DNA of 64,000 bases, from IMG/VR virus record IMGVR_UViG_3300028886_000051; one strand, given 5' to 3'. Source of the stretch: a virus (taxonomy: Duplodnaviria > Caudoviricetes). The translations under genes were made by a program, and so were the position numbers. The notes under the pieces were generated by a model. It saw only the letters and a list, made by a program, of their open reading frames with translations. It did not search any database and was not told where the DNA came from. How positions within the stretch are numbered: position 1 is the first letter of the stretch; every line of letters begins with the position of its first letter. Positions 1 to 64,000 of this stretch are shown in pieces.

Positions 1-630
1 CACTTGCAAAAGTGCTTAAAAAACTTTTTGCATGGCATTGTTTCAAGTCTAGTATAGGTTGAAACGGGCTGATACTGGCACGCTGAAAAGCGGTTGCGTG
101 TTTCAAGTGCCTACAATGGCTCAACTGGGAATGAGTTACCCAGTGTGACGGCTGAACTTAAGCCTAACAGCCTGAGTAGGATAACACGAGATTCATGCGA
201 TGCTAGGATGCGTACTAAGTCAGACTGCGTAGAACTAAGAACGGTGCGAAACTCCAGTGAGTGGGATATGCCATTACTCACTTTGACGGTCAATCCGTCT
301 GCATGGTTAGTCAGTGCATAAGTTGGCTAACACCTGATAAGTGACTGCTTATCTATGATGACGTGGTAAAACGTGCCGATTTTCTCAATTTGCGGATTAT
401 GTCGGCACTGTATGCTTGTATAGGTACGGTGTCGGCTTTTTTCAGTGCACATAATGGGACAGCCACATGATAGCTAGTGGGAAGTCAGAAAACAACGGTG
501 TGAAACGTTGCTACTCCAATGGTGACATGGATAAAGTAGTGTTCTGGACATTATGCGTAGTGAAAAGTCCGCAAATGGACTATAACAGGTAGTTCCCAAA
601 ATGGGTATAAAGCAACGACAACTGCCTGAA
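1..630 (+). ncRNA. Candidate large structured non-coding RNA (5' end may lie outside the window)
   Basis: No credible ORF, visibly more GC-rich than the rest of the window, and back-to-back hairpins, e.g. 40-65, 124-144, 256-282, 285-299, 306-331, 336-353, 373-408, 493-510, 566-581, 586-628. Strand assumed from neighbouring genes. Confidence 0.55.
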
Positions 631-641
631 TAGGAGATTTT

Positions 642-1391
642 ATGGCTAAGAAGATTTACAACATCAATGCAATGAGACCAGTAATAGTAGCAGCGCACAG
701 TGCAGAATACTGCAACTCTAAAGCAATCACGAAAGAAATGGTTGTTGGAGCAGGTGTAGACAACTCTTACTTTGTGAAATGGCAGGCTGATGTAAATGCA
801 TTACGGGAGACTGTTTGCGAGTATGTCAAGTTAAAGCATGACACAAGTGCAAAAGATGAGGATGTTTATGCAGCAAGAGAGCGTATTTTCCCTAAATGGA
901 AAACGATTCTCGAAGCAGGTGAAAACACCAAAGAGGCAAAAGAATTGCATGTTACACCATACGATGTAGATAGCCTTGTTGGATACGCAGAGCAGTTCAT
1001 GGCTACATCTCGTGGTACTATGATTACTTACACAACAAAGCAGATTTTCCGCAAGTATGTAGAAGCTCTGCTTGGTTGCAGAATTGCACAGAATGCGGTT
1101 ATGTCAGACAGTGACAGAGATACACTTCAGGCATATTATTCTGCACAGAGACGCATTCAGAATTGCATTGACACAGCATCTGACCTCAAGACACAGAAGG
1201 AAAACTATATGTCTATGAAGGAAGGTGCAAAGAATGAGCCAGCGTTCCTTGCATTTATTGACCGCATGATTAAGTCAGTAGAGGAACAGGAAAAAGCAAA
1301 TGAGGAAAGTCGCATTAAGGCAAATGAAGCACTTGCAAAGGTATCTAAGGATGCTAAGGCAATTGAAGCAAAGATTAAGGAAATTAAATAG
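642..1391 (+). CDS. Hypothetical protein, 249 aa, C-terminal coiled coil
   Basis: Long ORF with AGGAG SD; K/E/A-rich helical C-terminus. Confidence 0.8.
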   Translation: MAKKIYNINAMRPVIVAAHSAEYCNSKAITKEMVVGAGVDNSYFVKWQADVNALRETVCEYVKLKHDTSAKDEDVYAARERIFPKWKTILEAGENTKEAKELHVTPYDVDSLVGYAEQFMATSRGTMITYTTKQIFRKYVEALLGCRIAQNAVMSDSDRDTLQAYYSAQRRIQNCIDTASDLKTQKENYMSMKEGAKNEPAFLAFIDRMIKSVEEQEKANEESRIKANEALAKVSKDAKAIEAKIKEIK

Positions 1392-1427
1392 TGCGACTAT
1401 ATAGGCATGGGCGATTTTCGCCTGTGC

Positions 1428-1481
1428 CTTTCCGTCTTACGGTGTGAGTCCGTAACCGATGAGCAGAAGCGAAACGGAAAG
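1428..1481 (+). ncRNA. Type III hammerhead ribozyme (CCGAUGA core variant)
   Basis: Stem III CUUUCCGU/ACGGAAAG; cleavage triplet GUC 1434-1436; stem I UUACGG/CCGUAA with loop UGUGAGU; core CCGAUGA 1456-1462; stem II GC-AGAA-GC; GAAA 1471-1474. Confidence 0.8.
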
Positions 1482-1504
1482 CAAAATTGAGGAGGTATAT
1501 CATT

Positions 1505-1669
1505 ATGACTATTAAACAGACTGCAATACCATTAGTGCGAGCAACAGAAATATTTAAGAACTTCTTTAAGCGAAATCCAGATATGAAAAATATGGATGAT
1601 GTAACGGAACTGCTTGCTATACATTGGGATATATATTATGCAATGCAAAATATTGAAATGCGTCAGTAG
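1505..1669 (+). CDS. Small hypothetical protein
   Basis: GGAGG SD before ATG 1505 (the ORF track starts further upstream). Confidence 0.6.
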   Translation: MTIKQTAIPLVRATEIFKNFFKRNPDMKNMDDVTELLAIHWDIYYAMQNIEMRQ

Positions 1670-1754
1670 TTGCGTCAAATATACGATAAAATCGTATATT
1701 AAAATCAACGCTACCAGTCTGCCTAAATTTAAAACAATTCCAGGAGGTATAATT

Positions 1755-2126
1755 ATGGAAAAGAAAAATTTAAACAATTGCACTATGAATGAGGCTATTG
1801 CTATTTTAAAAGAAGCCTCAATGAAAAGCAAAAGAAGCAATTTTACAATCAAGTGCGATAATTGTACGCTTGATATTGTATGCGGTGGTGAATTTAATAT
1901 GTGCGATGAAGTAATTGAAGTTGCATTATTTACAGTAAACGGAGAAACTTGGCTCCCTCTTGATATGGAAAATGCAGATGGAAGCATTATGACAGAAGAT
2001 AGACCGATTATCCACAATCTTCCGTTAATTTGTTTTCCTGCTTTTGTAAGGCAGTTTAAAAAATTATCCGATGAAGATATGAGTGTAGTATGGGATGCAT
2101 GGGATACCATCTCACTTTATTCTTAA
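1755..2126 (+). CDS. Hypothetical protein
   Basis: AGGAGG SD before ATG 1755, in frame with track ORF 1614..2126. Confidence 0.7.
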   Translation: MEKKNLNNCTMNEAIAILKEASMKSKRSNFTIKCDNCTLDIVCGGEFNMCDEVIEVALFTVNGETWLPLDMENADGSIMTEDRPIIHNLPLICFPAFVRQFKKLSDEDMSVVWDAWDTISLYS

Positions 2127-2153
2127 TTTGTAGGCAGACTGAAATCTGCCTAT

Positions 2154-2224
2154 GGGATACAAGGCAAACACCTCTACGTGGTGTGTCCTAGAAACGGAAA
2201 TGCAATTTTCCGGCTAAGTTTGCC
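2154..2224 (+). ncRNA. HDV-like self-cleaving ribozyme
   Basis: P1 GGGAUAC/GUGUCCU with G1-U wobble; P2 GGCAAAC/GUUUGCC; P3 ACC/GGU with L3 UCUACGU; P1.1 CU/AG; P4 CGGAAA/UUUCCG; J4/2 GCUAA with catalytic C at 2214. Confidence 0.85.
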
Positions 2225-2248
2225 AATATGAAAATCGGAGGTGTAATT

Positions 2249-2410
2249 ATGAGTGTAGAAAGCAAAGTATACCGTTTAACAAACGGAAATCTTATGGCAA
2301 GAGAACTGTATGATATTGATAGGGAAATATATAATTTTCTATGCGTACATACAGTGGAAGTAGCACGGCGATTCTTTGGATGGAAACGTATAAAAGAATT
2401 GCAAAAATAA
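2249..2410 (+). CDS. Small hypothetical protein
   Basis: GGAGG SD before ATG 2249. Confidence 0.55.
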   Translation: MSVESKVYRLTNGNLMARELYDIDREIYNFLCVHTVEVARRFFGWKRIKELQK

Positions 2411-2600
2411 AAACTTATTGCTATAATAAAATTGTATTTACCTTTCTAAAGGGAAATATATAATTGTGTCAATGAGTGGTAAGGGAAACCGAGCCACTCT
2501 AACACTTGCGTAATAGAAACCTTTATGTGGTGCAAGTGATAAGTATTTTGCATATTTGCAAAAGAAACTAATTCTATAAAACGCAAATTGGAGGTATATA

Positions 2601-3014
2601 ATGGAAAAGCAAAATGAATTATATGAAACCGTTGAAAAAATCGCAAAGGCAAGTGTTCTATTGTATGCCGTAATGGAAAGCGATGGTGATTTGATTGAAG
2701 AACCATGTGTCATAAATAAGCGAAAATACGATGGATTTCATAAAGCAATTGAAATTTTGTCAGATTTAAAGGCAAAAGGACAGTGCGATTTTGAGGCAAT
2801 GGATATCAGAAAAGAATACACTATGCATTCTATAGAGGTTAAATGGAATTTAACAGATGATTTTTATATTTATATAGATGAATCAAATAAAAGCGAAATT
2901 AAAACTCTTTTAGATTGTATGGATACTTGTATTATATCTGATGACGATGCTACAAGATGGAGTTTTATAAGCAAAATATTTGTTCCAAAAAGCGAAATTG
3001 AAAGTGGTGATTAA
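2601..3014 (+). CDS. Hypothetical protein
   Basis: ORF with GGAGG SD. Confidence 0.7.
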   Translation: MEKQNELYETVEKIAKASVLLYAVMESDGDLIEEPCVINKRKYDGFHKAIEILSDLKAKGQCDFEAMDIRKEYTMHSIEVKWNLTDDFYIYIDESNKSEIKTLLDCMDTCIISDDDATRWSFISKIFVPKSEIESGD

Positions 3015-3296
3015 ATGATAGTATATGATAAACTGATGAATATTTTATCAGAAAGGAAAATGAATAAGCGTCAACTTTCAGAAGCAATAGGAATAAAGGC
3101 AAACACAATGTCTGCATTATCTAAGAATAGAAATGTAAACATGGAAACTATAAACCGTATCTGTGAGTATCTTAAAATCCAACCTTCAGAAATTATGGAA
3201 TGGATACCAGATGAAGAATATAACAAGGCAAATGAAGAAAAACAAGCCATAGAAGCTCAAATAGCCGAACTTCAAGCGAAACTAAAAAAAATGTAA
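3015..3296 (+). CDS. Cro/C1-type (Xre) helix-turn-helix regulator
   Basis: YDKLMNILSERKMNKRQLSEAIGI...VNMETINRICEYLKIQPSEIMEW matches the Cro/C1 HTH pattern. Confidence 0.85.
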   Translation: MIVYDKLMNILSERKMNKRQLSEAIGIKANTMSALSKNRNVNMETINRICEYLKIQPSEIMEWIPDEEYNKANEEKQAIEAQIAELQAKLKKM

Positions 3297-3300
3297 TCAC

Positions 3301-3332
3301 AAAAAGCACTCTCAAATTGAGGGTGTTTTTTT
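3301..3332. terminator. Rho-independent terminator, possibly bidirectional
   Basis: AAAAAGCACTCTC-AAATT-GAGGGTGTTTTTTT directly after the stop codon. Confidence 0.7.
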
Positions 3333-3654
3333 AATGTAAATGAAAACAAAAAAGGCATATAAGCACCCCAAACGCAAAGGGTGCTATTTTTGTACCAAAA
3401 AAGAGAATAACAGAGAATAATAATAATATACAAATTTAAAGGAGGTTGTTCAAATGGCAACTTGGCAGAAAGAAATTATGAAACTTGCAAATGACCTTTG
3501 TCTTAATATGACAAAGGCAAAACAAATCGTAATAGAAACAGACACATTATCAGTCCCACAAGGCAAATGTGAGACTGAATGGAAATATGATCGTGCGTAC
3601 TCACGAATATTGCCTATGATAATGAATATGTGAGAAATAAGAAAGGAAATAAAA

Positions 3655-3921
3655 ATGAATAATATAGCAAATGTATCAAAAGAAAACAATAATGTAGAGA
3701 GATATTATACTCTCGAACAAGCAAAAGAAATCCTCAGAAATGAGAGAATAAATAGAATGAAAATACTTAAAGAAAAGGCAAAACAGAAAGCAATTGGGCT
3801 GTTCATGATAGCATTAGGAATAGTTATTCCCTTTATCTTAAATGGAGACGCAACTGCGTCTGTAATAGCCATTCCATTAGGAGTAGCAATTGTAGTTACA
3901 AAAGATAAGGTGGTGGATTAA
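3655..3921 (+). CDS. Small membrane protein
   Basis: Two hydrophobic segments in the C-terminal half. Confidence 0.65.
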   Translation: MNNIANVSKENNNVERYYTLEQAKEILRNERINRMKILKEKAKQKAIGLFMIALGIVIPFILNGDATASVIAIPLGVAIVVTKDKVVD

Positions 3922-6900
3922 TATGAAAGGCTATTATATTTCGGATGCCTATATGGGTTATATCCCAAGTATAGGCAAATATCAGCAGTTTGAAAGCGAA
4001 AGTGCATACATACAATATATGAAGGAGGTTGAAGGACAATGTTAGACTACGAAGACTTTTATAATATTGCCGAATATGGCAATGAACATTGGAAAGGAAA
4101 CTTCACACCAAAGGAAGTAGCTTGTAATGCCTACGATTATAAGGTAGAGTATGCTTTATCTTTAACACAAGGTAAACCGACTCATACAATGATTGAATTA
4201 TGTAAATTAATCTGTGAGGATATGGACTTTGCAGATTATACAGATATTCAGGAAGAAAGCAAAAATGATTTAACACTTGAACAAATGGAAGAGATTCTAG
4301 AAAACTTTTTATTTATTGGAGGTGTAGATTATGAAATGGATTGAGATTTTACAAAAAGATAACTACGCATTATTACAAAGCGAAAGCGATACACAGTATG
4401 CAGTTGTTAGTGACTATGATCCAACGCAACCTGAAGATCAGCAATGGTCAAGTGGAATATATTTTACTTATTTCCAAAACAATCTTAAGAAGATACTATA
4501 TCTTCAATCGGCATATGATTGCTTCATGGAAAAGACAAATCCAGATTATATCCCACGGAGCAGATTAGAGGAACTTGCAACATTATTTAAAGATGGACTT
4601 ATCTCTGATGACAGAGAAAGTGCGATGGAATATTTTAATGAAGTTTGTGAGATGACAGATGAAGAAAAAACATATTTTGGAATAGAAAGTGAGGAATAGA
4701 TATGGGACAGTTTAGTTGGATTTATTCAGATACAGGCAAACAATTATTGGACGATGTAGAAGCAGATGCTTACTTATTAGTTCCGAAGCCATTTCAAAAA
4801 GAATATGGTAAGTCAATCCATGAGACATTTTATGACGGTTATGGAAATTTCGGAAAATATGATGTATATGATTTGTTGGCTTTGTGGAATCGTGATTATT
4901 TACCAATGGAAACAAAAGTGTTGAGCGAACCTAAAATTGAAAATTACGGTGGTTTATATTCATTCGAAAAAGACGAACTTCGTAAAAATGGAATGACGGA
5001 AGAAGAAATTGAGAAGATGGACAGAGAGGAAAGGCAGATTTCTTATGATAAAGCCGTAAAAAGATATAAAAGGGGTTTGCAGAGAATTAAAGATTTTATG
5101 AATCGTATTCCTGATTTAGAAATGAAAGAAAAATATGGTAGAAGCTATCTTCGAGAAATTGGAATTGATATTGGTTGTTATGATGAAGACAACGCAAAAT
5201 TAAAATATCCGATTAAAATTACCACAAAAGAAATGGAATATGAGGAAGTAGCACCATCAAAAAGTGATCCAAACCAGGGATGGGGAGAAGAAGATAATGA
5301 TGAAGATGAGGAATAGTGGTAAGACTAAATGGATATTTGTTTTGAAAAAGGAGGAATAGATATGGGATTTACAGAAATGGATGAAGTAAGAGTAAGAACT
5401 TATGGTGGTGCTATCGGCACTATTGAAATGGTTATATATGAAATGGTAGATAGTAAGGAAACAGATAATGTATATTGCTATGAAATGGAAATCAATGGTA
5501 AACATGGAGTCATAGTCTATCCAGACGAGATTGACGAATAAAGCTGATTATAGAACAGCAAATGCGTGTTTCTTTGGATTGGAAAGGAAGGTAAAAGAAA
5601 TGAGAGAACATTTTATTAAATTTATTGATGAAGATGTAGACGGATGTGGAACAGATGTGACTGTACTTGCAAGAGTTTATGGAAATGATATTACAGTTGG
5701 AACTATTGACAGAGTTAAGGATGCTATCTGTAATTACAAAAACGAAAATGAAGGCGAATGGGACACAGATGGTTGTCTTGAAGCTGCACAAGACCAATTT
5801 GAAGCAGAGGGTTATGAGGTTAGTTGGATAAATGAAGAAATGGAAATATGTTTTTAAGAAATTCGCATTTACTTTGGAATTGGAGGCGATTAAATGAGCT
5901 ATGTAATTGTTAAAGGCAAAAGTAATAGAGCATTAAATGATTTTGAATTTAATGGATTACCAGTTAAATCAAATGCTACTATGTGGCAAATGATTGAAAA
6001 TCCTGAATCATGTTATTCAAATAGACTATTCCACTTTTACAATGATTGTGCAAGTAGCTATAGGACAATTGAAGAAGCAGAACATCATATTTCTTTGATA
6101 AAAAGACAAATTGAAGAAAACAGAAACAGATATGAAAGTTGTATTAAAGGTTCAACGGATAAAATGCTAAAGTTTGCTAATCAGTTGAGAGTGATTGATA
6201 TTGAAGAAAGTAATTTTAAGCATGATGATAATTATGCAAACGCAAAACCTATATGAACTTGAAACTAAGATTTCTTAGGAAAGGAGTGAGAAAAATGATA
6301 ACGGAAAATACACGGAAACAGTTAGCAGATTACAGAAAGCATGGTAAGAAGCTCAAATATCTTATCAATTATCTCATGGGGTTAATTGAGGACGAAGATG
6401 ATTTCGAGGAGATAATTATAAGAGAAATGAAAGCTCTTGCATTCAACGAGGATGAAATTGTTGAATGCCTGGAATATGATTTCGGATTGGATATGAGTTG
6501 GCATCCAATGAGTGTAAACTATGGAAAGTAAATAACAAGTAAACGCAAAGGCAGTTAGGAGAATAATCTACTAGCTGCCTATTTTATTACAAGGAGGAAA
6601 CGAATTATGTACGATTTTACAAAAAATGAAATGGAAATTATTAAAGACAACCTGATGTCATTTATTGCAAACTTTGGCAAGCCACGGATTAAGCGTGGTG
6701 ATGACGGAGAAAGTTTTTATGTATTCACTGATGATTCAGATTCATGGAGACAGTATTGTTACAACATTGATTATCTGAATGGTTGGTTATATGGATGTGT
6801 TCAGACAGCTTGTGGTAATCCAAAGCGAGATGAAGAAATGAGAGAAATGTGTGATAGTGCAAGTTTCAGAGAAAGATATGCAATTTTATATGGTGAAAGA

Positions 6901-7035
6901 AAAACAAAAAATATCAACGGTCATAAATGTTATGTATTTACATATTCAGAAGACGATGAATATCAGGATACAAACGGAGCTTTATATGACACAGTAACAA
7001 GAAGTTGGAGAAATTAGAAAGGCAGGTTGATTAGT

Positions 7036-7995
7036 ATGAAATATACAATAGATACATTAAGAGAGATTAACGCAAGATTTTGTGGTTCGCATATACTTAT
7101 GAATTACGATGTAGATAAGGCAAATATGTATGTTGAACTTATAGAAAATACACGGTCTGAAAAGACTCCAAGTATAGGTGATTGCGTTAGATATACAAAC
7201 GAATATGGAGATTACTATGGAGCAGCTCATATTGAAAAAGCAGATGCGAATGAAATTTATATCTGTGAACGACCATATACACCTTTTGTTCATGAATACG
7301 AAGGCAGAATTAGTTGTAATACAAGTGGTGGAGCATGGACACATTTACCAACAAGAGAACTGAAATATATAGGTAAAATTGAAAAGAGATTTTGTGATTG
7401 GGGTAATTGTGGAGGCTGTGCAGATGGTGCTATTGATTTTATAGCGGAAGTAAATTTATGGGAATATGTAGATAGTAAAAATCCTTTTGTAAGTGAAAAT
7501 GGATATAAGTTCACAACAAAGGATTTTGATAAACAGTATATATCATTCAATCCTAAAGATAATTCACCTTATGTATATTTTGGAGAAGGTTGTGCATGGA
7601 AAAGTAAAACAGATTTATATGCTTATCTGAGAACATATAGAGCAGAAATTTTCAAAGGACATTGGCAGAATCAGTTCATTGTGTGGACTTGGAAAGAGAA
7701 ACAGCATCATGTATCACCAACGGAATTTGATAGTCTTAAATTAGAAGAAGATACATTCCTGATGAATGGTGACATCATGAGATGTAAAAGAAAATATGAT
7801 GAAATTACTCATACTGTACACACATATTATGTTTGGTATTGGGACGATCCAACTAAAGACTTCTTTGAGGCAAGTGCAGAACAGAATAAAATAAGAGAAA
7901 AATATTATACACTTGATAGAAAAACTCCAACATATATTGTTGCGAGAGAAGAAATAAAGTCTGGAATTGAAATTCCAAAACATAAGGAGGTGTAA
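7036..7995 (+). CDS. Conserved mobile-element protein, DUF4121-like
   Basis: Motifs SGGAW and FCDWGNCGGCADGAIDF, recalled from that family; ATG 7036. Confidence 0.55.
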   Translation: MKYTIDTLREINARFCGSHILMNYDVDKANMYVELIENTRSEKTPSIGDCVRYTNEYGDYYGAAHIEKADANEIYICERPYTPFVHEYEGRISCNTSGGAWTHLPTRELKYIGKIEKRFCDWGNCGGCADGAIDFIAEVNLWEYVDSKNPFVSENGYKFTTKDFDKQYISFNPKDNSPYVYFGEGCAWKSKTDLYAYLRTYRAEIFKGHWQNQFIVWTWKEKQHHVSPTEFDSLKLEEDTFLMNGDIMRCKRKYDEITHTVHTYYVWYWDDPTKDFFEASAEQNKIREKYYTLDRKTPTYIVAREEIKSGIEIPKHKEV

Positions 7996-8803
7996 TAGTA
8001 TGCAAGTCATAGATAAAGCCATTACACCAGACGGAATAGAAATTGAGCTTAGAGATTTAAGTGGAGAACATAAACTGCCAGATTATAACGGAATGGAAAT
8101 TGTTTTTCATACAATTGCAAAGAAAACATTTCCACCAAATAAAGGATGGTATGCACAAAAAGGAAAAGAATTTCATTCATGTATTTGTTGTTATAAAAAT
8201 TATACATCAGATATGTTAAAGGCAGATTATGAGGAACTAAAAAATGGTACTAAAACTCTTGCAGATTTGAAATCATATTTTTGGAATGGGTACAGAGATT
8301 GTTATGTACTTGGATTGGAAGGAAGTGAAAATTATGTTGAAAATTGAAATTAAAACAGGTGGTGCAGCTTATAGAGATGAAAACGATAAACTTGACAGAA
8401 GTGCTTACGAATTAAGACGTAACCTAAAAGAGATAATGGAAAAGTTAGAGTGTGGTTATCAGTCAGGTTTCATTATGGACATCAACGGAAATAAAGTTGG
8501 TGAATGGTCGTTAGAAGATTAAGGAGAGTGATTAGTATGGATATTCAAGGATTAAAAGAGAAATACATGAATAAAAAATTTGTAATAATAACTAACACAG
8601 AGCGTACAGTTTTGGTTACTGATATTGACGAACTCTATATGACAGTAAAGGTAATTAAGAACAGATATGGTAGGCAGAATTGCGTTGGAAATTATTTTCC
8701 TTATGTTGATGATGTAGTGAAATATCCATTGACAGCATTACCAATAATGTATGAAGTGTCAGAATAAACGGAAATGAAATTGTATTTCTTGGTAGAATAA
8801 TTA

Positions 8804-8845
8804 CAAGATATAGTGATACATAAAACGAGCAACCACAATATATAG
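8804..8845. promoter_or_regulatory. Tandem NrdR boxes
   Basis: CAAGATATAG (8804) and CAATATATAG (8836), 32-bp period; match the NrdR core CWATATATWG. Confidence 0.65.
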
Positions 8846-9979
8846 TATAAGAAAAGGAGATTAAAACTATGAGAGTAAATGAAGTAAGAAAAACAGAAAC
8901 AATTGAGAAGTTAGTAAGAACAGAGTACATTGCAGAAGATGGCACAGTATTTAGAAGTGAAGAGGAATGCAAGAAATATGAGGAATCAGCACTATTTGCA
9001 ATCAGCAAAGAGTTAAAGAGGCTTGATAATAAGAAAAATGGAGCTTCTGAATATGATATTTATGATGTATGTGTTGACGATTATCTGGTAGAGATTTTCA
9101 ATGCAGAAACAGAAAGAGATATTGAGAATATCAGAAGGTATGTATATCTTAAAGCTCTTTCAAATAGTTCATATGCGAGAAAGGAAGATGTTGATTTACC
9201 TAATATCACGGCAGGACATGAAGTAATTATCCATTGGAATTATGATGAAGTTAGTTGTTGGACTATTGGAAATGGAAGTATTGATGCTTTCTGTGATTAC
9301 ATTAGAGGAAATCTTATGAGTTTAATTACACCAAAGGAAGAGAAAGCAGACTAATACAGAGAATAATAAGGCAGACGCAAACAAATGTGTCTGTCTTATT
9401 TATTAGGAAGGAGTAAATGAAATGGAGTATGACAAAGGCATATATAACTATTATTCAAGAAAATATCCTGAAGAAATTTTAGGAGACTGCATGTTTATAA
9501 CAATTCCTATGATGGATGGAAGTGAGTCGTTGGATAAGCATTATATAAATCCACGAAAGGAAGAAGGATTTAATTTTCATGAAAATTGGTTATTAAGATT
9601 GATTTATCTAATTAAACCTATGATATGAGCAATGGAAGGAGAATTATATGAAGATGCATAAAATTTATGGTGTAGATAAAAATATCTGCACAGCAGAACA
9701 GAAAATTGCATACAATTATGCTTTTAGTCATCGTAATTGGTTGGAAAAGATTTATAAGTCAGATAGTACAGAAGCCGTTAAAAGCGAAGCATATCAAGAC
9801 GTAATTAGTTTAGTGGCGAAATGTCTCAAAGATAATGAAACTGATAAAAGATACAACATTGATGCAATTATTCATTGCTTTAGAAATGGAATTGAAAATT
9901 ATATGAAACAACATTCAATTCTTAATTCTTATGAAGAAATAGGTAAAACATTTGTGTGTTTATATGATATTGAATAGAG

Positions 9980-10447
9980 GTGATGAAAATGAGAATTATT
10001 AAATATACAACACATCTTGATGAAGATAGAAAACCCAAACTTGTAAAAGAAAAAGCAAGTAATTATCCAGAAATATGTAGTTTAAATAGTCCACAAAAAA
10101 TTGTAGATATGATAAATGCAATATATAACGCAACTGTTCTTACAGAAGAATATATGTGGTTAATTGCATTAGATACAAAATATGCTCCAATTGGGATTTT
10201 TGAAATATCACATGGATTATTAAACGCTTCATTAATTTCACCAAGGGAAGTATTTATGAAATTATGTCTATGTGGTGCTTATGGATTTGTACTTGTACAC
10301 AATCACCCATCAGGGAATTGCTGTCCTTCTAAAGAAGATAGAGAAGTAACAGAGAAAATGAAACAGTGTGGTGAACTAATGAATATCAATTTAGTTGACC
10401 ATATTATTGTAGGCAATGGATATTATTCATTTAAAGAAAATAACTAA
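9980..10447 (+). CDS. radC: RadC-like JAB domain protein
   Basis: SPREVF, HNHPSG-x3-PS-x2-D and DHIIVG motifs. Confidence 0.9.
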   Translation: MMKMRIIKYTTHLDEDRKPKLVKEKASNYPEICSLNSPQKIVDMINAIYNATVLTEEYMWLIALDTKYAPIGIFEISHGLLNASLISPREVFMKLCLCGAYGFVLVHNHPSGNCCPSKEDREVTEKMKQCGELMNINLVDHIIVGNGYYSFKENN

Positions 10448-10468
10448 AAGAAAGGTTGGTAGATAACT

Positions 10469-11659
10469 ATGATGAAATTTACAATGAACGCAAAGGATTT
10501 AAAGGTAATGATGGAGAAGGGAATGGCTGCAATTAATAAAAAGGCAACACTCTCAACACTGACAAGACTGTATTTCCAGATAGATGAAAATGGAATTCTC
10601 AAAGTTTGGGGAACTGATATGGAACATTGGGCAGAAGTTAGAACGGATAATATTTATGATACGCAGCCAGGAGTTCTTGGAATTGATGTGGATGATATTA
10701 AAATCATATCAAAAATGAGTGGTGAAATCACGTTAGAGGATGTAACCACTGAGGATATGGAAATAGGCAAAATCAATATCAAGTGTGGAAAGAAAATTGT
10801 TACAATTCCACGTTATCAGAACATAGACATATTCCTTCCGTCAATGGATGAAAGCGAAAAGAAAATCATGTCTGTAAAAGAGAATTGGTTACTTGAAACA
10901 CTTGTCAATCTTAATACATATACAAGCGATGTAGATAATTATAATAAGATGATACAGGTATTCAATTTTAATACAAAGTCAAAGAGGATTGAAGCTCTTG
11001 ATGGTCATAGAATTGGAATGAGAACACTTGAAAATCAAACAATTTATGAGACAACGGAAAATCTATTTGATACAGTAAAAATTCATAATAAGTGTGTTCC
11101 TGTATTTAAGAAGCTGATGGATAAGAAGTCTGAAAAGGAAATTGAAATCTATCAGGATGAAAAATATATCAGGCTTGAAGGAAATGATTTTACATACATT
11201 ATTCGTAGAATTGACGGAGATTATTTCAAAGTAGACAGTATGCTTAATATGTCTGATGATTATAGATTTGTACCTGATAGAGAACAGATTCTTGAAGCAA
11301 TGAAGTATGATGCAGAATTAAGAAAGACATCTGGTGCAGATAAGAAACCAGTCGTATTACATAGTGAAAATGGAAACTTATATTCATACATTGCAGCAGG
11401 TAAATATGAAGCATTTGATGAATTTGAGACTAGCGAAAATAACATGAAGGACAACTTCTATATTGGTTTTGATCCGCAGTTCCTAACAGATGCATTTAAC
11501 ATTGTTGATTCTGATAAGCCTTTATGTTTTGGTACAGGTAACAAAGCACCATTACTTATCAATGGAGATGAATACAAGATTTTAGTATTACCTGTAAACA
11601 TTGGGAATGAAGATTATAGTGCAGAATTTACAAAGAGAATTAGAGGTGAGGTGGCATAA
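10469..11659 (+). CDS. dnaN: DNA polymerase III beta-clamp-like protein
   Basis: About 400 aa; GTDME, ALDGHRI, RRIDGDY, IGFDPQFLTDA and LVLPV motifs. Confidence 0.8.
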   Translation: MMKFTMNAKDLKVMMEKGMAAINKKATLSTLTRLYFQIDENGILKVWGTDMEHWAEVRTDNIYDTQPGVLGIDVDDIKIISKMSGEITLEDVTTEDMEIGKINIKCGKKIVTIPRYQNIDIFLPSMDESEKKIMSVKENWLLETLVNLNTYTSDVDNYNKMIQVFNFNTKSKRIEALDGHRIGMRTLENQTIYETTENLFDTVKIHNKCVPVFKKLMDKKSEKEIEIYQDEKYIRLEGNDFTYIIRRIDGDYFKVDSMLNMSDDYRFVPDREQILEAMKYDAELRKTSGADKKPVVLHSENGNLYSYIAAGKYEAFDEFETSENNMKDNFYIGFDPQFLTDAFNIVDSDKPLCFGTGNKAPLLINGDEYKILVLPVNIGNEDYSAEFTKRIRGEVA

Positions 11660-13255
11660 GCCACCTTGCTTCTGGAAGGAGTGAATTAAAATGATTTGTG
11701 CATTGATTGAAAGAATAGAAGAAGGATACAGATTTGATTGTCAATTTATGGGATATGGAAACCATACTCTTAGAGAAGCATTTAAAATGGAAGGAATAGA
11801 TATTGAAAAAGAATTAGACAAAATGAAGATTGGCGAAGCTAAAGTATGGAATATTGGTTGGTTTCCAAATGATATTTGCAAGAGAAGATATTTACCTGAA
11901 AAGGTAATAAAATGTGTGTAGACAATTCCAAAGGAAAGAACTGTTTCTTGAAGAGAAAGTGAGGTAGCGAATATGAAAAAAGATTTTGAGATTGAATACA
12001 GAGATGAACAGATAAAGGATTTAAAAGAAGCATTAGCAGGAACTAAAAGAGAGACAGGCTATTTTAATCCATTAAAAGGTAAATGGGAAATAAATTATTC
12101 CTCGATTCTAACAAAGTTAATTCAGGAAGCTGGTCGTTGGTGTGAATATTATGCAAGTGATTTGTTTGTTACATGGAAGTATAACATTGATAAAAAGTTG
12201 GATGACGGAACTATGGATACGGATCAGCTTGTATTCGGATTTAGAAAAGATGGTGTAGATCATAAAGAATGGTATGAATTGCATAAGAATGACACAGGCA
12301 GATATAGAGCGGTGTGGTTCTTAGATGTAACAGTTAATGATGGAAAAATGGAAATGGTGTTACACAAATAAAGGAGAGTGATTAGTATGTACAGAGTATA
12401 TCAATTAACAGACGAAGAGAAAGATAAAATTGTGCGATGTCGTTGGGATGGAGATACACATTATTATGATGTATTTGAATCACAAGAAGAGTGCGATGAA
12501 GAACAGAAAAGACTAGATAAAATTGAAGCAGAATATAAAAAACAGAAAGCTGATTATTTAAAAAATTGTAAGGGAGAGTGATTAAAATGTTTAAATATAT
12601 TATCAGTTATGATGGCGGTCAGTTAAGAGACAGTGGAGATTTTGAATGGGGATTATTTAATTCCTATGGTGAAGCTGAAGAAGAAGCCAATAATGCAAAA
12701 GAAGAATACATGAGAGATTGGGATATTGAAGGCAGCGGATATGATCCTGATGATTTCTGTATTGAAATTGAGGAGGTGTAGATTATATGTTAAATAACTC
12801 AAATTTAAGAACTACAAAATGTATAAATGTATTTTCTGATATGAATACATGGATTGATTTTGTAATCATTCCTTGTAATGATGAGGATTTTACAAAGGCA
12901 GAAGAGATCATTAGCAAAGCATATGATGATTGGTGGACACTTCCTGATGCAGAGTTTGAACCAATAGCAGATTGGATCTGTAGATGTCTGAATAACAATG
13001 ATATTGAGTTTGAGATTTATTTTAAGAATGAAGAGGAGGAGAATGATTAAAATGAAGAGAACAGCAAAAGAAATTAAGCAGCAAACGGAAGAATGGTTAG
13101 ATGAACGGTGGATGATTGCAAATATGAAAGATGCAAGACCACAAGATATGAGTTATTACATGGGAGCATTAAAGGCTCTTGAATTTGTAGGTTACGAATG
13201 GAAGCGTGATGCAGATGGAAAGCATACATTATTTAAGTAGATTGGAGTGATTAAA

Positions 13256-13444
13256 ATGTGCAAACATAAATCAAAAAAACTACGAGAATTTGAACCGATT
13301 CTTAAGGCAAATGGCTATCACGAAATTAGAAGTCGTGGTAGTCATTTTATTTATGGAAATGGGAAAAATCAAATTACAGTAAATAAGGATTTGAATAAGA
13401 TGGTTCGTAGAAGATTAATAAAAGAGAATAAGTTAGTAAAGTAA
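13256..13444 (+). CDS. hicA: HicA-family toxin-like protein
   Basis: ILKANGYHEIRSRGSHFIY contains the catalytic GSH motif. Confidence 0.75.
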   Translation: MCKHKSKKLREFEPILKANGYHEIRSRGSHFIYGNGKNQITVNKDLNKMVRRRLIKENKLVK

Positions 13445-16400
13445 AAGGAGGAGAATTATGCCACACATGAATTTAAGAATAACAAAAGAACAAGAAAAAA
13501 TGTTAAATCAGGAATTTGAGGGAACAGAATGGTGTCCACATTGTAATATGGAAACAGATTATAAATTTAATCCAATGAAAGATAAAAATATAGTGTGTGA
13601 ACACTGCAAAACAGAAATAAAGCCTTGTTCATTATGTGATAGTGGAAAAATATGTGATGATTGTGAAGATAGAATCAAAGCTTCGCTATTACATTTTAAT
13701 GGATTGTGGAACAATGAAGTTAATGGAAAATATTAATGTTAAGGAGAGTGATTTAAAATGAGATACAAAAATATAACTGCTGATTTCATTGATAGAGATT
13801 TTCTTTGTTTTACCAGTGATGAACATGAAGGGACTATTGCTATCGTAACAACTGATGAACTTATTGATTTAACAAATGAGATTAGAAAGAAACAAGGTAA
13901 TACAGATTTAGTTGGAATTGAATATGATAATAAAGTTTATTATAACTTTTATCTTATGTTCAATACCGAAAAGAAGTCAATCAGTATTCAAGCCGTATGT
14001 AATTATGGAGAAAAAGATGATGAAGTGTATTATGAACTTCCTATGACAAAGAAAGAAAAAATAAATGTAATATGGAAGCTTGTTAATATGCTTGCAACAG
14101 AAATTCACAATATCTAAGAAATAGCAATTTCATTTTAAGATTGGAGGAACAGAATATGTTAGATTATACAAAAATTACATTCAATGAGTTAGATGACACA
14201 GACAAGCCATTACAGGCATTCTACAATTATGATTTAAAAGAAAGCGAAATTGATAGCTTTTTGGAAGAGTACGCAACTATTGAAGAAGTTCCAGAAGGTG
14301 TATCTATTCAGAAAGTAGAACTATGCTTAACGATTTACGCACAGCATGATTTCAAATTAGAAGCTTGTTGCACAGATACAAATAACGAACAGTATTGGGT
14401 TGAAATTAATAAGCAGTTTACAAATGCAGATGAATTTATTCAGATGATTCCTAATTATGGAAAGATAAAATTATAAGAATGGAGGTATAAGATATGCACA
14501 TTCACACAGTAGAAGAAGATTATGAATATAGAATGAAAAACATTATGAAGAAATTTGTCAAGGATTACGGACTTGAAAGTATTGATGATCCTGAAACATT
14601 ACAAGATACATTGTGGTATGACTATGCAGAAAAATTTGCTCATGCAGTGCTACAAGATATGAACGATTTTTCTGGCGATGAACTATTTGAGATTGGAGAG
14701 TGATTTATATGTTAAAGGCAATAAATATTAAATGGGACACAGACGGAGATATGGAAGTGTTAAATGAACTTCCAACGGAAATGATTATTCCTGATGAACT
14801 AGAAGAAATGTACAAGAAAGATAAAGAATATGCACTTGAAGAGATTTCAGATTGGCTATCAGATGAGACAGAATTTTGTCACGCCGGATTTGAGATTGAG
14901 AAAGTGATTACAAAAGAGTCTGTTGAGAATGATTTATACGATTTCTTCAATGACAAAATGGAAACTGGTGATGCACCTGAAATTGAAGGAGTGTGGAAAC
15001 AATATGATCCTGCAAACGGTAAGATCATTACTATTGATTGTGTAGGTGGGAAGCAGATTAGATTGATTATTCAGGTAGACTAAGGAGTGATGATATATGA
15101 AAACAATTATAGTAACTATTGAAGTATATGATAATTCATCAGTAGAAGATGTAGAAAGAGCAGTTAGTGCAGGGCTTGATAGTAACGGAATTGATTGTAC
15201 TTATGATGTGGAAGAAAAAGAAGAGTAAACAAGAGTTTCAAGTCTTTTTAGAATGGAGGTTTATATGAAAACAGAAAGATTATTGAGAGCTGATGGGATA
15301 ATCTATGGAAATGTGAAGGGATATTACGAAGATAAGCATACATATACTTTTGTTATTAATGGAAAAGATATTGTGTTTCCAAAAGCAAGATATAAATTAA
15401 ATAAAAAAGATAGATATTATGATATAGATAACAGATGAAATGAGGATTTATTGTGAAGATTGGAGGAAAACATTATGAGTAAAGATAGATGGGAAGTATT
15501 AAGAAATTGTGCAGATTTTCAAGAAATCTATGACTATGTATTTAATAAATATGGAGTTGAAGATTATTGCTCTATACTAGATAAAATCGAAGATGAACTT
15601 GAAACTTATGAGAACTCATCAAGTGAAAAATGGCAAGAAGCAGTAGAAAACGGAAATATTCCAGATTCGATTCAGTGGTTTTGTGGAATGATTGATACAG
15701 AATACTTCCTGAACGAATGTTGGATTTAAAATATAATGAAACGATGATTTACTGGGAAGATTGGAGGAAATCGAATGGAAGAAAGAATAGAATCTATTAA
15801 AAATAGAATAGATGATTATTTACAGAATGCAAATAATGAGTCAGATTGTTGTAAAAAAGAAGGATGGATTGATTTGGCAGCGAGATGGGAACAATATTTA
15901 AAAGAAATATCAGGTATTGAATATAGGAAAGAAGAGTGTGGTTTATCTAGTATTTAAATGAATAGGAGTGATAATATGAATGAAACGCAAGAAAAGGTAT
16001 ATGGCTTGTTGGGAAGTTACTTAGAATACTGTAAGACAAACGGATATACAGATTTCAGAATGTGGTGTGAAGATAATATTGATACTATTAATGAAGATGC
16101 ATTAATAGAAGATATTTACGAAGAAGTAAATTATGTAGCTGATAAATTATTTGAATAGAAAGAGAGGTTGATTATATGACTATGCAAAAAGAATATGAAC
16201 TCAATAGAAAATGGATTGTAGATGATGTTGGAGAAACTATTGGAGAAACAAACTTTGTTATTGCTGAAGAATTTTTGTTAGCACATTGGAAAGAATGTCC
16301 CAATTATGATGAGGAGGAAAATATTGAAGATTTCTTAGAAACATATGTTCCTGAAGAAGATGGGCAGTATTTATATGAGTTAGCTAAAGATACAGGAAAT

Positions 16401-17250
16401 TTAATTGAAGATATTGGGCAAATTCTTTATTAATTAAAAATAAAAAGGAAACGGAAATTTCAAGTTTGAAAGGAGATTGATGATATGACAGTTATAGAAT
16501 TTTGTTTAAAGAAAACACAAGTTGGAGAATTGTGTGTATTCAGAGGTGATGGTTGGATTATAGGTACAACATGGATTGACCATGAGGATTTATTTACAAT
16601 GGATAACGAAATCAGGAATAAAGAAGTAAAATCTGATGAATGGGGCACATTAACAATTACAACAGAACATGGAGATAAAATTCAAATCCCATGTCATTAT
16701 ATTGATTTTTAAATAGAAAGCGAGGTGAGAACAATGATTAAAGATATGAAAACATATTTTTCAGAATGGTTTAATATTATCCCGAAAAGTATAGCTTTTC
16801 AATTATGGAAAGATAAAGACAAAAGCTTTTCTGTATTACGTTCTGATGGTACAGATTGTTATGCAGATTGTTACAATAGTTGGGAAGAGATTCCTAAAGA
16901 TGCTTTGTTTGGCATCGAAAAAATAATAGTAATATAGATTTTAGAAAGAAGGTTGATTTTTATGAGAAGAGAAGATTTTAAAAAGATTATTAAATTAAGA
17001 AGTTGCTGGAAAATTGATAGAAGAAAGGGGGATTATAAATTATTAAATGGAAACCATTTGTCAGACTACATAAGAAGTTTAGTTGAATCTCAAATGAAAC
17101 TTGACAATTTGGGTATAAGAGAAAATGGAGATTTGTGTTTCGTCTCAGGTGGCGAATGGAATACAGAAACAAACGAGTTTGATAATTACACTCTTATGCC
17201 AGCGTTTCAAGGGGATGAAATCTGTTCTTACGATGAAATGGAAAGGAGAA

Positions 17251-17679
17251 TTAATTGTTTAATTCGTGAATTAATAGGTTAACTCTGCTGTTAATAGCAT
17301 CAATAACTTTGTCGGATAAACCATTCCATTGTGGTTTCATTGAAAAGAAATCAGTCATTATAATAGAGGCAAAAGCATTAGCATCTACTTCAGCAATCTG
17401 AAGATTATATTCTTCAACTGATGAACATTTATTAGATGGTTTATATCCTGATAAATAAAATTCTTCATCAGTTTGGTATTGCCAAATGTGACGAAGTTCA
17501 TGAGCAATGGAAAACAAATAATCTGGATTAGGTTTATCTTTATAAAGGTAAATAGTATTATTGACTACATCACATTGAGCCATAGTGGTATCTGTAGCAA
17601 AGCCTGCTACATCATAAGATACATATGGCTCTTTTATATTAAGTAAATAACAAATGTCAGTTATATATTCTTCTATCAT
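17251..17679 (-). CDS. Putative zinc metallopeptidase (ImmA/IrrE-like)
   Basis: AHELRH (HExxH) plus EVDANAFA; GGAGG SD on the minus strand. Confidence 0.7.
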   Translation of the reverse strand: MIEEYITDICYLLNIKEPYVSYDVAGFATDTTMAQCDVVNNTIYLYKDKPNPDYLFSIAHELRHIWQYQTDEEFYLSGYKPSNKCSSVEEYNLQIAEVDANAFASIIMTDFFSMKPQWNGLSDKVIDAINSRVNLLIHELNN

Positions 17680-20600
17680 GATTAATTCCTCCGATGGAGA
17701 ATATTATAACAGAAAAATTAAGAAAGGTAAAAGGTAAATATTATGAGAGAATTTAAAATTAAAAACATGAAGTATAGAATTGTAAACAGATATACAGGGA
17801 ATTGTGAAATTAATGAATATAATAAAAAATATAACTTGTTATCTTTTAATCAGAGATTGAATGGTTGGACAAGAGTTGCATCTTGTAACACTATTGAAGA
17901 AGGCAAGAGAATTGCAGAAGAAATTAAAATATAAAATGAAAGTCCTTGTTATGGGACATACAATAGTATATAATTTAGATATAAAAATAGAAAGAAGGTA
18001 TTATTATGACAGGCGTTTTAACTATTATAGTATTTGGAATTCTTTATTATTACAGTAAAAAAGTAGAATCTTGTAGGAAACAAGATATGTATAACCATTT
18101 AAATCAGCAGTCAAGAGATGAAATGGAAAAGTGGAGAAAATAAGAAAGGTAGGTTGATTATAATGTTAGGTTTATTGTTTTTAGGTATGATTGGTGTTAG
18201 CGGTATTAAAGCAGCTTATGATAATTATGAAATGAAAAACTATACACGAAAAGTTGATAAAGATGGAAATGTTCATTATATGGACAGATTGTGCAATGAT
18301 TACATCAATGGAGAGCGAGTAAAGAGAGTTGAAACAACGGATAAAGATGGAGTAAAATTATATTCTACAGTTGGTATGAATAGTAGTAAGGTGTATGATA
18401 CTTCTTATGGAAGGGGTACACAGCAGTTATTTGCAATGAGTGAACATGATAAACAGGAAAATCTAAAATACGGAAAAAATGTATATAGTCAATACAATCC
18501 ATATTTCGGAAAAACTGTTACAACTGAAATTAGTTCAGGAAGAACGATTACTTGTCTGTTTAGCGGAAAAAATAGCAAAACTGGAAAAGAGTTTTATAGA
18601 GTATGGTATTTTCGTCCAGAATGTCAGGGAAAACTTGATTATAATAAGACTGTTGAAGGAGATATGGGTATTGAAATTACAAAGGAAGAATTTAGTAAGT
18701 TAAAATTTGGAGTTTTGACATGTAAATCAATACCAAGTGATTATAACGTGACTAAAAAATTATGGGGGTATGATTAATGAATAAGCAAAGAAGAGAAAAG
18801 ATAAGGCAACTCAAAACTCAAATTGATTTGATTAAAACCGATTTGAAGAAAGTTTCAAGTGAGTTATCTTCTATATTAAATGAAGAACAGGATGCATTTG
18901 ACAACATGCCAGAAGGATTACAAAGCAGTTATAGAGGAATGTGTTCTGAAGATGCAATTGATAGCATGGAAGAAGCGAGTGATAAGCTGGACGAAGTAAT
19001 TGAATTATTGGATGATATTATGTAGAAAGAAGGTAGTTTTATATGGTAAAGAAAAGTTTAAATGGAATAAAAAGAGTAAGATTTTGCGATTATACAGAGT
19101 ATGAGTCTGGAAAATCCAACAACGGTGGTTGCTATGGTTTTTGGACTGATTATGATCTACTTGAGAATGGAAAATGGGAGGTAAGTTATGGAACAACAGC
19201 AGATTTTGAATATTGTCCTGTGTGTGGCAGCTTCACTGACCATTATGAAGGTGATGATTGTTGTTATGAATCTGGTTACAGTTGCGGAGAGTATGATACT
19301 GTGACAGAAACTGAATTACTTAAACAAATTAACAAATTTGAAGAAACGGATGATAAATATATTGAATATAACTAAATAATAGTTTCTTTTAGAAGAATGG
19401 AGTGAGATTTATATGTTTAAGTGGAAAGATTATGAGGAAAATACGGCACTATTCATTGATGGAATTAGTGAAAATGTAGCAATTTTAAGATACAAAGATT
19501 TTCAGTTGACAGATGCAGCTACAGGATTAAAAGTGAAAATGAAATCGTCCAATATTGATGAGGCGAAAGTTGATTCTGAAAATTTCTTGAAAGAATTTTG
19601 GAACAGAGTAGAGAATAATTATAAGAGAAACTTAGATGCATTAAATTAGAAGCCAAGTAAACCAAGTTTTCATGTGATAGAGGTGTTAATATGAAAATTA
19701 AAAGAATAGTGTATTATTCAGTACCAAGATCAGAATCAAGCATTTGTTCTTGTTGCGGAAAATCTATTCAGAATATATGTAGCATTGAAACCGTAGAAGG
19801 AGAACGTTTTAATTTTGGAACAACATGTTTTGATAAGCTGATAAAAGATAAACTTCGGGCATTCCAGAGAAAAGAATACAATCAAGCGATAAAATTTCTG
19901 AAGGGATATTATAAACAACAAAAAGTATGGGAAAATATGACAAAAGAAGACTATCTTGGTTCAGAAATGTATAGAACTGCTTGTATATGTGATGGTGGTG
20001 CTCCATGGGAAACAAAAACAGGTCTTGACTCATTTGAAGACTATAAAAATTGGATGTTAAATGATTTCTTCCCATACAGAATTGAACAAGAAGAAAAGGT
20101 AATTGAGAAATATAGTAGAATTGATTTTTGAATAACAATTTGAAATCTAAGTTTCAAAGAAAAGGAGAGCAATATGAATATAGAGGATAGATTAAGGCAA
20201 GAACATGATCAGTGGTATATTGATATTACAGACATTGCGATTAAAATGTTTGGCGATATTGTTGATAAGGTAGAAATTACTGATTTTTATGATTATACAA
20301 AAGAAGAAGCAATTGAAGGCGCAAAAGTTCTTATTGAAAAATTAAATTTAAAAGATTCTGGGATTACCTTTGATGGAGAAAACATGCTTGTTACTTTTAA
20401 AAATGGAAAGAAAATTGAAATTTGGAACTCTGAATGGGGTGGAATTAGATTTCCAGAAGACAATGAATTTTAATTTTATTATGAAAGGAAAACCTATGGG
20501 ATATTCGGGAACAATTAAAAATGTTATTACTAACATAACTACTCAAAATGATATATATGTAAATATAACCAGTACAACTAGAATGCATATATATAAAGAA

Positions 20601-21377
20601 GATCTTGATAAAACATGGTATATAGTTGCTTGCGAAGTTTTAAAAAATAAAAAATATATAGAAGAATCAAATATGTCGGCTTGCAACATAGAAGATTTAA
20701 AAAGAATTGTTGGAATTAGCTATATACATTGTAATGAATTTTAACTTTCTTTGGTTGTGAAAGGAGTGGTCATATGATTAAAATAATAGGTAAAACTGGT
20801 AAATCAGAAATTGCAAATGCAATTCAGAAATATAGTGGAGCTGAAATTTATTCATATTATAATACAATGCTACCATTTGAGCATTGTTATCATGTCAATG
20901 ATGATGAATGTAATGTTGTAGAGTTCTGTGATTTTATAGTAGATAATGTAAAAGAAAAGGTAAATGAAAATGATGGTCTTCCATTAAGTATGATTGTGAT
21001 ATATACAAATCTATCAGATATATCTGATACTGGTCACTTATATGCTTATGCAGCAAGGCTTGAAGAAGTAGAGAAATTAGTTGGAACAGTTGTTGTAATA
21101 AGCCATTGAAAGAATGATTTATAAACATTTTACAACAGATTGGAGATGATGTTATTGAAAAAAGAAAAAGAAGTAAAAGAACTAATGATACTTAGAACCA
21201 GAATCTGTGGAATTATTGATGGTGCAATAATTTCCACTATGGAAAGTGATGATGACATATTAAAAAAGTACAAAGTTTCACTACAAGAAACTTTAAAGGA
21301 AATTGAAAGTGATATCAGTAAATTAGAAGAGGCAGAGTAACATCTGCTTCTTTTTATATGAGAAAGGAAGTAATACA

Positions 21378-21614
21378 ATGTGTCGATACAAAAATGGAAA
21401 CCCCAAAAAGTCAAGCAAATTCATATGTTTGTCTTGTGGTAGAGTAATCATGGAGGGGATACAAAGACCAAAGCAAAGAGAAAAATATCATATCAAAGAT
21501 TTGTATTGTGTATTTGAAGGAAAAGATAGTAAATCAGTAGAAGTTAGATGGTGTGATAATATAAATGAGATTAGAAAACATCTTCCTGAACTAAGAAGAG
21601 AATATAATATGTAG
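21378..21614 (+). CDS. Small zinc-ribbon-like hypothetical protein
   Basis: FICLSCG...HIKDLYC. Confidence 0.55.
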   Translation: MCRYKNGNPKKSSKFICLSCGRVIMEGIQRPKQREKYHIKDLYCVFEGKDSKSVEVRWCDNINEIRKHLPELRREYNM

Positions 21615-21631
21615 AAAGTGAGGTTGATTAT

Positions 21632-22612
21632 ATGTGTTATAAAATAGATATGCAGAATAAGAATGCAGAAAAACTCAATAGGAAACTTAATGAATTAAAT
21701 CTTCCTATATATATGAGAAAATATTTTACTGTTAAAATAGAGAGTAAAGCAGGTGCATTAAATTATCTTGGTGTTATTGTAGATTTACTCAATTGGTTTA
21801 TTGAAGAGAAACTTATTGATAAAACAAATATTCCAGATATTAAGCCTTCAGATTTTAATAATATAATGGCAGAAGATATTACATTATATCTAAAAACAAA
21901 AGAGAAAAATGGAATATCACCTACCACTTTAGAAACAAGAAAAAATATTATACGCAGCTTTTGGAATTATATTAGTCGTGTAAAAGGAACTGATATTTCT
22001 GATAAATTCTTTGATGATGTGAATTATAAGGGAATTTCATCAGGAAACAATTTAATTAAAAAATTTCCAACTGAGCTGCAATTAAAAGACATGGAAGAAA
22101 GAATAATGTGGAAAAAAGATATTCCTGTTAGAAATAGAAATATTGCTATCTTTCGTGTGTTAAGAGGAACTGGAATAAGAGAATCAGAACTTGCAGGGTT
22201 GGATTTATCTGACTTGCACTTAGATGAAGACATGCCATACATCACTATTCTTGGCAAAGGTGTATACAGAGAAATGCAAAATAGAATTGTATATCTTAGC
22301 GGAACAGCTTTAAAAGCCATAAGAGAATGGTTAGAATACAGAAGCACATTAGATAATATTGTAGATACAAAAGCAGTCTTTATTAATAAAAATGGAAAGC
22401 GTACAACAGAAGACAACATAAAAGCAATCTTTAAGAATTATGGAAATGGAATTACTCCACATATGATGAGACATTATTATGCATCTGTAATGGCTAGTAA
22501 GGGAAATATTGTTTTTGCACAACAACAGCTTGGACATAGTAGTATGAGTACAACAATTAATAATTATGCTAATGGTTCTATTGGAATGAAGGATGTATTG
22601 AAAAATATGTAA
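21632..22612 (+). CDS. Tyrosine recombinase (XerC/D-sized, no arm-binding domain evident)
   Basis: Full catalytic set: GIRESE (R), GKG (K), TPHMMRH (HxxR), LGHSS (H), TINNY (Y). Confidence 0.92.
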   Translation: MCYKIDMQNKNAEKLNRKLNELNLPIYMRKYFTVKIESKAGALNYLGVIVDLLNWFIEEKLIDKTNIPDIKPSDFNNIMAEDITLYLKTKEKNGISPTTLETRKNIIRSFWNYISRVKGTDISDKFFDDVNYKGISSGNNLIKKFPTELQLKDMEERIMWKKDIPVRNRNIAIFRVLRGTGIRESELAGLDLSDLHLDEDMPYITILGKGVYREMQNRIVYLSGTALKAIREWLEYRSTLDNIVDTKAVFINKNGKRTTEDNIKAIFKNYGNGITPHMMRHYYASVMASKGNIVFAQQQLGHSSMSTTINNYANGSIGMKDVLKNM

Positions 22613-22622
22613 AGGACGGTAC

Positions 22623-22694
22623 TTATTTAGTATCATCCTTTTTTATAAAGTTAATATTAAGTTGTAAATCTAAAGCATTACATATTTTATATAG
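22623..22694 (-). pseudogene. C-terminal remnant of an Xre-type HTH protein
   Basis: Minus strand reads LYKICNALDLQLNINFIKKDDTK*, preceded by an in-frame TGA and no start codon. Confidence 0.5.
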
Positions 22695-22756
22695 TCAACT
22701 ATAACCCAATAGGTAAATTAAGTACCATTTTGTTGCCAAAATCATAATAAACAATA

Positions 22757-22808
22757 CGAACAAACGTTCGAAAATACTCTTGACAAATTCGAACAAGTGT
22801 TCTATTAT
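22757..22808 (+). promoter_or_regulatory. SigA promoter overlapped by two LexA (Cheo) boxes
   Basis: CGAACAAACGTTCG 22757-22770 and CGAACAAGTGTTCT 22790-22803; TTGACA (22780), 17-nt spacer, TATTAT (22803). Confidence 0.85.
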
Positions 22809-23047
22809 TGTTCTTGTAAAAAATGTAAAAAGGACTAAGCATATGTGGTTGCCGCCACGCTTAGTCCCTAGTAAACAAACGGAAAAAAGAATATTCCGCT
22901 TTCTTATTCTACAATATTGTTTGTAGAATGGTCAAGTCTAATATTCTGAATTTCCAAAAAATTCCAATTAAACAAAAATGAATATTGTTATTTGAGTAAC
23001 AAAAAATACTGTTATTTGTATTTTGTGTACCCAAAATTAAGAAAGGA

Positions 23048-23719
23048 GTGGTTTTTGTGTTTGTATTGACAAACGGAAAAGATTACATAATGGAAAATCC
23101 AATGAGGGTTGGAGAGTATATAAAAACAACTTCTCTTGTACAAGCAACAAGATTTAACTATAAGCAGGCAAGAGGTTTTGTTCAGAAATATAAAAAAAGG
23201 TATAACTGGTTAAAGGGTTTTTATCTTGTAGATGCTGAAACGGGGAAGAAATCAGAAAAACCTTTAGCATATAAAGGGAATGAAGGTCTTTATTTAGACT
23301 CTGATTTTGATGATTCTATATTAGATAAAATTATTAATGAATCTCATTCTATTATAGGATTAGCTGGGTGGGATATCCAGCAATTGCATACATATAAAAA
23401 TTTGTTAAATACTCAATTAAGTATTTGTGACAGTGGTGAAAGCGATGTTAAACACGCTCTTGAGAAATATAAAGAAGTTCATAACGGTAGAAAACCTCAA
23501 GCTCATAAAGTAGCTAAACTTGGTTATTTGTTAGACGAGCTTAGAGACAGACATAAAAGGATAAAGTTATGTATCAGATATATTCAGATTATGGAAGAGG
23601 CTATTACATATAAATACACGATTAATAAAATCAAATATGAGTTAAGTAAGGCTCAAAATTGTGAATACAAAGGTAGAACACAATATTGGGCAATTGCACA
23701 AGAAATATTAGAAGATTAG
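23048..23719 (+). CDS. Hypothetical protein
   Basis: 223-aa ORF with AAGGAG SD; first gene after the LexA-boxed promoter. Confidence 0.75.
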   Translation: MVFVFVLTNGKDYIMENPMRVGEYIKTTSLVQATRFNYKQARGFVQKYKKRYNWLKGFYLVDAETGKKSEKPLAYKGNEGLYLDSDFDDSILDKIINESHSIIGLAGWDIQQLHTYKNLLNTQLSICDSGESDVKHALEKYKEVHNGRKPQAHKVAKLGYLLDELRDRHKRIKLCIRYIQIMEEAITYKYTINKIKYELSKAQNCEYKGRTQYWAIAQEILED

Positions 23720-23733
23720 AAAGGAGTGATGAA

Positions 23734-25905
23734 ATGGACTGGAAACAAATAAGTAAGTTAGATTTTACAGAAGATGAAATGAAAATTGTTGATTATTATT
23801 GTAAGGATAATATGAGACAGTTAAAAAAGGTATGTATTCCTTTGATTACCAATAAAAATGTAGTACAGATGGAATATGATGATTTATATTCAGATGCACT
23901 GAATGTGCTAATTGAAAGCGTCAAAGATTACAAAGGAGATAAATCAAAATTCTCCACATATTTAATCGGAAATATAAAACGTTCATTTTATGATTGGACA
24001 AGGGATCGGCTAAGATGGAAACGTTGTAATCTTGAAACAGATGAAAATGGTAAAGTAAAAAAAGATGGAAGTGGATTGCCAATTCCAATAAAAAATATTC
24101 CACTTGATGCTCCAAATGATGATGGGGTAGATTGGAGTGAAAAGATAATTGTTGAAGAGAATAATAACAATGAATATAGTTCAGGGTTTATTAAATATAT
24201 GAAATCTTTATCTAAAAGAGAAAAAGAAATCGCCAAACTAATAATACAAGGATATCAGTTAAATGAAATACAAGATATATTACATATTCCTGAAAAGAAG
24301 TTTATAAAAATCATAGGAAATATGAAAAGTTTTGAAAAACGCAAAATATTAAAAGCAAATGTTAAGGAGGAAAAACCGATGAATAATGCAATTACAACAA
24401 CTTTAGAAAAGAGCAAACCTGATAAATTATCAATATCTTCTATAATTAAGAAGATAAATAATTATACAGTAAGATTTGATCATCCACTTCAAAGAGAATC
24501 TGAAATGTGGTCAAATGTAATGAAAGGTAATCTTGTATCAGATATTTTACAGGGAAATCCAATTCCAGCCTTAACCTTTGCAGAACAAATTATTAATGGG
24601 ATTGCTATCATTTGGGATTTAGATGGTAAACAAAGATGTACAAATGTTTATTCATTTGCAAATGATGGTTTTAAAGTCTCTAAAAATGTTAGACGATGGC
24701 TAATTTCGTATCAAGCCATTGTAAAAGATGAAAATAATAAACCTATTTTAGATGTAAATGGATTTCCTCAGACGGAGAAAAGGGAATTTGATATTAGAAA
24801 TAAGAAGTTTTCAGATTTGCCTGAGGAATTACAGGACAAATTTATGGATTATAATTTTGAAATTACTCAATATCTTAATTGTAGCTCAGAAGACATTGCT
24901 TATCATATTGCAAGATACAATGAAGGTAAACCGATGAATACACAACAAAAAGGCATTATTAGTCTTGGAGAACATTTTGCATCTCTTGTCAAGGGGATTG
25001 CAGCAATGCCATTTTTTAAAGAAATGGGAAATTATACGGTTAAGGAATGTAATAACGGAACTACGAATCGTGTTGTTGTTGAAAGCATTATGGCTAATAA
25101 CTTTTTAGATGATTGGAAAAAAGATCAGTCAGAGATGTGTGAATTCTTAAAAGAGAATGCTAATGAAGAGATGTTTGATAATTTCGAAGAACTTGTTAAT
25201 AGATTATCTGAAACAATAGATGAAGAAACACTTGAAAAATTCAACTCAAAAGATTCATTTATTTGGTTTGGACTATTTGGAAGATTCGTAAATATATGTG
25301 ATGATGATAAAAAGTTTATAGAATTTATGGCTGAGTTTTCTCAGTCGTTACATAGTAAAGAAATTAACGGAATATCATTTGATAGTTTATGTTTTGATAA
25401 AGAAACTGGAAAATCAAGAAGTACAAAAGACAAATATATTGTAGTTGATAAAATAAATCTTCTTGTAAGATTATTAGAGGATTTCTTACATATTAATAAT
25501 AAAAGTGAAGAAAACGAGACGAAAATAGAGAATAATATAGAAGAGATTCAAAATCCTTGTGAAACAAATATTTTAGAGCCAAAAACTGACGTTGAAAGTA
25601 ATCTTTTATTTGTTAAAAAGAATGGTAATTCTGATGCAACAAATGAAGATATTGAAGAATATAAGGATTATATTGATGATACTGTAAGAGTATCGTCTCC
25701 TTTATATCGAAGATGTTATCAAGCTTTATTGGCACTTGTATCATTAGTATACAAAAATGAAACGGATAAAGAATTTGCTGAATGGATTGAAGATTATGCA
25801 AATAATACTTATGAATTTAGTGATGACCAAATAATAAATTTAAATAATATAAAAGGGGCATTTGATTCTTATATGTTGCAGAAAGAGAAAGGAGCAACAG
25901 CATAA
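23734..25905 (+). CDS. Sigma-70-family domain fused to a DUF262 (ParB/GmrS-like) domain
   Basis: N-terminus: YDDLYSDA...SKFSTYL (region 2) and LSKREKEIAKLIIQGY (region 4). C-terminus: FDHPLQR, DILQGNPIPAL, DLDGKQR, ARYNEGKPM. Internal AAGGAGG-ATG at 24379. Confidence 0.75.
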   Translation: MDWKQISKLDFTEDEMKIVDYYCKDNMRQLKKVCIPLITNKNVVQMEYDDLYSDALNVLIESVKDYKGDKSKFSTYLIGNIKRSFYDWTRDRLRWKRCNLETDENGKVKKDGSGLPIPIKNIPLDAPNDDGVDWSEKIIVEENNNNEYSSGFIKYMKSLSKREKEIAKLIIQGYQLNEIQDILHIPEKKFIKIIGNMKSFEKRKILKANVKEEKPMNNAITTTLEKSKPDKLSISSIIKKINNYTVRFDHPLQRESEMWSNVMKGNLVSDILQGNPIPALTFAEQIINGIAIIWDLDGKQRCTNVYSFANDGFKVSKNVRRWLISYQAIVKDENNKPILDVNGFPQTEKREFDIRNKKFSDLPEELQDKFMDYNFEITQYLNCSSEDIAYHIARYNEGKPMNTQQKGIISLGEHFASLVKGIAAMPFFKEMGNYTVKECNNGTTNRVVVESIMANNFLDDWKKDQSEMCEFLKENANEEMFDNFEELVNRLSETIDEETLEKFNSKDSFIWFGLFGRFVNICDDDKKFIEFMAEFSQSLHSKEINGISFDSLCFDKETGKSRSTKDKYIVVDKINLLVRLLEDFLHINNKSEENETKIENNIEEIQNPCETNILEPKTDVESNLLFVKKNGNSDATNEDIEEYKDYIDDTVRVSSPLYRRCYQALLALVSLVYKNETDKEFAEWIEDYANNTYEFSDDQIINLNNIKGAFDSYMLQKEKGATA

Positions 25906-25907
25906 TT

Positions 25908-26384
25908 ATGAAGAAGATTAGAATATCAGATATTATTATCACAGAAGCTTTTGCAAACTCACACCCTTCAGAAGAGAAAGTTCAAAAATATAGAAGGGAA
26001 TTTGCAAAAACCGGTAAGCAGAGTAAGTTCTTAATCATCAATAAATACAATGTACTTATGGATGGATATATTCAGTATCTTATATTAAAAGAAAACGGAA
26101 TTGAAGAAGCTGAATGTATCAGATCAAATAGAAAAAATATAGGAAATTACCGCAATGAAATGACTACATATATTTATAGTAAGCATGAAAACAGTAATTG
26201 TGATAAGGAATTTGTATGGAGAGTTCCGAAAAATTGGAATGATTTCAATGTAAATATTGGTGACAAAATTTTCTGTTATACAAAATTTGGTATTGCACCA
26301 GTTATTGTAACGAAAATTGAGAGGTTAGAGAAGTGTCCGATTGATTTGAGAATTAAAAAAGTTGCCAAGTGTAACAAAGAATAA
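25908..26384 (+). CDS. ParB/Srx-like N-terminal domain protein
   Basis: KIRISDIII...IINKYNVLMDGYIQYLIL. Confidence 0.55.
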   Translation: MKKIRISDIIITEAFANSHPSEEKVQKYRREFAKTGKQSKFLIINKYNVLMDGYIQYLILKENGIEEAECIRSNRKNIGNYRNEMTTYIYSKHENSNCDKEFVWRVPKNWNDFNVNIGDKIFCYTKFGIAPVIVTKIERLEKCPIDLRIKKVAKCNKE

Positions 26385-26807
26385 GTTAACAACAGAAATC
26401 AGAAAACGTCCGATTATTCAATCAAATACATAATAGCCGAGTCTGGTAATTCTCATATTCTTCGTGAGTATGGTTTCTGTTCTATATAAAAAAGGAATGT
26501 TCGATTTCTTAGGAAGAGAGGTAAAAGAATATTGAATAAAATAGATATATGTAAAATGTGTCAGGAATATGATGTTGAACATAAATGTGAAATAGAAAGA
26601 GATTGTAAGCTTATTTCTGTTTTAGAAGAGAATAAAGAATTAAAGAAACAAGTAAATTCTTTAAAGAAAGAATTATCTGATGCAAAATTGAAAATGTCCT
26701 ATATGATAAATCCCAATGCTATAGGTAATAGGAATGATATGGGATGGTAATTAACAAGAAAACTTTGTTTCCTTTGAAAAATTTAATAGAACAGGAGAGA
26801 TTATAAA

Positions 26808-27773
26808 ATGAGAAAAATAACAGAAACACATACAGGGAAGATTGTAACTGATACAGATTTAACTCTTGAATATTTATATGTTGGAGATTACGGAAAAGAG
26901 AATAATATTAAAGCATCATTTCTTGGATATGATAAAAGAATTGATAAGGTAGAACATAAGCCTGTAGATATTACTGACAAGCTTGTAGTTACTGTATCTT
27001 CACAGAAAGGTTGTCCTATGAATTGCAATTTCTGTGATTGTCCTAAACTTGGATTTAAAGGCAATGCTACTTTGCCAGAGTTGATTACAGAAATTATGTC
27101 AGGTGTTGCTTTATCTGGAATTAAGCATGGACAGAGATTGAATGTACATTATGCAAGAATGGGCGAACCGACATTTAATCCAAATGTTATCACATCGGCA
27201 GAGTCCATTGCACAAATGTTAATGAGTGAAAATTCAGACGTAACTTTTGATACATATCATCCTGTAGTGTCTACTATGATGCCAAAATCAAATAAAAATC
27301 TCAAAGAGTTTTTACATAAATGGGTAACAACTGGATTCGTATATGGTGGAGAAGATGGTTTTGGATTACAGTTTTCTATAAATACTCTTAATGAGAATGA
27401 CAGAAATGAAATGTTCAGAAACAGATCTTTATCATTACAGGAAATCAGTGATATTATCAAAGAACTCCCTTATCCAAAGAAGAGAAAATATACATTAAAT
27501 TTTGCGGTTACTTCCAAGAGTAATCTTGATGTAGACCTTATGAACAAGTATTTTGATAAGGAAAAATGCATTGTTAAAATGACACCAATTCATGAGACTG
27601 TTGAAGCTGTTGATGAAGGATATGAAATTGTGCATAATTTTGATGTATATGAGCAGTTTGAGCAGCCACTTGTGAATGATGGATGGGATGTAATTGTCTT
27701 TGTACCGTCAAAAGAAGAGGATGAAGACAGAATTACATGTGGAAATTCATTGATTGCATTAGGAAACAAGTAA
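26808..27773 (+). CDS. Radical SAM protein, RlmN/Cfr-like
   Basis: VSSQKGCPMNCNFC (CxxxCxxC), MGEP motif and C-terminal ITCG. Confidence 0.8.
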   Translation: MRKITETHTGKIVTDTDLTLEYLYVGDYGKENNIKASFLGYDKRIDKVEHKPVDITDKLVVTVSSQKGCPMNCNFCDCPKLGFKGNATLPELITEIMSGVALSGIKHGQRLNVHYARMGEPTFNPNVITSAESIAQMLMSENSDVTFDTYHPVVSTMMPKSNKNLKEFLHKWVTTGFVYGGEDGFGLQFSINTLNENDRNEMFRNRSLSLQEISDIIKELPYPKKRKYTLNFAVTSKSNLDVDLMNKYFDKEKCIVKMTPIHETVEAVDEGYEIVHNFDVYEQFEQPLVNDGWDVIVFVPSKEEDEDRITCGNSLIALGNK

Positions 27774-27814
27774 CAAGAATCGCACATTTCTTCGGAATTT
27801 TGGAGGTGAAATAA

Positions 27815-28012
27815 ATGGCAAAATGGGGAACTAAAAATCCACCACAGAAAAAAGGAAGATATTTGGTAACAATAGAAACATCTTTTGGGAGACAGGTAAG
27901 ACAAGCTGATAGATGTGAATATCCAAAGGGAAATTGGACATGGAATGTTTTACCAAGTGGTAGCACCGATGTGATTGCGTGGCAGAAATGTCCTGAACCA
28001 TATAGAGGATAA
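27815..28012 (+). CDS. DUF551-like small phage protein
   Basis: PPQKKGRYLVT...DVIAWQKCPEPY. Confidence 0.6.
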   Translation: MAKWGTKNPPQKKGRYLVTIETSFGRQVRQADRCEYPKGNWTWNVLPSGSTDVIAWQKCPEPYRG

Positions 28013-28907
28013 GCGAGGTGAAATGAATGGATATTATAGAAGAAATTTTGGACAAGTATTTTGATGAAGAACATGAATATTATCATCGTTACAGAGAAGA
28101 TGAAGAAAATTATTATGATGTCGTTGACGAGTTAAAGCAAGAATTAACTAAGAAAAACATTTCTTTTAAATTGGATGTTACGGACGCATTTGATTTTCCT
28201 GGTTATGAGTGTTCTGTTTTATCGATTGCTTATATTAAACCAAATAATAATTGGGATTCTATCGAACTGGAAACAGTTTTATTAGAAAAGTATGTAAAGA
28301 ATAATCATATATAGAAATTTCTATCTTGGCGATTCAGCCAAATTTTTCCAAAAAAGAGGTGAGAAAAAATTAAGACCTATAAAAAGATTTTATTTTCAAA
28401 ACATGCAGAGTCTCCGTTGGCGTGGAGAGATGATAGAAAAGCAAAAACTCACATTGAATTAGTATTATATTTTGATTTCAAAGAAGGTGTGAGATTTACT
28501 GCAACGGCAGGAAATATATCAGCATGTCGTAGAAACCCATTTAAAGCACTTTTTAGAGTGTTGGAACATGAATCAATTGGCATGGCGAAGTATGACTATC
28601 TAAAAGATGATACAAGAAGAAAAGGGTTATGGCAGAAGCTATAACAGAGAATAATATAGTATAGAAAATTTTCTTAACTTGGACATTCGTTCAAGTATTT
28701 CCAAAAACAAAAATAAAGTAATGAAATATTTTTTTCTTTATTCTCTGTCAAAATCCTTTAATCTACAGAGATTGCGCAATCATTTTTACCCAGGAGTTAC
28801 TGTTAAATCCTTTCTTCTTAATTATTTTGTTGAAAAATCCTATAGAATTAACACGTCTGCTAAAACCATAAGAAAAAAATAATTATTGTGAGAAGAAATG
28901 GAAGTTA

Positions 28908-30269
28908 GTGAACTTCTGTGAGTTTGATAAATATGCAACAAGTTCTTATTGTGCTATTCATAATGAGAACGAAAGTAAAAATCTTGGTGATATTACTAAG
29001 GTTAATGAAACAAAACTTGAACCATTTAACATGATTTGCGGAGGATCGCCATGTCAGGATTTTTCAGTCGCTGGTAAACAGAAAGGTTCTGTATGGACTT
29101 GTAAAGATTGTGGACATGAGTATAACCCACTGACAGTTCATTGGTCAGAAAGAGATAAGTGTCCATGCTGCGGAAGTAATAACATTGAGAAGACTCGTTC
29201 ATCTCTTTTGGTAGAGTATCTGAGAGTTATCAGAGCAAATAAACCGAATTTTGGTATGTACGAGAATGTAAAGAATATTGTAGGAAAGCAGTTTAAAGAT
29301 ACATTTAAGATGTTCACAGATGAGTTGGATGAGTATGGATACAATGTGTACTGGAAAGTCCTAAATGCAAAAGATTATGGTATTCCTCAGAATAGAGAGC
29401 GTGTGTATCTGATTTTTATTAAGAAAGAATTAGACAATGGAAAGTTTACATATCCTGAACCATTTGATAATGGAATGAGATTAAAAGATATTCTTGAAGA
29501 GAATGTTGATGAGAAGTTTTATATCTCAGAAGATAAGGTTCAGAGATTTTTAACAAATCTCAATAACGAAGACGCTTTATTATACGATGCTTGTCAGGTT
29601 AAAAGAGAAGGAAAATCAAGAGAATATAATGATTTCTGTCCTACTTTAACAGCAAGAGATTATAAAGATCCACGTCTTGTAAATGATAATGTTGTAAAAC
29701 AGATTGGCACAATTTCTAAATGTGAGGGGAATTGGAAAAATCCACAGGTAGGTAGAATTTATAGTACAGATGGTTGTAGTCCAACATTAAATACTTGTGG
29801 AGGTGGTAGTCATGAACCAAAGATTGTTCAGCTAGGAAATGTAAATCCATCTGGCAAAGGTATGAATGGCAATGTGTTTGACGAGAATGGATTAGCACCG
29901 ACTCTTACAACAAATAAGGGTGAGGGTAATAAGATTGCAATTCGCCAGGTTCACAAAATTGAACCACCTATTAGGATCAGAAAGCTTACTCCAAAGGAAT
30001 GTTTTAGACTTATGGGATTCTCAGATGAAAATTTTGAAGCAGCTGAGAAGATGGTAAGTAACAGTCAGTTGTACAAGCAGGCAGGAAATTCTATCGTAGT
30101 AGATGTTTTATATTACATATTGGTTGAATTGTATAAGACTATGCCATATCTTTTTGAGGATTTGAGATTGAGTAGCTTCTTTTCAGGAATCGGCGCATTT
30201 GAGATAGCATTGAATAGATTATATGAAGGAATCAACTCTGGAAATTTTATAAATCCACAAGTGGATTAA
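28908..30269 (+). CDS. Circularly permuted DNA cytosine-C5 methyltransferase
   Basis: GGSPCQDFS (IV), ENV (VI), QNRERVY (VIII), RKLTPKECFRLMGF (IX), YKQAGNSI (X), then FSGIGAFE (I) at the C-terminus. Start codon uncertain. Confidence 0.9.
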   Translation: MNFCEFDKYATSSYCAIHNENESKNLGDITKVNETKLEPFNMICGGSPCQDFSVAGKQKGSVWTCKDCGHEYNPLTVHWSERDKCPCCGSNNIEKTRSSLLVEYLRVIRANKPNFGMYENVKNIVGKQFKDTFKMFTDELDEYGYNVYWKVLNAKDYGIPQNRERVYLIFIKKELDNGKFTYPEPFDNGMRLKDILEENVDEKFYISEDKVQRFLTNLNNEDALLYDACQVKREGKSREYNDFCPTLTARDYKDPRLVNDNVVKQIGTISKCEGNWKNPQVGRIYSTDGCSPTLNTCGGGSHEPKIVQLGNVNPSGKGMNGNVFDENGLAPTLTTNKGEGNKIAIRQVHKIEPPIRIRKLTPKECFRLMGFSDENFEAAEKMVSNSQLYKQAGNSIVVDVLYYILVELYKTMPYLFEDLRLSSFFSGIGAFEIALNRLYEGINSGNFINPQVD

Positions 30270-30445
30270 GTTCTGCTTGTGGTGATAAACCACAATTAGT
30301 TGGTGGTGTCGGTGAAATAAATTTTGGAAAGCAATTTCGTCAGGGTAATAGAGTATATGATTCAGATCATGTAGCAATGTGTTTATTGGCGCAGCCTGTA
30401 GGTAATGCTGGTGGATTCAGTTATTTATATGTGGTTAGAAAATAA
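30242..30445 (+). other. Putative programmed -1 frameshift signal and -1-frame extension of the C5 methyltransferase
   Basis: A-AAT-TTT heptamer 30242-30248; 11-bp stem 30255-30282; upstream AAGGA; the -1 frame is open to TAA 30445 and encodes a TRD-like repeat. Confidence 0.65.
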
Positions 30446-30490
30446 AATGGAGAATAATACAATAGGTAGTTGAAAATAAAATGATATATA

Positions 30491-30532
30491 CAATATATAG
30501 TATTAAGCGATTATAACAAATACTATATATTG
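30491..30532. promoter_or_regulatory. Tandem NrdR boxes upstream of the NAD salvage operon
   Basis: CAATATATAG (30491) and CTATATATTG (30523), 32-bp period. Confidence 0.7.
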
Positions 30533-30620
30533 TATAAAAATCAAAACCAAAAGAAAGCGGAATTTCTTGCGAGTTTTCAGAGAATAAATACATATAAAAA
30601 TAAAGAAAAGAGGTAGAAAA

Positions 30621-31145
30621 ATGAGAGAAACATTAATTGTTGTAGACATGCAGAATGATTTTATTGATGGAACACTTGGTACAAAGGAAGCACAGGCGAT
30701 TGTATCAAATGTAGCAAAGAAAATTAAGGAGTATAAGGATGCTGGTAAACAGGTAATTTTTACAAGAGACACACATCCTGAGAATTATTTAGAGACATAT
30801 GAAGGTGTACATCTTCCTGTTACTCACTGTGTAAAGAATACTATTGGTTGGCAGATTTCAGATAAGCTAGATTTTGATATTGAGAACGATATTCTGATTG
30901 ATAAGCCTACATTCGGTTGGTTAAACTGGAAGGATTTTGGATTTGAAAGTGTTGAGGTTTGCGGATTATGCACCGACATCTGTGTGGTTTCAAATGTACT
31001 TATTATTAGAGCAAATTATCCTGAGATTGATATTACAGTAGATGCAAGCTGTTGCGCAGGTGTGACACCCGATACTCACAAGGCTGCATTAGCAACTATG
31101 AAGATGTGTCAGATTGAAGTGATTGGAGATAATAATGAATTGTAA
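30621..31145 (+). CDS. pncA: Nicotinamidase (isochorismatase family)
   Basis: VVDMQNDF, TRDTH, HC, DKPTFG and GLCTDICV motifs; operon context. Confidence 0.88.
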   Translation: MRETLIVVDMQNDFIDGTLGTKEAQAIVSNVAKKIKEYKDAGKQVIFTRDTHPENYLETYEGVHLPVTHCVKNTIGWQISDKLDFDIENDILIDKPTFGWLNWKDFGFESVEVCGLCTDICVVSNVLIIRANYPEIDITVDASCCAGVTPDTHKAALATMKMCQIEVIGDNNEL

Positions 31146-31689
31146 GAATTATATCATTAATACTTTCAGACATTTTAAGAAAGTCTGTACTCACAAACGT
31201 TGGGTATTCTACTATTGCTGTAAAGTGGGAATTCCATTTCAAGGGTTAATACATGATTTATCTAAATTTTCTCCAACAGAATTTTGGGAGAGTGTTAAGT
31301 ATTATCAAGGTACTTCAAGTCCAATAGATGCTTGTAAGAAAGAGAATGGTTGGTCAGCAGCTTGGATGCATCATAAAGGAAGAAACAAGCACCATTACGA
31401 ATATTGGCAGGACAATTTTGATAATGGTGGAAATCCTATTGAAATGCCAATGAAGTATAAAAAAGAAATGCTTTGTGATTATCTTGGAGCAGGTAGAGCA
31501 TATCATGGTAAATCATTTAATTTTGAGAAGGAATTAAAATGGTGGGAATCTAAGAAAAGTAAACCAATTGCAATGCATCCAAATGATATGGCTTTTAATG
31601 ATAAGTACATTAATCTGTTTTATGAGTACGAAAACAGAGAATATGATATTAGAACAATATTTAATCAAATCAAGAAGGAAGGAAAATAA
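31135..31689 (+). CDS. HD-like domain protein (DUF5662-like)
   Basis: IHDLSKFSPTEF, HHKGRNKHH and EMLCD. Confidence 0.65.
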   Translation: MNCKNYIINTFRHFKKVCTHKRWVFYYCCKVGIPFQGLIHDLSKFSPTEFWESVKYYQGTSSPIDACKKENGWSAAWMHHKGRNKHHYEYWQDNFDNGGNPIEMPMKYKKEMLCDYLGAGRAYHGKSFNFEKELKWWESKKSKPIAMHPNDMAFNDKYINLFYEYENREYDIRTIFNQIKKEGK

Positions 31690-31690
31690 T

Positions 31691-32899
31691 ATGGAACAGA
31701 TTATTACAAGTTTATTGGAGACAGATGCCTACAAATTGTCAATGGGACAGGCTATTTATCATCAGTTTAGCGATTATAAAACCACTTGGAGTTTTAAATG
31801 TCGTAATAAGGATGTTCATTTTACACCAGAAATGGTAGAAGAGATTCGCAGACAGATCAAGTTATATTGTGGTTTGAGGTTTACAGAAGATGAACTTACT
31901 TATATTGACAATATCAAATGGATGAAAGGTTCGTATGTTGATTTTCTGAGATTATGGCAGCCAAGATATGAGGATTTTGAGATTACAACAGATTCAGATT
32001 GCGGTCTTTCTATCGAAACATTTGGTACATGGCTCAACACTTCGATGTATGAGATTCCTACGCTTGCGATTGTAAACGAAGTATATTTTAGAATGGCGTA
32101 TAACTATGATGAATTACTTGATAGCTTCAAAAAGAGATTAGATGAAAAGTACGAAAATCTCAGAAGCGGTCATTGGTATGCTGGTACATTTTCTGAATTT
32201 GGTCTTAGAAGAAGACTTTCTGCTGAAGCACAGGAATTAGCTGTTGAGAAGTTCTCACATTTGAATGATACATTACACAGTCCTTCTAAATTTGTTGGTA
32301 CATCCAATGTATATCTTGCGAAGAAATATAACCTTACACCTGTTGGAACTATGGCTCATGAATGGATTATGTGTTCTGGTCAGGGTAATCACAAGCACAA
32401 TCCAGCATATTCAAACTGGTATGCCTTAGATGCATGGGTTAGAGAATATGGTGTGTTAAATGGTATTGCACTCACAGATACAATTACAACTGATTGTTTC
32501 TTAAAAGACTTTCAGTTGACATATGCAACATTATTTAGTGGTGTAAGACATGATAGTGGTGATCCGATTGAATGGGGTGAGAAAATGATTAATCATTATG
32601 AGTCACTTGGTATTAATCCTAAAACAAAAACACTTCTGTTTAGTGACAGTCTTGATTTTGAAAGAGCTGATAAGTTATTCAGACACTTCCACGATAGAGT
32701 AAATGTTGCATTTGGAATTGGTACTTATTTGAGCAATGACACAGATGTTCCTGCTTTAAATATTGTGATGAAAACCACTAAATGTAACGGTATGGATGTT
32801 GCCAAGGTGTCTGACGTAGAAGGAAAAGGCATGTGTAAAAACCCTGATTATGTTGATTATCTAAAGAGATGTATTAATTGGAGAATTGATCATGAATAA
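31691..32899 (+). CDS. pncB: Nicotinate phosphoribosyltransferase
   Basis: LLETDAYKLSM, EFGLRRR, GTSNV, GTMAHEW, GVRHDSGDP, FSDSL and FGIGT. Confidence 0.95.
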   Translation: MEQIITSLLETDAYKLSMGQAIYHQFSDYKTTWSFKCRNKDVHFTPEMVEEIRRQIKLYCGLRFTEDELTYIDNIKWMKGSYVDFLRLWQPRYEDFEITTDSDCGLSIETFGTWLNTSMYEIPTLAIVNEVYFRMAYNYDELLDSFKKRLDEKYENLRSGHWYAGTFSEFGLRRRLSAEAQELAVEKFSHLNDTLHSPSKFVGTSNVYLAKKYNLTPVGTMAHEWIMCSGQGNHKHNPAYSNWYALDAWVREYGVLNGIALTDTITTDCFLKDFQLTYATLFSGVRHDSGDPIEWGEKMINHYESLGINPKTKTLLFSDSLDFERADKLFRHFHDRVNVAFGIGTYLSNDTDVPALNIVMKTTKCNGMDVAKVSDVEGKGMCKNPDYVDYLKRCINWRIDHE

Positions 32900-33518
32900 A
32901 ATTTTACTTATACCAGGAAGTTTTAATCCGATTACAAACGCTCATGTTGATATGGCATTGACTGCTAAAAAAGCGGTTAATGCCGATGCTATATTGTTTA
33001 TTCCTGCACATGATACATATGTTGCGAAGAAAAAGACTTTGATACCTGGATATTGTCGAGTATCATTGATTAATTCAATGCCAAATTGTGATGAAAATAA
33101 TATGTGGGCATCCGAAGTTGAGACAACCAGTTTCTTTCCACAGAGGACATATAACACCATTGCTCAGATAAGAGATATGAATGAAAAGGATTATATCTTT
33201 AATGAATATTATATCTGTTTAGGAATGGATAATATTGAAACACTCACAACTTGGTATAACTGGAAACCGTTTGTCGAAGAATACAATTTTGTAGCATGTG
33301 TGAGAGAAGGTCAGAATCTTGAGGCTACTTTGAGAGAAGCAAATCTTATGGAATATAAAGATCATTTCACAGAAATTCAGATACCAGAAAATCATACTTC
33401 TTCAAGTTTGGTTAGAGATTTATGTGAAAAGGGTGAATTTGAAAAAGTAAAAGAGTTAGTCCCTAAAAATGTATATGAGTATTTGATTCGGTTTTATGAT
33501 GTGATGAATCGAATGTAG
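32892..33518 (+). CDS. nadD: Nicotinate-nucleotide adenylyltransferase
   Basis: GSFNPITNAH (T/HxxH), LGMDN...W and TSSSLVR. Confidence 0.88.
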   Translation: MNKILLIPGSFNPITNAHVDMALTAKKAVNADAILFIPAHDTYVAKKKTLIPGYCRVSLINSMPNCDENNMWASEVETTSFFPQRTYNTIAQIRDMNEKDYIFNEYYICLGMDNIETLTTWYNWKPFVEEYNFVACVREGQNLEATLREANLMEYKDHFTEIQIPENHTSSSLVRDLCEKGEFEKVKELVPKNVYEYLIRFYDVMNRM

Positions 33519-33534
33519 AAAGGAGAATATATAA

Positions 33535-34272
33535 ATGTTTGATGCTAAGAAAGTAAAAAATGAAATCGTAGAATGGATCAGAGATTGGTTTGAACAGAAT
33601 GGTAAAGATTGTATGGCAGTAGTGGGAATTTCTGGTGGTAAAGATTCAAGTGTTGTAGCTGCATTATGTGTAGAAGCTCTTGGTAAGGATAGAGTTTTTG
33701 GTGTGATGATGCCACAGGGAAGACAAAGAGATATTGAATATAGTCGTAAACTTTGCAGTTTTTTAGACATCCCACGCACTATTATTCCAGTCGGAACAAT
33801 TGTTGATGTTGCTGAATATGAAATTAAAACATCATTAGATGAAGAGTTATCAATTCAGACAAAAACAAATCTTCCTGCTCGTATTCGTATGGCTACTCTT
33901 TATGCTGTATCACAGACAGTAAATGGCAGAGTAGCAAATACGTGCAATCTTTCAGAGGATTTTGTCGGGTATGCGACCAAATTTGGTGACGCTGCTGGTG
34001 ATTTCAGTCCGTTATCTCGGCTTACAGTAACAGAGGTTAAGGCTATTGGTCGTGAGTTAGGTCTTCCATCTGAATTAGTTGATAAGACACCTACTGATGG
34101 TCTTTGTGGAAAGACAGATGAAGACAACCTTGGATTTACTTATGCTGAATTAGATGCATATATCAGAGATGGAATTGAACCAAGTGAGGAAGTAAAAGCA
34201 AAGATTGATTCAATGCATGAGAAAAATCTGTTTAAATTACAGCCAATGCCAAGTTTTGTGTATGAAGCGTAA
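33535..34272 (+). CDS. nadE: NH3-dependent NAD+ synthetase
   Basis: VGISGGKDS, NLPARIRM, GYATKFGD and PTDGL...TDED. Confidence 0.95.
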   Translation: MFDAKKVKNEIVEWIRDWFEQNGKDCMAVVGISGGKDSSVVAALCVEALGKDRVFGVMMPQGRQRDIEYSRKLCSFLDIPRTIIPVGTIVDVAEYEIKTSLDEELSIQTKTNLPARIRMATLYAVSQTVNGRVANTCNLSEDFVGYATKFGDAAGDFSPLSRLTVTEVKAIGRELGLPSELVDKTPTDGLCGKTDEDNLGFTYAELDAYIRDGIEPSEEVKAKIDSMHEKNLFKLQPMPSFVYEA

Positions 34273-34280
34273 ATGACATA

Positions 34281-34321
34281 CTATATATAGTGTTTATAGA
34301 AAATATAGACACTATATATAG
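34281..34321. promoter_or_regulatory. Tandem NrdR boxes downstream of nadE
   Basis: CTATATATAG at 34281 and 34312, 31-bp period. Confidence 0.7.
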
Positions 34322-35189
34322 TAATATTTTTACCAAGAAACATAGATTTCTTCTGCTCTAGCAGAGAATATATAAATGAGGTAAAACGAACTGAAAACCT
34401 GAGATGGTGAAAAGGTAAAGATGAAGGCTGAAATTAACAAATCAGTCAACCGATGAGCGTATAGGCTGAAACTCATTTGAGAATATAATGCCTTGGAACA
34501 AACCTCGATCCTAACATGTAATGATGAGGAATAAGGATGCTCTCATAGAGTACAGAAATGAATGTACTTTTAATATGAAAAGAGGTGAAGTTTTTGAAAA
34601 TCGTACAAAATAAATCACATTATGATTTTAGAATAAAAATCGGAAATAACTATATAACTGTTGCAATGCTTCATCCGTGGCTATTTAGTAAACATAATCA
34701 TAAATACAATCTGTATTTTTATTATTATGGAGCTGAGTATGAGGAAGGAACATATGCCTGTTGTCATAGAAATGGGAACGAAAAAATGGTTGTATACGAA
34801 CAAGAAGATGAACTTCATAAAGAATTCCTTAAAAGAGTAACAAGGATAGTTTCAAAGAAGTTATATGTTATAGGAAGCTCAATACTAGAAGAAATAAAAT
34901 ATATTGAGGATTAGGAGAATAATATGGCAGGATTTGTATCAAAACAACCAAATGGATTATATTGTAGATTTTCGACAGTCACGGATTGCCCTACGGCATG
35001 GAATATGACAAGAGAAGATTATATCAATATGAAAATGCAGGAAGCAAAAGAAGATGCTGAAGATGTATTGGATAATTATCTGAAGCCGTTTGATATGATG
35101 GTGGATATGTATTATCCAAACAATATGACAAAAGAGGAATTTGATAAATTCCTTGAAGAGACCGGATATAGTAAAGGAGAGTAAACCAT

Positions 35190-35450
35190 ATGAAGAAGAA
35201 AATTTTAGCAGTTGCATTAGGATTAACATTATGTTTTGGAATGACTAGATGTACCAATGTTGTCAATATTGATAAGACAATTAAGAGTCCGAATTCAAAA
35301 TTATGTGATTTCGAGGTTATTGAAACAAATTTTTATGGAGCAATTTTAGTAGACAAAAACACCAATGTTTTATATTACTGGATTCAGGGTGATAGTATGA
35401 CACCAATCTATAATTCAGATGGAACAGTTAAATTATACGATGGAGAATAA
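35190..35450 (+). CDS. Putative exported protein or lipoprotein
   Basis: MKKKILAVALGLTLCFGMTRC signal-like N-terminus. Confidence 0.55.
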   Translation: MKKKILAVALGLTLCFGMTRCTNVVNIDKTIKSPNSKLCDFEVIETNFYGAILVDKNTNVLYYWIQGDSMTPIYNSDGTVKLYDGE

Positions 35451-35926
35451 TATGATAGATAATAAATTACGCAATCAATATAGACAAGCTGTTGGTGATT
35501 TAAAAACAGTATTTAAAGAAACTTATTTGTACAGATTTTGCGAAGAAGTTGTGAAGAGATTAAGTAAGATTTTGAGATAGTAAGGAGATTAATATATGAT
35601 ATATAAACATAGCAAAATAACAATGCCACGAATGAATTTATTTCAGAGTAATGCATTTAGATTGAAAAATGGAGCAATTTACGAATCTATTGAATTAGCA
35701 TATGTTTCAGAAGATGGTCTTGTAGAAAAAGAAATTACTAACTATGAGTATGATACGGATTCAAGAATCTTATATCTTCCAGATTATGAGAAAGAAAATG
35801 TATCTGTTAATCGAAGAGTTCTTATTAAATACGAAGTAGAAGTAGATTGTGTAAGACATTCAGATAGTTTTACAGATGGTAATTTTGTATCATTTAAGAT
35901 TTGAATAATGTGATGGAGTTGATTAT

Positions 35927-36163
35927 ATGACAGAAGAATATTTTAATAGCCATGTTAAAAGATGTAAAAAGTGTGGTAACATTCCACAACTGGTTTCTGA
36001 AACAACTTTATTTGCAAAATCTAATGAACCAAAATACAAAATTATTTGTTGGAATTGCAAATGGGAAGATGGAGAATATAAAGATAATAGTAGAACAGGT
36101 TTGTGTAAAACACCTGAGTCTGCATTAAGAATTTGGAATAATAAGTTTGGAAGAGAGGATTAA
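35927..36163 (+). CDS. Lar-like zinc-ribbon protein
   Basis: KRCKKCG...CWNC...ALRIWN. Confidence 0.5.
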   Translation: MTEEYFNSHVKRCKKCGNIPQLVSETTLFAKSNEPKYKIICWNCKWEDGEYKDNSRTGLCKTPESALRIWNNKFGRED

Positions 36164-36165
36164 AT

Positions 36166-36441
36166 ATGAGTATTGATTTAGAGTTATATAGAAAAACTGT
36201 TAATTCAAGCGATAGAGTTTTTACAGGCAAGAAAGACATAAATGGAAGACCAATTAAAGTTGGTGATGTAATTGTCCCTGTTGGTGGCAAAGAACAGTAT
36301 TGTGTTAATTATTCAGAGGCAAAGAAGTGCTATTATGGATTGGGATTTGGAAATAAAATTCTTCCATTTAAGAAATTTTCAAAATGTGAAAATGTTGGTG
36401 TGGCAATTCGTAATGAAGATGCAAATAAAATTTTTAAATAA
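36166..36441 (+). CDS. YopX-like protein
   Basis: FTGKKDINGRPIKVGDVI. Confidence 0.55.
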   Translation: MSIDLELYRKTVNSSDRVFTGKKDINGRPIKVGDVIVPVGGKEQYCVNYSEAKKCYYGLGFGNKILPFKKFSKCENVGVAIRNEDANKIFK

Positions 36442-37058
36442 AAGGTAATCCTAAAAGTCATTGACAATAGGATAGAGGCTGTGATTCTTAGCCATCTGGC
36501 TTAAAAATAAGGCAGTAAACGGTTTGGTAAAAGACGAAGAATCCGAAGTTTCCTTTGGACGATAAGAAAGAGAGGTAAAATATGTATATTTGTTTAACAG
36601 TATTAATTGGATTATTAGGACTTTGCGTGGGAGCAATTATTGGACTTGGAATTGATTCTAAGATCAATCGTGATTACATACTTGGAATGAACAATATTAC
36701 TAAAGAATATTTAGAAAAAGTAATTGATTTAGAAAAAGGATATTTCAATACAATTGCGACAGATTTAGCAAAAGCAGTAGATGACATTAACAAAGTATAT
36801 GAAAAGCCAATTTGGAGAAAGACAGAAGAAGAATTACCACCATGTTCAGGATTATATTATGGCAAGATTAAAGGTAATCCACATGGAGAGAATGCTATGT
36901 GGAAAGTAGTATATAACGACAATGAATGGAGCTTATCTGGCTATCCTGATAATAAAGTAGAAATTAGTGAGTGGACAGAGATCTATTAAGAGAATATTAA
37001 TACGAAAGGAGCGAGAGATTTGCTGCAGCATTAAATCTGGATTTGCTCTGAGTAAGAA

Positions 37059-37820
37059 ATGTTAGAGATTAACAAAATATACAATGAAGATTGCCTCGAA
37101 GGTATGAAAAAGATTGATGATAAGTCAATAGATTTTATCTTCACAGATCTTCCGTTTTCAACAACCCAGAATTCATGGGATGTGTTAATTCCATTCGAGC
37201 CATTATGGAAACAATACGAGAGAATCATCAAAGATAATGGTTGTATTGCATTATGGGCGCAGTCGCCATTTGATAAGAGACTTGCTTGTAGTAATGAAAA
37301 ACTATATCGCTATGAATGGATTATCGAAAAGACCAAAGCAACTGGTCATCTAAATGCTAAGAAAATGCCTATGAAGGCACACGAAAATGTCTTGATTTTC
37401 TATAAGAAACTCCCTACATACAATCCGCAAATGACAGAAGGACATACACCTGTTCATTCTTATACAAAGCATACAACAGATGGTAGCTGTTATGGTGCTA
37501 CAAAGACTGGTATTTCAGGTGGTGGCAGTACACAAAGATATCCAAGAGACGTTCTACAGTTCAAGTGGGACACTCAGAAAAGTAGCTTGCATCAGTGCCA
37601 AAAGCCTGTTGAAGCGTGTGAGTATTTTATTAAAACCTATACCAATCCAGGAGATTTAGTTCTTGATTCATGTGCAGGAAGTTGTACAACTGCAGTTGCA
37701 GCTTTGAACACAGGTAGAAAATACATATGTTTTGAGAAAGACAAGGATATTTTTGAGGTTGGAAGTAAGAGAGTGGCTGAGTATATTAGTCAAGATTTAT
37801 TAATGAGTGCAACTAAATAA
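37059..37820 (+). CDS. DNA N6-adenine/N4-cytosine methyltransferase, beta class
   Basis: EDCLEGMK, TDLPF (motif IV variant), HQCQKP and VLDSCAGS (motif I). Confidence 0.9.
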   Translation: MLEINKIYNEDCLEGMKKIDDKSIDFIFTDLPFSTTQNSWDVLIPFEPLWKQYERIIKDNGCIALWAQSPFDKRLACSNEKLYRYEWIIEKTKATGHLNAKKMPMKAHENVLIFYKKLPTYNPQMTEGHTPVHSYTKHTTDGSCYGATKTGISGGGSTQRYPRDVLQFKWDTQKSSLHQCQKPVEACEYFIKTYTNPGDLVLDSCAGSCTTAVAALNTGRKYICFEKDKDIFEVGSKRVAEYISQDLLMSATK

Positions 37821-37890
37821 GAGAATAAGAATAATGAAAGGAGACGAGGTTCGTGTACACAAGAAGGAATTCCTTACTCCAAGTAATTAA

Positions 37891-38622
37891 ATGGTATATC
37901 AAGGAAGTAAAAACAGATTGGCAAAATTTTTAGTGCCAATTATTCAGAAGTATATTGATGATAATAATATCAAAACTTACATAGAGCCTATGGTTGGTGG
38001 AGCTAATCTTATTGATAAGATTAAATGTGACAAAAGAATTGGAGCAGATATTAATGAGGAATTGATTGCTTTGTTAAAATATGCTCAGACAGACAATAAT
38101 TTATCTATTGCGCCTGAAGTATGTACATTTGAACATTACGCAGATGTTAGAGAAGATAGAAAACATGGAACTCATAAGTACTCACCAGAATATATTGCAT
38201 TGATTGGATATATGGCAAGCTATGGTGGTAGATACTTTGATGGCGGTTATGGTAGAAATTCTGATGACAGTTCTGTATACAAGTCAAGATTTGATAATTT
38301 CAAAGAGCAAGTTCCAAACTTGAATGATATAGAATTTACATGTTGCGATTACAACGATTTCGCAGACTATAAAAATTGTCTTTTCTATTTTGATCCACCT
38401 TATAAGGGAACAAAACAGTATTCTAAACAGTCTATTGATTATGATTCTTTTTACGATTTTCTTCGTAAACTTTCAGAGAATAATATAGTGTTGGTAAGTG
38501 AATATAATATGCCTGATGATTTTACTTGTATTTGGCAGAAAGAGCGTAAGGTGTTGCAGAAGTCAGATAGGGTTACAGGTGAAAAAGCAGTAGAAAAGTT
38601 GTTTATAGTTGATAAAAACTAA
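37891..38622 (+). CDS. Dam/D12-class DNA adenine methyltransferase
   Basis: YQGSK, YIEPMVGG and YFDPPY. Confidence 0.88.
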   Translation: MVYQGSKNRLAKFLVPIIQKYIDDNNIKTYIEPMVGGANLIDKIKCDKRIGADINEELIALLKYAQTDNNLSIAPEVCTFEHYADVREDRKHGTHKYSPEYIALIGYMASYGGRYFDGGYGRNSDDSSVYKSRFDNFKEQVPNLNDIEFTCCDYNDFADYKNCLFYFDPPYKGTKQYSKQSIDYDSFYDFLRKLSENNIVLVSEYNMPDDFTCIWQKERKVLQKSDRVTGEKAVEKLFIVDKN

Positions 38623-38767
38623 AAGGAAATTTTGGTTTCTTGGCTTATCACGAAAACTATACAATATTTATGGACAAACAAGAGAATATAACAATGTAAT
38701 TACAATTAAAGAAAGGAAAAACGTTCACATGTGAGTAAAGCTGCGCAGCTACTATCGGTGAACAAAT

Positions 38768-39640
38768 TTGAAAAATACATATATTAAATCGCCTCTAAAT
38801 TATGTCGGAGGCAAGTATAAACTGTTACCACAGATTATACCCCTTATACCAAAAGATATTAATACATTTGTAGATTTATTTGGTGGTGGATTTAATGTTG
38901 GGATTAACATTGAAGCAAAGCATTTGGTTTACAATGATATTTGTAAACAGGTGGTAGATTTATTGGAACATTTCTACAATAATGATTCTGAGTATATTCA
39001 TAATATGATTTTAAAAACCATATCTGATTTTGGATTAAGCAGGTCTGATCTTAATGGTTATGAAGCATATGGATGTGAGTCAAGTAAAGGTCTTGGCGAA
39101 TATAATAAACCTAAATACTTTAAATTAAGAAAAGAATACAACTCTAATCCTGATTGGATTAAATTCTATACACTTATAACGTGTTCGTTTAGTAATCAGA
39201 TACGATTCAATTCTAAAGGTGAATTTAATATGCCTTATGGAAAACGTGATTATAATATTTCCCTACAAGAAAAATTAAAGACTTTTGTTGATGAAATGCA
39301 TAAAAAAGACATTCAATTTTGGAATAAAGATTTTAGAGAATGTAATTTTTTTGCAGACGATTTTATATATGTTGATCCACCATATTACAACTCGGTTGCT
39401 ACTTATAATGAAAATGGCGGTTGGTCAGAACAGGACGAGAGAGATTTGTTAAGTGTGTTAGATGTTGTGGACAAGCATGGCAGATTTGCACTAAGCAACA
39501 ATCTTAAATATGATAATCCGTTATTAGATGAATGGAAGAATAAATATAACGTTCATTATCTAAATGGTGATTATAGCAACTGTAATTATCAGAAAAAGGA
39601 CAAGAGTGCCGATTGTGAGGTATTAATCACAAATTATTAA
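38768..39640 (+). CDS. Dam/D12-class DNA adenine methyltransferase
   Basis: NYVGGK, DLFGGG, RFNSKGEFNMPYG, YVDPPY and EVLITNY. Confidence 0.9.
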   Translation: MKNTYIKSPLNYVGGKYKLLPQIIPLIPKDINTFVDLFGGGFNVGINIEAKHLVYNDICKQVVDLLEHFYNNDSEYIHNMILKTISDFGLSRSDLNGYEAYGCESSKGLGEYNKPKYFKLRKEYNSNPDWIKFYTLITCSFSNQIRFNSKGEFNMPYGKRDYNISLQEKLKTFVDEMHKKDIQFWNKDFRECNFFADDFIYVDPPYYNSVATYNENGGWSEQDERDLLSVLDVVDKHGRFALSNNLKYDNPLLDEWKNKYNVHYLNGDYSNCNYQKKDKSADCEVLITNY

Positions 39641-41083
39641 AATCTCAACCTCTGAAACGCCTTAAAATCAAGGCTTTCAGAGGTTGAAAAAGCAAAGGAA
39701 AACCACGTTTCCTTCGAGGAGGTGATTGATTGGATACATCGTGTGAAACTTGTAAATGTAACACCTGTAAGATGAATGAAAATGGTGGCATTTATGGTGG
39801 ATGTTTTGATTGTGAAGATTGCAAAGAACAAGATTTACACTGTGAAGATTGTTCAATGTATGAATATGACAAAGATAGAATGAGTAATTAGGAGAAATTT
39901 ATGGGTAAATCATTAGAATTTGTAAAAGAACGAATTACATCAGGTCAGTGCAATGGCATGGAGAATAATAAATATGAATCCATGATTGAACAAGATATAC
40001 GAGAGTTATTTACGGTTGTTAATTACACCAAAAATGGAACAATTTTAGCAGATGTACCTTATCTTAAAGGCGACAAACCTTATTTTAATGTGATTATTAA
40101 GCATGATCCAGATGCAGATTTTGAATATTTCACAATGCAGCGTTGCAATTGTGATGGAACGTTTGTATTCTTTCAAGATTTAATGGGTGAGTGCATAGAT
40201 AAAATGATTCATCTTAAAACCTGTAATGTAAATAAGGAGATTCCAAAAGATTTAACTGGATATTCTATTATTTATACGGTTGGAGATTTTGTATTAGCGG
40301 AAGAGTTTGGAGATGAATTTGCAACCAAAGAAAAGCCTTGGATGCAGAGTAGATTCACCGCTATGTTGCCAATTAAGTTTGATATAGTGAAGAATGGAGA
40401 ATAACAATATGAGAGCATATGAATTACGACAACATGACGTAATTTCCTATTATCCTCCACAACCACACAAACAGGAATATAAACTTGGAGAATACATTTC
40501 TATTGATGAACTAGCTGAAGCAATGTTTGGTTCACCTGCTTTAAGATTAGATAGAGATAAAAATGAGGACAAGATACTTCAAGTTATAGAAATAAAATAT
40601 GTGAAATTTCCTTGGTGGAAGTTTTGGAAGAGAAGAAAATATGTTGAAGAATATCATTTAGAAGTTATGTAGGTAGGTGAGAATATGTTTCAAAAATCAG
40701 AAAAACAGAAAATATGTGATTGGGTTGCTGATGTAGTGCAACATAATATTCAAATTCTCAATAAATTATCAGAAAAGAAAACACCACAAGACATTGAGGT
40801 TATTGAGAGTAATGGTAAGAAGTATATTGCATTGGATGATGTACATAAATTACTCGATGATAGATTTGAGGAACATAGATTATTAGGAGAATAACAATAT
40901 GAAAAGATACAAATTAACCAGAAGTCCTAACCCAGAAACTCATGCATCTGGCGAAGTAATATTTATAAAAGATGAAAATGGTAATGAGCTTAATGTCGGA
41001 TTTAGCGATCAATGTGATGCATTTGATAAGAGTGTCACCGCACACTCGTGACTTCAGTCATGAGTTAGGTGACACAATATAAA

Positions 41084-41290
41084 TCATTCAATAAACTCAA
41101 TTATATCTTCAATTTTACAATGAAAATATTTACATATGCTGTCTAATGTAGACATTGAAATATATTCATTTTTGGATATTTTTGCAAGAGTATTCATACT
41201 CATTCCAGTTGCCTCACGAAGTTGAGTTTTTGTCATATCTTTTTCAACTAATAATCTTAATAATGGTTTATATGAAAACATAATATACAC
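41084..41290 (-). CDS. Cro/C1-type HTH regulator
   Basis: SYKPLLRLLVEKDMTKTQLREATG...LDSICKYFHCKIEDIIE. Confidence 0.85.
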   Translation of the reverse strand: MYIMFSYKPLLRLLVEKDMTKTQLREATGMSMNTLAKISKNEYISMSTLDSICKYFHCKIEDIIEFIE

Positions 41291-41436
41291 CTCCTTTATT
41301 TAGATTATAACATAAAAGATATTGTAGTCAATATATAATATATAGAAAACTATATAAAATATGTTGACAAAATATATAGATAATGGTATATTATATATAG
41401 AAACACATATATTTAATTTAGAAAGGAGGATATTTT

Positions 41437-42774
41437 ATGAATATATTTTCATCTTATAAAGTCAAAATCAAACATTATAATCATATATTTGAACAAACAG
41501 TTGAGATATACAGAAATGCAGTATCCTTCTTTATAAATGTTTGTGATAAAGAATGGGATGTATTAGAATCATTAAAGAATCTTGAAAGATGTAGAAAGCT
41601 TGAAGAATTAACTTTACAGACAAAGAAAAATCAAAATCCTAAATATGATTTTAATGAAAAATTCTATAAGATGCCATCATATCTAAGACGTTCTGCAATA
41701 AATACTGCTACTGGATGTTATTCATCCTATTATTCCAATTTAAAGAATTGGGAAGAAAAATCTATTGGTAGTAAACCAAGATTGCAGTTAGACAGAAATG
41801 TTATGCCCACTTTATATAAAGATAATATGTATATTCGTACAGATGATAATACTGCAAAAATTAAAATCTTTCATAGAAATGATTGGGTTTGGCTAGATGT
41901 AGCATTAAATAATCAGGATGTAAAGTACATTCAAAATCATTGTAAATTCAAAAAGGAATATGTACCTACATTAAAGAAACAAGGTAAGTGTTGGTATTTA
42001 GTATTTCCTTTTGAAGATAAAGTTGAATTTCAAAAAGTAGATATTCAAGACCAAATAATATGTGCAGTAGATTTAGGTCTTAACAATAATGCTACTTGCT
42101 CTATAATGCAGTCTGATGGAACTGTCGTTGGAAGAAAATTTGTGAATCTTGCAACAGAAAAAGACCATTTATATAAAGCATTAAATAGAGTTAAGAAAAC
42201 ACAACAAAATGGCGCAAGAAGATGTCCTACTCTTTGGAAACATGTAAATGATTTGAATACTGATATTAGCAGAAAGACAGCAAAAGAGATTATAGATTTC
42301 GCAGTTTTATATAATGCTGATGTAATCGTATTTGAACATTTGGATACACAAGGAAAGAAAAATGGTAAAGAAAAACAGAAACTTGCGCTTTGGAGAAAAC
42401 AAGAAATACGAAAACTTGTAGAACATAAAGCACATATATTAGGAATTAGGATTAGTCATATATGTGCATGGAATACAAGCAGGCTGGCGTTTGACGGTTC
42501 TGGAAGAGTAGAAAGAGGTACTTATATTCAAAATGGAGTTGAAAAATACAATTACTCTATTTGCACTTTTCCAAATGGTAAACAATATCATTGTGACTTA
42601 AATGCCAGTTATAATATCGGAGCAAGATATTTTATACGAGAATTTTTAAAATCCGACTCAGTGATGAGAAGGTTGCCTAGTCAGACAAAAGATTCTGATT
42701 ATGGTACGGGAACAACACGCACCTTGTCTACGTTAATTAGGCTTAATGCGGATTTATGTGGCAATGCTGTATAA
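41437..42774 (+). CDS. tnpB: RNA-guided endonuclease TnpB
   Basis: RuvC triad: AVDLG (D), VFEHL (E), HCDLNASYNI (D). Confidence 0.92.
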   Translation: MNIFSSYKVKIKHYNHIFEQTVEIYRNAVSFFINVCDKEWDVLESLKNLERCRKLEELTLQTKKNQNPKYDFNEKFYKMPSYLRRSAINTATGCYSSYYSNLKNWEEKSIGSKPRLQLDRNVMPTLYKDNMYIRTDDNTAKIKIFHRNDWVWLDVALNNQDVKYIQNHCKFKKEYVPTLKKQGKCWYLVFPFEDKVEFQKVDIQDQIICAVDLGLNNNATCSIMQSDGTVVGRKFVNLATEKDHLYKALNRVKKTQQNGARRCPTLWKHVNDLNTDISRKTAKEIIDFAVLYNADVIVFEHLDTQGKKNGKEKQKLALWRKQEIRKLVEHKAHILGIRISHICAWNTSRLAFDGSGRVERGTYIQNGVEKYNYSICTFPNGKQYHCDLNASYNIGARYFIREFLKSDSVMRRLPSQTKDSDYGTGTTRTLSTLIRLNADLCGNAV

Positions 42775-44415
42775 TATCTGAGTTAAGAACTGTATGGTAG
42801 ATAAGTAATCCGATTTCTAAAGAATTGGAAGCACGCCACTTTAGTGGTGTGAGTGTTCACTGATGCCGAAACCATGTGTGAGTTTATGAGAGTTTATTCA
42901 AATAATGATGTTTTTGGCGAATCGAAGTTAGCTTTTGTACCTGCTAATATTAAACAGTTATCACATAAAAAATATGCACAGATGTATATTGACAAGTTAC
43001 AGAGTATTGTAGATCAGATGGAGGAATAAAACTATGGGTAAAGTTGTAGATATGAGTAATTTTGATCCGTTATTTGATAATTTGGAAAAGTACGTGAATA
43101 AACAAGGGTGTACTCTTGGTAAAGATGCTGAGAGGTTACAAGAATTATTACATTCAATTCAGTATTGTTATATACATGGAGTATTAACAGAGAGTCAAAA
43201 TGAATCAGCTTGTAAAAAATTTAGAAAACAGTTTCAGAAAGCTTTATATGAGAAGTAAGAATGAAGCATTTCCTTAGGAAAGGAGAACAATAAATGGAGA
43301 CATTTTCAATAGTAGAAAATATAAATGTGGATAAGTTGAATACGAAAATTGCAGAATTTGTATACAGAGAAGGGCATGATCCTTATATATTTGCAAATAA
43401 AGAGACACTTGATGCATTAATTAAGCCAATTGAACAAGCTGAAATGTTTGCAAATTCTTGGGGAATTGGACTTGTAAGTTCATATAAGGGTTGTCTTACT
43501 GGTATGTATCGTGGGAATAAAATGTTCAGAGATGATACATTAAAATTCGGAGAGATTGAGTTGAGATAAGAGAATAAATACATATAAAGAGGTGATTATT
43601 ATAAAAGTTATTAAGAATAATTTTAACAAAATCAATTTGAATAAAAACATTGAAGAAAAATCTAAAAAAATACATATCTTCTGTGAACATTGTGATTCAG
43701 AATTAGAAGTATCTAAAGAAGATACTCACATTGGATGGCTTGGTGCAGCATTTGTTAAGTGTCCTTGTTGTGGACAAGAATCAATGGTTGATGAATTAGA
43801 AGGAATTACATTAACAAAAGACAATATTGATTATCCTATACATTTCAACAGAACTAATAAGGATTTAAGAAATGTTGTTGAAGTGCAGAAAGATAAAGTT
43901 ATTGAAGAAATTCAGAGAGGTATTGATTATTTTAGAGCACATAAAGATGAATTCTATTGGTACACATGTCATGGAGACTTGTTTTTGATTATATTCAGAT
44001 ATGAAGGCGATGAAGAATACTCTATATTGGTCACAAGAGATTTTTATGAGACAGATATTCCTTTTGAAAAGGAGGATTATAATGACTGATTTTGAAACAT
44101 GGCTACATGATTTTGGATATGAGCATATTTTTCGCATGTTAGAAATTCGTAGACCAGGACAATATACTCCTTATGAGATGGATAAGAAATTTTCGGATCA
44201 GTCGCTATATTTAGATAATCACTTTAGACATATTCAGATTAAAGAAGCTATTGAGCTTCCTGATAAAGATATTCTGATTGGATTCAGAGAAATATATGAT
44301 AGTGAAGATCTTGAAAAGGAATGGGAAGAATCGGTTATCTATTATAAGAAGTTGAGTGAGATTGAACTTACATATTTTCCAGATGACGATAAAATTGAGA
44401 ATTGGGAGTGAGAAG

Positions 44416-45000
44416 ATGAATTATTTTATATCAGATTTACACTTGAATTGTCAGAATAAATACGAAGGAAGAACGTTGGAACACGATAAAATTCTCAAGG
44501 AAAATTGGAACAATACAGTTACTAATGGTGATACAGTATATATTCTTGGAGATATTGGTAAAGAAGGTGGAAATAAAGAAATGGAATATCTTTGCGAGAT
44601 TATTTCCACTCTCAAAGGTAAGAAAGTGTTAGTACAAGGAAATCACGAGAAGCTAAAAGATATTAGAGTTAAACAGTTGTTTACTGAGATTACACCATAC
44701 AAAGAGATTAGTGACAACTTTAATGGTATCAATCGTAATGTAGTTCTATGTCATTATCCAATATTATTTTGGAATGGACAGCATAAAAATTGGATTCATT
44801 TATATGGACATCTGCATAATACTAATGAAGAAATTTTATATAAGGAATGTATGGAAAAGATTAATGAATACTTTTCAAATCAAAGTATGAAAGGTTATAC
44901 AGATTGTCCACCTGCTAGAGCATATAATGTTGGTGTAATGATGCCATATATGAATTATACGCCAAGAACATTAGAAGAAATCATTAAGAGTGGAGAATAA
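44416..45000 (+). CDS. Calcineurin-like metallophosphoesterase
   Basis: SDLH, LGD, GNHE, CHYP and GHLH motifs. Confidence 0.88.
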   Translation: MNYFISDLHLNCQNKYEGRTLEHDKILKENWNNTVTNGDTVYILGDIGKEGGNKEMEYLCEIISTLKGKKVLVQGNHEKLKDIRVKQLFTEITPYKEISDNFNGINRNVVLCHYPILFWNGQHKNWIHLYGHLHNTNEEILYKECMEKINEYFSNQSMKGYTDCPPARAYNVGVMMPYMNYTPRTLEEIIKSGE

Positions 45001-46839
45001 ATATTTATGAAACTATTAGAAAAATATAATTGTATTTTTTGCAAATATAGAAAACTTAACAAAAATCATGATTATGCTTGTATGGATAGTTGGGAAAAAG
45101 ATGAATCCGGTTATCCAATTGGTAAATGTAACTCATTATCAAATATATACTATGATAAAATCATCAGACTTTTTCCATTCAAGCAAATTGATTATTGGCG
45201 AACAGAAAGAGCATATAAAAAAGAAGAAAGGTACAATAAAGCAATGGACAAGAAATATGAAGATTGTTGTATAGAAACAGATGATTGGAAATTTATTTGG
45301 GGAATAACAAGTTGGGATGATTTATCTGGTCACGAAGCCAATATGTATACCATGAATGATATAGATATTACATATAACAAGAAGAAAAAAGAATATATGC
45401 TTGGAGTAGAAACGGCATATATATTTGAAACATATGCTTCAGAGTGTAATTATCTAAGAGCATGTTTGGACGCATTTTCAAAATATATGGACGCTAATGG
45501 ATTAGATAAGAACAAACAGTATAGTTTATTCATGAGCAATCCTTGTACAAGTATGGTAGCTTATTCGATTGAAGAATTATATACCAATTTTAAAATTTTT
45601 GTTGATGGATTTTGCAATCAGAATACCACAGAAAATAAAAAGGATGGAGAATAAATATGTGTAATCTTTGTAATTATAACTCGCCTGACAATCGAATATA
45701 TGTAGATCCATTAACAAATGAACATTATTTGGATATTGAAACATCTGAATGGGATGAATACGATGATGGATTTGTTCATCAAAGAGAATATATTGCGTAC
45801 TGTCCTTATTGTGGAAGAAAGTTAGGAGAATAAAATACAAGAGGTGATTCGATGAGATGCAGAGATTGTCCTTATGGGATTGAAGATTTTACATTAAGAA
45901 CAGAAATATATAAATCGGTATACGGTGAATATCCAGATGAAGATAGAGCCAATCAATCAGAACAGTTTGTTTGGTGCGATAAAGTTGGTGGCAAAGTTTA
46001 TTCTTTTGGTCATTGTAGTGATTGGTATGAACACGATGAAGAAAAGCATAAGAATCATTCTAAGAAAAAGAGAATAAATAAACGTGAGAGATATTTGAAA
46101 CATCAGAATCACCTCAGATATTTATATGAAACTGTTGGTGGTTATTATCCAACGCCTGTTAGATATGTGGATGAAATATGGATTAAGGGTGTTGGTTATG
46201 TTAAAAATCCAAAACCATATTATCAGAGATTGTATCGTGGTAAGAAAAGTAAATATTTGAAACAGTTATCTAATAGGAAAATACGTAGATATAAAGGTGA
46301 ATTGCATAATGGTTATCAGCACATACATAAAATTTTTGATTGGTGGAATGAATTTTGTTAGGAGAATAAATATATGAAGATAGAATTAATCAAATTAAAA
46401 TTTAATAATACTCATTCATACAAGTATAAATCATTTAATTATTGTTGTGATGAGATTCAGAATGATAAAGCTATTGTATTTACAGGTGAAGATATAAATG
46501 ATATTGGTGGAGAATATGAAGATGATGGCGTTTCTATCCCACAACTTTGCACTTCACATACAGAAGTTATTACATCTTATGAAGACGAATGGGAGCAGAC
46601 AGATAATTATCCAATTCAATTTTGCCCTCACTGCGGAGAGAAGATTGAGATTTCAGTCATAGATGAGATTGATGTATCTGATAAGTATAATGAATTATCT
46701 AAACAGCGTGAGGATTTATGGAAGAAGTGTCAAAGAACAGATAGTAAGAAGAAAGAAGCCGAACTAAGAGAACAGGTTAGAAAGCTTGATAATCAGATTA
46801 ATGGTTTCTATTTATTAGATGAGTGGAAAGGAGATGTAT

Positions 46840-47253
46840 ATGTATAAACAGATTATTATTGCAAGAAAAGATTTAAACATGAGTCATGGTAAACTCGCAG
46901 CTCAAGTCAGTCACGGCTCTATGGCATTTCTCAGTTGGTTTATTAGAAATAATGCCGATTTAGATGGTCATGTTGATGGCTATATTGACGAAGATATTCT
47001 TCACAATTGGATTGATGGTGAATTTACAAAATGTGTTCTTCAAGCCAAGAATAAGAATCAGTTGCTAAAAGCTAAGACTATGGCAGAAGAATTGGGAATG
47101 GTTGAAGGTAAAGATTTCTGGTTAATAAAGGATAATTGCCACACCGAATTAAAGCCCGAAGAAGATGGTAGAACACTTACTGTAATTGGTTTTAGACCAA
47201 TGGACAGTGAGATTATTGATCAGATTGGAAGAAAATATCATTTATATATGTAA
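46840..47253 (+). CDS. pth2: Peptidyl-tRNA hydrolase, Pth2 family
   Basis: KQIIIARKDLNMSHGKLAAQVSH, IKDNCHTE and TVIGFRP. Confidence 0.85.
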   Translation: MYKQIIIARKDLNMSHGKLAAQVSHGSMAFLSWFIRNNADLDGHVDGYIDEDILHNWIDGEFTKCVLQAKNKNQLLKAKTMAEELGMVEGKDFWLIKDNCHTELKPEEDGRTLTVIGFRPMDSEIIDQIGRKYHLYM

Positions 47254-48598
47254 GAATGGAGAATATTAAAATGGCAGTATTTAAAAATTTTAAAGACGAT
47301 GAGCTGATTGTAAGCTGTAAATGTGGATGTGACGAAGGTATCCACTTCAAGATTTATGATTATGGAGATGGCGATTATGCTTTCTTAACATATACAAACG
47401 GTAACTTTTACACTCAGCAAAGACCATTCTTTGAGAAGTTGAAGAAAATTTGGGCGATTATCAGGAATAAGGATTTTTATTATTCTGATATTGTGCTTAC
47501 AAAGGAAGATTTTAACGAGTTTAAAGAATGGATTAATAGAAAGTAGAGTAACAAGAATTTCAGATTTTATTGGTTTTGAGAAAGGAGAATATATGAGCGA
47601 AGATAGACTTAATTATATTGAAAAAGAAATTAGTAAAACACCACTTTATTCATTGCTTGGAGCAGATGGCATTGATGAGTTGAAGAATAGAATCATTGAC
47701 ATTATTTGTGATCAGGTTCAGAAAGATTTGAGAGATAGTTCGTATTATCTTATTAGTCCAGATGATGTCAATGAGACTCTTGAAGAGAATATTGTTCAGG
47801 AAGCTATTAATGAATTGAAAGAAGAGTGGAAAGACAAACTTAAAGAATACATGTCTAAGAAACTTGAAGCGATGATGAAGTAATTGGAGGTAGATAAAAT
47901 GTCATATTGGACTTATATCAACGGTACAATAACAGTTCATCCTATGGGGAGAACACAGCCTGAGAAGAGATATATTCTTGAAACAGTGCTAAATCATTTG
48001 CCTAGAGTAACAGGTTCTGAGGGTGACATGAATACATATATAATTCAGAAAAATGGTTATAACAGTTCATGTTCATGCGATGAATTCGGCGAAGTGACAA
48101 ACAATTTAGTAGATAGATACGGATATAAGAGTCGTAGTAGAGGATGGTTACAAACACAGGATGAATATATACTTGTTGTAAATGCTGCTTTAAGAGACAG
48201 AGAATTTGAACAGACTTATAGAGAATTTATGAAATGGTTTGTACGACTTTGTAAAAGAGTAGGCTGTGAAGATGTTCTTGTAGAAATCAAAGGATATGAT
48301 AAGTCAACTGTTATCAAAGATAGAAATATTCAGAGAAAGAAATATTCTTATAAGAGTGTTTTCGATGGATTATTTGAAAATCCAAGTTGGTGCAACGACA
48401 GTAAAGATGGATACAAAGAGCCGAACTGGTGTGAATTTATGATGTGGGACAGATCAAAAAATTCTAATTATCCTATGACTCTTGCTTACAAATATTTCAA
48501 CGATGAAGAAAATGACAAGGAAGTTGAGAGAAGAATGAATTATAGATAACTTCACAAGAAAGCAACATATCCTTGGATTATAGAAAAGAGGTGATTAA

Positions 48599-49078
48599 GT
48601 GTTAGTACCTGCAATTCTGTATAAAGAGCAGATAAAGAAAGAATTTCAGAAATATTATTATACAACAGATATGATGTATGAAACTGGTTGCATGTGTAAT
48701 TGGAGTCCTGAAATTGCAGAATGTCCAAATGAGAGTCAATTTCAATATGCAATAATTGATAAGAACGAAAAACTCATTGGTTACTTAGGGTATTCAGTAG
48801 ATTGGTATGCGTCTAAAGCGTATAACTTTGGATTATTTTCATTCGACAGAGGAAATATTTTGGTTGGTAGGGACGTATTCGATAAATTAGAAGAACTGAT
48901 TAAAACATTACATAGAGTTGAATGGAGAGCTGTTGGTGGGAATCCTGCTTGTAGAGGTTACGATAGCTTTATCGAGAGACATAATGGAACGAAACATGTT
49001 CTAAAAGATTCAATTAAGGACAAGAATGGTGAATATCACGATGATATTATTTATGAGATTGTGAGTGGTGGAGAATAA
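48599..49078 (+). CDS. GNAT (RimJ/RimL-like) acetyltransferase-fold protein
   Basis: YAIIDKNEKLIGY...GNPACRGY...NGEYHDDIIYEI. Confidence 0.55.
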   Translation: MLVPAILYKEQIKKEFQKYYYTTDMMYETGCMCNWSPEIAECPNESQFQYAIIDKNEKLIGYLGYSVDWYASKAYNFGLFSFDRGNILVGRDVFDKLEELIKTLHRVEWRAVGGNPACRGYDSFIERHNGTKHVLKDSIKDKNGEYHDDIIYEIVSGGE

Positions 49079-49454
49079 TACATTGGAGGTGAAACCGTAA
49101 TGGATGATTATAAGAATTATATTGTAATTGGAAATGAATATAACGGGTTAGGAGAATCTGCCGATCCTGATAGTTGGGACAGTGTAAAATATTATTTTAA
49201 CACAGAAGATGAAGTAAAAGATTTTATTGATAGAAATCCATCGTTTTTATTTCATTTAAAAGCAATTTACAAAGTAGAAGAATTAGATATTAATAGTTTT
49301 ATTCATTAAAGGTTAAAATAACAAGAATCCAATCTTTCATTGGAAAATTTTGTAAAAATAACAACATAAATGGTAGTTGCAAATGCCATAAAATAAAAGA
49401 AAGGAAAAGATAATCCTAGGTAAAAGGTTATGTACATAACACTCAGGTATATGA

Positions 49455-50744
49455 GTGAACCCAATTTACAATGAGTATCTTACATTCTTGCGAGATACGA
49501 CCAAACAGCCATTAGAAGATCTGAAAGAAGGCTACTTTTGGCTAGATAAATCAATTATTAAAGGATTTGATAAGCAAGGAAATGAACATAAATTCTATCG
49601 AGTGAAGATTGAAAATTCGCTTGAAAGATTGGATTGCATCAAATTGAAATCCTACGACAATATATCAGATGTGGATTTAGCAAGTTGGCAAGATTTAATC
49701 GAATTACAGAAAGAACATCTAACGCAGCTTGAAGCTGATTCATTAGAACTAATCAAAGAAAAGACAGAGAAATTTAATACATATACTTCAATAATTCCTG
49801 TTTCTATGGGTAAGGATTCAATGCTTACCTGTCATCTAGTCAGAAAATTATATCCAGAAACCAAAGCAATATTCAATAATACTTCACTTGATTGTGCTGA
49901 TACATACAGAATGGTTAAGACTTTCCCTAATTGTGAGATTATGAATCCCGAGAAGGGATTTTACCAGTATATTAAAGAACAGAATATTATATTTAATAGA
50001 ATTTCTCGTGGTTGTTGTAGAATCTTCAAAGTAGGTGAAATGGTTAGGCGTTTAGACCATAACAAACCATATTTAATGTGGATGGGTATGCGAAACGAAG
50101 AATCTAATACTAGAAGCGGATATCAAGATGAATGGATAAATGAGCAGGAATGGGGTAAGACCTGTTGGCAAGGTATTCTTCCTATTAGAAAATGGTCAGA
50201 AATGGATGTATGGCTTTATACAATTTGGAAGAATGTGCCTATTTGCTCAAAATATAAAAAGGGATATGCTCGTCAAGGCTGTAATATTGCGTGCCCATTC
50301 TATACGAAGTCTACTTGGATTTTGGACAAGTATTGGTATCCACAGGCTTATGAGAGATGGAGAAACATCTTAAAAGAAGACTTCATTGCAAATAAGAAAT
50401 GGATAATCATGAACTGCACCATTGATGAATATCTCACACAGGCTTGGAATGGTGGAACATTCAGAGATGAACCAACCGATGAGGTTATTCAGGAATTTGC
50501 TGAGTACAATGGATTGAATGTTGGTGACACAAAAGTAGCAAGACAATATTTTAATAAGTATTGTGATGAGTGTGAAAAGAGAATAAAAGATAAAACAACG
50601 CTGGCAATGAATATGAAATTCCATGGAAGAGATGTGTCGAAGTTCTTGTGTAAGAAATGTTTCAAAAAATTATACGAGATGGATGATGATAAGTGGAATA
50701 TGTATGTTGAGTCATTCAAAAGAGACGGTTGTGCGTTGTTTTAA
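49455..50744 (+). CDS. PAPS reductase-family (PP-loop) protein
   Basis: VSMGKDS, RGCCRIFK, GMRNEESNTR, PIRKWS and RQGCNIACP; C-terminal Cys cluster. Confidence 0.85.
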   Translation: MNPIYNEYLTFLRDTTKQPLEDLKEGYFWLDKSIIKGFDKQGNEHKFYRVKIENSLERLDCIKLKSYDNISDVDLASWQDLIELQKEHLTQLEADSLELIKEKTEKFNTYTSIIPVSMGKDSMLTCHLVRKLYPETKAIFNNTSLDCADTYRMVKTFPNCEIMNPEKGFYQYIKEQNIIFNRISRGCCRIFKVGEMVRRLDHNKPYLMWMGMRNEESNTRSGYQDEWINEQEWGKTCWQGILPIRKWSEMDVWLYTIWKNVPICSKYKKGYARQGCNIACPFYTKSTWILDKYWYPQAYERWRNILKEDFIANKKWIIMNCTIDEYLTQAWNGGTFRDEPTDEVIQEFAEYNGLNVGDTKVARQYFNKYCDECEKRIKDKTTLAMNMKFHGRDVSKFLCKKCFKKLYEMDDDKWNMYVESFKRDGCALF

Positions 50745-52017
50745 CAGAGAATAAATAATTAGAGGTCACAAAAGCCTTGAAAAATAAGGCTTTTGAAACC
50801 TCAAAAGCCGATGAATTTTTTCTTTCTTTTGGACAGATTGGAGGTGTGAAATGAAAAAGTATTATAGACAAGCAATCGCATTTCTTTTAGTATGGTTCTG
50901 TAGTGGTGTAACGATGTATTCATATCAAGCAGAAAATAAAATACTTGGAATTACTTTTACACTTTTAAGTTTTTTATATTGGTTCATTATAGACAAAGAT
51001 GATTAGGAGAATAAATACATGACACAATTACCAAAAACGAGTTGTAGTATTCCAATGCCAGAAGTTGCAGCTATTTATAATCCAAAAGTCATTGCAAGAA
51101 TAAAGCTCTGTGGTGGTGCTGTAACGATTAATGTTAATGAAACAATGGCATGGAAGAAACCAACTGATGAGCAGATTAAAAACTTACATGATTTATTTTG
51201 TATTGATGTTGAGATATTAGACAGAGGAGAATAATACTATGAAGGGTAAATATAGAGGCTGCGACATAGAAGTAGAACGAGGTGGTACAGAGTTCTTAAC
51301 CTTTGCAGTATTCGATGATGGATATGAAGTGACAAGTGGATTTTCTGAAAGTAGTGACACTGTGAGAGATTATTTCAGTTATATGAAAAGTGTAGTAGAT
51401 GACTATAAAGAACATCCAGAAGATTACGAATAGGAGAATAACATTATGAAGATTATAGCAGGTGATTATTTCGGTAAAAATATTCAGTTTGTGTGTAGAT
51501 GCTGCAACTGTGTATATGAAGTTGAATCAAAGGATGATTGGAATATTCGAATGGAGAGTCCATATCGTTTTGGTTATTTAATCCCTACTTACAATGTTAT
51601 GTGTCCTAATTGCGGTCATGAAGAATATCTTGGCTGTGATCCAGACGATTTAAAAGGAACGGAACTGGAAAACCTACATTGTCCTTGGATTCCATTATTG
51701 AAGAAGAGAGAAGATTGGAATAAACGATATAGGGTTGAGCCAATAAGAGAATAAACATTTGTGAGGTGAGCAGATGAAAGCATATAAATGTGATATTTGT
51801 GGTGAATATTGCGATTATTCTCATGATATCTATGGTAACATAATGGTGCGAACTAAAAAGAAAAATTTTAAGAAAATGAAATACATAAACGAATTATGTG
51901 ATAGTTGTTTTGAGGATTTACAGAGATATATGCAAGATAAATATTTTGAGCATATGGATAAATATTCAGAGTAAAGATTCGTTTCTTTTGAAATTTTAAC
52001 AGATAGGAGTGATATAA

Positions 52018-53148
52018 ACGAGGGTATATAAAGATAAACAGTATCTTATTTTTGATTATGAAGATGGACGCACTGTAAAATATGATTTCGCAACGAAGAC
52101 CGCTATTGGAATTAAGGGTAAACCAGTAAAGAATCTGTGTAGTCAGCTAAGTGGGTTTACTCTAAATGAGTTATTTGATTGTTGTGATGATGAAAAGTAT
52201 GCGAAGTTTTTACGATTTATTAGAAATTCAGAAACATACTCATATTCAATAAGCAACATAGGAACAATTCTTGATAGAGTTCCAAGATATGATAGATTTG
52301 AACAAATTTTCTCAGCAGGATTTGATGACATTATCAAAGATGGTTATCGGTTCAAGTATTCTATAAATGAGATTCCAAAATCTCTAATCAAATTATGTCG
52401 TAAATATCCCATTAAATTATCCAATAATACTGTTAAGTATTATAAAGAAAATCAAGATGCACATTACATAGCTTATAACTTGGATTATCTAAGTTTAGAT
52501 TCTGATGATATTTATATCGTTTGGAATACAGAAACATGGGATAGAGTTGATGGTGCTTGTATTTATTATTCATTTTTTAATAAATTAGTGAATGACTTTG
52601 GATATAATGCAAAGGATTTATGGTTGTATCTGGATAGAATCAAGACATTTGAGGCAGTTGAAGATATGGGTTTCTTAATTCGTGAATTGTACGATTACGC
52701 TGATATGATGAATCAACTTAGCCCTAAATTTGACAAGTACCCAAGACATTTTTTAACTACACATAGAATTGCTTGTAGAAATTACGATCGAATGAAGAAA
52801 GAGTTCTCAGAAGAGTTATTTAAAAAGAGAATAAATAAACAGTACGAATGCTCTTTTGGTGATTACATATTCATTTATCCAGATTCTACACAGGATATAA
52901 AAGATGAGGCTGCTTCACAAAACAACTGCGTAGCTTCATACATAGATAAGGTTATTGACGGTAAGTGTCACATTCTTTTCTTGAGAAAAAAGAGTAAGCC
53001 AGACGAGAGTTTGGTAACGATTGAAGTAAGAAATAATCATATTGTACAGGCTAGACGAAGATTCAATGATGATGTAACAGCAGAGGATCAGAAAGCTATT
53101 GATGCATTTAACAAAAAGTTTGCAAATAAGAAGGATAAAGTAGCATGA
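52018..53148 (+). CDS. PcfJ-like protein; apparent ACG start
   Basis: EAASQNNCVASY, ILFLRK and VTIEV...QAR. The frame is open from ACG 52018, just after an AGGAGTGA SD. Confidence 0.75.
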   Translation, partial: TRVYKDKQYLIFDYEDGRTVKYDFATKTAIGIKGKPVKNLCSQLSGFTLNELFDCCDDEKYAKFLRFIRNSETYSYSISNIGTILDRVPRYDRFEQIFSAGFDDIIKDGYRFKYSINEIPKSLIKLCRKYPIKLSNNTVKYYKENQDAHYIAYNLDYLSLDSDDIYIVWNTETWDRVDGACIYYSFFNKLVNDFGYNAKDLWLYLDRIKTFEAVEDMGFLIRELYDYADMMNQLSPKFDKYPRHFLTTHRIACRNYDRMKKEFSEELFKKRINKQYECSFGDYIFIYPDSTQDIKDEAASQNNCVASYIDKVIDGKCHILFLRKKSKPDESLVTIEVRNNHIVQARRRFNDDVTAEDQKAIDAFNKKFANKKDKVA

Positions 53149-54955
53149 TTAAAGGAGATCGAATTAAATTAGTTCGTAAGATGGGTGTGTTTGATAACAT
53201 TGGTGAGATTTGTGAAGTGACTGATATTCAGGAAGGTGGAGTAATCTGCTTTAAATTCGGTGGCTGCCATCTTGGTTGTATGTCATATGACGAGTATGAA
53301 AAGTATTTTGAAAAGGTTGAGACACCTGTAAAGAAACCTTGGAGCGATTGGAGTTTGGCACACAAACTTACTTTTATTGATATTAAGGGCGATGAAAAGA
53401 CTATTAAATATCAGTATAGAGATAATGGTAAGAGAGTCCAGGTTAGAAGTGGTGCTTTGAAAGCAGGTTCATCTTGTTATGACGAGGACGAATTTAGTCT
53501 TAGTAGTGGTTTGGAACTGGCAGAGATGAGATTAGTCGTAAAATACCTTGATAATCAGGTTAAGTCGATTGCAAAGGCGATGTAAGGATAAAGCGGAGGA
53601 ATTCTTATGACAAGAACGTATTGTGATGTATGTAACAAAGAAACAAGTTCGGTAGCAGAATATATGTTACCAAAGCGTGTGCCGAAATATGCGACAGACA
53701 AAGCGGGTAATAAAATAATGCCATTTGGAGAGACCGTTAAACCAGTAAAAAAGGAGTTGTGTCCAAGATGCTCTCGTTTATTAAATGTATTTATAGATGG
53801 TTATTTAGCAGCTTTGAGTACGGAAGATGATAAATATACAATTCAATTTAATCTTATTCACGAAAGAGAATAACAACATATAGGAAGTATTCTGAAAGAG
53901 TAATCAATCAGATAGTGGTCACAGGTTCATGACCAACATACATAAAAGTCTATGTAAAGAGAAATGGTTCTCATGAATTATCGGTTTCCTTTGGAGGTGA
54001 CAAGTGTTTAATATTGGTGAATTGGTTATAGAAAAAATACAGAGTTATGAATTATGGACAGATGTCCCTAGCTATGAAAGGCTAGATGTTGTACATTGCG
54101 TATTATGTTTAATTCCTAATCCTTATGATTCGATAAGAGAATATTTAAAAAGAAGGAAAGAACATAATAAAAAATATAAAGAATTTTGGTCTAATGCAGA
54201 TAAAGTAATTTTCAATAATGATAGAAGTATGTACAGAGCTGCGATTATGACAAAATTAGCAGTGAATGAAGAGGCGAAGTAAATGATAACACCACCAGTA
54301 ATACAAAGTTTAACAAACGAAAATACAATATTGGCAAGTGCTTCTATAGAAGATTTGCAAGAATATAAGAAAAATGCTTGTAAAATTCTTAGAAGTCAGA
54401 CGCAGTGTGCTACTGCAAAAATCGTAGAAGAATTGATTGACCAGGAAATTATGAATAGAAAAATTATTGAAGAATGGAATAAAATCTATGAACAATTTCC
54501 TGAACATGTAGGAGTGTGATACCAATAGAATTAGAGAATAATCCAAAACAGATTGAAGAAAATCTTAAAACTGTACTCACATTAGAATATATGGGAATTC
54601 ATATCGAAGACACAAAAGAGCAAGGTTTTAAACAATTATATTATTTCTCAGTGCCAGAAAGATCTACACTAAAAACCGAATCTGCAAAAGAACAAGCTGA
54701 GACAGCAGATGATTTAATTCAAGTTGCGAAAGCTACTTTGACAGAAATGATTCTCGATTCGTGCAAATCTGAATTTGACGATGAAGATGAAGAATTTTAT
54801 AAAGATGTAGAGAATAATATCTCAGACTATGCTTTGTTCTTTGCAAAAGTCAGAAAAGGAGAAGTATGGAATAAGGAAATGGGTAAAGCTGCCGTTAATA
54901 AAGCGGTTGAACTGTTAAAAAACCTATCGTACAAACAGGTTTAGAAGGAGAATAA

Positions 54956-55027
54956 CTATATGTAGTCGATTGGTAAAATTTATATACTATATATAATGCC
55001 ATAAAAGAGATAAATCACAATATATAG
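54956..55027. promoter_or_regulatory. Three NrdR-like boxes
   Basis: CTATATGTAG (54956), CTATATATAA (54987) and CAATATATAG (55018), 31-bp period. Confidence 0.6.
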
Positions 55028-55818
55028 TAATAAAAGTACCAAGAAATTTCGATTTTTTGTGAGGAGGTGAAATCATGGAGAAAGTAATTAAATATAGATG
55101 TTCTAAATGTGGAGAATTATTTGATACACCTGAAGATGCTTTAGCACATGAAATAAGACATGAAAGAATTGAGAAGGCTAATGAGATGCTTGATGAAGGA
55201 TATACATTAAAGCAAATCAATGACGAGTGTGAGATTTGGGATTCTGTGCCAGAACATTTAGAGAATGTAAATAAAGATAACTGTTTTAAAATTAGCTATT
55301 GGCAATGCTGCGACAAACCCGCATATCAAATTATGCATATCTTTTTTGATGGAAGAGTAAATGTAAGAGGTTGTGGTTCGTGGAGTGGATATTATGGCAA
55401 TTGCCTTAGATTAGATAGTCGTGATTTGGAAGATCCAAGACCAAAGGAAGAGTTATTTGTAGATGGTAGATATACAAGTAGATGGGAATTATATTTGGAG
55501 AATATATAAGTGGAGGTAATTATAATGACAAGTTACGAATTTGAAAAAGCTGCAAAGAATGCAGTGATTCAGACATTGAGTGAAAACATTAGTATTGACC
55601 AGTTGGATCTCGTGTGGTTTGCACATGAGTTAGGTTATAAGAAGTGTACTATTTGGGGACAGCCGATGGGTAACAGATATGCAGAAGTTACTTATAACAG
55701 AGATAAAGATGAGATGTATGTAGATATTTATCAGAAGATTATCAACAATAAGATTTCGTCTGATGAGTTCAATTTTGAAGCGTAAAGGAGAATAACATAT
55801 TGAAAGAGAGGTACATAT

Positions 55819-56667
55819 ATGCCAGTACAGGATGATTTAGGCTGTCGCATGAAGACATTTTATGAGCAGATTCCTAAGACAAAATTAATGAGAAGGTGTC
55901 CAGTTGCTATCCGCATTGACGGAAAGGCGTTTCATACATTCACAAGAGGATTCCAGAAACCGTTTGATGAAGTGCTAATTAAGTCTATGCAGGAAACAAT
56001 GAAATACTTATGTGAGAATATTCAAGGCTGTGTTCTTGGTTACACGCAGTCAGATGAGATTACATTGATCCTTGTTGATTATAAGAAACTTACATCTTCA
56101 GCTTGGTTTGATTATGAAGTGCAGAAGATTTGTAGTATTGCGGCAAGTATGGCTACGATGGCATTTAATAAATTCTTCAGAGATAATGTTGGTGACTATT
56201 TATATGAGAATTATGACGATCAGTATTTAGCTGATTATATTAAAATTTTACAGAATGCAGTTGACAAAGGTGCAATGTTTGATGCTCGTTGTTTCAATAT
56301 TCCAAAAGAAGAAGTAACAAATCTCGTATATTGGCGACAACTTGATGCTTCTCGTAACTCAATTCAGATGGTAGGTCAGGTTTGTTTCTCACACAAAGAA
56401 TTACAGAATAAGTCATGCAATGATATTCAGGATATGCTTATTACTCAGAAAGGTATTAACTGGAACGATTTACCGACTTATCAGAAGAGAGGAAGCTGTT
56501 GTGTAAGAAATAAGATTGTTATTGAAACTGACAGTGTTACAGCAACTGCACAGTTAAGAGATACTTCTAAATCAGAAAATGAGTGGATTATTGATACAGA
56601 TATCCCTATTTTCAAGGGCGAAGGTAGAGAATATATTGATAGATTGGTATTTATTGGTGAAGAGTAA
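55819..56667 (+). CDS. Thg1-like tRNA(His) guanylyltransferase (3'-5' polymerase)
   Basis: IRIDGKAFHTFT, YTQSDEI, FDAR, WRQLDASRNSI and KRG. Confidence 0.92.
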   Translation: MPVQDDLGCRMKTFYEQIPKTKLMRRCPVAIRIDGKAFHTFTRGFQKPFDEVLIKSMQETMKYLCENIQGCVLGYTQSDEITLILVDYKKLTSSAWFDYEVQKICSIAASMATMAFNKFFRDNVGDYLYENYDDQYLADYIKILQNAVDKGAMFDARCFNIPKEEVTNLVYWRQLDASRNSIQMVGQVCFSHKELQNKSCNDIQDMLITQKGINWNDLPTYQKRGSCCVRNKIVIETDSVTATAQLRDTSKSENEWIIDTDIPIFKGEGREYIDRLVFIGEE

Positions 56668-57291
56668 ATATAAAGGAGAATATACATATGAGTAATTTAA
56701 AGCAAAAATTAACAAAAGGTGGCGCAACAGCAGTTATTGTCATTACAATTTTGGCATTATGTTATGGACTTAGTTGGATTGTTACATGTGGAATAATCAA
56801 GCTTATTACAATGTGCTTTGGTTTGACATTTAAATGGTCTATTGCGACTGGTATTTGGTTGATTATCTGCATTTTAAAGTCAGTTTTCAATGTAACAGTA
56901 AAGAAATAAAAGCCGAGTAAACTGACATTTCTTGACCAAATTGGAGACAAGGAGGAATAAAATGTGTTCTGATACAGTAATTGATTTATTAAGCATATTT
57001 TTAATATTGAGTATATTATTTGCAGGATTCTATATAGCCTACAAAGCGGATATCGAAAATATATCTGTTCTCAATTCTATAAAGAATTTTATTATTGATT
57101 TATTTAAAGATAGAAATATTTTAGGTAAATTTCTTTCAAGTGTTGTATTTTTATTATCTATTCCAGGCATGTTATATATGATTCTTTTAGCAATAGTTGA
57201 TGTGTTCATAAAGTTATTTATAAAAATATGGAAGTTAGGAAATAGATAAAATTTTATATAAATAAGAGAATATATAGTTGGAGGTGAGAAT

Positions 57292-57597
57292 GTGAGTATG
57301 GTGAATTTAAATTTACACACAATTATATTAATTGTGTTATGTCATTTAATTGGTGATTATGTATTACAATGTGATTTTATTGCACAGACAAAAGGGAAGA
57401 ATTGGTATCATTTATTTGTACATTGTGCATTGTATTGTGTTCCATTCTTAATAGTATTTGGTTGGACATGGCAGTTAGCAGCAATTTTTATTTCGCATCT
57501 GATTATTGATCCGTTGAAAGCAAGATGGAATAAGATTACATACACTACAGACCAGACATTACATTATATAATCGGAATGCTTTATCTTATTGGTTAA
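57292..57597 (+). CDS. DUF3307-like membrane protein
   Basis: HLIGDYVLQ, H, HLIID and DQTLH. Confidence 0.7.
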   Translation: MSMVNLNLHTIILIVLCHLIGDYVLQCDFIAQTKGKNWYHLFVHCALYCVPFLIVFGWTWQLAAIFISHLIIDPLKARWNKITYTTDQTLHYIIGMLYLIG

Positions 57598-57699
57598 TCA
57601 ACCAAACAATTCTCAATAAAAATGAAAATCAAATAGAGAATAAGTAAGTGAAAGGAGTGAGTGGCAGCCTTAAAGATATATCGCTCTGAGTAAATTACA

Positions 57700-58524
57700 A
57701 TGTACGAACCAGTAATTAAATGGAGTGGAAGTAAGAGAAGTCAGGCAGAGAAAATTTTAACATTTTTCCCAAAAGAGATTGATACATATTATGAACCATT
57801 TTGCGGTGGAGCTTCAGTTTTAAGAAGACTTTTCGATAGCGATATACGAGTTAAGCATTATGTATGTAGTGATTTGAATAGTGGGCTGATTGACTTATGG
57901 AATGAAATCATTAACAATCCGTTAGAAGTTTCTACCTATTACAAGAAGCTTTGGAATGAATTAAATGTGGATGATGATAAGCAACGAAAGAAAGAATATT
58001 TTGCAAATGTTAGAGACAGATATAACAAAGAACATAATCCTTTAGATTTTATGTTTATTATGAGAACAACAACCAATGGTATGCCAAGATATAATCGCAA
58101 TGGCGAATTTAATAATTCATTTCATGTGACTAGAAATGGTATTATTCCTGAAACATTTGAGAAGATAATTTTTGAATGGAGTCAATTATTGAAACAGAAT
58201 GATGTTAAATTTATCAGTTGTTCGTATGAAGATATAAAACCAACAGAGAATGATTATATGTATCTTGATCCACCTTATGCAAATACAAAAGGTATGTATT
58301 ATGGAACTATTGATTATGAAAAATTTTGGGATTATTTAAGACAGTTACCATGCAGATATGCTTTATCTTTTGATGGCAAGAGTGGTGATATAGATAATAC
58401 TTGGAATGTTCCTAAAGACATATATACAACACATGAGTATTTACTAAGTGGTAATAGTAGTTTTAAACGTACAATTGGCAAATCGAACGACAGCATTGTT
58501 TACGAAAGTTTGTATGTAAAGTAG
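57700..58524 (+). CDS. Dam/D12-class DNA adenine methyltransferase
   Basis: KWSGSK, YYEPFCGG, RYNRNGEFN and YLDPPY. Confidence 0.9.
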   Translation: MYEPVIKWSGSKRSQAEKILTFFPKEIDTYYEPFCGGASVLRRLFDSDIRVKHYVCSDLNSGLIDLWNEIINNPLEVSTYYKKLWNELNVDDDKQRKKEYFANVRDRYNKEHNPLDFMFIMRTTTNGMPRYNRNGEFNNSFHVTRNGIIPETFEKIIFEWSQLLKQNDVKFISCSYEDIKPTENDYMYLDPPYANTKGMYYGTIDYEKFWDYLRQLPCRYALSFDGKSGDIDNTWNVPKDIYTTHEYLLSGNSSFKRTIGKSNDSIVYESLYVK

Positions 58525-58779
58525 AGAATATATATAAGTAGCAAGAAACCTGCGTTTCATTGGTTTCGCAAACCTAGTATTTACAATGGTTTCAGAGGTC
58601 AAAAATTTCAAAAATGCTCAAATCGAGCAAAAATCCCTAATTTTCAATGATTTTTAGAGAATAATAAAAATGAGGTGTTGAAAACCCTTATAAATCAAGG
58701 GTTTTACAGTATCAATATCAAGAAACAGAGAATATAAGAATAGTAAGAAATCACTGTTTCTTTGGAAAATTAAAAAAGA

Positions 58780-58929
58780 CATTGTGTGGTAAGTCTCCGA
58801 AAAGGGGTATGGAGAGTCTGAGCAGACGGATAGTGAGTTGGGATTGAGGTTTGAGACCTATGAGAAATAAGCTTCTGCAATGAGAAACCCTAGCTTTGCT
58901 GTAAGGTTCAAATCCTTACCCACACAATG
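58780..58929 (+). ncRNA. tRNA-like structured RNA, about 150 nt
   Basis: Closing stem CATTGTGTGG/CCACACAATG stacked on a T-arm GTAAGG-TTCAAAT-CCTTAC; enlarged branched interior; no canonical anticodon arm. Confidence 0.6.
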
Positions 58930-59498
58930 AGATAAAAAAAAGAATATATAAGTGAGGTGAGAAAGATAGAGAATCTTATAAACTTATCAGATATTATTCT
59001 TGATAATTTAGAGAATATACATATAGACGCAAAAGGTACTGTCTTAGGAGAACCTAAAAGCATAAACATTGGAATTGATATTTCAGATTTAAATAATGCA
59101 GAAATGGAAATTACATGTTGGGACGAAAGAAATCCTACAACTGGGAAAATGGAGCGTAAGAAAAAAGCAACAATTAGTTTCACAGATTATGAAATGAATT
59201 ATAAGTTGCAGGATGAAACTAAAACAAACATATTGGAATGTTTGTGGAAAACAAGAAAAAGTAATTAAAATATCTAATCATCCTTGAACAAATCGTTCAA
59301 AATTTCTAGTAAACAAGAGAATAAATAAATGTGGAAAGCATTTGTATGGGTGGAAGAACAGCATACCCTTGGGTTTTTATACTCAAAAATCACTGTTGAA
59401 GATAGATTTTTACATAAATTTATTTTCTATGTTCCGTCCATTAGGGCGTTTAGATATAAGTTATCAATTAAATTTTATTATAAGGAGGATACTTTAGA

Positions 59499-60449
59499 AT
59501 GGCATTTAAAGTACAAAAAGCAGTAAGAGAAAAAATTTATACAAAGGTAGCACTCATGGCACCTTCAGGTGGTGGTAAGACTTATTCAGCATTAAGACTT
59601 GCTACAGGAATGAAAGAGGAACTTGAAAAGATTACAGGAAAGCCTTGCAGAATCTTAATGGCTAATACAGAGGGAGCAAGAGGTAGATATTACGCTAACG
59701 AGTTTGATTATGACATTATTGACCTCGTAGAGCCTTTCAATCCAGAGCAGTTTTCAGACGCAATTGATTTTGCAGTAAATGAAGGATATGACATTCTTCT
59801 TATGGATAGCACTTCTCCTGAGTGGGATGGTAAAGGTGGATGTCTTGAATTACAGCAGAAGGCTGGCGGTACATATCAGGCATGGGGTAAGGTAACTCCT
59901 AGACATGACGCATTTATCAATAAGCTTGCAACAAGTCCTATTCACTTAATCGCAACTATGAGAGGTAAGGATCAGTATGAGATTGAGAAGGATGATAGAG
60001 GTAAGACAAGCGTTAAGAAGCTTGGTGTTGGTGCAAAGCAGAGAGATGGTTTTGAGTATGAGTTCACTTGTACATTTACAGTAGACCAGAAAACACATAT
60101 GGCAGAGCCACAGAAAGATAACACTCATATCTTCGAGAATGACAATGCAACACTTCTTACAGAAGCACATGGTCAGAAGATTATTAAGTGGGCAAACACT
60201 TCTGATATTGAGCCAACAAGACCTAAGTTCACAGCATCCACAGCAGCAACAGAGCCAACAGAAGACATTACAGCAGTCAAGAAAGAGATTATTTCTCTTT
60301 GCACTCAGCTTGGAGGAACAAAGAACGAAGCTCTTATGACAACATTAAAAGAGTTTGTGCCTAGCGGAAATCCAAATGCAATTAAGGATGTGCAGAAAGC
60401 AAAGGATTGTTTAGCAAAGATTAAAGAGATTCAGCCAGTACAGGCGTAA
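59499..60449 (+). CDS. Phage AAA ATPase, Sak4-like single-strand annealing family
   Basis: Walker A APSGGGKT and LLMDS; located directly upstream of ssb. Confidence 0.8.
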   Translation: MAFKVQKAVREKIYTKVALMAPSGGGKTYSALRLATGMKEELEKITGKPCRILMANTEGARGRYYANEFDYDIIDLVEPFNPEQFSDAIDFAVNEGYDILLMDSTSPEWDGKGGCLELQQKAGGTYQAWGKVTPRHDAFINKLATSPIHLIATMRGKDQYEIEKDDRGKTSVKKLGVGAKQRDGFEYEFTCTFTVDQKTHMAEPQKDNTHIFENDNATLLTEAHGQKIIKWANTSDIEPTRPKFTASTAATEPTEDITAVKKEIISLCTQLGGTKNEALMTTLKEFVPSGNPNAIKDVQKAKDCLAKIKEIQPVQA

Positions 60450-60470
60450 TTATAAGGAGGACAAAAATAC

Positions 60471-60902
60471 ATGAATAAGACAATTTTAATGGGAAGACTC
60501 ACAAGAGATCCAGAGGTAAGATACACACAGGGCGACAATACATCGGCGGTAGCAAGATTTTCTCTTGCCGTTGACCGTAGATTCAAGAAAGATGGAGAAC
60601 AGACAGCAGATTTTATCAATTGTGTAGCTTTTGGTAAAACTGGCGAGTTTATTGAGAAGTATGGTCGTAAGGGTACAAAATTTGTTGTAGAAGGACGTAT
60701 TCAGACTGGTTCTTATACAAATAAGGATGGACAGAAGGTATATACAACAGATGTCGTTGTTGAGCAGGTTGAGTTTGCAGAGAGTAAGGCTTCTGCCGAT
60801 GGTAATGCAACTGGTAACACATATAATCCCGACAGTTCAACTGACACAGGCTTTATGAATATCCCTGACGGAGTGGAAGATGAAGGATTACCATTTAACT
60901 AA
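60471..60902 (+). CDS. ssb: Single-stranded DNA-binding protein
   Basis: MNKTILMGRLTRDPE, ADFINCVAFG and acidic tail ending DEGLPFN. Confidence 0.97.
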   Translation: MNKTILMGRLTRDPEVRYTQGDNTSAVARFSLAVDRRFKKDGEQTADFINCVAFGKTGEFIEKYGRKGTKFVVEGRIQTGSYTNKDGQKVYTTDVVVEQVEFAESKASADGNATGNTYNPDSSTDTGFMNIPDGVEDEGLPFN

Positions 60903-60918
60903 AAAGAGGTAAATATGC

Positions 60919-61968
60919 ATGGACTTTTTCTTGACAGGAAATAAAAAGAAAAATGGTAATAATAAATATGTTGAGGTCGAATGTTCTGTATGCAGTTATA
61001 AAAAATGGCAGAAAGAAAGATGTCTCGACCTTAACAAGCCATGCAATAGACTTAAACATTTACGCCCTGACTTGGCATGTTTATTGGACGATACCGAAGA
61101 TGATTTTCAATATACTCCAAAATCTCATAAAATAGCTCGATGGAAATGTCCTTGTTGTAATACAAAATTCAATAGAACAGTATCAACAGTTACCACCAGA
61201 GGGTTTAACTGTCCTGTTTGTAGTGTTGGAATATCATTTCCGAACAGAATGATGTATGAGATATTAAAACAGTTAAATGTAGTATTCCATAGAGAATATG
61301 AATTTAGTTGGGCAAAGAAGAAGTATTATGATTTCTATATAGAAGAAATAAATACTATTATTGAAATGCACGGACAACAGCATTATGCCGACTGCAAAAA
61401 CTCACGTTGGGGAAAATCTTTTGAAGATATTAACAAAAATGATTTATTAAAAAGAGAGTTGGCTTTAAATAATGGAATAGAAAACTATATCGTAATAGAT
61501 GCTAGTATTTCAGAATATGATTATATTTTTGAAAATATCAAAAATAGCGAATTATCAAAGCTCTACTGTGTATCAGATATAGATAAAACCGTAATACTTC
61601 ATAAAATATATTCTAATGATTTTGTAAAAGAAATTATTAGATTATGGGAGTCAGGAGAAACAATTAAAAATATTGCGAAGGATGTAGGGCTATTTCATAC
61701 AACTGTGAAAAATATTATAAAAAATGCAGCATTAGGTGGTTTAACATTTTATGATCCTAATATAGAGATAAAAAAGAATAATAAAAGAATTGGACTATTT
61801 AATGAAAAAAGAATTGTTTGTCTTAATGATAATGTTGAACATAAGTCTATTGTAGCTGCTTCACAATATTATTGTATTAATACAAAACCAATAAATGACT
61901 GTCTTAAAGGGAGAACAAAATATTGTAAGTGTAAAAATGGAGAAAGGTTGGTATTTGAATATGCCTGA
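60919..61968 (+). CDS. Zinc-ribbon plus PD-(D/E)xK endonuclease with NUMOD1-like tail (homing-endonuclease-like)
   Basis: WKCPCC, CPVC, YDFYI...IIEMHGQQHY and SIVAASQYY...INDCLKG. Confidence 0.7.
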   Translation: MDFFLTGNKKKNGNNKYVEVECSVCSYKKWQKERCLDLNKPCNRLKHLRPDLACLLDDTEDDFQYTPKSHKIARWKCPCCNTKFNRTVSTVTTRGFNCPVCSVGISFPNRMMYEILKQLNVVFHREYEFSWAKKKYYDFYIEEINTIIEMHGQQHYADCKNSRWGKSFEDINKNDLLKRELALNNGIENYIVIDASISEYDYIFENIKNSELSKLYCVSDIDKTVILHKIYSNDFVKEIIRLWESGETIKNIAKDVGLFHTTVKNIIKNAALGGLTFYDPNIEIKKNNKRIGLFNEKRIVCLNDNVEHKSIVAASQYYCINTKPINDCLKGRTKYCKCKNGERLVFEYA

Positions 61969-62311
61969 AGAAAAATCATTTAAATGTGCATATAAATATT
62001 GTTTACACCACGGACAAAAGGTTAAAGCCTCTGAGTCCGTGGTAATAAACAAGAAACATTACCATTGGGATTGTGCAGGTATGAAACAAGAAATTAAAGA
62101 CTGTGTAGATGCTTATATGGATTGTATAGAAGATAAAACACAGTTCCCTATTGCATGTAGAGCAATAAACACAATGGTTTTTAAAAACAAAGTACCTATA
62201 GAGTTCATCAGAAAAAATATTGAATCATCGAAATTATATTATTCAACAAAACCTGTTCAGATTCTATATGGGCTTAGAAAGTTATTTTACGAAAAAGAAT
62301 TTAAAGCATAG
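61961..62311 (+). CDS. Hypothetical Cys/His-rich replication-region protein
   Basis: CAYKYCLH...YHWDC; ATG overlaps the upstream stop region. Confidence 0.6.
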   Translation: MPEEKSFKCAYKYCLHHGQKVKASESVVINKKHYHWDCAGMKQEIKDCVDAYMDCIEDKTQFPIACRAINTMVFKNKVPIEFIRKNIESSKLYYSTKPVQILYGLRKLFYEKEFKA

Positions 62312-62322
62312 GCGGTGAGCAA

Positions 62323-64000
62323 TTGCTAATCGAAAAAACTGACATCGAAAAAGCTAAAGATAAACTTGGCGATAATAATGCCTTTTTAATGGCAGAACTA
62401 CTTGAATTAGAAAATTTTGATGACAAAAATCTGAAAGCCTGTTGTCCTTATCATAACGAGGATACTGCAAGCTTTATATATAACAAAAAAAATAAGACTT
62501 TTCATTGTTTTGGATGTAATAAAACGGTAGATATTATTGATGTCTTAATGGAAAAAGGAAATACATTCTTAGAAGCCGCCAAGTATCTATTCGAGAAGGC
62601 TGGTATCGAATACAGTTTTGGTGAAAAGGATGTAAGAACTCGTCACAATTATAGATATCCGCATGAAGAACCAATAAATGAAAAAGAGCATGTAGTTGAA
62701 TATTGGGGAAAACGTGGTATTTCAAAAAATGTAATCGACTATTTGGATATTCGAGAAGATTCGCATGGTAATGGCGTATTTAACTTTTATGATACAAACG
62801 ATGTTTTGACAATGGTTAAGTATAGACCTGCAAGAACAGTTGAAAAACATTCTGGTCAGCCTAAAACATGGTGTCAAAAAGACGCTGATACATCATCACT
62901 TTTGTTCAATATGAATAGAGTTAATACGTCAAAACCATTACTTATAACAGAAGGCGAGACAGACTGTGCGAGTGCTATTGAGGCAGGATATATCAATACA
63001 GTAAGTGTCCCTCTTGGGGCTGGCAATCTTCATTGGATTGAAGAAAATTGGGATTGGTTAAACAATTTTGATTCTATTATTATCTGGTCTGACAACGATG
63101 ATCCAGGTATTAAGATGAGAAAAGAATGTATTTATCGTCTTGGTACGTGGCGAACAAAATATATATCAACACCTGAATTCCTTGAAAAGGAGAACGGTAA
63201 GAGAGTTCCACTAAAGGATATCAATGATTGTTTACAAGTTGGAGGAAAAGAATTTGTTATGAATCTTATTTCAGAAGCAAAGGATGTTCCTGTAAAAAGT
63301 GTTGTTGATTATTCAGAGATTGAGGAGCTTGATATTTCTCAGATGGATGGCGTGAAAACTGGTATTAAACCATTAGACGATGAGTTGTTAAAAATCTTCT
63401 ATGGAACATTGACGGTATTATCAGGAAGACCTGGTAGTGGTAAGACGAGTATTATTGATCAGACAATAGCAAGAACTATTGATGATGGTAGTCCTGTATT
63501 TTTGTTTAGCAAGGAAATGCCTGAAAGAATGAGTGCAAACTGGTTCAATACAATTATTGCTGGCAGAAGAAATATGGTCGAAAGGACAAGCCGAGATAAC
63601 CGTAAATATTACATAGTTCCACAAGCAATACAAAAGAAAATGCAAGCACATTATAATAAGAAGCTTTTCATTTACAGAGATGATGAGCCAAATGATGTAG
63701 ACTCAGTTTTAAAATCTGCTGAAGAATGTGTTAGAAAGTTTGGGTGCAAGCTGATTGTACTTGATAATCTTATGATGATTGACTTGAATTGTTCTGAAAG
63801 TGACAAAAATACGGCACAAACAAATCTGATAAATGCACTTATTAAGTTTGCTGCTAAATTTAATGTAGCTGTTGTTCTGATAGCACATCCGAGAAAAACA
63901 CAAGATACAAATTCTGATATTGAAATGTATGACATATCTGGTACTTCTAATATTATCAATCTTGCTATGAGATCCATAGGTCTTAGAAGAGTTTCCAAAA
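62323..64000 (+). CDS. Primase-helicase (CHC2 zinc finger, TOPRIM, DnaB-like); truncated by the window end
   Basis: TTG start; CCPYHNEDTASF...HCFGC; ITEGETD; SDNDDPG; SGRPGSGKT; LIVLDNL. Missing from the ORF track because there is no stop in the window. Confidence 0.93.
   Translation, partial: MLIEKTDIEKAKDKLGDNNAFLMAELLELENFDDKNLKACCPYHNEDTASFIYNKKNKTFHCFGCNKTVDIIDVLMEKGNTFLEAAKYLFEKAGIEYSFGEKDVRTRHNYRYPHEEPINEKEHVVEYWGKRGISKNVIDYLDIREDSHGNGVFNFYDTNDVLTMVKYRPARTVEKHSGQPKTWCQKDADTSSLLFNMNRVNTSKPLLITEGETDCASAIEAGYINTVSVPLGAGNLHWIEENWDWLNNFDSIIIWSDNDDPGIKMRKECIYRLGTWRTKYISTPEFLEKENGKRVPLKDINDCLQVGGKEFVMNLISEAKDVPVKSVVDYSEIEELDISQMDGVKTGIKPLDDELLKIFYGTLTVLSGRPGSGKTSIIDQTIARTIDDGSPVFLFSKEMPERMSANWFNTIIAGRRNMVERTSRDNRKYYIVPQAIQKKMQAHYNKKLFIYRDDEPNDVDSVLKSAEECVRKFGCKLIVLDNLMMIDLNCSESDKNTAQTNLINALIKFAAKFNVAVVLIAHPRKTQDTNSDIEMYDISGTSNIINLAMRSIGLRRVSK

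Follow-up and report, generated by a model that had tools for sequence, protein, structure and literature searches.

The accessory regions of phages, home to genes for host takeover and anti-defence, have a very rapid turnover, and how such genes are reshuffled without breakage of the genome is an old question, which runs through modular evolution, the boundary sequences of lambdoid phages and PeSLs. The core sites of tyrosine recombinases (loxP, FRT, dif and the lambda core) place inverted arms around an overlap of 6-8 bp in which the two partners are required to be identical. The pdif sites are 28 bp long (11-6-11), have distinct XerC and XerD arms and alternate in orientation, and their modules move between unrelated plasmids; attC sites, 57-141 bp in length, fold in single-stranded form and are carried along with cassettes whose order is free, and in integrons an integrase of IntI type adjoins attI and the Pc promoter. 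The operators of phage 434 combine 4-bp arms with an uncontacted 6-bp spacer and are located in promoters, and mycobacteriophages carry about 30 stoperators in short gaps inside operons, which are asymmetric, orientation-dependent and bound by the immunity repressor. In SPbeta a repeated element, SPBRE, is bound by the recombinase-fold protein MrpR, or SroF (PMC10516654). The promoter-early stem-loops (PeSLs) of T4-type phages consist of a sigma-70 promoter and a terminator hairpin (Arbiol et al. 2010, PMC2839356; PMC4122927) and, since all copies are alike, neighbouring ones recombine, with deletions and mini-circles as the products (PMC2839356; PMC4122927).

The window analysed here, a stretch of 64,000 nucleotides, comes from a large SPbeta-like gut prophage in which accessory genes are separated by short sites: every accessory-gene module is bordered by a palindrome of 14-18 bp whose arms are common to all copies and whose centre is unique to its position. 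Our tentative reading, which we put a little short of an even chance, is that these sites are position-labelled exchange joints of a family of SPbeta-like temperate phages of gut Clostridia. We found no published description of such joints in the literature.

Anatomy and placement of the sites

Exact copies of GAAA-N6-TTTC number 15 in the window against 2.67 +/- 1.68 in shuffled sequence (0 of 100 shuffles reach 15). Thirteen of the 15 lie between genes, non-coding DNA making up 19% of the window, and among the spacings N0 to N14 the N6 spacing alone is enriched. A weight matrix spanning positions -5 to +18 of the site returned 35-39 sites on the + strand, compared with 2-7 in Markov controls; the resulting set of about 37 (Table 1) is nearly all intergenic and extends from 5326 to 58760; the interval from 21.2 to 26.4 kb lacks intergenic sites, and beyond 58760 the window has no site. 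A preliminary description had reported some 34 copies of this dyad in intergenic gaps, with a spacer fixed at 6 and none in the regulatory core at 21.2-26.4 kb, all of which is borne out. The genes that it saw bracketed by sites were likewise recovered, both the single ones (5559/5858, 15226/15437/15738 and 19373 through 21108; radical SAM, 26758-27777; Dam, 38626-39698; PAPS reductase, 49325-50813) and the NAD salvage operon enclosed by the sites at 30553 and 34337.

Both arms are constrained, together with A at -2 and T at +15, while positions -1 and +14 are free; the extended dyad proposed earlier is weak. The arms are identical palindromes with a conserved part of 4-8 bp each and 10 bp between arm centres. 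The base preferences of the site show two-fold symmetry, which points to duplex DNA, and where the arms vary they pair no more often than independent positions would, in line with the earlier remark that left- and right-arm variants do not covary. All genes of the window share one orientation and every site lies on the coding strand, typically 16-31 nt from the downstream start codon and ahead of the first gene of a tightly packed cluster. Many sites are housed in short intra-operon gaps, a trait of stoperators. There are few promoters in the site region, so that most sites lie inside operons. A consensus scan placed no sigma-70 promoter at the sites and this identity was rejected; -10-like hexamers upstream of the sites show a weak excess.

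Table 1. Sites and candidate proteins in the window. G001 and W01 are complete genomes of relatives; a family-wide centre is one found across the phage family.
Position	Strand	Feature
5326..5339		site, variant arms; family-wide centre
5559..5572		site; family-wide centre
5858..5871		site; family-wide centre
6261..6274		site; family-wide centre; G001 homology begins at right edge
11934..11947		site; family-wide centre
14118..14131		site; family-wide centre
15226..15239		site; family-wide centre; G001 homology stops at right edge
15437..15450		site; family-wide centre
15738..15751		site; family-wide centre
16448..16461		site; family-wide centre
19373..19386		site; same centre in G001, both flanks unrelated
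19658..19671		site; same centre in G001, both flanks unrelated
20142..20155		site; family-wide centre
20465..20478		probable site, weak arms; centre 1 base off that of next site
20736..20749		site; family-wide centre, also in distant W01
21108..21121		site; family-wide centre; last before regulatory core
21632..22612	+	tyrosine recombinase-family gene with R, HxxR, H and Y motifs; candidate site-binding protein
26495..26508		site; same centre at syntenic place in G001 (L001:13826)
26758..26771		site upstream of radical SAM gene
27777..27790		site; family-wide centre, including E. segne prophage
28723..28736		site; family-wide centre
30553..30566		site; left border of NAD-salvage slot
34337..34350		site; right border of NAD-salvage slot; homology stops at right edge in 24 relatives
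36539..36552		site; homology begins at left edge in 13 relatives; contig joints at 36552
37032..37045		probable site, variant arms; centre outside recurrent set
38626..38639		site; left border of Dam slot; centre shared with G001 and E. segne prophage, other cargo
39698..39711		site; right border of Dam slot; conserved hairpin just before
43259..43272		site; homology begins in 7 relatives, stops in 12, runs through in 0
47555..47568		site, variant right arm; centre 1 base from a family-wide centre
48558..48571		site, variant right arm
49325..49338		site; left border of PAPS-reductase slot
50813..50826		site; right border of PAPS-reductase slot
51972..51985		site; G001 homology begins here
53975..53988		site; family-wide centre
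55043..55056		site; three NrdR-like boxes upstream
56918..56931		site; same centre in G001, both flanks unrelated
58545..58558		site; syntenic G001 centre differs by 1 base
58747..58760		last site; G001 homology stops at right edge
59499..60902	+	Sak4-like annealing protein (AAA_24) and SSB; candidate short-homology exchange machinery

Centres and junctions in related phages

The sites were compared across about 176 related loci, drawn from gut phages some 150 kb in size and from a prophage of Eubacterium segne. In relatives totalling 3.3 Mb the N6 spacing gave 802 matches where other spacings gave 112-226, and the complete genomes G001 and W01 contain 31 and 38 matches respectively, against 6 for the control pattern. 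SPbeta itself holds 57 copies of AAAA-N6-TTTT, the mean for other spacings being 24, and so has the same spacing with different arms. Across the related loci 44 six-base centres recur, each in 4-33 flank contexts; the same centre stands between flanks that differ on both sides in 7189 context pairs (252 by chance), and the order of the centres is near-invariant, with 5518 versus 66 ordered pairs over 129 loci. As a set the centres are no more distinct from one another than random 6-mers. No genome or locus compared holds a same-centre site twice. A same-centre pair able to form a mini-circle is absent from every locus. Each slot takes 5-21 distinct, unrelated cargos ranging from 57 nt up to 6.3 kb; the NAD-salvage slot, for instance, measures 3.8 kb in the window and, in the E. 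segne prophage, about 190 nt. Cargo is slot-specific and rarely changes slot: only 14 of 207 clusters on the right flank and 9 of 209 on the left, or 4-7%, adjoin a clearly different centre. The E. segne prophage keeps 11 of the window's centres in the order of the window with different cargo, and the distant W01 shares five centres where 0.41 would be expected, four of them in family order. Where the flanks have diverged by about 15% on both sides, the centre differs by 3.6%, compared with 9% for chance sites and 38% at +14; the centre evolves more slowly than the coding flanks. As each copy has a centre of its own, and the order is kept while the genes between differ, the copies behave as numbered crossover points.

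Homology blocks between relatives begin or stop at site edges, and differences in gene content occur at the sites, with insertions, deletions and replacements ending there as is typical of PeSLs. In pairs that share the left flank only, identity runs through the centre and falls at +14; in pairs that share the right flank only, it sets in at the centre, the centre being fully identical in 92% and 95% of such pairs respectively. Each arm goes more often with the flank on its own side, at 0.94 and 0.93 versus 0.70 and 0.82 for the left arm and 0.96 versus 0.79 for the right. A 6-bp centre kept on both products, with arms that tend to follow their own flanks, is what a core site with an overlap of 6 bp would be expected to show. 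Short-homology recombination would yield the same pattern, and compact gaps under selection for intact genes would sharpen the junctions too. The preliminary description had proposed relatives as a check, and gene-content breakpoints do fall at the sites with the centre kept; siteless gaps, however, are also breakpoint-rich, as junctions were found in 24 of 33 gaps with a site and in 66 of 82 without (p = 0.45), which indicates that exchange does not need the sites. At the siteless gaps junctions centre on the ribosome-binding site, so any shared short sequence can be a joint. Some replacements, such as the Dam cargo, stop 25-55 nt off a site.

Proposed exchange joints and rival readings

As exchange joints, the sites would be bound at both arms, one helical turn apart, by a dimeric protein, and the 6-bp centre would act as a homology check that allows only same-numbered sites to cross over, so that whole modules would swap in register with gene order undisturbed. 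The partners would be a prophage and a co-resident relative that has arrived by superinfection. The most likely enzyme is one of the 3-5 proteins of tyrosine-recombinase fold per genome, with the centre as overlap (every complete genome checked has 3-5 PF00589 genes); the other candidate is annealing by the phage Sak4/SSB, for which 14-18 identical bases could provide the minimal homology. No cognate enzyme for the sites was found in the genomes examined. The product of 21632-22612, which the preliminary description put forward as the enzyme of the system, gives a generic PF00589 match; no close homologue of it exists in G001, a complete relative, where only a 246-aa family member occupies this position. 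The conserved arms of 4-8 bp are short for a tyrosine recombinase, which counts against the joint reading, and the strong constraint on the centres is not a direct consequence of either mechanism, recombinase or annealing. A dedicated, programmed exchange of modules in register, in which a phage recombinase synapses only same-number sites with the 6-bp centre as overlap and which is shared across SPbeta-like phages with arms differing by subgroup, seems to us possible, if less likely than not. If true, a superinfecting phage and a resident prophage could trade any accessory module with gene order unscrambled, and an addressable recombination map would be built into the genome.

The sites could instead be regulatory operators, a possible though doubtful reading in which a dimeric helix-turn-helix protein binds them with the geometry of a 434 operator and the joint behaviour is passive. 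Each would mark the start of a small operon as a stoperator-like roadblock or shut-off operator within long polycistronic units and, as the sole conserved DNA in its gap, would come to look like a joint through short-homology recombination and selection. The palindromic arms with 10 bp between centres and no covariation suit such an operator, as do the location 16-31 nt before start codons, ahead of the first gene of tight clusters, and the intra-operon position of most sites in a region of few promoters; the ribosome-binding-site junctions at siteless gaps show that passive joints exist, and the phage encodes Sak4 and SSB. An uncontacted spacer gives no reason, however, for position-specific centres stricter than coding DNA, the ordered persistence of centres among relatives with unrelated flanks is left unexplained, the sites do not overlap promoter-like sequence and a protein binding them was not found. 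That the operator in question is the one of an SPbeta-type master repressor (MrpR/SroF), the family's equivalent of SPBRE and the alternative offered by the preliminary description, is highly improbable. The family is SPbeta-like with recombinase-fold genes at the repressor position, and MrpR binds a repeated element in SPbeta (PMC10516654), but SPBRE is a different, longer and asymmetric box in about 10 promoters and SroF reads 24 bp as a monomer (doi 10.1101/2025.11.27.690993), whereas the sites here are some 37 in number, palindromic and outside promoters. The recombinase-family protein of the window, moreover, retains its catalytic residues and bears no resemblance to YopR.

The preliminary description preferred integron- or pdif-like mobile cassettes, with the 21632-22612 recombinase excising circles that insert at any site. 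Its observations of single genes bracketed by sites, a core-site geometry with a 6-bp central region and a recombinase gene nearby stand, but the sites are positional, their order collinear and the cargo bound to its slot; a same-centre site never occurs twice in a locus, sites of 14-18 bp have no hairpin potential and the recombinase is only patchily conserved among relatives. Neither the excised circles nor the hybrid sites that it anticipated were seen in the contigs, to which the comparison was confined, nor was any back-joining contig with good support. This reading is already largely refuted and we consider it very unlikely. There is scarcely more to be said for an RNA-level element of the 5' leader, whether as hairpin, processing site or translational operator. 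Constant placement just upstream of the ribosome-binding site would favour it, and so would the restriction of all sites to the coding strand in a window whose genes have one orientation only. The 4-bp, mostly A-U stem folds barely better than shuffles (mean -1.85 versus -1.10 kcal/mol) with no compensatory change between arms, on which grounds a hairpin was rejected, and the symmetric base preferences point to duplex DNA.

Taken as exchange joints, the sites would be explicit and numbered, their conservation reaching deeper than that of the genes they separate, and accessory genomes could be compared on one coordinate system throughout a very large family of phages from the gut and from Bacillus. 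The joint model lends itself to direct testing, because SPbeta and phi3T are open to genetic work. Should a centre-checking recombinase be involved, the family would offer dozens of naturally occurring, orthogonal recombination sites.

Comparison with described systems

Like PeSLs, the sites are short and conserved and lie between genes, in hyperplastic regions made up of small accessory genes, and in both cases the insertions, deletions or replacements that set relatives apart occur at the element and are read as modular shuffling; the sites differ from PeSLs in having neither promoter nor terminator stem-loop, and in that each has a unique centre in a fixed order, with no footprint of circles or duplications found. 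With the pdif sites of Acinetobacter plasmid dif modules, the substrates of XerC/XerD, they share inverted arms, a 6-bp central region and flanking gene modules, whereas their arms are short and identical, their cargo slot-bound and their order conserved. As in integrons with attC and attI, arrays of single, mostly promoterless genes are parted by imperfect palindromes, yet the sites described here belong to the backbone position rather than to the cassette and are 14-18 bp long without folding. SPBRE is a repeated element within the same phage group, although its sequence is different and asymmetric and it occurs about 10 times per genome, in promoters.

The kept centre and the arms that follow their flanks recall the core sites of tyrosine recombinases; the present sites differ in their conserved arms of 4-8 bp and in numbering dozens per genome with different overlaps. 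The geometry of a 4-bp arm and 6-bp spacer is that of the 434 operators, which lie in promoters, while copy number (about 30) and placement in short intra-operon gaps are those of stoperators, from which the sites differ in their two-fold symmetry. Position-specific centres conserved across relatives are a property of the sites described here and of neither 434 operators nor stoperators.

Form, placement and distribution of the sites

The window contains 15 copies of the palindrome GAAA-N6-TTTC where 2.67 would be expected, a count reached by none of 100 shuffles, so that its recurrence, first noted in a preliminary description, stands clear of shuffled background. Among spacings of 0 to 14 only 6 is enriched in the window, and 13 of the 15 exact matches fall in non-coding DNA, which makes up 19% of it. 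A weight matrix spanning positions −5 to +18 (position 0 being the first arm base) converged on 35–39 window sites against 2–7 in Markov controls; the list of 37 used here (5326 to 58760) includes four weaker sites whose centres, the six bases between the GAAA and TTTC arms, recur in relatives. Every gene of the window (G+C 31%) lies on the + strand, and the sites follow a stop codon, usually 16–31 nt upstream of the next start, with the genes of the downstream clusters only 2–22 nt apart. The preliminary description listed the bracketed genes correctly, and the absences it reported hold: no site lies in the regulatory core (21.2–26.4 kb) or in the replication genes past 58.8 kb of the window.

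The sites show two-fold symmetry in their base preferences, A at −2 being mirrored by T at +15, G/T at 0 by C/A at 13, and pyrimidine at 4 by purine at 9. This symmetry and the 10-bp distance between arm centres suggest that the sites are bound as duplex DNA by a dimer. Just outside the arms, positions −1, +14 and +16/+17 mismatch family-wide in 15–16% of site pairs with flanks at least 95% identical, about 10 times the flank rate; they may mark a hot spot of mutation or conversion at the edges of the site, or may simply be the sole unconstrained bases of the gap.

The window derives from a bovine gut sample and no near-identical phage records were found. Three of its proteins each retrieved 29–80 loci among IMG/VR phage contigs, mostly of 100–190 kb, while one prophage relative was located in Eubacterium segne BX4 and IMG/VR lists one of the relatives as a provirus. 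Gene content matches SPbeta in its recombinase-fold genes, a MazF-like toxin and helix-turn-helix gene at the regulatory core, Sak4-like and SSB genes and several DNA methyltransferases. In 3.3 Mb of related loci the N6 form has 802 matches against 112–226 for other spacings, and in two complete genomes it has 31 and 38 copies, compared with 6 of a control pattern. In SPbeta itself (NC_001884) AAAA-N6-TTTT has 57 matches, while other spacings average 24; the same spacing with different arms suggests an arm-binding protein that co-evolves with the arms. The SPbeta repressor boxes (SPBRE) upstream of aimR, yonT, yonX, yorZ, yosX, yopV, yopM and yorE have a common core unlike GAAA-N6-TTTC.

Numbered centres and the exchange of modules

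The sites form conserved borders of exchangeable modules, each border labelled by its position, and relatives exchange modules in register. Family-wide, 44 centres recur, each within 4–33 different left–right flank combinations, and 30 of the 37 window sites carry one of them. Pairs of contexts that agree in the centre but have unrelated flanks on both sides number 7189, where 252 are expected; at three window sites, centre and order are the same in the complete relative G001 with both flanks unrelated. The cargo between given neighbouring centres measures 57 nt to 6.3 kb and has 5–21 unrelated beginnings: the NAD-salvage slot holds a 3.8-kb operon in the window and about 190 nt, read as a mini-gene, in the E. 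segne prophage, and the Dam slot about 220 nt in that prophage and a different gene in G001. Across 129 loci the order of centres is near-invariant (5518 ordered pairs with the majority order, 66 against), and cargo is bound to its slot, lying beside a clearly different centre in only 14 of 207 right-flank and 9 of 209 left-flank clusters. The same centre was never found twice in one locus, the lone tandem same-centre pair being a false match, so no insertion footprint was seen. Fixed order, slot-bound cargo and unduplicated centres do not bear out the integron- or pdif-like shuffling first proposed, and integron-like insertion is highly improbable.

Alignment of the window with its relatives by BLAST places block starts at site positions −3 to +1 and block ends at +12 to +18. 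In all-against-all comparison, site pairs sharing the left flank only remain about 95–100% identical through the centre and right arm and drop to 40% at +14, while for those sharing the right flank only identity climbs from about 50% at −1 to 98% at position 4. All six centre bases agree in 92% of the former pairs and 95% of the latter, and variable arm positions track their own flank (per-centre means on the left 0.94 and 0.93, as opposed to 0.70 and 0.82; on the right 0.96, as opposed to 0.79). What recombinants share is therefore essentially the centre, in line with the prediction of the preliminary description. Small indels could pass as non-homology in this ungapped flank comparison; gapped BLAST and single cases inspected by eye gave the same edges. 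Low-depth back-joints were present among assembled contigs and may stem from other strains.

Constraint was assessed in 32 pairs from 21 site families with each flank 70–93% identical (15% mismatch). Mismatch was 3.6% in the centre, 7% in the left arm, 0% in the right arm, 38% at +14 and 23% at +16/+17, the ‘centre’ of chance pattern matches inside genes differing by 9%. In the distant complete relative W01, whose proteins and the window's are 35–39% identical, five of the centres recur where 0.41 would be expected; four keep the family order, and no flank homology was found for four. Low centre mismatch and the centres shared with W01 together show that the centres are more tightly conserved than the neighbouring genes. 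Nearest-neighbour distances between centres match those in random 6-mer sets, and selection of centres for mutual distinctness was rejected.

Several results, among them the lack of mutual distinctness among centres and the patchy sequence conservation of the recombinase, set limits to a reading of the sites as a recombination system. Breakpoints are found at nearly all gene boundaries, in 24 of 33 site-bearing and 66 of 82 siteless gaps (p = 0.45). Linkage is broken across 97% versus 82%, site gaps showing somewhat lower linkage, with no significant difference from other gaps longer than 25 nt. Junctions at siteless boundaries centre on the ribosome-binding site, with homology decaying over 10–15 nt; therefore any shared short sequence can be a joint. 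Selection in compact gaps sharpens junction edges, and the edges of the Dam replacement lie 25 nt and 55 nt away from its two sites.

Recombinase-family genes and other features of the window

The tyrosine recombinase-family gene singled out in the preliminary description has homologues of 31–90% identity in 14 loci. At its place G001 has only a 246-aa family member, which tblastn with the window protein missed and Pfam found, so the window recombinase is ‘not conserved in sequence’ rather than ‘absent’. Each complete genome checked has 3–5 recombinase-family genes, including one conserved 346–361-aa copy in five of five. The window protein shows no similarity to MrpR/YopR or YopP and weak similarity to YomM.

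Further features are collected in the table. The stretch with the TnpB/Cas12f-like gene, inside one of the slots, looks like an active IS200/IS605-type element. The inverted match beside a direct match to G001 amounts to a local inversion or inverted duplication next to a C5 methyltransferase gene, and the high identity of the Sak4-like and SSB proteins to those of W01 points to recent exchange within the family across a wide distance.

Features of the window outside the sites themselves
Feature	Window position	Observation
Tandem 12-bp palindromes, 31–32 bp spacing	8803–8846, 30490–30533, 34280–34322, 54955–55028	Four largest gaps; upstream of the NAD-salvage operon and other operons
Tyrosine recombinase-family gene (+)	21632–22612	
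Strong sigma-70-like promoter	22780–22808	
Gene for 739-aa protein	23686–25905	N-terminal sigma-70 region 2 and LuxR/GerE-type helix-turn-helix; ~500 further residues match DUF262-annotated Bacillus phage proteins; conserved in G001 (63%) and W01 (35–39%)
Inverted match to G001	28724–28889	G001 153953–153789; adjoining direct match starts at 28870
Point corresponding to G001 record ends	~30.2 kb	
G+C-rich hairpins without subsequent T-run	36470–36520, 39635–39685, 50760–50800	Directly upstream of some sites; that before site 39698 is kept in G001, moving together with the downstream block
Leaders (~130–150 nt) after sites of Dam and PAPS-reductase genes	38640–38767, 49339–49454	First ~25 nt of Dam leader kept in G001 (4943–4975) though the gene differs
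Stretch with TnpB/Cas12f-like gene, inside a slot	41040–42860	Contigs of several runs break at 41038–41069 and 42861
TnpB/Cas12f-like gene	41437–42774	G001 copy 82% identical, ~110 kb away, other strand
Sak4-like (AAA_24) and SSB genes	59499–60902	90% and 74% identical to W01; most other shared proteins only 35–47%

Readings of the sites and known systems

Our tentative reading, to which we give somewhat less than an even chance, is that a dimeric protein binds the arms and that the centre limits crossing-over to same-numbered sites, either as a tyrosine-recombinase-type overlap or through annealing by phage Sak4/SSB on 14–18 identical bases. A dedicated recombinase acting at the sites is, taken by itself, rather less likely. 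The main rival, a regulatory operator or roadblock with passive behaviour at joints, has similar odds; it accounts for the arms and the position of the sites and leaves the conserved centres unexplained. A consensus scan puts no sigma-70 promoter at the sites, and −10-like hexamers upstream of them are in mild excess only. Promoter-type elements distinct from the sites, the tandem palindromes, occupy four large gaps; therefore most GAAA-N6-TTTC sites lie within long operons. The palindrome core matches the NrdR-box consensus (CwAtATaTwG), which suggests promoters controlled by host NrdR or a phage repressor; at up to 2 mismatches the pattern has 15 matches against 7.7 expected.

An operator like the MrpR-bound repeats of SPbeta, the alternative raised in the preliminary description, was not upheld and has very little probability, SPBRE being an unrelated sequence in about 10 SPbeta promoters. 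As a monomer, the SPbeta repressor recognises about 24 bp (doi 10.1101/2025.11.27.690993). That the sites act as an RNA element is equally remote: the 24-nt site RNA folds at a mean of −1.85 kcal/mol against −1.10 for shuffles, and pairable combinations at each variable position pair equal the number predicted by independence, in agreement with the original argument that non-covarying arms speak against a hairpin.

The reading of numbered centres that confine exchange to matching sites has neighbours among known systems, and a literature search found no paper describing numbered centres in conserved order. Both pdif modules and integrons differ from the sites described here. The nearest published concept is the promoter-early stem-loop (PeSL) of T4-type phages (PMC2839356); PeSLs, however, are promoter-plus-terminator cassettes that are all alike, whereas the centres of the present sites are individually numbered.

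What the first reader, a model, noticed from the sequence alone, without database searches (positions are those of the whole stretch)
30226..30445. Classic -1 frameshift signal that would append an extra target-recognition-like domain to the C5 methyltransferase
Seen: zero-frame X-XXY-YYZ heptamer A-AAT-TTT (30242-30248), a 6-nt spacer, an 11-bp stem CCACAAGTGGA/TCTGCTTGTGG (30255-30282), and an SD-like AAGGA about 11 nt upstream, the dnaX/IS911-type arrangement. The -1 frame has no start of its own near its beginning and encodes about 65 aa (KPQLVGG...FRQGNRVYDSDHVAMCLLAQPVGNAGG) resembling the internal variable-region repeats (QVGRIYSTDGCSPTL; NGNVFDENGLAPTL). Inference: two isoforms with different specificity sets, a recoding-controlled multispecific phage methyltransferase.
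Basis: partly seen in the sequence, partly recalled or inferred. Interest (0 to 1): 0.7.

Follow-up and report, generated by a model that had tools for sequence, protein, structure and literature searches.

The report
Frameshift adds recognition module to methyltransferase
A gut-phage DNA cytosine methyltransferase gene ends in a textbook ribosome "slip" signal, conserved with compensating changes in about fifty related phage and prophage loci, that most likely lets some ribosomes append an extra, swappable DNA-recognition module, so that one gene makes a short and a long enzyme.

Summary

The reading is supported by comparison.
- 50 of 135 related loci share the heptamer, the spacing, a hairpin and a -1 ORF. 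They are about 150-kb IMG/VR phages and prophages or bins of Lachnospiraceae, Oscillospiraceae and other Clostridia.
- At least five different stem sequences keep the pairing. 9 of 11 pairs show compensatory changes and 97% of cells pair.
- At least seven different cassette types follow the same junction. All resemble target-recognition domains (TRDs). pN/pS in the -1 frame is 0.04-0.24.
- Natural in-frame fusions exist. One of them reads across the heptamer exactly as the predicted trans-frame peptide.
- The window's module type sits in the normal TRD position in 44 other methyltransferases.

The upstream SD-like AAGGA is not conserved. No frameshift product has been shown experimentally. That the long form gains an extra specificity is inferred. 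AlphaFold did not place the appended module.

This scan had already noted the same "socket" in several other genomes. I found no published description.

The parts
28908..30269 (+). Zero-frame gene for a circularly permuted, multi-TRD C5 DNA methyltransferase (453 aa, short isoform). Motif IV is at 29040-29066, a Zn-ribbon insert at 29100-29171, motif VI at 29262-29276, motif VIII at 29388-29405, three internal TRD-like modules at 29592-29942, motif IX at 29973-30020 and motif X at 30066-30110.
   Evidence: Pfam PF00145, E 4e-62; motif coordinates; hundreds of near-identical homologues with the same ends.
30162..30221 (+). Motif I (LRLSSFFSGIGAFEIALNRL: the SAM-binding FxGxG strand plus helix) placed after motif X. 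The gene order is II..X-I.
   Evidence: Sequence. Conserved in at least 23 of the top 150 50%-identity cluster representatives. The AlphaFold models of two relatives give this strand and helix pLDDT 95-98.
30226..30230 (+). SD-like AAGGA, 11 nt upstream of the heptamer. It is probably incidental, because it encodes Glu-Gly.
   Evidence: Present in the window's clade but replaced by GAGAGC, GAAAGC, GAAAGT or AAACGA in other frameshift-type lineages.
30242..30248 (+). Slippery heptamer A_AAT_TTT, in phase with the zero frame (GGA AAT TTT).
   Evidence: Invariant in 29 of 31 distinct junction sequences, while neighbouring synonymous sites vary. It belongs to class H_HH.U_UU.Y, listed among the most efficient motifs in E. 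coli (PMC4066793).
30249..30254 (+). 6-nt spacer (ATAAAT).
   Evidence: The hairpin starts 5-6 nt after the heptamer in nearly all frameshift-type loci (4 nt in L100). Known stimulators start 5-8 nt downstream (PMC4066793).
30255..30282 (+). Stimulatory hairpin: 11-bp stem (30255-30265 with 30272-30282) and 6-nt loop 30266-30271, which contains the zero-frame stop TAA at 30267-30269.
   Evidence: -17.1 kcal/mol, z -4.3. 97.3% of cells paired, 9 of 11 pairs with compensatory changes, 0 of 500 shuffles as good. At least five unrelated stem sequences occupy the same position.
30242..30445 (+). -1 frame ORF (67 codons plus stop) with no usable start codon. It consists of the junction peptide KFYKSTSGLSSACGD followed by a type A TRD module (core 30293-30430). 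A shift at the heptamer would give a 512-aa long isoform.
   Evidence: Translation. pN/pS 0.04-0.24 in this frame against about 1 or more in the other two. More than 150 homologues of the module lie inside annotated C5 MTases, 44 of the top 120 in the internal TRD position.

Best explanation
This is a programmed -1 ribosomal frameshift site at the 3' end of a phage C5 DNA methyltransferase gene.

Most ribosomes read GGA AAT TTT ... GAT TAA. They release a 453-aa enzyme that is complete in itself: a circularly permuted core (motifs II-X, then motif I) with three internal target-recognition modules.

A fraction of ribosomes, paused by the 11-bp hairpin 6 nt downstream, slip back one base. At that moment tRNA-Asn and tRNA-Phe sit on A_AAT_TTT. 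These ribosomes continue in the -1 frame through ...NF-YKSTSGLSSACGD... into a 46-residue type A TRD module. The product is a 512-aa isoform.

Shown here by comparison: the signal, its conservation and covariation, selection on the -1 frame, and the TRD nature of the module.

Inferred: that slippage really occurs and at what rate; that the long isoform methylates an additional sequence and so widens protection against host restriction; and that the conserved junction doubles as a homology 'socket' through which related phages exchange cassettes.
For: 1. All parts of a classical signal are present and in phase. The hairpin is the outlier among 106 AAATTTY sites in the window.

2. 50 of 135 loci that carry the C-terminal motif I have the same layout. 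They have the heptamer AAATTTT in phase and the zero-frame stop 25 nt after the heptamer's start (28 or 31 nt in two loci). They also have a hairpin starting 4-6 nt downstream and a -1 ORF of 53-123 codons with one or two TRD modules.

3. The stems differ in sequence but keep the pairing. Examples are CCACAAG/CTTGTGG, CCGCCAA/TTGGCGG (L077), CCGTCAG/CTGACGG (L083), CTGCCGA/TCGGCAG (L085) and CCCTCGCA/TGCGAGGG (L100). 9 of 11 pairs show both-side changes. 97.3% of cells pair, against 36-51% in the slid controls, and 0 of 500 shuffles match.

4. At least seven unrelated cassette types follow the same junction, always in the -1 frame. pN/pS is 0.04-0.24 in that frame for types A, C, D and F.

5. 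7 of 36 distinct cassettes contain no ATG, GTG or TTG at all, and 19 of 36 have none in their first third. The -1 frame is closed 0-5 codons before the heptamer. This confines the shift to a 25-nt window that begins at the heptamer.

6. Natural in-frame fusions give the same protein architecture.
- L029/P0121 arose by a 5-nt deletion in the loop.
- L074, L084 and L107 are further examples.
- P0281 reads ...ENF-YSATSGLNSVCGE..., which is the predicted trans-frame junction.

7. The cassettes are real TRDs.
- Type D aligns to M.HhaI residues 237-270.
- Type C aligns to the internal TRDs of P0127 and P0122.
- Types A and H occur both internally and C-terminally in different family members.

8. P0148 and P0182 have no internal TRD and only an in-frame C-terminal one. 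The C-terminal position is therefore probably functional.

9. The heptamer class is efficient in E. coli (PMC4066793).
Against: - There is no experimental evidence of a trans-frame product. Frameshift efficiency is unknown.
- One cassette-bearing relative, L033, has A_AAC_TTT, which does not allow A-site re-pairing.
- L074 keeps a heptamer (A_AAT_TTC) and a hairpin although its extension is in frame. The hairpin may therefore have, or also have, another role.
- The upstream SD-like element is not conserved.
- AlphaFold2 left the C-terminal modules of P0148 and L084 unplaced, with pLDDT below 50. A TRD after motif I is topologically far from the classical site between motifs VIII and IX.
- Some relatives have an ATG in the -1 frame just upstream of the heptamer (P0279). 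L048 also carries a type B module as a stand-alone gene with GGAGG-N7-ATG. TRD modules can therefore be expressed in other ways.
- The covariation alignment was fitted to the model structure, which favours pairing.
Confidence: 0.78

Rival explanations
1. The downstream ORF is a decaying relic. An ancestral in-frame C-terminal TRD (as in L084, L107 or P0289) was cut off by an indel, and the downstream frame is no longer translated.
For: In-frame versions exist in more distant relatives. Some cassettes are clearly broken: L042 has a premature stop, and L075 has a 1-nt deletion in the T run with stops downstream. Eight close relatives have lost the cassette altogether.
Against: pN/pS is 0.04-0.24 in the -1 frame across four cassette types. 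The frame is open in about 50 loci with at least seven cassette types. The heptamer is invariant while flanking synonymous sites vary. The stem shows compensatory changes. A dead relic would show none of these.
Confidence: 0.05
2. The conserved junction and inverted repeat are primarily a DNA-level recombination socket for swapping TRD cassettes. The cassette is expressed, if at all, by another route, and the heptamer is conserved only as coding sequence (Asn-Phe).
For: The same junction precedes many unrelated cassettes, and a conserved dyad-containing intergenic block follows them, so cassette exchange by homologous recombination clearly happens. L074 keeps the hairpin although it is in frame.
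Against: Homology arms need no base-pairing, yet unrelated stem sequences keep the pairing at the same distance from the heptamer. The zero-frame stop always falls in or beside the loop, and the cassette is always in the -1 frame. AAT and TTT are never replaced by their synonyms AAC and TTC in 29 of 31 distinct junctions. The two roles do not exclude each other.
Confidence: 0.07
3. The TRD module is made as a separate small polypeptide, by non-canonical initiation or by termination-reinitiation after the TAA, and works in trans with the methyltransferase core.
For: L048 has a stand-alone type B module with a good SD and ATG. Gene callers find -1-frame ATGs upstream of the heptamer in some relatives (P0279). 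Split C5 MTases are known (M.AquI and M.EcoHK31I, from my own knowledge; natural bisection is cited in PMC5944983).
Against: In the window the -1 frame has no ATG, GTG or TTG between the upstream TGA and codon 45, which lies beyond the RVYD core of the module. Seven cassette types have no start codon at all. This route would not explain the conserved heptamer and spacing.
Confidence: 0.05
4. The frame change happens at the nucleic-acid level. Either RNA polymerase slips, or DNA slipped-strand mispairing at the A3T4 run causes phase variation. Alternatively, ribosomes hop from GAT-TAA to the GAT that follows the stem.
For: L075 carries a 1-nt deletion in the T run. In the window a GAT codon (30284-30286) follows the stem in the -1 frame, 20 nt after the last zero-frame GAT.
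Against: Runs of three and four bases are far shorter than those known to support transcriptional slippage or high-frequency phase variation (established knowledge, PMC5009743). No T5 variant was seen among about 50 loci. The take-off and landing codon match is absent in L001, L018, L023 and L041, so hopping is not conserved.
Confidence: 0.03

Closest known systems
E. coli dnaX tau/gamma and IS3/IS911 OrfAB -1 programmed frameshifts
   Same: An X_XXY_YYZ heptamer, a spacer of a few nucleotides, a downstream stem-loop, and two products from one gene in a set ratio (PMC4066793, PMC5009743).
   Different: The heptamer is A_AAU_UUU, not A_AAA_AAG. The upstream SD-like stimulator is not conserved here. 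The shifted frame adds a functional domain, as in IS3, rather than truncating the protein, as in dnaX. The gene family (a DNA methyltransferase) is new for this mechanism.
Phage lambda G/GT tail-assembly-chaperone frameshift
   Same: A phage gene in which a conserved -1 slip near the 3' end gives a C-terminally extended minor isoform beside the major short one (established knowledge, reviewed in PMC5009743).
   Different: The protein and its function are unrelated. Here the extension is a swappable cassette with at least seven alternative contents.
Multispecific C5 methyltransferases of Bacillus phages (SPR, phi3T, rho11s, H2)
   Same: One catalytic core serves several tandem TRD modules, presumably one target sequence per module, as an anti-restriction device (own knowledge of the Trautner laboratory's work). 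The window enzyme has three internal modules, and relatives have two to five.
   Different: Those enzymes have the canonical motif order I-X, carry all TRDs between motifs VIII and IX, and involve no recoding. Here the core is permuted and one module is attached after motif I through a frameshift.
Natural circularly permuted C5 MTases (M.BssHII, M.Alw26I, M2.Eco31I, M.Esp3I, M2.BsaI)
   Same: Motif X precedes motif I in the sequence.
   Different: Those are all permuted within the variable region (IX-X-I..VIII) (PMC5944983). This family is cut between motifs I and II (II..X-I).
M.EcoHK31I (the beta polypeptide is encoded in an alternative frame within the alpha gene) and M.AquI (a split enzyme)
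   Same: C5 methyltransferases whose parts come from overlapping reading frames or from separate polypeptides (own knowledge; not tested here).
   Different: Those use independent initiation of a second polypeptide that carries motif IX. Here a start-less TRD frame is reached by slippage and stays fused to the core.

Membership tests
-1 programmed ribosomal frameshift signal (heptamer plus downstream structure) | An X_XXY_YYZ heptamer in phase with the upstream frame | tested here: met
   A_AAT_TTT at 30242-30248 with zero-frame codons GGA AAT TTT. Invariant in 29 of 31 distinct junctions.
-1 programmed ribosomal frameshift signal (heptamer plus downstream structure) | A stable RNA structure that starts 5-8 nt after the heptamer | tested here: met
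   An 11-bp hairpin after a 6-nt spacer, -17.1 kcal/mol, z -4.3. The spacing is the same in all but one of about 50 loci (L100: 4 nt).
-1 programmed ribosomal frameshift signal (heptamer plus downstream structure) | The structure is conserved through compensatory changes | tested here: met
   9 of 11 pairs have both-side changes, 97.3% of cells pair, and 0 of 500 shuffles match. At least five unrelated stems were found. Caveat: the alignment was fitted to the model.
-1 programmed ribosomal frameshift signal (heptamer plus downstream structure) | The -1 ORF has no start of its own, is under purifying selection and overlaps the zero frame only briefly | tested here: met
   pN/pS 0.04-0.24. No start codon before codon 45 in the window, and none at all in 7 of 36 cassettes. 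The -1 frame closes 0-5 codons before the heptamer.
-1 programmed ribosomal frameshift signal (heptamer plus downstream structure) | An upstream SD-like stimulator (dnaX subtype only) | tested here: not met
   AAGGA is present in the window but not conserved in L042, L079, L081, L083, L085, L086 or L091.
-1 programmed ribosomal frameshift signal (heptamer plus downstream structure) | A demonstrated trans-frame protein | not testable with these tools
   This needs a reporter assay or mass spectrometry for LYEGINSGNFYK.
C5 DNA methyltransferase (Pfam PF00145) | Catalytic and SAM-binding motifs IV (PCQ), VI (ENV), VIII (QxRxR), IX, X and I (FxGxG) | tested here: met
   PF00145, E 4e-62. All motifs were located. 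The model of relative P0148 matches M.HhaI at E 8e-19.
C5 DNA methyltransferase (Pfam PF00145) | Canonical motif order I to X | tested here: not met
   The order is II..X-I. The N-terminus starts at motif II, and FSGIGAFE follows motif X.
Multispecific phage C5 methyltransferases (SPR type) | Several tandem TRD modules on one catalytic core | tested here: met
   Three internal PTL-type modules at 29592-29942. Relatives differ by whole modules: a 45-aa module is present in P0069 and absent here, and L029 has five.
Multispecific phage C5 methyltransferases (SPR type) | Each module confers its own target sequence | not testable with these tools
   This needs methylome analysis of module-deletion or frame-locked variants.
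Natural permuted C5 MTases of M.BssHII type | The permutation point lies in the variable region (IX-X-I..VIII) | tested here: not met
   The permutation point lies between motifs I and II. REBASE permutants are all cut in the variable region (PMC5944983).

The most novel reading that the evidence does not exclude
Gut phages and prophages of Clostridia carry a plug-in system. It consists of a permuted C5 methyltransferase core whose C-terminus is a standard 'socket': a junction sequence, a slippery heptamer and a hairpin. TRD cassettes are exchanged into this socket by recombination and read by -1 frameshifting, which sets the ratio of core-only enzyme to extended enzyme. Modules attached after motif I, in some relatives the only TRD present, and in others encoded as free-standing mini-genes, would then work wherever they are connected in the chain. 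That would mean TRD docking on the catalytic domain is essentially a protein-protein interaction.
Probability: 0.45. Interest if true: 0.85.

Novelty: new variant of a known kind. Interest (0 to 1): 0.75.

Why it matters
If confirmed, this would be a case of translational recoding used to extend the specificity repertoire of a DNA-modifying enzyme, which I could not find described. It would be a further well-conserved class of bacterial or phage -1 frameshift, beside dnaX, IS elements and tail chaperones.

It offers a compact natural system with a short form, a long form and naturally frame-locked variants. With it one could ask how C5 methyltransferase TRDs dock on the catalytic domain when attached at a non-canonical point.

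It also suggests how abundant gut phages of Lachnospiraceae and Oscillospiraceae trade anti-restriction specificities as cassettes.

In practice, annotation pipelines currently miss the extension or call it a separate orphan ORF. Methylation motifs predicted for these phages would therefore be incomplete.

Tried and rejected
- **Translational bypass (GAT-TAA ... GAT).** The landing codon is not conserved, so this was rejected.
- **Terminator.** No terminator-like site lies in 28400-30700, and promoter-like sites are at chance level. The hairpin is not followed by a T run.
- **Pfam on the 67-aa -1 product and on the 41-aa motif I tail.** No hits. The pieces are too short.
- **PDB sequence search with the window's cassette.** Only a chance colicin hit, E 1.3. 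The type D cassette gave the informative M.HhaI match.
- **INPHARED phages (blastn, distant mode).** Only short 73-79% matches to Streptococcus and Lactococcus phage MTases, and no close relative.
- **Whole genome.** None is held for this window.
- **The look-up of encoding contigs was closed.** The DNA behind P0148, P0165, P0182, P0281 and P0279 could not be read. P0182 found nothing in IMG/VR.
- **AlphaFold2 of P0148 and L084.** The cores are confident, but the C-terminal modules have pLDDT below 50, so docking could not be judged.
- **Cassette-only rows in the MSA.** MAFFT smeared them across the alignment, so they were dropped.
- **Literature.** Six full-text searches found no description of frameshifting in a DNA methyltransferase or of II..X-I permuted C5 MTases. 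The GeneTack study (PMC3711429), the Atkins review (PMC5009743; only the first 300,000 characters are held) and Benler et al. (PMC8008677) were checked and contain nothing relevant.
Full report
**1. The observation**

- The 453-codon ORF 28908-30269 ends ...TCT GGA AAT TTT ATA AAT CCA CAA GTG GAT TAA.
- The heptamer A_AAT_TTT (30242-30248) is in phase.
- Six nucleotides later comes an 11-bp hairpin. Its arms are 30255-30265 and 30272-30282. Its loop, 30266-30271, contains the stop codon.
- The -1 frame is closed by TGA five codons before the heptamer. It then runs open for 67 codons to TAA at 30443-30445.
- The first ATG, GTG or TTG in that frame is at codon 45.
- The hairpin folds at -17.1 kcal/mol, with z = -4.3 against dinucleotide shuffles.
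- It is the clear outlier among the 106 AAATTTY sites of this AT-rich window (32% G+C): -15.9 against -8.7 for the runner-up and a median of -2.0.

**2. The gene**

Pfam calls the ORF a C5 DNA methyltransferase (PF00145, E 4e-62), but its order is unusual.

- It begins at motif II (..VNFCEFDKYA).
- It then runs through PCQ, a Zn-ribbon insert, ENV and QNRER, three PTL-type TRD modules, and motifs IX and X.
- Only after these does it carry motif I (LRLSSFFSGIGAFEIALNRL) at the C-terminus.

This is not damage.

- Hundreds of contigs encode the same ends.
- At least 23 of the 150 best 50%-identity cluster representatives share the II..X-I order.
- AlphaFold2 models of two relatives give the C-terminal strand and helix pLDDT 95-98, inside a fold that matches M.HhaI at E 8e-19.
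- A survey of REBASE found only permutants cut in the variable region (PMC5944983).

The permutation is the subject of a separate first-reader note (e1-5823223). It matters here because the frameshift appends its module after motif I.

**3. Close relatives (IMG/VR, about 150-kb phage contigs, L001-L054)**

The -1 frame behind the stop is open in almost all of them. It begins with the same junction, KFYK..S.LSSACG. After the junction it carries different contents in different phages. There are at least seven cassette types:
- A, as in the window;
- B, C, D and E;
- a short form of C;
- G.

Each cassette type has the ..R[VI]Y...G..P[TS]L..-like signature of TRD modules.

Within types A, C, D and F, pN/pS in the -1 frame is 0.04-0.24, against roughly 1 or more in the other two frames. 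Type B has too few differences to judge.

Informative variants:
- Eight relatives have lost the cassette and the hairpin together, and end ...GNFTK* (L011-16, L046) or ...GNLHKNK* (L047).
- L042 has a premature stop in its cassette.
- L030 has three extra bases in the loop, which preserves the -1 relation.
- L029 has a 5-nt deletion in the loop. This removes the stop and fuses the cassette in frame, giving a 626-aa protein.
- That fused form (P0121: 12 member sequences, 4 contigs) is the only one of its kind found for this cassette in the 5.8-billion-protein collection.
- L033 is the one cassette-bearing locus with an imperfect heptamer, A_AAC_TTT.

**4. Distant relatives**

A scan of one genome per prokaryotic species, using the motif X-to-motif I segment, returned 80 loci. 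They lie in Blautia, Dorea, Lacrimispora, Coprococcus, other Lachnospiraceae, Oscillospiraceae and unnamed Clostridia. In isolates and long contigs they are presumably prophages; some may be mis-binned phage contigs.

Over all 135 loci with the anchor:
- 50 have the full frameshift layout;
- 12 (without an in-phase heptamer) carry an in-frame C-terminal TRD extension; L029, L074 and L107 do so as well;
- 59 end shortly after motif I without a heptamer.

In the frameshift-type loci the heptamer is AAATTTT. The zero-frame stop lies 25 nt after its first base (28 nt in L030, 31 in L100). The hairpin starts 4-6 nt after the heptamer.

The stems, however, are unrelated in sequence:
- CCACAAG/CTTGTGG;
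- CCGCCAA/TTGGCGG (L077);
- CCGTCAG/CTGACGG (L083);
- CTGCCGA/TCGGCAG (L085);
- CCCTCGCA/TGCGAGGG (L100).

I built a covariance model from the close relatives, and it recovered 31 distinct junctions. On that alignment:
- 97.3% of cells form standard pairs, against 36-51% when the partner columns are slid;
- 9 of 11 pairs show changes on both sides;
- none of 500 shuffles reaches the observed values.

The alignment is fitted to the structure, which helps pairing. The different stems are, however, plain in the raw sequences.

The heptamer columns are invariant apart from L033 and L075, which has a 1-nt deletion and a decaying cassette. The third positions of neighbouring codons vary freely. The SD-like AAGGA is not conserved outside the window's clade.

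**5. The cassettes are real TRDs, and the C-terminal position is used**

- Type D aligns to M.HhaI residues 237-270, the block that includes Gln237 and the second recognition loop.
- The core of type C matches internal TRDs of canonical MTases. Examples are a Paenibacillus enzyme at residues 248-287 and P0122 at 313-349.
- The window's type A module has more than 150 homologues at 63-94% identity.
  - Most lie inside annotated C5 MTases, for example those of Clostridium botulinum and C. magnum.
  - In 44 of the top 120 the module lies between motifs IV and X, which is the normal TRD region.
  - The odd-looking AMCLL in place of PTL is therefore a feature of a live module family, not decay.
- Types A and H occur internally in some permuted relatives and C-terminally in others.
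- P0148 and P0182 have only a short linker between motifs VIII and IX. Their sole TRD-like module is fused in frame after motif I.
- L074, L084 and L107 carry in-frame C-terminal arrays.
- P0281 reads ...ENF-YSATSGLNSVCGE-KPVLVGG... in one frame. That is the peptide predicted for a slip on the heptamer: Asn-Phe from the zero frame, then Tyr onward from the -1 frame.

**6. Mechanism**

The best reading is tandem -1 slippage of tRNA-Asn and tRNA-Phe on A_AAU_UUU, promoted by the hairpin.

- In E. coli, H_HH.U_UU.Y heptamers are among the most efficient. Stimulatory structures start 5-8 nt downstream (PMC4066793).
- The possible shift window is narrow. The -1 frame opens 0-5 codons before the heptamer, and the zero frame closes six codons after it.
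- The products would be a 453-aa enzyme and a 512-aa enzyme.

That the long form adds a target sequence is inferred from the behaviour of multispecific phage MTases (own knowledge) and from points in section 5. It was not shown. AlphaFold2 gave no confident placement of the appended modules.

The conserved junction and the conserved intergenic block downstream evidently also serve as homology arms for cassette exchange.

**7. Rivals**

- **Relic pseudogene.** Contradicted by the selection, the covariation and the invariant heptamer.
- **Pure recombination site.** Does not explain the base-pairing, the fixed spacing, the stop in the loop or the constant -1 frame. It may coexist with frameshifting. 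L074 keeps a heptamer and a hairpin although it is in frame, where a slip would give a truncated form.
- **Separate initiation.** Impossible with standard start codons in the window, and for several cassette types. Other relatives do use it: L048 has a stand-alone type B gene with GGAGG-N7-ATG, and P0279 has a -1-frame ATG.
- **Transcriptional or DNA slippage.** The runs of three and four bases are too short.
- **Hopping.** The matching landing codon is not conserved.

**8. Novelty and earlier notes**

Six full-text searches and three targeted readings found no description of recoding in a DNA methyltransferase. The library is limited to open-access papers and preprints.

This scan has itself flagged the same socket in other genomes, and other follow-up agents reached the same reading. 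These are not independent evidence.

I rate it a new variant of a known kind. The signal is a classical -1 frameshift signal, but it sits in a new gene family, has a new use, and combines with a new permutation class and cassette exchange.

**9. Limits**

- No whole genome is held for the window.
- All functional statements rest on sequence comparison.

Noticed in passing
window 28908-30269; P0132-P0258: The II..X-I permuted C5 methyltransferase is a large family. At least 23 of the top 150 50%-identity representatives end ...MPYLFxDLxLxSxFSGIGAFExAL. A 2018 REBASE survey found only permutants cut in the variable region (PMC5944983).
   Followed up: partly
window about 29943-29972, compared with P0069 and P0039: The commonest relatives (498 or 515 aa; P0069 is on 177 contigs) carry one more 45-aa TRD module (ATKKGYIECELGG...ICPTITATETG) between the third module and motif IX. 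The window lacks it. Internal modules therefore also come and go as units.
   Followed up: partly
L035 about 4345 onward; L078; P0146: An ORF resembling an HNH-type homing endonuclease (...CEICGS..RVKHN...) is inserted right after the motif I helix, in place of the socket. In P0146 it is fused in frame, and the GNFTKPQVE tail follows it.
   Followed up: no
L048 4700-4920: A type B TRD module is a stand-alone mini-gene with GGAGG-N7-ATG directly behind the frameshift cassette. In other phages the same module type is the frameshift cassette itself. This hints that TRD modules can act in trans.
   Followed up: partly
P0281 (578 aa, Logan contig): A methyltransferase with motif I at the N-terminus (canonical order) and no FSGIGAFE after motif X. 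It has the junction in frame (..ENFYSATSGLNSVCGE..) plus a type A module, and it ends in a second socket-like tail (..EQNFIQPPID). Sockets may be chained and are not restricted to the permuted core.
   Followed up: no
L075 3145-3211: A 1-nt deletion in the T run of the heptamer (AAATTTA) puts the cassette in the +1 frame, and the cassette has acquired stops. This is either a natural knock-out of the signal or a homopolymer sequencing error.
   Followed up: no
L113-L138 (Oscillospiraceae and other Clostridia genomes): A subgroup has a well-conserved in-frame C-terminal TRD (..GYINDYNGDANRVYDG..AEAGGGGAKTGWY..). In this subgroup the upstream part of the gene is broken into several ORFs in different frames, for example L119 at 1748-3330. 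These could be pseudogenes, split enzymes or further recoding.
   Followed up: partly
window 30470-30535: A 15-bp perfect dyad (ACAATATATAGTATT ... AATACTATATATTGT) lies in the intergenic block downstream of the cassette. It is conserved in relatives and forms the 3' boundary of cassette exchange and of cassette deletion (L011-L016).
   Followed up: no
window 28869-28910: The window's gene can start only at GTG 28908, preceded by a weak GGAAG. Many relatives start 17 codons earlier at an ATG (MTENKEKNNYCEKNWKL..). The window has TAA at 28869-28871 instead.
   Followed up: no
P0279, P0280, P0282, P0295, P0304: In some relatives the -1 frame has an ATG 2-8 codons before the heptamer, for example MYRWEDGKFSS... 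Gene callers then report TRD-only proteins of 129-224 aa with up to four modules. Whether these ATGs are used is unknown.
   Followed up: no
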